DNA of 31,416 nucleotides from a virus (taxonomy: Duplodnaviria; Heunggongvirae; Uroviricota; Caudoviricetes), in IMG/VR virus record IMGVR_UViG_2757320620_000001, positions 1 through 31,416 of that record; one strand, 5' to 3'. The notes beneath the pieces were generated by a model. That model ran no database searches and was not told the origin of the DNA. It saw only the letters and a program-made list of their open reading frames with translations. Each line of letters starts with the position of its first letter. Position 1 is the first letter of the stretch. A program made the translations under genes and the position numbers. Of the stretch, positions 1 through 31,416 are shown in pieces.

Positions 1-2
1 CC

Positions 3-461
3 GGCACCAACGGTGCAGCCATCTCGGCTGAAATGCTCGACGAACTGCTCGATGCCGTCAAGCTCGGCGCCGACGTTCTGATGATGCGCCGTGGCACCTG
101 GCGTGCAATCCGCGCGATCATGCGCTCCTTCGGTGGCAACACCGGCGACATGATCCAGATCCCGAACTTCGGCAAGCCGGTTCCCGCCTACGACGGCATC
201 CCGATCATCATCAATGACTTCCTGACTGCCGACGAAGTCATGGGTTCGGCCAACGAAACCTGCTCGGTCTACGCTCTGCGTCTGAACGAAGCTGATGGTT
301 TCCACGGCATCTTCGGTGGTCCTTCGGCTGGTATCCAGTTCGAAGAGATCGGCACGATCCAGAACAAGGATGCGAGCCGCTACCGTGTCAAGTGGTATGC
401 GGGCACTGCCCTCAAGGCCACGCACTCGGTTGCTCGCCTCAAGGGCATCCTCAACATTTAA
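3..461 (+). CDS. Major capsid protein, C-terminal part (5' end lies outside the window)
   Basis: Frame is open from the window start (GTNGAAISAEMLDELLDAV...). The motifs 'YDGIPIIINDF' and 'RYRVKWYAGTALKATHSVARLKGI' are typical of an HK97-fold capsid C-terminus. Followed by an operator-like site and a terminator. Confidence 0.88.
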   Translation, partial: GTNGAAISAEMLDELLDAVKLGADVLMMRRGTWRAIRAIMRSFGGNTGDMIQIPNFGKPVPAYDGIPIIINDFLTADEVMGSANETCSVYALRLNEADGFHGIFGGPSAGIQFEEIGTIQNKDASRYRVKWYAGTALKATHSVARLKGILNI

Positions 462-469
462 TCTGGTTA

Positions 470-489
470 GTCAATCAATATTGACTTAC
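470..489. promoter_or_regulatory. 20-bp palindromic operator-like site, copy 1 (GTCAATCAATATTGACTTAC)
   Basis: Read directly; 9 bp after the capsid stop. Its last 3 nt begin a -10-like TACAAT (487-492). Confidence 0.8.
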
Positions 490-492
490 AAT

Positions 493-518
493 AGGGGCAG
501 GATTTTCCTGCCCCTTTT
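493..518 (+). terminator. Intrinsic terminator-like hairpin after the capsid gene
   Basis: AGGGGCAGGA-TTT-TCCTGCCCCT, a 10-bp perfect stem followed by TTT. Confidence 0.75.
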
Positions 519-535
519 GCTATTTGGAGATAAGA

Positions 536-1099
536 ATGGCTCGCGTTCGACTGACTGCTCTGGGAATGGAGCACTTCACCGGCAATCTCGGCAAGGTTCG
601 CTTTGTCGATGGTGTCTCCGCGGATCTCACCCCGGCCCAGGCCGAAGTGGTCGGCGCCGCATATAAATCCGTCCTGGTCCAGGCCAACGGCACGACCGTG
701 ATCGGTCCGGCCAGTCCGGCTGCCCGTGCTGCTACTCAGGCGCCCGATCGCGCCGCTCCTGCACCTGCCGGCGTCGCGCCGGTCGAGCAGGCCCGCACCG
801 ACCTCGAGCCCTTCTATATCAAGACGATCGACAAGGCGACCTATACGCTGAGCGACGATGACGCCGGCTATCTGCTCGATTTCGTCCAGGGCACCACCAT
901 TACCGTTCCGACCGGCCTTGCCGATGATTTTTACTGCTCGCTGCGCCAGGGCGGCGCCAGCCAGATCAGGGTCGTCGGCGCCGGCGTCACGGTCGAGGAG
1001 ATCGACAATCAGTTCCGCAGCGAAAAGCGTCTGGCCGTTCTGCAGGTCGCCCGCTTCCCGGACGGCAAGTTTCAGCTCCTCGGAAGGACGGCATCGTAA
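536..1099 (+). CDS. Putative virion-associated adaptor, 187 aa; N-terminus paralogous to the 2827..3822 protein
   Basis: GGAG at 526-529 before ATG 536. The N-terminal pattern G-x3-[FY]TG-x-L-x4-F-x-[DN]GVS is shared with 2827..3822. An Ala/Pro linker leads to a beta-rich C-terminal domain (TYTL..DAG..TITVP..RQGGASQI) of a kind common in phage fibre proteins. Confidence 0.7.
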   Translation: MARVRLTALGMEHFTGNLGKVRFVDGVSADLTPAQAEVVGAAYKSVLVQANGTTVIGPASPAARAATQAPDRAAPAPAGVAPVEQARTDLEPFYIKTIDKATYTLSDDDAGYLLDFVQGTTITVPTGLADDFYCSLRQGGASQIRVVGAGVTVEEIDNQFRSEKRLAVLQVARFPDGKFQLLGRTAS

Positions 1100-2730
1100 T
1101 GGGTCATCCTCTCCTCAATCGTCTGCTGTCGAGCGTTGCGACCAGCCGCCCGGTGCTGCCGGCCGTCGACCCGAACCGCTACATGTTCTTTGCAACGCGC
1201 AACCGCGTCATGACCGGCGTTCTGATGACGGCGCCGACGGGGCTGACCAGTTTCGAAAGCACGCTCTATTTCGGCTGCCCGGACTACAAGACCCGTGACT
1301 TCGTCTTCCACTTCTCCGGCATCATGTCGACCGAGGGCGGTGCAGCGCCGGCCGAAACCCTGGTGCCGGCAAACGACATGGTTCTGAACGAGGTCTATCT
1401 CGTCTACCAGGGCGTCGAATACCCGATCCTGTTTAGCGGCCAGCCGTCGGTCACGATCGTCAAGGGATCTGACGGCGTCTTCGGCAATGTCACGCTGCCG
1501 TTCGACCTGCCGCGGCTCGCCAAGTTCGGCATCCGCACCTACTACTCGGTGCCTGCCGACGGCAACTTCGTCTGCGGCTATCGCGTCCAGCGTCACCGCG
1601 GCGAGACCTTCCGGGGCGCCGGCTCGCTCGCTGCCCTCAAAGCCCTCGTCGCTGCCAACGGCAGCACGCCGGCGCTCGACATCAACTATAACCTCGTCGG
1701 CAGCCAGGCGAGCGGCCAGCAGCTTGCTTTCGGCCCCGACTTCATGGTTTCCAAGGGTGACTGGGATGGCCGCCCGGTGCTGCTCGTCATTCCGGACAGC
1801 ATTGGCGAGTCGCGCCAGGAAATTGCCCATTCTGCCGACGATCGCGGCAATCTCGGCGTCCTGCGTCGCTTCCTCGACGATCCGGGCAGCATTCACGGCC
1901 GTATCCCGAACATGTTCATCGCCGGACCTGGCGCTGCGGCAAGCCGCGAACTGACGACCGGTGCCTTCCAGCGCTGGCGGGTGTTCGACCAGATCATCGC
2001 GATGAACGGTGGCAAGTGGCCCTGCACGGGCGCGCTCAACCAGATGGGCTTCAACGACTCGAATGCGGTTCCGGCAACCTGGATCGCTCGCCCGAAGACG
2101 CTCGTCGCCAGCGTCAAGACCCGCTATCCCGGCATGAAGGTCTTCCAGACGACGATCACCTCGCGTGCGACGAGCACCGACCTTTATCGCACGACGGCCG
2201 GCCAGACCGTGCCGAACCCGTGGAAATCGCCCGCCGTTGCCGGCGACGCCAATACCGGCCTCGGCCAGCTCAACGACGCGATCCGCGCCAATATCGGCAA
2301 CTGGCATGACGGTGTGGTCGAGGTCTATGACGCCTGGTCCGATCCGGACAACCCGAACCGCTGGCGCAGCTCCAACCAGTTCGGCGAGCTCGGCCGCCTG
2401 GTCAGCAATTCCGGCAGCGGTGACGGTATCACGCCCTGGAATCAGGCTGTCTCGAGTGTGCCGCTGAAGCGGGGCTACCCGTATCTGATCGAGTATCAGC
2501 CGGGGCTCTGGTCGACGCGCACCGTCTACGACTGCTCGCCGTCGGCGCCCTATCAGATCACGTTCATCGAGAACTTCGCGACCATCTTCCAGCCGAACGC
2601 CAAGATCCAGCTCGCCATCTGCAATGACGGTGTCGGCGTGCATCCGACGCCTGGCTATGTCGAGTGGATGCTCGGCCGCATGCCGCAGTCGATGAAGGAT
2701 CAGTTCCCGAGGGTCTTGGCCCCGGCCTGA
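1099..2730 (+). CDS. SGNH/GDSL-like hydrolase (esterase/deacetylase) with N-terminal beta-rich domain, 543 aa
   Basis: Block I LLVIPDSIG (GDS variant keeping Ser), block III MGFND, block V DGVGVHP. TAATG translational coupling to the upstream ORF. Confidence 0.72.
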   Translation: MGHPLLNRLLSSVATSRPVLPAVDPNRYMFFATRNRVMTGVLMTAPTGLTSFESTLYFGCPDYKTRDFVFHFSGIMSTEGGAAPAETLVPANDMVLNEVYLVYQGVEYPILFSGQPSVTIVKGSDGVFGNVTLPFDLPRLAKFGIRTYYSVPADGNFVCGYRVQRHRGETFRGAGSLAALKALVAANGSTPALDINYNLVGSQASGQQLAFGPDFMVSKGDWDGRPVLLVIPDSIGESRQEIAHSADDRGNLGVLRRFLDDPGSIHGRIPNMFIAGPGAAASRELTTGAFQRWRVFDQIIAMNGGKWPCTGALNQMGFNDSNAVPATWIARPKTLVASVKTRYPGMKVFQTTITSRATSTDLYRTTAGQTVPNPWKSPAVAGDANTGLGQLNDAIRANIGNWHDGVVEVYDAWSDPDNPNRWRSSNQFGELGRLVSNSGSGDGITPWNQAVSSVPLKRGYPYLIEYQPGLWSTRTVYDCSPSAPYQITFIENFATIFQPNAKIQLAICNDGVGVHPTPGYVEWMLGRMPQSMKDQFPRVLAPA

Positions 2731-2741
2731 TCCGGCCGCGC

Positions 2742-2770
2742 TTGATGCGCAATCAATATTGATTTACCAT
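2742..2770 (+). promoter_or_regulatory. Palindrome copy 2 (2748-2767, CGCAATCAATATTGATTTAC) filling the spacer of a putative sigma70 promoter
   Basis: TTGATG (2742-2747), 17 bp, TACCAT (2765-2770). Confidence 0.7.
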
Positions 2771-2797
2771 TGCGGGCAGGGCTCAACCTGCCCGCAA
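2770..2797 (+). other. GC-rich hairpin without a U-tract
   Basis: TTGCGGGCAGG-GCTCAA-CCTGCCCGCAA, an 11-bp stem sharing the GGGCAGG arm with the 493-518 hairpin. Confidence 0.65.
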
Positions 2798-2826
2798 GCA
2801 TTCACCCCACAACAGATTGGTGGACA

Positions 2827-3822
2827 ATGAACTATCTCAAGATCGTCTCGAAGGGCTGGCAGGGTTACACTGGTCAGCTCAATATCATCAGCTTCAAGAA
2901 CGGCGTCTCGACCGAGCCCGTTCCTCCGCGCATTGCCGACCGTATCGCCGCTTCCGTCCAGGTCGTCGAATGTGACGCCAAGGGTAAGGCTGCCAAGGTT
3001 CCGGTTCGCGTTGGCGTCCAGCACCGGCTGATCACGGAAACGGCCGCTCGCGCTGCCATTGCGACCAGCCTGGAGACGCAGACCGACGCTGACAAGAGCA
3101 TGGAAGCAAAGCTCGATGCCGCCCGCTCGCTGACGGCTCCGGTCGAAACGCTGTTCACCCGCCCCGAGCTCGAGAAGATCGCCGACGACAGCGGCATGAA
3201 GGGCCTGCGCGACATCGGCGACAAGTGGACCGTCAAAGGCCGCGGCATTCCCGAGCTGATCGAAAAGATCCTGGTCGCCCAGTCGAAGTTCCTGCAGCTG
3301 CGCAATCAGAAGATGGACCAGGCAGGCGGCTCGGTGCTGAAGGCAACGACGCTTGCGACCGCTGAGGAAGAAGCCACGGTTGCTGTCGACGAAACGCCGG
3401 CTGTTGCCGGCTACGAAGGCTTGCCGGCCGAATATCATGTCGGCGACGTTGTCGTGCCGGGCGTCACGCTTATCGAGTTCGCCCTGAAGAACTCCGGCAA
3501 GTCGCTGACCGGCTGGAATGCTCTGCGCGACAGCGAGCGCAAGACGCTGATCGACCAGGAGGTCGCCGCCCTCGAGGAGCACTACGGCGCCAAGCTCGAG
3601 CCCGTCGTTGTCGGTGACGCGCCGGCCGACGAGACCCTGCTCGGCTCGTCCGTTCTGGCCTCGTCCTACGAGATCGACGGCAAGACTGTCACCCTTGGTG
3701 AGCTGGTTGCGGCCGCACACACCCTCTCCGGCGCAACCGTTGCCGAGTGGAATGAGCTTGCCGAAGCCGATCGCGAGGATCTGATCCGTGCCGAACTCGA
3801 TCGTCGGCTCCCGAAGGAATAA
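2827..3822 (+). CDS. Conserved post-capsid virion/head-associated protein, 331 aa, with two C-terminal repeats
   Basis: ATG 2827 chosen over the upstream TTG. Has a helical HeH/Rho-N-like segment (RPELEKIADDSGMKGLRDIG...GIPELIEKIL) and two repeats (SGKSLTGWNALRDSERKTLI / SGATVAEWNELAEADREDLI). Confidence 0.7.
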   Translation: MNYLKIVSKGWQGYTGQLNIISFKNGVSTEPVPPRIADRIAASVQVVECDAKGKAAKVPVRVGVQHRLITETAARAAIATSLETQTDADKSMEAKLDAARSLTAPVETLFTRPELEKIADDSGMKGLRDIGDKWTVKGRGIPELIEKILVAQSKFLQLRNQKMDQAGGSVLKATTLATAEEEATVAVDETPAVAGYEGLPAEYHVGDVVVPGVTLIEFALKNSGKSLTGWNALRDSERKTLIDQEVAALEEHYGAKLEPVVVGDAPADETLLGSSVLASSYEIDGKTVTLGELVAAAHTLSGATVAEWNELAEADREDLIRAELDRRLPKE

Positions 3823-3825
3823 GCC

Positions 3826-4662
3826 ATGATGAAGCTCTACCCCGAGAACTACGATGTCGCGATCGACGTCCTCTTCACCGATAACAGCGGCGCGCCCCTC
3901 AATGTGACAAGCGTTACTGCGCATCTTGTGGATAGCGACGACCTCGAGCTGGCCGACTTCGGTCAGATCCCGTTCGACCTGGTCGACGGTAAGGTGACGA
4001 TCACGGTGCCGGCCGATCTCAACGTTCTCGGGGAGGGCGAACTGTCTGCGGCACGCACGCTGCTCGTCTATCTCGGCGATGGAACTGTCGTTCTTCCGCG
4101 GATCCATTCCTACATCATCGAGGCGGAAAGCCGCCTTGAGATCCTCAACAACACTTTCCTGACACTGCCGGCAGCCGAAGTGATTGCGCGCGACAATCCG
4201 CGCCTGAAGGGCTGGGTTGCCGCTGACGACGAGAAGAAGTCGGCCGCGCTGATCAATGCCTATACCCGGCTCTCGCGCATCCAGCTGCGCTATGCCAAGC
4301 CACGGGCTGAAGCTGACGTCGCGACCACGACGCGCCCCTACGATCCGACCCGTCTGCACCGCGAGGACTGCGATGTCGTGATCCGGCCTGGCGACTGGAG
4401 CAGCCGCTTCACCAAGGAAGACTTCCTGGCGATGCCGGCTGATTTTCGCAAGGCTCTTCGGCTCGCCCAGCTCATCGAAGCCAACGAGGTTCTGACCGAC
4501 AATCCGTTCGAAGCGCGTCACCGCGCCGGCGTCATTTCCGAGACCGTCGGCGAAAGCTCGATCATGCTGCGCGGTGGCAAGCTCGAGCTCGGCGTCTCCA
4601 CCGAGGCGTTGCGGGCGCTCACCGGCTTCGTCTACTACAATGTGAGGATCGCCCGCGCATGA
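3826..4662 (+). CDS. Head-tail adaptor/connector protein
   Basis: Position in the module. The C-terminal half resembles head-tail adaptor families (TLPAAE...W...KKSAALINAY; VISETVGESS). Confidence 0.6.
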   Translation: MMKLYPENYDVAIDVLFTDNSGAPLNVTSVTAHLVDSDDLELADFGQIPFDLVDGKVTITVPADLNVLGEGELSAARTLLVYLGDGTVVLPRIHSYIIEAESRLEILNNTFLTLPAAEVIARDNPRLKGWVAADDEKKSAALINAYTRLSRIQLRYAKPRAEADVATTTRPYDPTRLHREDCDVVIRPGDWSSRFTKEDFLAMPADFRKALRLAQLIEANEVLTDNPFEARHRAGVISETVGESSIMLRGGKLELGVSTEALRALTGFVYYNVRIARA

Positions 4663-5420
4663 TCTGCAATCATCTGACGGATCTCGCCGGCCAGGCGAGC
4701 GTTCGCTACGCGCTGTTTACCGACGGTCTGCGGTCGATCTATCGCCGGGCGCTGAACAGCCAGGTGCTCGATGACACCGCGGCGACCAGGGAGGCCGGCG
4801 AACTCGCCATCGCCTTCCTGCGCAACGAGGCTCCGGCGATCGAGGCTGCAGTTCAGGAAATCGCTGAGATTGCGCACACAGCGACGTTAGATGAAATTGC
4901 GAGCAACGACACAGAAAGTCTGTCGGACGAAGCGCTCGAGCATCTGAGCGTGTCTAGCGCTTATCTTTCTGACGAACTGCTTGCGCAAGCGTCGCGCGAT
5001 GTCGCGACGATGCGTAGATCTATTCAGCGGGTGCGTCTGGAAGTGTCGCTGGCGTCGCGCTCGTCCGGCCGGTCCCAGCGCGCGGCAATGATCGAATACA
5101 TGATCGGCAACAAGGCCGATATCGACTTCTTCTTCCACGACAAGGCCTCGCGCAAATGGGAATCGAAGCTGTTCGTCCGCTCGATTTATCGCCAGACGCT
5201 GCTGTCGGTCTATAACGAGATCGTCCTCTATACGCTGGCCGATCACGGTATCGACCGCGCCGAGGTCGAGCATCACTCGCCCGACGCCCAGCATGACGGT
5301 ATGGTGATCGCGCTTTCGTCCAGCACCGAGCTGCCGACCTATTCGGAGATCCGCGAGACGGTCTTTCATCCGAACGCAAACGCCTGGCTCAAGATGGAGG
5401 GTTCGCATGTTCACGCCTAA
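4659..5420 (+). CDS. Minor capsid/head morphogenesis (SPP1 gp7/Mu F-like) protein, putative
   Basis: 'FHDKASRKW...YRQT' and terminal 'FHPN' resemble minor-capsid family motifs. ATGA overlap with the upstream gene. Confidence 0.45.
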   Translation: MICNHLTDLAGQASVRYALFTDGLRSIYRRALNSQVLDDTAATREAGELAIAFLRNEAPAIEAAVQEIAEIAHTATLDEIASNDTESLSDEALEHLSVSSAYLSDELLAQASRDVATMRRSIQRVRLEVSLASRSSGRSQRAAMIEYMIGNKADIDFFFHDKASRKWESKLFVRSIYRQTLLSVYNEIVLYTLADHGIDRAEVEHHSPDAQHDGMVIALSSSTELPTYSEIRETVFHPNANAWLKMEGSHVHA

Positions 5421-5748
5421 TTTCCTGGGCACGTTCCAGCAGGTCACCGGCCGCAACCTCGACGGCGAAGAGACCTATTCCGACCCGCTGCCGCTGCAGC
5501 TCTCCGTCGTGCGCCTGGCTGCCAGGTCCGAAAAGACCTCGGTGCGATCCGACAGCTCGGCCTCGCGCGGCCAGGCCGACCAGCTGACAGCCGATGCGGT
5601 GATCCTCACCAAGAACGAAGCGCTCCGTGTCGATGACCTGGTGCAGGTCATGGACTTCAAGCTGCGTGTCGTCGGTCATCACCCGCGCCTGTCGGTGTTC
5701 GGCATTCTCGATCACTATGAGATCGCCCTGGAGCACGTCTACGAATGA
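5407..5748 (+). CDS. Head closure/head-tail joining protein
   Basis: 113 aa beta-rich ORF in the neck module, overlapping both neighbours. Confidence 0.6.
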   Translation: MFTPNFLGTFQQVTGRNLDGEETYSDPLPLQLSVVRLAARSEKTSVRSDSSASRGQADQLTADAVILTKNEALRVDDLVQVMDFKLRVVGHHPRLSVFGILDHYEIALEHVYE

Positions 5749-6176
5749 TCGACATGAAAGTCACCGGCATCAGGGAGAACGTCCTGCGGCTGCGCAACAT
5801 CGGCGCGCGCGTTCACGAGAACGCCCGCAAGACCATGCACGCGGCTGCCGATCGTATCGTCGAGACGGCAAAGAAGATGGCGCCGGTCGATGAGCACAAT
5901 CTCGAGGACGCGATCGTTAAGCGGGTCGACTATGAAGGCTCGCGCCGGCGCCTGGCGATCGACATCGAGATCCTGCCCGAGGTCAACGGCGTGCGCGTCG
6001 AGGAATACGCGACCTATATGCATGAGGGGCACTACAAGCTCGGCCCCAAATCGCAGGCGAAGAACGACAGCCAGAGCGAAAGGGTCGGGCCGGGCTTTCT
6101 CACGCGAGCGGCCGAGGGCGAAGAAGACAAGCTGGGCGCGCGCATGATCGGCGTCATCACAGAGGAGAGCGAATAG
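5745..6176 (+). CDS. HK97 gp10-like neck/tail component
   Basis: 'AKKMAPVDEHNLEDAI' corresponds to the APVDTGxL motif; 'YATYMHEG' and 'PGFLTRA' also present. Confidence 0.75.
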   Translation: MIDMKVTGIRENVLRLRNIGARVHENARKTMHAAADRIVETAKKMAPVDEHNLEDAIVKRVDYEGSRRRLAIDIEILPEVNGVRVEEYATYMHEGHYKLGPKSQAKNDSQSERVGPGFLTRAAEGEEDKLGARMIGVITEESE

Positions 6177-6583
6177 TGATCTGGGATATCATCGTCAAGA
6201 AGATCCAGGACGCCGGCCTGGGTGTCGCGGGCACGAACATCTTCCGTTCGACCATGCCGGCCGACGCCAAGGTCGCGATCGGTCTGTTCGAGCCGCTCGA
6301 CGGGATCCACGTCGATGCCAACCTGCCGTATTTCTATAAGCCGAACCTGAAGGTCATCGTTCGTCACAACCAGATCAGCGTCGGGCGCAAGCTCGCCAAC
6401 GACATCATGAATCTGCTGATGGTCACGTCCGAGGAGATCTACGAGGCGAACGCCGAGCGGGGTAGGGTGCATCTCAAGGTTTTCCATCCGAGAAGCCTGC
6501 CGATCCAGTTCCCGGCAGCCGTCGGCGACCTGACGGAATGGTCGATCAACTTCCAGACGGCCTTCACTTTGAAGCCTGTCTGA
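6176..6583 (+). CDS. Tail terminator/completion protein
   Basis: 135 aa, GTG start overlapping the upstream TAG, immediately before the tail tube gene. Confidence 0.65.
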   Translation: MIWDIIVKKIQDAGLGVAGTNIFRSTMPADAKVAIGLFEPLDGIHVDANLPYFYKPNLKVIVRHNQISVGRKLANDIMNLLMVTSEEIYEANAERGRVHLKVFHPRSLPIQFPAAVGDLTEWSINFQTAFTLKPV

Positions 6584-6620
6584 GATCAAACGAACAGCTC
6601 TACGTAAAGCCGCGGCATTA

Positions 6621-6688
6621 GTCAATCATTATTGATTGACCGATGGCCTTTACTGCCTGTATCATATGGTCAATCAATTTTGACTTTT
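6621..6688 (+). promoter_or_regulatory. Double operator (copy 3 at 6621-6640, GTCAATCATTATTGATTGAC; copy 4 at 6669-6688, GTCAATCAATTTTGACTTTT) bracketing a putative sigma70 promoter of the tail tube gene
   Basis: TTGACC (6636-6641), 18 bp, TATCAT (6660-6665). Copy 3 overlaps the -35 and copy 4 covers the predicted start site. Confidence 0.75.
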
Positions 6689-6717
6689 ATCGACGGCCAC
6701 GTAGAGGAGAAATCACA

Positions 6718-7551
6718 ATGCCTTCGAATACCGAGAACGTGAAGCTGGGCGTTTGCACCGCTACCTTCGACTCTGCCGACCTGGGCTTCACCAAGGGCGG
6801 CGTGGAAGTCGAGGTTCAGACCAACACCCACGAAGTCACGGTCGACCAGATGGGCGAAACCCCGATCGACGAAATTATCACCGGCCGCACGGTCCAGGTG
6901 ACGATTCCGATGGCCGAGACCACGCTCGACAACCTCGCACGCGTCATGCCGGGCTCCACGCTCGTCACCGACGGCTCCTATGCGTCCGGCACCGTGACCT
7001 TCTCGAGCGCAGCTCCGGTCAACGGCGACAAGGTGACGATCGACGGTCTCGACTTCATCTTCAAGACGACCCCGACCGGCCCGCGCGACATGGCGATCCC
7101 GGCGACCATCGGTGCTGCCGCCCTGGCGCTCGCCGCTGCCGTCAACAACGCCGTTATCGGTGTTCTCGCAACCGCCAACGCCGGTGTCGTCACCCTGACG
7201 GCCAGCAACCGCGGCGTCTCGGGCAACCTGACCGTCACCAAGACGGCCGTCACGCCGGCAAACATCACCGCGGTCAACATGGCCGGTGGTGTCGACGCCA
7301 CGAAGGCGAAGGTCGTTGTCGAAACCGGCACCAACATTTCGCTGCTGAAGCTCGCCAAGAAGCTCGTTCTGCGCCCGAAGGGTAATGTCGATGCCCGCGA
7401 CGACTTCACCATCTTCAAGGCGATGACCTCCGGCGCCATCCAGTTCGCCTACCAGACGGACCAGGAGCGCATCTTCAACGTGGTCTTCAAGGGCTACGCT
7501 GACGTCTCCGGTCGACTTTTTGCCGTCGGCGACGAAACCGCAACCGCATAA
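6718..7551 (+). CDS. Major tail (tube) protein, 277 aa, with an internal inserted domain
   Basis: Strong SD GAGGAG. Tube motifs 'LGFTKGGVEV', 'VDQMGETPID' and 'YQTDQERIFNVVFKGY'. Confidence 0.88.
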   Translation: MPSNTENVKLGVCTATFDSADLGFTKGGVEVEVQTNTHEVTVDQMGETPIDEIITGRTVQVTIPMAETTLDNLARVMPGSTLVTDGSYASGTVTFSSAAPVNGDKVTIDGLDFIFKTTPTGPRDMAIPATIGAAALALAAAVNNAVIGVLATANAGVVTLTASNRGVSGNLTVTKTAVTPANITAVNMAGGVDATKAKVVVETGTNISLLKLAKKLVLRPKGNVDARDDFTIFKAMTSGAIQFAYQTDQERIFNVVFKGYADVSGRLFAVGDETATA

Positions 7552-7571
7552 CCCTTGCTTTGCTCCGCAAA

Positions 7572-7591
7572 GTAAATCAAAATTGACTTAC
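7572..7591. promoter_or_regulatory. Palindrome copy 5 (GTAAATCAAAATTGACTTAC)
   Basis: Read directly; its right half forms the 5' arm of the terminator hairpin. Confidence 0.78.
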
Positions 7592-7618
7592 TGGGATTTC
7601 CTCCCAGTAAGTCTTTTT
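7585..7618 (+). terminator. Intrinsic terminator after the tail tube gene
   Basis: GACTTACTGGGA-TTTCC-TCCCAGTAAGTC, a 12-bp stem followed by TTTTT. Confidence 0.85.
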
Positions 7619-7643
7619 CGTTTCAGAAGGATGAAACCCCAGC

Positions 7644-8003
7644 ATGTCGTCTGTCGATCCCGTTTATCTCGATCTCGATGCCGTTGAATCTCCCGTCGAC
7701 TTCACCGTGAAGTTCAAGGGCGTCGAACACAAGGTTGTTGAAACCTCGGTCAGCGATTTCATCGCCACCGCACGCGCCATCGAGAGCCTTTCCGTTGATG
7801 CCTCCGTTGAAAAGGAGCTCGAGGTCTCGATCTCGATCATCCACCGCTGCCTGCCGACCATTGCGATCGAGGATCTGCAGACGCTCAAGCTGTCTCAGCT
7901 CCAGCGCATCAAGGACTTCGTCATGACGGCGAATGGCGAGAAGGCTGAGGAGACACAGCCGGCCGGCGAGGGCGCCTCGGGAAACGCACCCAAGGCGAAC
8001 TGA
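7644..8003 (+). CDS. Tail assembly chaperone (gpG-like)
   Basis: 119 aa acidic ORF between tail tube and tape measure, ending just after a slippery heptamer. Confidence 0.82.
   Translation: MSSVDPVYLDLDAVESPVDFTVKFKGVEHKVVETSVSDFIATARAIESLSVDASVEKELEVSISIIHRCLPTIAIEDLQTLKLSQLQRIKDFVMTANGEKAEETQPAGEGASGNAPKAN
7979..7985 (+). other. Programmed -1 frameshift slippery site G GGA AAC
   Basis: X XXY YYZ heptamer in the gpG frame (GGA 7980-82, AAC 7983-85). The -1 frame is open through to 8350. Confidence 0.8.
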
Positions 8004-8350
8004 GGAAGATCGATTTCTTCTTCATCTTCGCCAGGATCATCAAGGTCTTCGGCATTCGGCACGAGGAGCTTCTCAAGGTGCCGATGAAGCGGTTCTGGGC
8101 CTACCATCGGATGGCCGATCGTCTTCAGGCTGCCGACGACATGCGAATGCTGCACCTCCTGGCCGGCGTGACCAGCCAGGAAGGTGTCGCCAAGCTTCAG
8201 GAGCGTCTCTCCGAACAAGTCGGCGAGATCTACGTCTTCCAACCCGTCGCGCCGACGCTCGTCGTTGCCGACACAACCGCTCCGGACCCTTCTTTCGAGA
8301 AGGACAAGCTGGAGTCCCTGCGAGCGAGCATCTTGCGCAATGGTCGATAA
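7985..8350 (+). CDS. gpT-like C-terminal part of the gpGT frameshift fusion (about 235 aa in total)
   Basis: The -1 frame reads RTQGELRKIDFFFIFARIIKVFGIRHEELLKVPMKRFWAYHRM...; the ORF track starts it only at 8078. Confidence 0.75.
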   Translation, partial: RTQGELRKIDFFFIFARIIKVFGIRHEELLKVPMKRFWAYHRMADRLQAADDMRMLHLLAGVTSQEGVAKLQERLSEQVGEIYVFQPVAPTLVVADTTAPDPSFEKDKLESLRASILRNGR

Positions 8351-8366
8351 ATCAAAACTGATTTAG
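8347..8366. promoter_or_regulatory. Palindrome copy 6, degenerate (ATAAATCAAAACTGATTTAG)
   Basis: 4 mismatches to GTAAATCAATATTGATTTAC. Spans the gpT stop just before the tape measure SD. Confidence 0.5.
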
Positions 8367-8376
8367 TGAGGAATGA

Positions 8377-11300
8377 ATGACTGCGATTAAGGTTGAACTG
8401 GAACTGGTGGACGGCTCGTTCACGACGCGCATGCTGCACGCCGGCGAGACGATTGAACAGTTCAACCGCAATGTCGCTCGCTCCTCGCCGGCGCTGCGCC
8501 GGATGGCCCAGGACGGCACGCTCGTCATTCGCTCGATGGAAAAAGCGCAGGAGGCCGGCAAGGGCTTCCTGTCGACCCTGCGCGACGTCTCGATCGTCAC
8601 CACGGCCGTCTCCGTCGGCTTCAACAAGATCATCAATATCCAGGATACCTGGATCGGCGCCGTCGTGCGCACCAATGCGGAATTCCAGCGTCTCACGACC
8701 ATGCTGCGCGGCATGTCTGATGCGGCCGATCCGATCAAGGATGCAGCCGGCCAGCTCGACAACCTCGTCAACATGGCGAAGGAAGCGCCTTTCAGCCTCG
8801 ACAAGATCGCCGACAGCTTCACCAAGCTAAAGGCCACCGGCACCGATCCGATGAAGGGTTCGCTGCAGGCGATCATGGATGGCGTCGCTCACTTCGGTAA
8901 GGACGGCGAGGCGCTCGAGCGCACCGTCCTCGGTATCTCCCAGGCGTCCGGTAAGGGCGTCATCCAGATGGAAGAGCTTCGCCAGCAGATCGGTGAGTCC
9001 CTTCCGCAGGCCATGGGTCTGATGGCCGCCTCGATGGGCGTCTCTATGGCGAGCCTCGTCAAGCATATCTCGACCGGCCGTATGGCTGCCGGCCCGGCGC
9101 TCGATGCCTTCTACCAGGAGCTCGATCGCTCCTTCGGTGGCGACGCCGCGCGCATGATGCAGACCTTCGGTGGTCAAATCGCCCGGACCAAGACCGAGTT
9201 GCAGGAATTTGCCCAGATCATCGGTGGTATCGACAAGGCGACCGGCGAGGCGAACAAGGGCGGCTTCTTCGACACCGTGACTGAACAGGTGCGCGCGCTC
9301 AATGAAGCGCTGGCGTCCTCGGGCGGCCAGGTGTTCGCCCAGCAGATCGGCCAGTCCCTCGCGTCGGTCGCCAAAGGTCTGCAATATATCATCGAGAAGG
9401 CCATCGAGTTCCGTTCCGCGATCGGCAACATGGTCGAGTTTGCAGCCTGGATTGCCGGCCTGAAGATCGCCGCATCCGTGATGTCCTCGGTCAGCGCCGG
9501 CTACACGACGCTCACCCGCGGCCTCGACATGATCAAGCTGAAGTTTGCAGACGCAAACACGATGCTGAGCGCCCACCAGAACGCGCTGCGCAACACTGCA
9601 GTGGGTTACGAGAGCGTCGACAGGATCGCGCGTATGCAGGCCGCTGTGGGCATGCGTGCGGTCGCTTCGGCTGCCATGAGCATCGTGCCGGTCGCCGGCG
9701 TGCTCGGTCTGGCAATCTACGAGATCGCCGATGCCTTTGACATCTTCGGCAACCGCGGCCGCGAGGCGATCGAAACCCTGCGCGAATTCGGCGATGTCGC
9801 CAAGGATCAGCTGCCGAACGCCCAGAAGGATATCGCCCGGCGCCAGGCCGATCTCGCTAAGGAAATGGCTCAGATCCGCTACGGCGCTGAGCATGCCGTT
9901 CGCTTCGGCAAGCAGAGCGATCGCAAGGCTGCGATCGAGGATGAAATCAAGGCCGAAATGGAGAAGGCGGACATTGCCGGACGCCAGGCTCAGATCGACC
10001 GCGATAACTTCCTGCTGAAGGAAGCCCAGAACAAAGCTCTCGAGCAGGACGCCAAGAAGGCATCCGAGCTCGCATTGCGTGACCTCGATCGCCAGGCGGC
10101 CGCTGACCAGCGCGCCTATCAGATCAAGCGCGAAAATATCCAGAAGGAAATGGATGATCGCGTCGCCAAGGCCAAGGTCACCGGCGAGAAGATCGAGGAT
10201 CTCGACAAGGAACGCGCCGCAAAGCTGATGGCGAACGCGGCCGAGCTCTACACCAAGCAGCAGGAGCAGCTGCAGAGCGCCGTCAACGACCTCTGGGCCA
10301 AGAATGGCACCGGCCCGATGCAGCTGACCAATCAGTTGCAGCTGGACGAGCTGCTGAAGCGCATCGACGAGACCCGCGAGAAAATGAGCAGCCTGCGGGT
10401 CAACGGCACCATGCCGGACCTCGGCCAGACCTCGAATGCGGCAAAGCAGCTCGATAGCCTGCAGAAGGTCTTCGACCGCACCAATGACGACGTTGCCGGC
10501 CTCGAAGACAAGCTGAACGGCGCAAACGACGAGCTCGGCGAATTCCTCGCAAAGCTCGCCCGCGGCGCCTATGGCAACCCCGCCAATGAGCAGGTCCAGG
10601 CGCTGGCTGCCAGCATCACCGAGCTGATGAAGCGCAAGGCTGCGCTCGAGGAAATGAACAAGGGCGCCAACGATCTCCAGACGGATATCGAAAACGCCCG
10701 CATGAAGATCCTTGAAAAGCGCGTCGAGCTCGAGGAGAAGGCCCGCGGTCGCGAGCTGACCGAGGGTGAAAAGATCCAGATGAAGCTCGAGCAGGGCGGC
10801 TATAAGGGTCTCGGCCCGAACTCGCCGGCCATGACCGCGCTCTCCGACGCCATCAAGGGTCTGACGCTGCAGGGCCGCGTCACCGATGCGCTCGGCACCT
10901 CGATCGACAAGACCTTCGGCCAGACGGCTGCCGACAAGATCACCACGCTGAACGACGTCCTGTCGCGCACGCTCGGCATCATGACCGGGATCGGCAGCTC
11001 GGTGAACGGCGTCGACTTCAGCCGGATGAGCCAGAGCCTGTCGACGCTCGGCACCGGTGGCATGAACGGCCCGCTGCAGGGCATGATGGGCTTCTCCGGC
11101 GCTGCGACGTCCGGCGCCAACCTGATGTCGAAGAACATGGGCGTGTTCGGCGACCCGCGTTCGGCCGGCTGGAAGGACAATAACATCACCTCGGTGATGA
11201 CCTCGAATGGCATGACCGTCCAGGTTCACAAGGCGGCTGCGGACGCCTTCAAGGGCTTCCTCGACGAGCTGATCGGCTCCGGCTACAAGATCAAGTCGCT

Positions 11301-13131
11301 CGGCGGCTACAACCTGCGTGACAAGGTCAGCGGCAAGGGCCTGTCTGAGCATGCCTTCGGCAATGCGATCGACATCAACCCCGAGCAGAACCCCTACGGC
11401 TCGAAGCTGATCACCGATATGCCGGCGAACATTCGCGAGATGGCAGCCAAGCACGGCCTCTCCTGGGGCGGCGACTGGAAGTCGGTCAAGGATGCGATGC
11501 ATTTCGAGTGGAAGGGCAGCGGCAAGGGCGAGGCACAGCCGCCCTTCGACATCAACAATCCGTTCTACATCAACAATCCGTTCGCCGGCTCGTCGGTCAC
11601 CGATACGAGCGCCGTCTACGCCGAAGGCAATGTCTACCTCGAGAAGCGCAATCAGCTGCTCGCGGCAGCCAAGGTCGCGACCGAAGGCCTGACCGAGGAA
11701 GAAAACAAGCTCAACGAGGACACCAAGGCCCAGGCCGGCGTCGACAAGAAGACCGAGCTGGTGCGGATGATCGACGAGGCCAAGGAAAGCCTTGACGGTC
11801 TCGACAAGAACTATCGCGCCGTTTCCAAGCTGATCGCTGCCGGTAAATTCGGCGACAAGAGCCCGGAGACCGCACAGAACAAGGAACTGCTGCGCCTGGC
11901 CCAGGAGCTCGACGCGGCCGAGAAGAAGCGCGCCGATCGCAAGGAAGCATCCGGCAACATCGAGAACAACGAGATCCAGCTCAAGCAGCAGGAGCTTGCC
12001 CTGCAGCGTCAGATCGAGGAGCTCAAGGCGAAAGCCAAGAACCCGAACGTGCGCCTGGAAAGCAACGGCCTGATCCAGCTGCGCGACGACATGGACAAAT
12101 ATCTCCGTGACGTCGAGACCGTCTATACCAAGGACAGCGAGCAGTATCGCGCGGCGATCGACAAGAAGCACCAGGCGCTCAGCATGTTCGGCCAGACCGA
12201 ACTGCTCGAGGACGTCTCGCGCTCCAACCAGAAGACCCGCAACCTGCAGCAGAGCCTGATGACCGAAGCCCAGGCCCGGCGCTCGGCGATGCAGCAGGAG
12301 CTCGACCAGGTCGACCAGAGGGTCGCCTACTACAAGCAGGCGGGTCTGCTCGATGTCTCCTCGACCGAGCAATTCGAGGCTGAAAAGGCTGCCATCCGGC
12401 AGAAATATGCCGCACAGGATCCGATGAGCGCGCAGATGCGCGAATGGAGCGATCTGCAGGGCAATCTCGCCAAGGCTTCGACGCAGTGGACCGATTCGCT
12501 TGCCGACGGGCTGGCCGGCCTGGTTACGGGCACCGGCGACCTGAAGAGCATGATGCAGTCCCTGCAGCAGATCGCCCAGCAGATCGTCAGCATGTTCATC
12601 AAGAAGATGATGTCCGGCATGATGTCTGGAAAGACGGGCGCGGGCGGTATGGGCGGCAAAGCTTCGAAGGGCGCAAAGGGTGCGTCCGGCGCCGGTGGCA
12701 AGGCTGCGAAGGCGACCGTCGGCATGGCGCACACCGGCGCGATGCTCGGCCAGGGCGTGTCGATGAGCCGCGTCGTCAATCCGAACGTCTTCAAGAACGC
12801 CAGAAAGTTCCACTCGGGCGCCAACAAGATCGGCGGACGCCGGCTGCTGCCCGGCGAGGTGCCGATCATCGCCAAGAAGGACGAGGGCATCTTCACCAAG
12901 GAGCAGATGGCTGCGATGGGCAACCAGATGTCTTCGGGCGGTGGCAGTCAGACGATCTCGATCAACGCGCCGGTCACGGTCAACGCCAATGGTGGCACGC
13001 CTGAACAAAACGCTGATCTCGCCAAGCAGATCGGCGCCCAGATGGAAGGCACCATGCGCGGCGTCGTCATTGACGAGATTTCGCGCCAGATGCGTCCAGG
13101 CAACATGCTCTCTGCAGGAAAGGGTAGATAA
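8377..13131 (+). CDS. Tape measure protein, 1584 aa, with an internal M15-family peptidase domain
   Basis: N-terminal TMP domain (KGVIQMEELRQQIGESLP), long helical body and lambda-type C-terminus (ARKFHSG...GEVPIIAKKDE). M15 motifs: GGYNLR, SEHAFGNAIDIN, WGGDW..KDAMHFE. Confidence 0.92.
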   Translation: MTAIKVELELVDGSFTTRMLHAGETIEQFNRNVARSSPALRRMAQDGTLVIRSMEKAQEAGKGFLSTLRDVSIVTTAVSVGFNKIINIQDTWIGAVVRTNAEFQRLTTMLRGMSDAADPIKDAAGQLDNLVNMAKEAPFSLDKIADSFTKLKATGTDPMKGSLQAIMDGVAHFGKDGEALERTVLGISQASGKGVIQMEELRQQIGESLPQAMGLMAASMGVSMASLVKHISTGRMAAGPALDAFYQELDRSFGGDAARMMQTFGGQIARTKTELQEFAQIIGGIDKATGEANKGGFFDTVTEQVRALNEALASSGGQVFAQQIGQSLASVAKGLQYIIEKAIEFRSAIGNMVEFAAWIAGLKIAASVMSSVSAGYTTLTRGLDMIKLKFADANTMLSAHQNALRNTAVGYESVDRIARMQAAVGMRAVASAAMSIVPVAGVLGLAIYEIADAFDIFGNRGREAIETLREFGDVAKDQLPNAQKDIARRQADLAKEMAQIRYGAEHAVRFGKQSDRKAAIEDEIKAEMEKADIAGRQAQIDRDNFLLKEAQNKALEQDAKKASELALRDLDRQAAADQRAYQIKRENIQKEMDDRVAKAKVTGEKIEDLDKERAAKLMANAAELYTKQQEQLQSAVNDLWAKNGTGPMQLTNQLQLDELLKRIDETREKMSSLRVNGTMPDLGQTSNAAKQLDSLQKVFDRTNDDVAGLEDKLNGANDELGEFLAKLARGAYGNPANEQVQALAASITELMKRKAALEEMNKGANDLQTDIENARMKILEKRVELEEKARGRELTEGEKIQMKLEQGGYKGLGPNSPAMTALSDAIKGLTLQGRVTDALGTSIDKTFGQTAADKITTLNDVLSRTLGIMTGIGSSVNGVDFSRMSQSLSTLGTGGMNGPLQGMMGFSGAATSGANLMSKNMGVFGDPRSAGWKDNNITSVMTSNGMTVQVHKAAADAFKGFLDELIGSGYKIKSLGGYNLRDKVSGKGLSEHAFGNAIDINPEQNPYGSKLITDMPANIREMAAKHGLSWGGDWKSVKDAMHFEWKGSGKGEAQPPFDINNPFYINNPFAGSSVTDTSAVYAEGNVYLEKRNQLLAAAKVATEGLTEEENKLNEDTKAQAGVDKKTELVRMIDEAKESLDGLDKNYRAVSKLIAAGKFGDKSPETAQNKELLRLAQELDAAEKKRADRKEASGNIENNEIQLKQQELALQRQIEELKAKAKNPNVRLESNGLIQLRDDMDKYLRDVETVYTKDSEQYRAAIDKKHQALSMFGQTELLEDVSRSNQKTRNLQQSLMTEAQARRSAMQQELDQVDQRVAYYKQAGLLDVSSTEQFEAEKAAIRQKYAAQDPMSAQMREWSDLQGNLAKASTQWTDSLADGLAGLVTGTGDLKSMMQSLQQIAQQIVSMFIKKMMSGMMSGKTGAGGMGGKASKGAKGASGAGGKAAKATVGMAHTGAMLGQGVSMSRVVNPNVFKNARKFHSGANKIGGRRLLPGEVPIIAKKDEGIFTKEQMAAMGNQMSSGGGSQTISINAPVTVNANGGTPEQNADLAKQIGAQMEGTMRGVVIDEISRQMRPGNMLSAGKGR
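11549..11583 (+). repeat. 18-bp-period tandem duplication inside the tape measure gene
   Basis: ACATCAACAATCCGTTC at 11549-11565 and 11567-11583 (DINNPF/YINNPF). Confidence 0.8.
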
Positions 13132-13488
13132 ATGGCACTTCCGACCTTCACACCGCCCATTCAGCCGTCGCCGGGTATCGGCCGCAAGACCAAATACAAC
13201 CTCCTCGAAGCTGACTTCGGGGAGGGCTACAGCCAGCCGACGCGCAACGGCATCAATCACCGCAGGCGCGAGCTGACGCTTGCCTGGGAAGTCCTGACCG
13301 ACGAGCAGGCCTGGGAGATCTCCGACTTCATCGATGAGCGGGGTGGCGATCTCTCCTTCTACTACACCCCGCCGCGCGAGACCCTGCCGGTCAAATGGAC
13401 CTGCAAGGACTGGGATGACACCGTCAACAGCGACGGCACCAGGAAGATCACCGCGACCTTCGTGCAATCCAACACGCACGAGGTCTAA
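13132..13488 (+). CDS. Minor tail protein, lambda gpM-like (distal tail protein)
   Basis: 'ADFGEGYSQ...NGIN' and 'FIDERGGDLSFYYTPP' directly after the tape measure. Confidence 0.88.
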   Translation: MALPTFTPPIQPSPGIGRKTKYNLLEADFGEGYSQPTRNGINHRRRELTLAWEVLTDEQAWEISDFIDERGGDLSFYYTPPRETLPVKWTCKDWDDTVNSDGTRKITATFVQSNTHEV

Positions 13489-13513
13489 ATGCCTGGTCCG
13501 ATCAAAATCTAGG

Positions 13514-13542
13514 TTGGCAGTCAGTCAATATTGATTTACCAT
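13514..13542 (+). promoter_or_regulatory. Palindrome copy 7 (13520-13539, GTCAGTCAATATTGATTTAC) filling the spacer of a putative sigma70 promoter
   Basis: TTGGCA (13514-13519), 17 bp, TACCAT (13537-13542). Confidence 0.75.
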
Positions 13543-13567
13543 TGTGGCTCTTCATCCAGGAGCCACA
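13543..13567 (+). promoter_or_regulatory. Hairpin pairing with the SD and start of the gpL-like gene
   Basis: TGTGGCTC (13543-13550) pairs with GAGCCACA (13560-13567), which includes part of AGGAG and the A of the ATG. Confidence 0.55.
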
Positions 13568-14277
13568 TGGTTACGATTTACCAGACCGCGCAGAGCCTAA
13601 ACCCAGGCGAATACGTCTCGCTGTTCCGATTGGACGCCACGTCCGTCGGTGGCGGGATGTTTTATTTTGTCCAGGGCCGGGTCGAAGGCGGCGCGATCGT
13701 CCATGACGGCATCGAATACCAGCCGGCCGACGTCGAGTTCGAAGGCTTCGAGGTCTCCGGTCAAGGCGCGCTGCCGACGCCGGTGATCCGTATTGCCAAT
13801 TCCGACGGCCTGATCCAGTCGGCCATCAATACCTATGGCGACCTGCTCGGCTGCGAAGTCCGGCGCATCCGCACCTTCCGGCAGCACCTCGACGATGGTG
13901 ACGATCCCGATCCGTCGGCGATCTTCGGCCCCGACGTGTTCAAGGTCGAGCGCAAGGCATCCGAAAACGCCGTCTACGTCGAATGGGAACTGTCGGCCGC
14001 GATCGACCAGGAAGGCAAGATGCTGCCCGGTCGCCAGGTTATCCGTGACACCTGCCTCTGGCGCTACCGCGCCTTCAACCGGAACACCGGCATCTTCGAC
14101 TATTCGAAGGCGCAATGCCGCTACACCGGCAACCAGTATTTCGACAAGCAGGATCTGCCGACCACGGCTGACAAGGACGAGCCGTCGCGCTCCGTCAACT
14201 GCTGCAAGCTTCGCTTCGGCGAGAAAAACCCGCTGCCGTTCGGTGGCTTCCCCGGTGTTGGAAGGATCAGACCATGA
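13567..14277 (+). CDS. Minor tail protein, lambda gpL-like
   Basis: SD AGGAG. Motifs 'EFEGFEVSGQGALPTPVIRIAN' and 'LPGRQVIRDTCLWRY', with C-terminal Cys residues (Fe-S ligands in lambda gpL) and 'LPFGGFPG'. Confidence 0.92.
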   Translation: MVTIYQTAQSLNPGEYVSLFRLDATSVGGGMFYFVQGRVEGGAIVHDGIEYQPADVEFEGFEVSGQGALPTPVIRIANSDGLIQSAINTYGDLLGCEVRRIRTFRQHLDDGDDPDPSAIFGPDVFKVERKASENAVYVEWELSAAIDQEGKMLPGRQVIRDTCLWRYRAFNRNTGIFDYSKAQCRYTGNQYFDKQDLPTTADKDEPSRSVNCCKLRFGEKNPLPFGGFPGVGRIRP

Positions 14278-15029
14278 TTTTTACGGACGCTGTCATCAGC
14301 GCCGCGCAGGCACATGCGCGCCAGGTTTTCCCGCAGGAGAGCTGCGGCATCGTTGTCGGCGGCCAGTATATGCGCTGCCGCAACATCGCTGAAGATCCGA
14401 CGCAGGACTTCGCGATCCATCCGGCCGACTACAAGAACGCCATCCGCACCGGCAAGATGCAGGCGATCGTTCACTCGCACCCGAACGGCCCGCTGCATCC
14501 CTCCAAGCTCGACATGATCGGCCAGATCAAGTCCGACCTGCCGTGGGCGATCATTCCGCTCGACGAAGACCGTATGGGCCGGCCGATCGTCTGGGGCGAC
14601 GACAGCAATATCCCGCCGCTGCTCGGCCGCGAGTTCGTGCCTGGCGTCACCGACTGCTTCGCGCTGATCCGCGACGTCTTTCGCCTGGGTAAGGAAGGCT
14701 GTGCGGCGCAAGGCATCGACTGGCCGCTCGCACCGCACCTGATCAGCGAACAGCCGCGCGACGAGGGTTGGTGGGAGTCCGGTGAGGATCTCTACCTCGA
14801 CGGCATGGCCGGCGAAGGCTTCACCGCGGTTCCGACCTCCGATGTTCGGCCGGGCGACGTCTTTCTGCTGAAGTGGCATTCCGACAAGTTCAACCACGGT
14901 GGTGTGCTGCTGACACAGGACACGATCGCGCAGCATTTCCCCAAGCGTCTGTCGCGCCGCGAGCCGGCCGGCATCTGGGCGCGCCACGCCGAAATGTGGA
15001 TCCGCTACACGGGGAAGCCCGATGCGTAA
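14274..15029 (+). CDS. Tail assembly protein, lambda gpK-like (JAB/MPN plus NlpC/P60)
   Basis: 'PQESCG', 'HSHP..S..D', 'DCFALIRD' and 'NHGGV'. Confidence 0.92.
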   Translation: MIFTDAVISAAQAHARQVFPQESCGIVVGGQYMRCRNIAEDPTQDFAIHPADYKNAIRTGKMQAIVHSHPNGPLHPSKLDMIGQIKSDLPWAIIPLDEDRMGRPIVWGDDSNIPPLLGREFVPGVTDCFALIRDVFRLGKEGCAAQGIDWPLAPHLISEQPRDEGWWESGEDLYLDGMAGEGFTAVPTSDVRPGDVFLLKWHSDKFNHGGVLLTQDTIAQHFPKRLSRREPAGIWARHAEMWIRYTGKPDA

Positions 15030-15618
15030 GGTCTATCTGCACGGCGAGCTCGGCGCACGCTTCGGTTACGAGTTCGACATGGAAGTCGAAACGGCTGCCG
15101 AAGCCGTGCGCGCGCTCTGCGTCAACTTCCGCGGCTTCGAGCAGGCGATGCGCGCCGGCGAGTTCCACGTCGTCCGTGGCAATGACATCGATACCGGCCG
15201 CGATCTCGACCTCGAGCTCTGCTCCTCCTACCGGCTCGGCAAGGCGCCGCTGCACATTGCGCCGCACATTGCCGGCTCCAAGCGGGGCGGGCTGCTGAAG
15301 GTCGTTCTCGGCGTCGCGCTGGTCGGCGCAGCCTTCCTGTTTTCGGGCGGTGCGCTTGCCGCACCGATCGCCGGTGGAGCGCTCGGCGGCGTCACCTACG
15401 GCAACATGGCAATTCTTGGCGTGGCGCTCGCTGTCGCCGGTGTCAGCCAGATGCTGTCGCCCGAGGAGAAGGAAGACAAGAGCGAGGACAGCTACATCTC
15501 GTCCGGCCCCGGCAGCACCTACGAGCAGGGCGGCGCGCTGCCGCTTGTCTACGGCGACGTGATCACGGGCGGCACCCTGGTGTCGGGCGGCGTCGATATC
15601 GAACAACTTGGGAACTGA
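15022..15618 (+). CDS. Tail assembly protein, lambda gpI-like
   Basis: 'VYLHGELGARFG', 'AEAVRALC', hydrophobic C-terminal half and 'LPLVYG'. Confidence 0.92.
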   Translation: MRKVYLHGELGARFGYEFDMEVETAAEAVRALCVNFRGFEQAMRAGEFHVVRGNDIDTGRDLDLELCSSYRLGKAPLHIAPHIAGSKRGGLLKVVLGVALVGAAFLFSGGALAAPIAGGALGGVTYGNMAILGVALAVAGVSQMLSPEEKEDKSEDSYISSGPGSTYEQGGALPLVYGDVITGGTLVSGGVDIEQLGN

Positions 15619-15621
15619 CGA

Positions 15622-18600
15622 ATGAGCACTCAGGAAATGGAGCTCATTCGCGGCTCAAAGGGCGGTGGCAAGGGCAAGGGCGGTGGTGGCTCGAACGCAG
15701 AGAACACGCTGCGCTCGAAGGCGCGCGTGCGCATGGTCGAGATCGTGTCGGAAGGCCCCTGCGTCGGTCTGATCGACAGCCTTGGCAACGTGCTCGGCTC
15801 GAGCGTCTACGGCAAGGGCGTGCATTTCGAGCAGACGCCGGTCATCAACGAAAACAGCAGTCGGAACTTCCAGAACGTCATCATCGACCAACGCCTCGGT
15901 TATCCCGACCAGGCGCACCTGACGGGCTTTCCGCAGGTCGAGACGCCGTTTGCGGTCGACACCCAGGTCAAGGCCAACACCGGCCCGGTCGTGCGCACAA
16001 TCAACGAAGAAAACGCCGACTCCGTGCGCGTCATCATCAAGCTGCCGGCGCTCGTCAAGCAGAACAAGAAGACCGGCAAGCTCGGCACTGCGTCGGTCTC
16101 CTATGCGATCGACGTGCGCGGCTATCAAGGCAGCTGGCAGCGTGCCCATACCGAGAACCTGGTCAACCAGAAATGCGTCTCGGCCGTCCAGCGCGCCCAC
16201 CGCATCGAGCTGCCGCTCGGCGGTCATCCGTGGGATATCCGCGTTGTCCGCCTGACCGAAGACAGCGACAGCGACACGCTCTCCAACGACACCATCTTCG
16301 AGAGCTATACGGTCGTCGTCGAGGGCAAGTTCACCTATCCGCACACCGCGCTGGTCGCGTTGGAAGTTAACGCCGAGGACATGGGTCAGTCGGTGCCGGC
16401 GCGTAACTATCGCTACCGCGGCCTGATCATTTCCGTGCCGTCGAACTACAACCCGATCACCCGCACCTATTCCGGCTTCTGGGATGGCACGTTCAAGCAG
16501 GCCTGGACCAACAACCCGGCCTGGATCTTCTATGATCTGCTGACCAATGACCGCTACGGCCTTGGCGAGTTCGTCTCGCCGCAGATCGTCGACAAGTGGT
16601 CGCTCTACCATATCGCCCAGTATTGCGACGAGCAGGTCAAATCGGGCTTCAAGAACGCCGACACCGGCCTGCCGATCTATGAGCCCCGCTATACCTATAA
16701 CGGCGTCCTGCGGTCGCGTGAGGACGCCTGGCGCGTGCTCCAGCAGATCTCGACGGCTTGGCGCGGCATGGCCTACTGGTCGCTCGGCCAGGTGTTTGCG
16801 ACCGCTGACATGCCGGCCGACCCGGTCAAGCTGTTCTCGCCGGCCAACGTCGTCGGCGACTTCAACTATTCCGGCACCTCGCAGAAGGCGCGCCACACGG
16901 TCGCGCTCGTCAGCTACAACAACCCGAACGACTTCTATCGTCCGGACGTCGAGCCCGTTCCGCACGAGGAAGGCCTTCGCCGCTGGGGCTGGCGCGAGAA
17001 GCAGGTGACGCTCGCCGGCTGCACGTCGCGCGGCCTGGCGCACCGCTATGGCAAATGGATCCTCGATGTCGAGCAGAACGAGACCGAGACGGTCGATTTC
17101 TCCGCATCCTGGGATTCGACCGACGTCCGGCCGGGCGACATCATCACGATCGCCGATCCTGCCAAGGCACAGATCCGCCTGGGCGGCCGCCTGAAGGCTG
17201 CCGAGGAAACTCAGCTCTGGCTCGACGGCCCCTTCGTGCCGGCTGCCGGCGAGACCTACCAGGTCTATGTCACCCTGCCGAACGGCCAGGTGAAGCTCTG
17301 CGATATCTCGCACTTCGCCAACGAGCTGTTCAAGGACGGCGAAAGCATTGGTTATGATCGCATCGTGCTGGCCGAGCCGCTCGTCGAGCTGCCGCTGGTC
17401 AACTCGATGTGGGTGATGCGTGGCACCGATGTGCAGCCGCGCTTCTACCGCATCATCACCATCAAGGAAGACAAGAAGAACATCTTCAAGATCACGGCGC
17501 TGTTCCATGATCCGAACAAGTATGCCCGCGTCGAGGATATCGGCTCGCTGCAGCCGACCTCCTACACCCGCCCGTCGAGCGAGAGCCTGCCGGTCGAGAA
17601 CCTGCAGGTTCACGAGGTCAGCTATCTCGAAAATGGGCTGCCCAAATCGACACTGACGCTCTCCTGGTCGAACCCGCGCGACTTCCTGACGAAGGAGTAT
17701 GAAGTCGCGATGCTGTCGCCCACGAGCGGCTATAACATCGTCGGCACGACGCAGAACAACTCGATCGACATCACCGAGCTGCCGATCGGCGAATACACCT
17801 TCTATGTCTACGCCATCAGCTTCTCCTCGGTGCGCTCGCAGCCGGCGACGCTGGATTATGAAATCGCCGGCTGGGCAGTTGCCGCGGCGCCGACCGTCTC
17901 GAACCTTCAGCTCGAGGACAGCGAAGACGGCGTGCATTTCTCGGGCTCAACGGCCAACATCTCCTGGTTCAACAACTTCCCGGTCACGACCTCGGTTACG
18001 GCCGACGGCGCGGCCGTCGCCAATGTCCGCAGCCCGTTCTACGACTTCAACACTGTCAAGGTCTGGGATACGACCACGGGCACGCTGCTGCGCACGCAGA
18101 AGGTCGAGAGCTCGATCTACGGCTACACCATCGAGATGAATGCAGCCGACACCAAGCGCGCGGGACTGGCCGGTCCTACCCGCACGCTGCGCTTCGACGT
18201 TACCGTGACCGACACGCTGGCGCGCGAGAGCAACCCCGCGACGATCTCGGTCTCCAACCCGACGCCGGCCGCCTTCAATCCGACCGTCTTCGTTGCCGTC
18301 AACAACCTGCATGTGTCGTTGCCGTCGCCTGTTGACACCGACTTTGCCGGCATCCTGGTCTGGATCGAGACCAATGACACGTTCGATCCCTATGCGACCA
18401 CGCCGCGTTATGACGGCGCGGGCGGCGCCTTCGTCTTCCCTGGCGAGGAGCTGCAGACCTACTATATCCGCGCGGCCGCATATGACACCTTCGGCAAGAC
18501 CGGGCTGAACATCTCGCCGGCGATCATGGTCTCGACGACGGCGATGTTTGAGACCGATCCGCCTGCGATCCCGACAGGCCTGGCTGTCACCACGAGCTTC

Positions 18601-19941
18601 GTCGATGGCGTTGCCCGTGTCTCTGCGACCTGGGATGCCAACACCGAGACCGACGTCGTCGCCTATGACTTTGCGATCAAGCAGGGTTCGGGCAACTGGG
18701 TCGCTCTGCCGGTGGCGCAGAACTCCTGCGAGTTCGATGCCATTCCGGGCGTCGCCTATGAGATCAAGGTCCGGGCGCGCGATCGGCTGGGCAACGTCTC
18801 CGACTATTGCGCCGCACTCACGGTTACGGCGATCGTCGATACCGAGGCGCCGTCTGTGCCGCTCAGTGTCGGCGCCGTCGGCCTGTTCCGCTCGATCTGG
18901 GTGGACTGGGATCTGTCTCCGGAAGCCGACGTCGATTTCTACGAGGTCGAGGCGTCGAAGGGCGGTCTGGCGACAATCTATTTCTGCAAGGCGCCGGCCT
19001 TCATCCACTCCTCGCTGGTCGTCGGCGATGAATGGAGCTATCGCGTGCGCGCCGTCGACACCTCGCAGAACCGCAGCGACTGGGGTGCGGTCGTGACCGC
19101 GACCGTCGGCGCCATCAATCCTGGCGATCTGCCGCCTGACGCGCTGATTTCGACCTTCGCGCTGATCGACGAGGCGTTCATCGAGAGCGCCCATATCGTC
19201 GAGATCGACGCCGGCAAGATCAAGGCCGGCTCGATCCTGTCGGGCAGTGTCATCGTTGCGACCAGCGGCGGAAACATTCCGCTCGCCAATATCGGCGCGG
19301 GCGGCGACCCGGCCGACACGATCAACAACGGCACCACCCAGATCGAGCCTGGCATGATCAAGATTGCCAGCGGCATCTCGCTCGCCGACTGGCGTTATGG
19401 TGGCGACGAAACCATGATCAACGGTGGGGCACTGGCTACCAACTCGGTTGCAGCCAATGTGCTGAACATCGGCATGCGCGGCATCACGACCGACGGCCTG
19501 AATTTCGAGCACAACAGCCCGGCGATCAACAGCGTTGCCTGGACGAGCGGCACCATCCGCTACATGGGTGACGACGGTAATCCGGCCAACCGCGCCATCA
19601 CGGCCGGCAATGCTGCCTGGATGACCGGCTTCCTCTATCTCGTCTGGATCAAGGGTGCCAACGCGATCACGGCAACGACCGACCCGGCTGTCGCCTACGG
19701 CGCCAATGCGGTGATCCTGGCGCTCTACCTGGGCGGCAAGGATCTGACGGCCAATTACGGTCGCACGACGATCGACGGCTCGAACATCAAGACCGGCACC
19801 ATTACGGCAACGGCGATGTCGGTCTCGTCGCTGTCGGCGATCTCCTCCAACATCGGCACCATCACTTCGGGTTTGATGCAGTCGACAGACGGGAAGATGC
19901 AGATCGACCTGACCAACAAGCGTATTCTGATTGCGGATTGA
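15622..19941 (+). CDS. Tail tip/host specificity protein, lambda gpJ-like, 1439 aa with FN3-like repeats
   Basis: 'IRGSKGGG', 'SEGP', 'YPHTAL', 'AWTNNPAWIFYDLLTNDRYGLG' and several FN3-type modules in the C-terminal half. Confidence 0.93.
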   Translation: MSTQEMELIRGSKGGGKGKGGGGSNAENTLRSKARVRMVEIVSEGPCVGLIDSLGNVLGSSVYGKGVHFEQTPVINENSSRNFQNVIIDQRLGYPDQAHLTGFPQVETPFAVDTQVKANTGPVVRTINEENADSVRVIIKLPALVKQNKKTGKLGTASVSYAIDVRGYQGSWQRAHTENLVNQKCVSAVQRAHRIELPLGGHPWDIRVVRLTEDSDSDTLSNDTIFESYTVVVEGKFTYPHTALVALEVNAEDMGQSVPARNYRYRGLIISVPSNYNPITRTYSGFWDGTFKQAWTNNPAWIFYDLLTNDRYGLGEFVSPQIVDKWSLYHIAQYCDEQVKSGFKNADTGLPIYEPRYTYNGVLRSREDAWRVLQQISTAWRGMAYWSLGQVFATADMPADPVKLFSPANVVGDFNYSGTSQKARHTVALVSYNNPNDFYRPDVEPVPHEEGLRRWGWREKQVTLAGCTSRGLAHRYGKWILDVEQNETETVDFSASWDSTDVRPGDIITIADPAKAQIRLGGRLKAAEETQLWLDGPFVPAAGETYQVYVTLPNGQVKLCDISHFANELFKDGESIGYDRIVLAEPLVELPLVNSMWVMRGTDVQPRFYRIITIKEDKKNIFKITALFHDPNKYARVEDIGSLQPTSYTRPSSESLPVENLQVHEVSYLENGLPKSTLTLSWSNPRDFLTKEYEVAMLSPTSGYNIVGTTQNNSIDITELPIGEYTFYVYAISFSSVRSQPATLDYEIAGWAVAAAPTVSNLQLEDSEDGVHFSGSTANISWFNNFPVTTSVTADGAAVANVRSPFYDFNTVKVWDTTTGTLLRTQKVESSIYGYTIEMNAADTKRAGLAGPTRTLRFDVTVTDTLARESNPATISVSNPTPAAFNPTVFVAVNNLHVSLPSPVDTDFAGILVWIETNDTFDPYATTPRYDGAGGAFVFPGEELQTYYIRAAAYDTFGKTGLNISPAIMVSTTAMFETDPPAIPTGLAVTTSFVDGVARVSATWDANTETDVVAYDFAIKQGSGNWVALPVAQNSCEFDAIPGVAYEIKVRARDRLGNVSDYCAALTVTAIVDTEAPSVPLSVGAVGLFRSIWVDWDLSPEADVDFYEVEASKGGLATIYFCKAPAFIHSSLVVGDEWSYRVRAVDTSQNRSDWGAVVTATVGAINPGDLPPDALISTFALIDEAFIESAHIVEIDAGKIKAGSILSGSVIVATSGGNIPLANIGAGGDPADTINNGTTQIEPGMIKIASGISLADWRYGGDETMINGGALATNSVAANVLNIGMRGITTDGLNFEHNSPAINSVAWTSGTIRYMGDDGNPANRAITAGNAAWMTGFLYLVWIKGANAITATTDPAVAYGANAVILALYLGGKDLTANYGRTTIDGSNIKTGTITATAMSVSSLSAISSNIGTITSGLMQSTDGKMQIDLTNKRILIAD

Positions 19942-19944
19942 GAA

Positions 19945-20364
19945 ATGACAAACAGGGTTGTTCTGGGAGCTTTTGACGGCACGTTCGTTCTGCGGATTTC
20001 CAAGCCGGGGTTCAATGTGCTGGACACTGCGCTAAGCGACGCCAATCTGTCCTTCGACAGCCGGTGGAGCTCGGTCGGAAAGGTCTGGATGAAGGGAGTG
20101 CTGCCGCAGTTAGCATTCACTCAGTTCAGCTCGGGCGGCTCTCCCTCGGTCAAGGCGAGCTTCGGTCTAGGCTACACACCTGCGGCCAACGCTCCACCCG
20201 TGTTGATCGCCATGATGAAACTGGCCGGCAGCTCTCAATACAGACCGATCTTTGGCCTGGAGTCGTATGTCGTGGGAAGCACGATGAACATCGGTATCAG
20301 CTTCTTCTCAAAACCCCAGATCGACGCGGTCTACTATCTCGTTTGGAGGCCCCTCTTTGACTAA
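19945..20364 (+). CDS. Small tail-tip-associated protein, paralog 1 (139 aa)
   Basis: N-terminus MTNRVVLG...ISKPGFNVL shared with the next two ORFs; follows gpJ. Confidence 0.7.
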   Translation: MTNRVVLGAFDGTFVLRISKPGFNVLDTALSDANLSFDSRWSSVGKVWMKGVLPQLAFTQFSSGGSPSVKASFGLGYTPAANAPPVLIAMMKLAGSSQYRPIFGLESYVVGSTMNIGISFFSKPQIDAVYYLVWRPLFD

Positions 20365-20713
20365 TCGCGTCCTTTTCGGTCAGCGTGGATCGGCCTTCGG
20401 GCTGTGGGTTTCCAAGCCCGGCTTTGATGTGCTCACTGCCGCCGACGACAACATGACCATTCTCCCCAGTCGCCCGAACCTGCAGCTTGTGCAGAGTGGT
20501 TTCTTCGACACGTCCGGCCACGCCTTTCCTTATTCCTTCACGATCCCAAACCTTGGCTACCAGCCGCTGATCCGGTGGTTGCCCTCGGGATACAATGCCT
20601 ACCTTCAACCCGCATCCAATACGCTGATGCAATTTTATTCGGATGGAGCCGGACCAGCGTCCGGCGTGCCGATGAACATCTATTATTGGGTTTTTACGGA
20701 GTCGATGGCATAA
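20357..20713 (+). CDS. Small tail-tip-associated protein, paralog 2 (118 aa)
   Basis: MTNRVLFG...VSKPGFDVLTA; overlaps both neighbours. Confidence 0.7.
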   Translation: MTNRVLFGQRGSAFGLWVSKPGFDVLTAADDNMTILPSRPNLQLVQSGFFDTSGHAFPYSFTIPNLGYQPLIRWLPSGYNAYLQPASNTLMQFYSDGAGPASGVPMNIYYWVFTESMA

Positions 20714-21102
20714 TGGTAAATCGCGTTCTCCTTGACACAAATCGTCTGAAAGTTTCGCGGCCGGGCTTCGATGTGCTGACGGCGACCTTTGCTCAATTGT
20801 CGTTCAACTCGGACTTCAGTGCGGCGGCCATCTACGCGCGAGGCTCCACTTCGACCCAAGGCAACGTGGTGACTATCCCGTTCGGCAAGACCTTCGCGGC
20901 CAGGCCGAACATCGACGTTCTCGCTAAAAATCCTGACCTGTGGGATGGCTTTGCCGTGATCGGCGACATCTACTCGCCTCAACACTCGATCCCAAGATCT
21001 GGGGCCGCGATAGACCTGTCTTACTCGACGTCTGCCCTGCAGGTTTGGTCGCATTCCGCCCTTTCGGTTACGACCTGGGCCTATGTTATTTGGAGATTTT
21101 AA
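20713..21102 (+). CDS. Small tail-tip-associated protein, paralog 3 (129 aa)
   Basis: True start at the TAATG overlap at 20713: MVNRVLL...VSRPGFDVLTA. Confidence 0.7.
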   Translation: MVNRVLLDTNRLKVSRPGFDVLTATFAQLSFNSDFSAAAIYARGSTSTQGNVVTIPFGKTFAARPNIDVLAKNPDLWDGFAVIGDIYSPQHSIPRSGAAIDLSYSTSALQVWSHSALSVTTWAYVIWRF

Positions 21103-21587
21103 TGCTTATCGCCTACGACAACACTGGCAGCATCTATCACGTCGTTTTTGATCCCGTTCCCAACGAGATCATGATCGCGATGATCGAAGAGGGGCAGAAG
21201 TTTCTCAGCTACTCGCAGCAGTTCGAACCTGACATTCAAATCCCCTGGACGGACGAGGATGGTAATCCGACCCTGAAATGGGTGCAGGGTGCGCCGATCC
21301 CGTTCAACCCGATGCCGGACACCCACTATGTCGATCTGACGGCCAATCCCGCCGCAGTGGTTGAGCGTCCGGTTATGACAATTTCGCAGGAGGTGACGCT
21401 GAATGTCGGAGACACGTTGGTCGTGAACGACCTGCCCGATCCGGTCGAGGTAGCCCTCGACGATGAGGTGACCGAGCTGACGGGCGGCACGCTCGAGCTT
21501 TCGGCTGACATGCCGGCCGAATACACGTTGGTCCTGAACAAGTGGCCTTATCAGCCCGCTACCCTGAAGGTGACCGTCAATGCTTAG
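21102..21587 (+). CDS. Tail accessory protein of unknown function (161 aa)
   Basis: TAATG-coupled start at 21102 after GGAG; acidic and beta-rich; inside the tail operon. Confidence 0.6.
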   Translation: MLIAYDNTGSIYHVVFDPVPNEIMIAMIEEGQKFLSYSQQFEPDIQIPWTDEDGNPTLKWVQGAPIPFNPMPDTHYVDLTANPAAVVERPVMTISQEVTLNVGDTLVVNDLPDPVEVALDDEVTELTGGTLELSADMPAEYTLVLNKWPYQPATLKVTVNA

Positions 21588-22008
21588 ACTGACCAAGAAC
21601 CTCGAGCCGCTGCGCGTTGCGGCCGAAAAAGAAATTGACGCCGTCGCCGAGGGCGTGCGTGGCCTCTTCATCACGCCTGGCTCCGGCCAGTCGATGGTCT
21701 ATACGCAGAAGGAGAAGGAGGCCGAAGCGCTCACCGCTAATCCGAATGTCGACCAGGCCGAAATCCCGCATATCGTCCTTGAGGCGGAAATGAACGGGAT
21801 CTCGCTGCTCGACCAGGCCGCGATCGTTCTGACCATGGCCTATCAGTGGCGCGAGCTCTCCAGTCGCATCGAGGTCGCGCGGCAGGCCGGCAAGGGGCAG
21901 GTGAGGGCGGCCGCGACGCCGGCTGCAATCGCGCAAAGCTGCACCGCGGCAAAGGAAACACTGACAGGAGTTGCCACAGGATTCGGTCTTGCCTATAATG
22001 GTCAGTAA
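21580..22008 (+). CDS. Tail fibre assembly/accessory-like protein (142 aa)
   Basis: Helical, with 'ITPGSGQSMVYTQKEKEA' resembling small tail-accessory proteins; last gene of the tail module. Confidence 0.55.
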   Translation: MLRLTKNLEPLRVAAEKEIDAVAEGVRGLFITPGSGQSMVYTQKEKEAEALTANPNVDQAEIPHIVLEAEMNGISLLDQAAIVLTMAYQWRELSSRIEVARQAGKGQVRAAATPAAIAQSCTAAKETLTGVATGFGLAYNGQ

Positions 22009-22020
22009 ATATTGATTTAC
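21971..22020 (+). promoter_or_regulatory. Near-consensus sigma70 promoter for the lysis cassette, with palindrome copy 8 (22001-22020, GTCAGTAAATATTGATTTAC) over the start site
   Basis: TTGCCA (21971-21976), 17 bp, TATAAT (21994-21999); the palindrome begins 2 nt later. Confidence 0.78.
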
Positions 22021-22044
22021 CGACTCCCAGACAGGATCAAAGCC

Positions 22045-22407
22045 ATGACCGCCCTGCCTTCTTTCACCGTGAATAAGGAGACGATCGCTCTCGTGGCTGG
22101 TCTTATCGGCCTCGTCACCGTTGGTTGGAACGTCGCCTCCTACTTCAAGGGCCTCGAGCCGAAGAACAACCCGGTTGTTCAGGAGATCGTCACCAAGAAC
22201 CGCGAGCAGGATCAGCGCCTCGATCGCACCGACGAGGATCGCCAGATCACCAAGGAGCTCAGCCAGAAGACCGGCGAGCTAAAGGAGGCCGTCGTCAAGC
22301 TGACCACCGTGATCGAGCAGGGCAGTGCGCTTTCGAAGAAGGCCTATTGGGAAATGCCCTCGACCACCGATCCGACGCGCCAGGCCATCAACCTCGAGGT
22401 GCGCTGA
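22045..22407 (+). CDS. Single-TM membrane protein with coiled coil at the head of the lysis cassette (120 aa)
   Basis: ATG 22045 after AGGA. Hydrophobic segment IALVAGLIGLVTVGWNVASYF followed by a charged helix. Confidence 0.6.
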   Translation: MTALPSFTVNKETIALVAGLIGLVTVGWNVASYFKGLEPKNNPVVQEIVTKNREQDQRLDRTDEDRQITKELSQKTGELKEAVVKLTTVIEQGSALSKKAYWEMPSTTDPTRQAINLEVR

Positions 22408-22408
22408 C

Positions 22409-22642
22409 ATGAAGCTTCATGCTGACTGGAAGAAGATCCTTCTGCATTCGTGGAACGTGCGCATCGTCGCGCTGGCGGCCCTGCTGTCCGGCGCCGAGGC
22501 GTTCGTTCCCTATCTGCCCGCGCTGGTGAGCATCGATCCGTTCTGGATGGCGATCCTGACGCCCGTGACACTGATGGCAGCGCTGGTCGCCCGCCTGGTC
22601 GCTCAGAAGGCTATCTCGGGAGGCGACGATGCCGATCGGTAA
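22409..22642 (+). CDS. Holin, putative (77 aa, two TM segments)
   Basis: 'MKLHADWKKILLHSWNVR' then two hydrophobic helices and 'VARLVAQ'; directly upstream of and overlapping the lysozyme. Confidence 0.75.
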   Translation: MKLHADWKKILLHSWNVRIVALAALLSGAEAFVPYLPALVSIDPFWMAILTPVTLMAALVARLVAQKAISGGDDADR

Positions 22643-23249
22643 GATTCTTCCCAGCAAGCGCGCCATTGCCGCAATCGTTGCCGCAGTCGCCACGGCCTCG
22701 GCCGCTGGCTGGCACTCCCAGAGCGACACGAGCGAGGCTGTGCTGCCTCCGGCCGTCATTCTTGCGACCAACGAGCTGATCCTGCCCTGGGAGGGTATGG
22801 TGCTGCAGGCGCATTGGGATCGCTACGCCAAGATTTACGACATCTGCGCCGGCATTACCCGCATCAACGGCAAGCCCGTCACTGCGAACATGCGCTTCAC
22901 CCGCCCTGAATGCATGCAGATGACCCGCGAGCAGATCTACCGCGACTATTATCTGCCGCTCGTCAAACAGGTGCCGGGCTTCACCAGCTTCCCGGTCGGC
23001 GTTCAGGCAGCCATGCTCTCCGGCGCCTATAACTTCGGCGTCGGTTCGGTCGCGTCCCGCAAGGGCATGGCCGGCTCGACGGCAACCCGCTTCCACATGA
23101 CCGGCCAATACCGCAAGGGCTGCGAGGCCCAGACCGCCTTCAACAAGGCCGGTGGTGTCGTTGTCGACGGCCTGGTGAAGCGGCGCGAGATGGGTGACGC
23201 CCAGCGCATGGGTGAAGCCGAGATCTGCGTGTCAGGGCTGCCGAAATGA
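22629..23249 (+). CDS. Endolysin, GH24 lysozyme with a SAR-like N-terminal anchor
   Basis: Ala-rich N-terminal hydrophobic segment after KR; 'WEG-x7-D...ICAGIT', 'AYNFGVG' and 'GLVKRREM'. Confidence 0.88.
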   Translation: MPIGKILPSKRAIAAIVAAVATASAAGWHSQSDTSEAVLPPAVILATNELILPWEGMVLQAHWDRYAKIYDICAGITRINGKPVTANMRFTRPECMQMTREQIYRDYYLPLVKQVPGFTSFPVGVQAAMLSGAYNFGVGSVASRKGMAGSTATRFHMTGQYRKGCEAQTAFNKAGGVVVDGLVKRREMGDAQRMGEAEICVSGLPK

Positions 23250-23590
23250 TCAAGGCCCTGATCGCGCCATACCTCGGCTATCTCTATGCCGCTCTTGCCG
23301 TCGGCGTCGTTGCGGGCGGCATCTACGCCTATCACGTCATCTACGATCGCGGCTGGGATGCTCGCGCCGTGATCGCCGAGCGGGAGAAGGAAGACATGCG
23401 CAAGGCCAATGCCTTTGCCGTCGCCTCTGCCGAAAAGGGCCTGCGCGAAGACGTCGCCGCCCTGATCATCGAAAAGGAAAGGCTTGAAAATGAAGTTGCC
23501 CGTCTCGACGCGGAAGCTGATGCGGACCCTGGCGCTGGTGATGTTGGCATCAAGCGCAACGGCGTGCAGCGCCTTAACGCCATCCGCTAA
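23246..23590 (+). CDS. Inner-membrane spanin (Rz-like)
   Basis: N-terminal TM plus coiled coil directly after the endolysin. Confidence 0.8.
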   Translation: MIKALIAPYLGYLYAALAVGVVAGGIYAYHVIYDRGWDARAVIAEREKEDMRKANAFAVASAEKGLREDVAALIIEKERLENEVARLDAEADADPGAGDVGIKRNGVQRLNAIR

Positions 23591-23828
23591 GGCCAAGATT
23601 GAGCTGCCGGCGCTGCCGGCCGAGCTCTTGGTCTGCAAGCCCGACGGCACCTGCGAGCCCATCTGCATCCGACCGGTATTCATTCCTGACCGCGACATTA
23701 CCCGTGCTGAAACGGAAAAGCTTTGGCGCCGGGACCGCATGAACCTCGTTGCGTGCCGGATGAAGGCTCAGACGATCGCGGATTTCTACGAGAACCTCCG
23801 GAAGAATTTCGACGCCACCGCGAAGTAA
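23490..23828 (+). CDS. Outer-membrane spanin lipoprotein (Rz1-like); start 23490 or 23520
   Basis: Overlaps Rz in another frame. Signal peptide with lipobox-like SATA-C; Pro-rich with several Cys. Confidence 0.78.
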   Translation: MKLPVSTRKLMRTLALVMLASSATACSALTPSAKAKIELPALPAELLVCKPDGTCEPICIRPVFIPDRDITRAETEKLWRRDRMNLVACRMKAQTIADFYENLRKNFDATAK

Positions 23829-23882
23829 TCCGGTCCGTCTCTCTTCTATGTATCTTATACTCTAAACGAGAATAGAATAACT

Positions 23883-25745
23883 ATGAACGAAGCAGGACCG
23901 GAAAAGACGCTGACCCGCGAAGATGAAAACTTCATCCGGGTGTATAACGATCCCGAGACCTATCCTTTTCTTGCTGACGTCGCCTACGAGCTGAAGCTGT
24001 CGTATCAGACAGTCCGGAATAAAGCGGCAATCATGCGCGGGCGCAAACGTGCCGGCGAAGACATTCCGGCGCTGATCTCGCGCGTCGGCGTGCGCTCACC
24101 TGGCAAGGACAAGGCGCCGGTCGATCCGATGATCCACGCCAACGCACGAGCCCGCCTGCTGCGAGAGCAGCTCCATGGGCTGCTGACGTCGTCGCGCTAC
24201 CCTGTCGTCAATCCTGAAGCTGTTGTGGTCGAAGGAACGCTGGTCAATCGCTACAGCCGGGCGTCGGGAACGCCCGAGTCGACCGAAGGCGTTCCGCGCA
24301 CCTGGATGACCGACATTCTGCACGTCGAGGGCGTCGTCGATCCGCGCGGCCGCAGGTTCATCGTCACCGGCGCCCAGAACGATTGCCCGGTCGATGGCGA
24401 CTTCTGGCAGAACCTGCAGGCCTACGCCCACTTCCTCGACGCCGATATCATCGTCGGGCCTGGCACCTATGAGACGCAGTGGTGGGCCGAGAACAATCCA
24501 GCTGTGCGATCCTATGCGCCGGAGATCCAGGAATATCTCTGCTTCGGCCGCATGACGATCGGCGACAACTTCGTCTTTGCCGGCGAAATGAACATGCTGC
24601 CGACGGCCAACCGGCCGATCGGTGATCTCGCCAGTTATTCGCATGGCAAATGGACCGTCTTTCCGCATGCCAAGATCCAGCTCAAGTCCGTTCCGTCGCT
24701 CGATCCCGCAAAGCAGGCGCACCAGGTCATGACCACGGGCATGATTACCCGGCCGAAGATCATTCCGCGCAAGGCCGGCATCAAGGCGCTGCAGGCACAC
24801 ACGCTCGGTGCGGTGCTGGTCGAGTTCAACCAGGCCGGCGACCTCTTCTGCCGGCATCTGCTGGCTGATCATGACGGCTCCTTCTGCGACTTCGAATTCT
24901 TCGTCAAGGATGGCGTCGTTGATATCGATTACGACAACATCGACCTCGCCGTGCTCGCCGACTTCCATAACGACAAGGCGCACAAGGCCAATTTCGACGC
25001 CACCTTCCGGGCGCCGACCTCGCTGGTCAAGGAGCTGCGGCTCAAGCGCGTCTTCGTCCATGACATCTTCGACAACTACCGGCGCAACCATCACAACGTC
25101 CACGACAACGCCATGAACTACGAGGTCGCCGTGCGCGGCCGGGAGAGCGTTGCCGAAGAGGTGAGGGGTGTCGCGCTCGTCCTTCAGGAGCTGCTGGAAT
25201 CGACAGCCGTGACCGTCGTCGAGTCCAACCACGACATTGCCCTTGAGCGCTATGTCCGCGAGGGCCGCTATCGCAATGACGGCATCAACATTCGCTTCGG
25301 CCTGCAGCTCGAGGACGCCTATCTCGCCTGGCGCGAGGAAGTGGCGCACGATCTCGACGCCGGCCGGACGCCGCGCTCCTTCTCGCTGCTCGAATACGCG
25401 GTCAACCTGGCAGCCGAGAAGGAAGGCATCGACCTCTCCGGCGTCACCTGGGTGCATGACGGCGCCAGCCACGTCGTCAACGGCGTCCAATGCGGCCATC
25501 ACGGCTTCCGCGGCGCCAACGGTGCCCGCGGCACGGTCGCCGGCTACGCAGCCCTCGGCATGCCGATGAATATCGGCGACAAACACTCGCCCGAGATCCT
25601 CGACGAGGTCTATGTCTCCGGCGTCAAAAACCTGCGCCAGGGCTACAACAAGGGGCCGAGCGGCTGGGCTGTCACCGACACGATCCAATACCGCAACGGC
25701 AAGCGCACGCTCGTCACCTATCAGAACGGAAATTGGCGCGCGTAA
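23883..25745 (+). CDS. A1: T5 A1-like protein: N-terminal HTH plus calcineurin-like metallophosphoesterase/nuclease fold, 620 aa
   Basis: Motif order matches T5 A1 as recalled: RFIVTGAQN, EMNMLPTANRP, KAGIKA..HTLGAVLVEF, ADFH, FVHDIFD..RNHHN, VESNHD, CGHHG..GANGARG, GYNKGPSGW, GKRTLV..NG. Confidence 0.8.
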   Translation: MNEAGPEKTLTREDENFIRVYNDPETYPFLADVAYELKLSYQTVRNKAAIMRGRKRAGEDIPALISRVGVRSPGKDKAPVDPMIHANARARLLREQLHGLLTSSRYPVVNPEAVVVEGTLVNRYSRASGTPESTEGVPRTWMTDILHVEGVVDPRGRRFIVTGAQNDCPVDGDFWQNLQAYAHFLDADIIVGPGTYETQWWAENNPAVRSYAPEIQEYLCFGRMTIGDNFVFAGEMNMLPTANRPIGDLASYSHGKWTVFPHAKIQLKSVPSLDPAKQAHQVMTTGMITRPKIIPRKAGIKALQAHTLGAVLVEFNQAGDLFCRHLLADHDGSFCDFEFFVKDGVVDIDYDNIDLAVLADFHNDKAHKANFDATFRAPTSLVKELRLKRVFVHDIFDNYRRNHHNVHDNAMNYEVAVRGRESVAEEVRGVALVLQELLESTAVTVVESNHDIALERYVREGRYRNDGINIRFGLQLEDAYLAWREEVAHDLDAGRTPRSFSLLEYAVNLAAEKEGIDLSGVTWVHDGASHVVNGVQCGHHGFRGANGARGTVAGYAALGMPMNIGDKHSPEILDEVYVSGVKNLRQGYNKGPSGWAVTDTIQYRNGKRTLVTYQNGNWRA

Positions 25746-25749
25746 TCGC

Positions 25750-25790
25750 ATCAATCAATATTTACTTACTGCTCAATGTTCGCGTAAACT
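25750..25790 (+). promoter_or_regulatory. Palindrome copy 9 (25750-25769, ATCAATCAATATTTACTTAC) overlapping the -35 of a putative phoH promoter
   Basis: TTTACT (25761-25766), 18 bp, TAAACT (25785-25790). Confidence 0.72.
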
Positions 25791-25818
25791 GGTGTCATTC
25801 ATGCATCGGAGTTTACCC

Positions 25819-26673
25819 ATGTCCCAGGCTCGCCGCTCTTCCAAGTCCTCTCAAAGACAGGAGCGCCGCGGCGCCCGTGTCAGGCCCGACCAGCACCAGA
25901 ATCTTCTGGCCGCTGTCATTGAGGAACAAACCAATCGCCGCAAACCTTCCCGCACTCAGCGGCCCGAAGGTCCGGCCAAAGCACTCAACGACGGTCAGCG
26001 CCGCTATGATGCGGCAATCAAGTCCTCCGATATCGTCTTTGGCACTGGTCCCGCGGGCACCGGCAAGACCTGGTTTGCCGTCCAGCGCGCAGCCGAGGCG
26101 CTCAAGGCTGGCCTGATCGACAAGATCTATGTCAGCCGGCCGAACGTCGAGGTCGAGCGCAGCTTCGGCTTTCTGACCGGTGACCTCAAGGAGAAGTTCA
26201 AGCCCTACCTGGTGCCGCTCGAGGAGGCCTTCCACGACGCATTCGGCCAGGCGCACTACGAATATCTGGTCGAGGCCGAGATCATCGTGGCGGTGCCGCT
26301 CGCCTTCATGCGCGGTCGCACGCTGAAGAACGCCTGGGTGATCTTCGATGAAATGCAGAACGCCACCGACAGCGAGTTCAAGATGGCACTGACGCGTATC
26401 GGTGAGGGCGCCAAATTCATCATCAACGGCGACCTGCGCCAGATCGACCGCGGTATCGCCTCCGGCATGGCTCGGGCGATCAAACTGCTCGGCCGGCTGG
26501 CCGAGGTTAGCGTCGTCGAATTCACCCGCGAAGACATCGTTCGGCACGGTCTTATTCAGAAAATCGTCGAACTTTACGAAGACCAGCAAATTTCGATCTA
26601 TTCAGAGAGCGACGACGAAGAAGCTCATGAAGGACTCGGAAGATTTTTGAATGCAAGTGCAACCCGCAATTGA
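25819..26673 (+). CDS. phoH: PhoH-family ATPase (284 aa)
   Basis: GGAG at 25808-25811 before ATG 25819. Motifs 'FGTGPAGTGKT', 'GFLTGDLKEK', 'PLAFMRGRTL', 'DEMQN' and 'TRIG...NGD..Q'. Confidence 0.95.
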   Translation: MSQARRSSKSSQRQERRGARVRPDQHQNLLAAVIEEQTNRRKPSRTQRPEGPAKALNDGQRRYDAAIKSSDIVFGTGPAGTGKTWFAVQRAAEALKAGLIDKIYVSRPNVEVERSFGFLTGDLKEKFKPYLVPLEEAFHDAFGQAHYEYLVEAEIIVAVPLAFMRGRTLKNAWVIFDEMQNATDSEFKMALTRIGEGAKFIINGDLRQIDRGIASGMARAIKLLGRLAEVSVVEFTREDIVRHGLIQKIVELYEDQQISIYSESDDEEAHEGLGRFLNASATRN

Positions 26674-27370
26674 CGACACACCGCGACCAGATCCGATTGA
26701 AGACGATCTGGTCGCATTCCGCTTCATCGACAAGAGGCTTCTGGCGATCGACCCGGAGCTCTTTCGATCCAAATGGTTCGACTACCGGATGATGACGCCG
26801 CTGCAGGCGACCCGGCACTACATCGAGGCCTTTGGCGAGGTGTATCGCGACTACTTCGCGGCCGAATTTTCAAAGACAGCGTCCAAATTCATCAAGGTGC
26901 CCTCGATCGAGGAGATCTTCCAGGGCCTCGCCGATCTCAGCGAAAAGCACATGATGCAGTTCTCCGGCATGTGGCGCGGCCGGCAGGTGGCCGATGCGAT
27001 CGGTATGCCCTACAAGGAATATATCCACACGGTCATGGGAATGCGGCTGCGCTTCTGGAGCCAAGGGCATCTGCCCCAGGCCCAGCACCTCTACAAGGCC
27101 GAGGACGTCGAGAAGACCGTCGAGAAGTGGGAGGAAATGCAGGCGGCGCGCCTCTATCTCTCCGATGACGCGGCCTACATGATCGAGAATTACAACGGTA
27201 TCGCCCATCAGGACGACTATCACGAATGGCTGTTCAAGCAGGCAACGCTTAGGGGAAATCCCTGGTATGTGCTGGCTCAGTTCATCAACCAGAACCGGCT
27301 GCCGCTCGACAAGGTCGAGGCTCGGTTCGATCCAGATCTGGTTGAGCGCGTCCATCGCTATATCCAGTAG
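26651..27370 (+). CDS. Conserved hypothetical protein in the replication module (239 aa)
   Basis: Host-like codon usage, aromatic-rich helical protein, overlapping phoH and preceding the helicase. Confidence 0.7.
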   Translation: MQVQPAIDDTPRPDPIEDDLVAFRFIDKRLLAIDPELFRSKWFDYRMMTPLQATRHYIEAFGEVYRDYFAAEFSKTASKFIKVPSIEEIFQGLADLSEKHMMQFSGMWRGRQVADAIGMPYKEYIHTVMGMRLRFWSQGHLPQAQHLYKAEDVEKTVEKWEEMQAARLYLSDDAAYMIENYNGIAHQDDYHEWLFKQATLRGNPWYVLAQFINQNRLPLDKVEARFDPDLVERVHRYIQ

Positions 27371-27452
27371 CAACCCGCTGACAAAGCGCTATTTTCTAAT
27401 GAGCAAATGAAGCTCGTCAGAAGTCGATAGCGCTATTTTTCGCGCTATAGCG

Positions 27453-27472
27453 ATCAGTAAATATTGATTGAC
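27453..27472. promoter_or_regulatory. Palindrome copy 10 (ATCAGTAAATATTGATTGAC)
   Basis: Read directly; ends 16 bp before the helicase ATG. Confidence 0.75.
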
Positions 27473-27488
27473 TTCGAAAGGTAAGAAC

Positions 27489-28853
27489 ATGTCCCAGGCA
27501 GCACTCGCGACCGCAGAAGAAGATGAAGAGATCGCCGAACAGGAAGCGCCGAAGTGGGATTTCGACGAAGGCTTTCAGCGGAAGACCCTCGCGCTCTTCA
27601 TGCGCGACACCCAGTTTGCCAACCGCACCAAGGATCTGATCGATCCGGCCTATTTCGCCAACGACGCCCACGCTCAGCTGGTCAGCCTGATCAAGGGCCA
27701 CCTGAACGTTCACAAGTCGGTTCCCGATCTGCGCATCCTCACGCAGATCCTCAAAGACGAGAAGGCCAAGAAGCGTCTCCGCGACGACGTGCTGACCGAG
27801 ATCAAGTCGGCCATCCGCGACGTCATGAAGACCGACCTGTCAAACTCCTCCTATGTCGCCGACAAGGTCTCCGACTTTGCCAAGTTCACCGCGATGGAGC
27901 AGGCGATCCTGAAGAGCGTCGAGCTTCTGCAGCGCGGCGACTTCGCCGGTATTGAGAAGCTCCAGAAGGCAGCGCTTGCCGTCGGCTTGCAGCAGGACGA
28001 AGGCGATTACCACTATTTCAAGGAGATCGATAACCGCACCCAGGTCCGCGAGGACTGGAAGGCCGGCAAGATCGTCAAGCGCGGCATCTCGACCGGCTAT
28101 GCCGAGATCGACGCCTATCTCCACCACAACGGCTGGGGCCGGCGCGAAATGTCGCTGATGATGGGTGCTGCGAAGGCCGGCAAGTCCCTCTCGCTTGGGG
28201 AATTCTCGAAGAACGCATCGCTGCTGGGCTTTCATGCAGCCTATCTGTCGCTCGAAGTGTCGAAGGACATCATCGCCGACCGTCTCGACGCGAACATCTC
28301 CGACACGGCCATGCGGCTGCTCAAGGATGATCCGCAGACCGTCAAGGCTCGCATCAAGGCGGCCGAAGCCAAGGCCGGGCATTTCATTCTGAAGGACTAC
28401 GCGTCCGGCACGCTCAAGCCGTCACAGATCAAACGGGTGCTCGAGCGTTGGCGTTCCGAAGGGATCATTCTTGACCTGCTGGCTGTCGACTATGCCGACA
28501 TCATGGCCGCGGAGTATCGCTCGGACAACATGATCGACAATTTGCGCTCGATCTACATCGACCTGCGCGCCATCGCTTACGAGGAAGATCTGGCGCTGAT
28601 CTCGGCCACCCAGACGAACCGCGCCGGCGCCGCAGCGCATACGGCCAAGATGACCGACGTCGCCGAGGACTTCAACAAGATCCGAACCGCCGACGTGGTC
28701 ATCGCCATCAACGCGACCGACGCCGAGAAGAAGTCAGGCGAAGCCCGGCTTACCTGGGTCGCATCCCGAAACACCGAGGACGGCTTCTCCCTGCTCATCC
28801 GGCAGGATCGCGAGAAGCTCAAGTTCCTCACAAAGGTCATGGGGCGCGTGTGA
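27489..28853 (+). CDS. dnaB: Replicative DNA helicase, DnaB/SF4-like (454 aa)
   Basis: Walker A GAAKAGKS, 'YLSLEVS', Walker B LAVDYAD, 'SATQTNR' and 'RNTE'. Confidence 0.9.
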   Translation: MSQAALATAEEDEEIAEQEAPKWDFDEGFQRKTLALFMRDTQFANRTKDLIDPAYFANDAHAQLVSLIKGHLNVHKSVPDLRILTQILKDEKAKKRLRDDVLTEIKSAIRDVMKTDLSNSSYVADKVSDFAKFTAMEQAILKSVELLQRGDFAGIEKLQKAALAVGLQQDEGDYHYFKEIDNRTQVREDWKAGKIVKRGISTGYAEIDAYLHHNGWGRREMSLMMGAAKAGKSLSLGEFSKNASLLGFHAAYLSLEVSKDIIADRLDANISDTAMRLLKDDPQTVKARIKAAEAKAGHFILKDYASGTLKPSQIKRVLERWRSEGIILDLLAVDYADIMAAEYRSDNMIDNLRSIYIDLRAIAYEEDLALISATQTNRAGAAAHTAKMTDVAEDFNKIRTADVVIAINATDAEKKSGEARLTWVASRNTEDGFSLLIRQDREKLKFLTKVMGRV

Positions 28854-30001
28854 GCGAGAACATCTTTCAGGAGATCACCGAGAACCTCGACCTTGAGTTT
28901 CTCTTCGACCGCGAGAGCCTGCCCTACAAAATGGGGCGAGGCTCATCCGGTATGCAGATCAACGCCAAGCACTGCCCGGACTGCGGCGACAGCCGATACC
29001 GCGTCTATCTCAACGCCGACACGGGGCAGGGGAACTGCTTCGTCTGCAACCAGACCTACAACAAGGCGAAATTCGTCAAGCTGCAGTTTGGCTACGACAA
29101 CTGGCGCGAGACGATCGAGAAGGCAAAGGAGATCATGCGCGAGCAGGGCTGGCGTCCGAAGCGCATGGCAACCGTCGCCGTCGATCACGGCGAGGTCAAG
29201 CTGCCCTATTCGACGCCGCTGCCGACGGAAGACGGCGAGAACCTGGTCTATCTCGAGGATCGCGGCATCACGGCCGAATACGCCAAATATTTCGAGCTGC
29301 GCTATTGCCAGTATGGCTCATGGCCGTTCCGCGACGACAAGGGTGTGCTGCAGCAGCAATGGTTCTCCAACCGCGTCATCATCCCGGTCTATGACCTCGA
29401 CGGCACGCTGAAGACGTTCCAGGGCCGCGATCTGACGATCGGCGAGGCGGCAAAGCTTGTCGAGCGCAAATACCTCTTTCCGAAGGGCCTGCCAGGCACC
29501 GGCAAGTTCCTGCTCAATGGTCAGAACGTCCAGCTCACCGACGAGGTGGTGATGGGCGAAGGTGCCTTCGACGTCGCGGCCATCAAGATCGCCTTCGACG
29601 AGGACGTCACTCTCCGGCGCGTCGTGCCGGTCGGATCGTTCGGCAAGCATCTGTCCTATGGCTCGGCGACCGGCGACGATCAGCTCGGCCGATTCCTGCA
29701 GCTGAAGCGCCAGGGCGTCAAGACCGTGACGATCATGTGGGATGGCGAGCCGAAGGCGCTGCTTGCCGCGCTCGATGCTGCCAAGCTGCTGACGTCGATC
29801 GGCCTCAAGGCGCGCATCGCGCTGCTGCCCTACCGGAAAGACCCGAACGAAGTCGTCGGCGAGGTGACGCGCAAGGCCTACTATGCGGCCACGCTCTGGA
29901 CACCCTCGATCGACGTTAAATGGCGCCTGCGCAATCCCTATGCGGCTGATGAAGCCAAATGGAAGCTGGACGAGGCGAAAAAGAATGCGCAGGGATCTTG
30001 A
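28850..30001 (+). CDS. DNA primase (Zn finger plus Toprim)
   Basis: CPDC...CFVC zinc finger, 'RVIIP', Toprim 'GEGAFD', 'WDGE' and 'KDPNE'. GTGA overlap with the helicase. Confidence 0.9.
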   Translation: MSENIFQEITENLDLEFLFDRESLPYKMGRGSSGMQINAKHCPDCGDSRYRVYLNADTGQGNCFVCNQTYNKAKFVKLQFGYDNWRETIEKAKEIMREQGWRPKRMATVAVDHGEVKLPYSTPLPTEDGENLVYLEDRGITAEYAKYFELRYCQYGSWPFRDDKGVLQQQWFSNRVIIPVYDLDGTLKTFQGRDLTIGEAAKLVERKYLFPKGLPGTGKFLLNGQNVQLTDEVVMGEGAFDVAAIKIAFDEDVTLRRVVPVGSFGKHLSYGSATGDDQLGRFLQLKRQGVKTVTIMWDGEPKALLAALDAAKLLTSIGLKARIALLPYRKDPNEVVGEVTRKAYYAATLWTPSIDVKWRLRNPYAADEAKWKLDEAKKNAQGS

Positions 30002-30027
30002 CGGGTCAGTCAATATTTACTTACAAC
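29998..30027 (+). promoter_or_regulatory. Palindrome copy 11 (30005-30024, GTCAGTCAATATTTACTTAC) in the spacer of a putative promoter
   Basis: TTGACG (29998-30003), 18 bp, TACAAC (30022-30027). Confidence 0.7.
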
Positions 30028-30080
30028 CCGACAAACTTTCAGCTATCAAGATAGCAAGACAGCAACGCAGAGAGAAACGA

Positions 30081-30629
30081 ATGAGCTACCCTATTGATTT
30101 TTCGCAGATTGCGCTGGTCTATTCGGACGGCAATCGGTCGAACAAATTCTACAACGTCAGCGTGGCGATCGCTGAAAGCGGCATGGCGATCATCGTGCGC
30201 CGCTGGGGCAAAGCGGGCACAGCTGGCGAAATGAAGATCGAGCGCTTCGCCATCGCTAAGAAGGCTATGGCTGAGTTCGAAAAGCTGGTTGAGCAGAAGA
30301 TCAGCCGGAGCGGCTACCAGGTTAAGTCCAACGACAGCAAGCAGATCGCCGACCAGAACGAGCTGCGCATGGCGATTGGCCCGGCCGTCTGGCCGCGCAT
30401 TCCGGGTCCGGATCTACTGCACATTCTGCCGACGATGGACGTGACCGGCCGGCCGACGGAGCTCAAGCCACCGCGCTTCAGTGAAGAAAACGGCCGCTAT
30501 CTCGGCGAGACTAAGCCGAAGGTGTTTTCGGATGCCGAGATCCGCGCCGCGAAGGAAGCCGAAAAGCTCGAGGAGCAGCGCGAGGCCGAGAAGACCTACG
30601 CCGGCAACCCGCGCTTCGGAATGTTCTGA
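30081..30629 (+). CDS. WGR-domain protein (182 aa)
   Basis: 'SNKFYNV...IIVRRWGKAGTAG...AMAEFEKLVEQK..GY' is the WGR signature. ATG 30081 follows a purine-rich leader. Confidence 0.8.
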   Translation: MSYPIDFSQIALVYSDGNRSNKFYNVSVAIAESGMAIIVRRWGKAGTAGEMKIERFAIAKKAMAEFEKLVEQKISRSGYQVKSNDSKQIADQNELRMAIGPAVWPRIPGPDLLHILPTMDVTGRPTELKPPRFSEENGRYLGETKPKVFSDAEIRAAKEAEKLEEQREAEKTYAGNPRFGMF

Positions 30630-30895
30630 TGGATGCGCCCGAGTTCGCCAGCAGGCTGCTTGAGCGCGTCAGCCGCATGTCCTTGAAGCGCTGGGAAGAG
30701 GCCAAGCCTGGCCTGGTCGATGAGATCGCCAAGCGCAACGACATGCCGGCGATCTTTCAGGAGTTCACCCTGAAGACGCAGGCCGAGTGCCGCTGTCGCG
30801 TCGCTATCCGTCGCGCCTACCGCAAACGTTTCGGCGGTCACGCCAATGTGGCGAGCGCTGAAACATCCATCCACGAAAACTTCGGGAGATTTTGA
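30629..30895 (+). CDS. Hypothetical protein (88 aa)
   Basis: TGATG coupling at both ends. Confidence 0.6.
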   Translation: MDAPEFASRLLERVSRMSLKRWEEAKPGLVDEIAKRNDMPAIFQEFTLKTQAECRCRVAIRRAYRKRFGGHANVASAETSIHENFGRF

Positions 30896-31416
30896 TGGCC
30901 CATTACCTCACGCTGTCGCGCGAGAACGAGTTCCAGTTTACCTGCCCGGTCTTCAACGCGACGACCAAGATGGCTGCCTGCATGGTGCTGCGCGAAGCCG
31001 TCTGGATGGGCAAGCGCGTCGAGAAGCGCCAGGGCTGCCAGGCGGCCATGAACTGCTCGATGTGTCCGGCCGCGGCGATTGTCAACAAGATGAGCTACGC
31101 CCGCGGCCCGGTCTCCGACGATTACGGCTCGAAGGAGCCCAAGGTCGGCAAGATCCACGCCGATATCCTCGAGCGGATCAAGAACATCATCCCGATCCAG
31201 CGCGAGCTCGGCCGCTTCGCCCTGTCGGATCAGGAGCGCCAGATGCTTCTGACGACACGCGGGCGCATCGAGGATCAGCTGAAGACGGCGCCTGGTCGCG
31301 ACGGCAAGGCAACCGCCTTCATCGAGCCGAAGCGCCGCGGATCGCTGATCAACGAACCGGTCGAAGCCAGCCCGCGTGCGGCTCGTCCCGCTAAGCCTGC
31401 CCAAGACAATACCATC
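30895..31416 (+). CDS. Cys-rich hypothetical protein, 3' end outside the window (not in the ORF track)
   Basis: ATG at the TGATG overlap after GGGAG; open to the window end: MAHYLTLSRENEFQFTCPVF...AACMV...QGCQAAMNCSMCPAA... Confidence 0.7.
   Translation, partial: MAHYLTLSRENEFQFTCPVFNATTKMAACMVLREAVWMGKRVEKRQGCQAAMNCSMCPAAAIVNKMSYARGPVSDDYGSKEPKVGKIHADILERIKNIIPIQRELGRFALSDQERQMLLTTRGRIEDQLKTAPGRDGKATAFIEPKRRGSLINEPVEASPRAARPAKPAQDNTI

Follow-up and report, generated by a model that had tools for sequence, protein, structure and literature searches.

The 31,416-nt window analysed here, part of the 115-kb genome of a Rhizobium phage-plasmid, contains a set of 20-bp near-palindromes at gene junctions. 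What reads these sequences, and does it act through them as a repressor? The first-pass annotation listed eleven copies, and all eleven start coordinates (470, 2748, 6621, 6669, 7572, 8347, 13520, 22001, 25750, 27453 and 30005) are correct. Six of them lie within three mismatches of the consensus given there, where shuffled sequences are expected to yield 0.00. A PWM was trained solely on 26 sites outside the window and then run over it. Exactly the same 11 positions were recovered, scoring 24.5-34.6 bits, with nothing else above 12; the sites at 6669 and 8347 were the weakest. Shuffled intergenic DNA gave 0.005 matches above 20 bits per shuffle. A scan of the whole replicon found 37 strong sites, the eleven of the window being part of a set of about 40. 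Placement at gene junctions holds genome-wide, since 34 of the 37 are wholly intergenic in a genome that is 89% coding (binomial p = 4e-30). None of those in the window lies deep in a coding sequence, the sites at 8347 and 22001 overlapping the upstream gene by just its final 4-8 bases. The sites form AT-rich islands in DNA of 60% GC. About 46 of the 81 intergenic gaps of at least 35 nt carry no site, including most of those between 82 and 99 kb, which counts against silencing of the whole genome by one protein alone.

The site is a dyad of 20-24 bp with the 14-bp core AGTCAA-TA-TTGACT. At its fullest extent of ~24 bp the symmetrical sequence is YRRTMARTMAAT followed by ATTKAYTKAYYR. The mirror positions 3/18, 5/16 and 7/14 are variable and change independently of one another. 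This absence of co-variation argues for recognition at the DNA level by a symmetric binder, and against an RNA hairpin. With respect to gene direction the symmetry is mildly broken at positions 7/14 and 3/18; position 14 is G in 34 of the 37 sites, and position 7 is C in 22 of them (p = 0.002). We attribute the asymmetry at 7/14 to overlapping promoter hexamers, but it could alternatively reflect direction-dependent reading. Literature searches found no paper describing this palindrome in SSU5-type elements or in RHEph10.

The genome encodes RepC, ParA and a ParG-like protein. A syntenic plasmid of 115.6 kb is present in Pararhizobium qamdonense T808, and homologues are found on contigs and plasmids of 115-119 kb in Rhizobium, Ensifer, Shinella and Sinorhizobium LM21. 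RHEph10-type phages have been listed as likely phage-plasmids (PMC7969092). This element can thus persist as a plasmid prophage, a lifestyle seen in the relatives rather than for this isolate. These relatives came from a plasmid collection; searching contigs that represent one genome per species with the portal and RepC proteins returned none. Four relatives, including the resident plasmid of P. qamdonense, each carry 39-41 sites at corresponding places, while the flanking sequences have diverged. By comparison, the 115-kb phage has 24 sites with at most one mismatch, and just 5 were found in ~470 Mb from 121 host-order genomes, which were gathered via a thymidylate-synthase locus of Jiella and may not include Rhizobium itself. 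The density in the phage is ~20,000 times higher, and a reversed control pattern gave 2 matches in the same host-order set. With the site nearly absent from these genomes, this is not a host regulon.

An independent scan of the + strand of the window found three sigma70-like consensus matches, all of which touch a site. There are two recurrent, conserved layouts; either the site forms the 17-18 bp spacer between the −35 and −10 hexamers, or it begins 1-3 bp after the −10 and lies over the start. The proposed spacer placement is borne out at four positions (the dyads themselves are given without strand). Site 470..489, which scores 34-35 bits and follows a capsid gene fragment, lies between TGGTTA (464-469) and TACAAT (487-492) with 17 bp spacing. 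It is directly followed on the + strand by an intrinsic-terminator-like hairpin with a T-run (493..525) that is kept in N1_10, Y2_11 and the P. qamdonense plasmid, and the start predicted from the TACAAT box would fall inside the 5′ arm of this hairpin. Site 2748..2767 similarly occupies the 17-bp spacer of TTGATG (2742-2747) and TACCAT (2765-2770), and is again followed by a hairpin. Upstream of the gene for minor tail protein L, site 13520..13539 lies between TTGGCA (13514-13519) and TACCAT (13537-13542), also 17 bp apart. Site 30005..30024, after the primase gene and before a WGR-domain gene, is in the 18-bp spacer of TTGACG (29998-30003) and TACAAC (30022-30027).

The second layout is exemplified by site 22001..22020, which lies over the predicted start of the lysis operon (endolysin 22629-23249). 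It follows a near-consensus + strand promoter TTGCCA-17-TATAAT (21971..21999; 11 of 12 matches), both hexamers of which are conserved in four genomes where the intervening spacer has diverged. A pair of sites precedes the Ig-domain major tail gene. The right arm of the upstream member (6621..6640) provides a −35 element TTGACC (6636-6641), and with the −10 box TATCAT (6660..6665, + strand) this creates a promoter between the two sites with 10 of 12 consensus matches. The downstream member (6669..6688) comes after TATCAT and over the predicted start, as had been proposed for this site and for 22001. In relatives the same promoter and leader cassette precedes the capsid gene. Overlap with a −35 element had been suggested for 6621 and 25750; it stands for the former, whereas the latter has weak hexamers only. 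Site 25750..25769 lies between an A1-like DNA transfer gene and phoH, and its arm TTTACT may serve as the −35 for the box TAAACT.

At the remaining three sites of the window we recognised no clear consensus promoter. Site 7572..7591 follows the major tail gene, and its last bases contribute to the stem of a terminator-like hairpin of 12 pairs (7585-7613). Site 8347..8366, at ~25 bits the weakest, lies over the stop codon of the tail chaperone gene and 10 nt before the ATG of the tape-measure gene; its counterpart in the P. qamdonense plasmid is stronger, at 32.8 bits. Site 27453..27472 is 16 nt before the DnaB-like helicase gene, and is preceded by a conserved hairpin and a −10-like box CTATAG.

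These arrangements are kept in relatives. Despite its different flanks the P. qamdonense plasmid retains TTGCCA-17-TATAAT with site 22001, TTGGCA with 13520 and TTGACG with 30005. Both layouts are seen again in the distant phage X66, either with GCGCTATAA against the left edge of the site or as CTTGCA-site-TACAAT. Several sites end 8-11 nt before an ATG with a Shine-Dalgarno sequence directly after the site, so transcription must start within or before the site, and the geometry of an upstream activator is ruled out there. The TTGAC within the motif was considered as a general −35 element and rejected, since nine sites end 8-15 nt before an ATG. Near-consensus promoters with a dyad in the spacer or across +1 favour the operator of a dimeric repressor over an activator site or special promoter, the view also of the first-pass annotation.

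The same annotation saw no stand-alone regulator gene in the window, which is true; the candidates lie just outside. The best candidate is the product of a gene (35193-35594) located 3.8 kb beyond the window, which has a conserved weak site 129 nt upstream. This gene encodes a Cro/cI-type XRE protein of 133 amino acids with a weak match to Pfam HTH_3. In the AF2 model the N-terminal 70 residues resemble 434 Cro and C.AhdI (TM 0.74-0.78, rmsd 1.8-1.9 Å). The gene is a unit of its own, closed by a terminator. Homologues are found in 771 plasmids, with a host spread nearly equal to that of the portal protein (966), and always adjoin a CobT-CobS-DnaE module; the gene is syntenic in ~770-1000 phage-plasmids of the SSU5, pMT1 and Acinetobacter types. 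In E. coli lysogens of Cyrano, transcription of the homologue CYRAN_45 exceeds the prophage background 10-fold (PMC9928086 Table 1); its product is 39% identical to the XRE protein of this phage over the HTH region. The XRE start of the E. coli and Klebsiella relatives is preceded at 32-34 nt by a perfect copy of the core, immediately downstream of a TAATAT box. The present gene is co-directional with the early operon, and the site that precedes it is both weak and distant, which counts against the assignment and makes the arrangement less like a classical switch than that of the enteric relatives. Proteins of 204 and 76 amino acids were also considered as binders and set aside, because they occur only in Rhizobiaceae relatives and cannot explain a core site shared with Acinetobacter. 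No C1-like protein was found among the part of the proteome that was scanned.

We lean towards reading the palindromes as operators of a single phage-encoded dimeric repressor, most likely the XRE protein; we infer the binding, the repression and the identity of the protein alike. Each site would lie on a host-type, sigma70-like promoter heading a lytic transcription unit, where the bound dimer would block either binding or escape of RNA polymerase, and sites with no visible promoter may act as roadblocks. Through ~40 sites one protein would thereby silence the modules for virion, lysis, replication and nucleotide metabolism, and the silenced element would be maintained as a plasmid via RepC and the ParA/ParG-like genes. 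The weak conserved site upstream of the XRE gene would provide self-control. The RepC and ParA/ParG-like genes have no strong site. The parA promoter carries instead a different repeat of TTCGCTAA boxes, and it is therefore unlikely that the palindrome is a partition site for the ParG-like protein.

The main rival for the role of binder is a ParB-like protein (106243-106989), which could bind the sites as a CTP-dependent clamp in the manner of KorB of RK2 or Noc of Bacillus, and either repress nearby promoters or organise the DNA of the phage in its lytic phase or at packaging. Both of those proteins set a precedent, with dispersed palindromes of 13-14 bp that number from 12 to about 70. The model of the ParB-like protein matches the N-terminal and HTH domains of ParB, Noc and KorB over ~145 residues (E = 2e-8; rmsd 3.7 Å with KorB 8qa9), although it is of low confidence (pLDDT 68). 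There is also a Pfam ParB_N match in its N-terminal CTPase domain, but the sequence match is limited to that domain and is below the NCBIfam cut-offs. Its homologues in 1011 plasmids give the fullest match to the spread of the portal, so the protein is at least as widely conserved as XRE, and a site precedes the start of its gene by 27 nt in this phage and by 21 nt in E. coli. Yet the gene is in the late, terminase-proximal module, itself behind a site, and other targets are available to its product, namely the second repeat family of TTCGCTAA boxes and, in the enterics, AAACAA-N-TTGTTT. Furthermore, the list of genes at least 5-fold above background in lysogens of Cyrano includes the XRE homologue but neither of the ParB-like genes CYRAN_119 and CYRAN_120 (PMC9928086). 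We regard the ParB-like protein as an unlikely binder, if one to be taken seriously. Less probable still is that the motif is a positive element, either belonging to a promoter specific to the phage and recognised by its own sigma factor (39826-40461), or being an activator site for middle and late genes after an early phase. There is a sigma-70 family gene after CobS, the sites mark replication and virion units and are rare in the small-gene block at 82-99 kb, and the Acinetobacter site directly abuts TATAAT without a good −35, a layout that is also compatible with activation. A palindrome near −22 in the late promoters of P1 can be counted on the same side. Against this, many sites lie past a good −10 and over +1 (22001, 6669 and, in X66, the class with GCGCTATAA), a position from which an activator cannot work, and the promoters of the spacer class are already near consensus at −35 and −10 with 17 bp between. 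A sigma factor recognises two asymmetric boxes rather than a 24-bp dyad, and the Klebsiella relative has the core site, yet the gap between its CobS and DnaE genes is too small for a sigma gene.

Two further explanations have very little probability. Recruitment of a host protein, such as a SlmA-like division regulator or an AT-tract silencer like MucR, would suit AT-rich islands in GC-rich DNA, and the outer hexamers GTCAGT and ACTGAC resemble halves of the E. coli SlmA site GTGAGTACTCAC. That site is a 12-bp dyad read by a TetR-family host protein. The phage site is of another kind, its half-sites being 8 bp farther apart, and no TetR domain is present in the phage genome. The conservation of sequence is much tighter than for AT-tract binders, and the near absence from the host-order genomes noted above makes recruitment of a host protein highly improbable. 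The least probable of all is a function at the RNA level, with the palindromes folding into intergenic hairpins that would serve processing, stability or termination. They do lie at gene junctions, and longer inverted repeats and terminator-like hairpins border several of them or are continuous with them (470 and 7572, and beyond the window 63890 and 104325). However, positions 3/18, 5/16 and 7/14 mispair as often as they pair (e.g. 49 C-T compared with 30 C-G), so changes in one arm are not compensated in the other. At the invariant positions it is the sequence that is conserved and not the pairing, and Rfam gave no family match. In the absence of covariation we have rejected this reading.

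Taking the sites as operators of a phage-encoded repressor, that of P1 is among the closest known systems, and the comparison with its C1 repressor was apt given that the element is a phage-plasmid. C1 acts at more than a dozen dispersed operators that are asymmetric 17-mers, is unrelated to the Cro/cI fold, and leaves the promoters of structural genes under the separate late activator Lpa. Both elements are plasmid prophages of ~100 kb with one repressor (here a putative one), operators scattered over promoters of unrelated lytic functions, and plasmid maintenance genes outside the regulon. Unlike those of P1, the sites of the present phage are dyads of 20-24 bp, about three times more numerous, and also placed on structural-gene promoters. 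A tentative parallel is the Streptomyces phage phiC31, whose immunity repressor binds CIRs, conserved inverted repeats of ~17 bp at many intergenic places in a GC-rich genome, but this repressor belongs to a different protein family and the phage integrates. The fold of the XRE candidate, dyads of similar size and one site at its own promoter are shared with 434 Cro/cI and the C proteins of restriction systems. Lambdoid repressors have 2-3 clustered operator regions with late genes reached via a cascade, in contrast to the ~40 single sites across all modules here. KorB, with 12 OB operators on the IncP plasmid RK2, and Noc also use dispersed palindromes at varying promoter positions, and the phage does encode a ParB/KorB-like fold; structures 8qa8/8qa9 and 7ol9 from these systems were among the matches of its model. 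In contrast to those systems the phage site has an AT-rich, not a GC-rich, centre, the ParB-like gene is in the late module and not on the lysogen-expressed list of a relative, and partition of the element is assigned to a separate ParA/ParG-like pair. The stoperators of Cluster A mycobacteriophages (L5 gp71, Bxb1) number 20-35 and lie in short intergenic gaps genome-wide, including late operons; some of these phages are plasmid prophages, and promoterless stoperators block elongation (PMC9283540, PMC6550527). By analogy, sites such as 8347 could have a similar elongation-blocking role. Stoperators are asymmetric, 13-14 bp long, oriented with transcription and bound by a monomer, whereas the phage sites are symmetric and mostly on promoter hexamers.

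A broader proposal, which we put forward tentatively and with some doubt, is that a single ancient pair of XRE protein and operator (with the 14-bp core RGTMAR-NN-YTKACY) has persisted all the way from Rhizobium phages to the phage-plasmids of Acinetobacter, Klebsiella, E. coli, Salmonella (pHCM2) and Yersinia (pMT1), with nearly every lytic unit, structural genes included, wired to that one protein. If true, this would be a flat lysogeny circuit free of a cascade, its symmetric sites having the double role of promoter operator and roadblock. There are ~1000 phage-plasmids of this superfamily in the plasmid databases. Yersinia pestis pMT1 and Salmonella Typhi pHCM2 belong to it, as do Klebsiella and Acinetobacter elements that carry resistance genes, and the silencing and lytic switch of these phage-plasmids are essentially undescribed. 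The site has now been defined at 24 bp, two candidate binders have been named and the promoter layouts have been mapped. These results offer a potential handle with which to induce these elements or lock them, and may provide compact repressible promoters for Rhizobium genetics.

A near-palindrome is present at each of the 11 start positions (470, 2748, 6621, 6669, 7572, 8347, 13520, 22001, 25750, 27453 and 30005) at which the first-pass annotation proposed operators of a single dimeric repressor. Using a matrix trained on 26 sites outside the window to avoid circularity, with the window sites held out, these 11 AT-rich sites score 24.5-34.6 bits and the rest of the window never exceeds 12, so they form a genuine motif set. 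With the same matrix, scores of 20 bits are extremely rare in shuffled intergenic DNA. There are 37 strong sites genome-wide, separated from lower-scoring matches by a clear break in the scores. Thirty-four are wholly intergenic in a genome that is 89% coding, and the other three lie within the final ≤85 nt of the upstream gene, in agreement with the earlier statement that the window sites occur at gene junctions, with none seen deep inside a coding sequence. The region 82-99 kb is mostly without sites. Oriented by the downstream gene, the dyad is conserved out to 24 bp, with positions 2, 4, 6, 8, 9 and their mirrors near-invariant, and positions 1, 3, 5 and 7 each switching between two bases. 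There is a mild directional bias, with G at position 14 in 34/37 sites compared with C at position 7 in 22/37 (p = 0.002). This is attributed to overlapping promoter hexamers, because the right-arm TTGA and the TA at 18-19 double as parts of the −35 and −10 elements.

The genome is a single contig of 115,042 bp with 60% GC, and the window covers its first 31.4 kb. Window genes are nearly all on the + strand, and encode the C-terminal part of the capsid protein plus head proteins, a major tail protein with an Ig-domain, a tape measure protein (1584 aa), lambda-like tail proteins M, L, K, I and J, an endolysin, a T5 A1-like DNA transfer protein, and PhoH, a DnaB-like helicase and primase. The nearest records are the Rhizobium phages RHph_N1_10, N1_15, N2_6, Y2_11 and Y2_17_1, of ~116 kb each. 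The head module is interrupted by the contig ends (1-461, starting inside the capsid gene, and 114409-115042), and the contig lacks ~1 kb that relatives possess; the capsid promoter and its two sites belong to this stretch. A 543-aa protein within the head module (1099-2730) belongs to a PHROG family named lysophospholipase L1-like esterase, and is common to several unrelated Rhizobium phage groups.

Variable mirror positions do not co-vary among 118 sites from three genomes, and we therefore reject an RNA hairpin. Pair 3/18 is C-T in 49 sites compared with C-G in 30, and pair 5/16 has four combinations at roughly equal frequency. A search of Rfam gave no match. Since the mirror positions do not co-vary and no Rfam family matches, the palindrome is probably read as double-stranded DNA by a two-fold symmetric reader.

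The sites are widely conserved. RHph_N1_10, RHph_Y2_11 and a Pararhizobium qamdonense plasmid have 40, 41 and 41 sites respectively at corresponding junctions, the motif being intact and the flanks diverged. The more distant RHph_X66 has ~39 sites of the form RTAAGTAA-N4-TTACTTAY, leaving the four bases at the center free to vary. In an Acinetobacter phage-plasmid the sequence is AGTAAG-CG-CTTACT, with 16 sites in 50 kb, and in Klebsiella and E. coli relatives it is GGTAAG-TA-CTTACC. A 6-2-6 core, RGTMAR-NN-YTKACY, is common to the Rhizobium, Acinetobacter, Klebsiella and E. coli sites. Allowing ≤1 mismatch, the degenerate pattern gives 24 matches in the phage, and just 5 in 121 genomes sampled from the host order (~470 Mb; the reversed control gave 2), a phage/host density ratio near 20,000. 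By this measure the set is not a host regulon.

An independent consensus scan of the whole window returned no more than three sigma70-like promoters on the + strand, each of them touching a site. TTGACC-18-TATCAT (−10 box at 6660-6665) sits between the members of the pair 6621/6669, the spacer of TTGGCA-17-TACCAT (−10 box at 13537-13542) is site 13520, and TTGCCA-17-TATAAT (−10 box at 21994-21999) stops one base short of site 22001. Looser scoring adds 2748, 30005, 470 and, beyond the window, 112698 to the spacer class. The varied placement described previously, in the spacer, over the −35 or over the start, is thus largely borne out by the spacer sites 13520, 2748, 30005 and 470, the pair flanking a promoter at 6621/6669, and 22001 just after a −10. 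In the P. qamdonense plasmid hexamers and site are retained with spacer and flanks altered, a phylogenetic footprint indicating a genuine promoter. The two placement classes are sharper still in X66, where ~ten sites have GCGCTATAA, a good alphaproteobacterial −10, adjoining the left edge, and where CTTGCA stands to the left and TACAAT to the right of the portal, head and tail-L sites. Nine sites end 8-15 nt ahead of a start codon with the ribosome-binding site immediately after, so that the transcript must start in or before the site.

Several further features accompany these promoters. The capsid and major tail genes share a near-identical promoter, operator and leader cassette that starts at the −10 box, includes the site and extends to the ribosome-binding site and ATG (window 6641-6717; capsid upstream regions in relatives, L006 25848 and L016 8218). 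One control module has been copied for these two genes, whose products are the most abundant in the virion, and each gene has two sites. Spacer-class promoters (487-525, 2765-2800 and 13537-13570) have a hairpin directly 3′ of the −10, and the start site would fall in its 5′ arm. Upstream transcripts could form the hairpin (terminator at 493-515), which would be impossible for those born at the promoter; the arrangement would be a compact terminator-plus-promoter insulator. X66 early promoters have a longer conserved cassette 5′ of the −10 box, CGCTCA..ACCTG..GCA.TCC..GCGCTATAA (for example at 87480-87540, 95780-95837 and 100385-100441 in X66 segments L012-L014), which suggests that a further factor is involved or that the −35 region is unusual. 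In the genome to which the window belongs, sites 38554, 60399 and 65275 have weaker versions of the cassette (CATCCC...) in front of them.

A protein seated in the spacer or across the start would block RNA polymerase. An activator could not work from within +1 to +20, and promoters so close to consensus do not require one. The case for repression rests mainly on the sites filling the spacer or covering the start, and these positions on near-consensus promoters favor the original preference for a repressor over an activator.

The best candidate binder is a 133-aa XRE protein (35193-35594) with a Cro/cI-type five-helix HTH. Its gene is followed by an intrinsic terminator, and always lies beside a CobT-CobS-DnaE module. 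Homologues occur in 771 plasmids, with a host spread nearly equal to that of the portal. In the E. coli and Klebsiella relatives a TAATAT box and then a perfect core site lie 32-34 nt ahead of the XRE start codon, which would be the classic layout for self-repression. The homologue from E. coli and CYRAN_45 of the phage-plasmid Cyrano are identical; the Cyrano authors term CYRAN_45 the putative repressor and found it expressed in lysogen RNA-seq 10-fold above prophage background (PMC9928086 Table 1). In the phage itself the sole site at the XRE gene, ATCAATCGGTATTGACTTAC (35044), is a weak one that is the same in every close relative; we regard this weakness as deliberate. It is rather unlikely that the sites are bound instead by a ParB-like protein (106243-106989), on the model of KorB/OB and Noc. 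That protein has homologues in 1011 plasmids, its predicted structure shows a match to ParB, Noc and KorB over their N-terminal and HTH domains, and a site lies just upstream of its gene, but the Cyrano counterparts CYRAN_119 and CYRAN_120 are absent from the lysogen-expressed genes (PMC9928086). Proteins of 204 and 76 aa were rejected as binders, being found in Rhizobiaceae relatives only.

A second repeat family comprises TTCGCTAA and TTAGCGAA boxes in direct and inverted order at 98030-106400, and also at 31509 and 45627, the last a perfect TTAGCGATTTCGCTAA. The TTCGCTAA boxes cluster around the ParA/ParG-like operon, including immediately 5′ of the parA start. The family is kept in N1_10, Y2_11 and the P. 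qamdonense plasmid, and missing from X66. It is probably a partition or ParG-like site, and the ParG-like protein more likely reads these boxes than the palindromic sites. The enteric relatives (E. coli plasmid L104/L105 and Klebsiella plasmid L019) have two separate dispersed palindromes, GTAAG-NN-CTTAC and AAACAA-N-TTGTTT, the latter immediately ahead of CobT, and therefore at least two global DNA-binding regulators.

The motif was not found in the published literature in searches on the palindrome, SSU5-type elements and RHEph10. The finding is real and, as far as visible, unpublished, but of a known kind. P1 is a plasmid prophage whose C1 repressor has dispersed operators. The regulatory logic is closest to that of P1 C1, with operators scattered over a plasmid prophage, and to that of the Cluster A mycobacteriophage stoperators (PMC9283540, PMC6550527). 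Unlike both, the sites here are a symmetric dyad and lie also on structural-gene promoters, and the protein is likely of another family.

Genes beyond the window specify RepC and a small RHH protein, ParA together with an RHH protein of ParG-like type, two proteins resembling ParB, a member of the sigma-70 family, and a complete set of proteins for replication and nucleotide metabolism. The genome-wide scan found no strong site at the RepC and ParA operons. A ParB-ParB-ABC ATPase-GNAT module ahead of terminase contains the gene for a 100-aa protein (108874-109176) with a match (E = 5e-23) to a Thoeris anti-defence Tad2-like domain. P. qamdonense T808, whose genome is complete, has a syntenic circular plasmid of 115.6 kb, and single-gene homologues lie on contigs or plasmids of 115-119 kb in Rhizobium, Ensifer, Shinella, Mesorhizobium and Sinorhizobium LM21. 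Portal homologues (~50% identity) occur in 966 plasmids of the SSU5/pHCM2/pMT1/Acinetobacter type. In the list of Pfeifer et al., RHEph10 is a likely phage-plasmid and a relative of pLM21S1 (PMC7969092). Given a phage-plasmid lifestyle, a protein that silences the lytic promoters in the plasmid state would therefore be expected.
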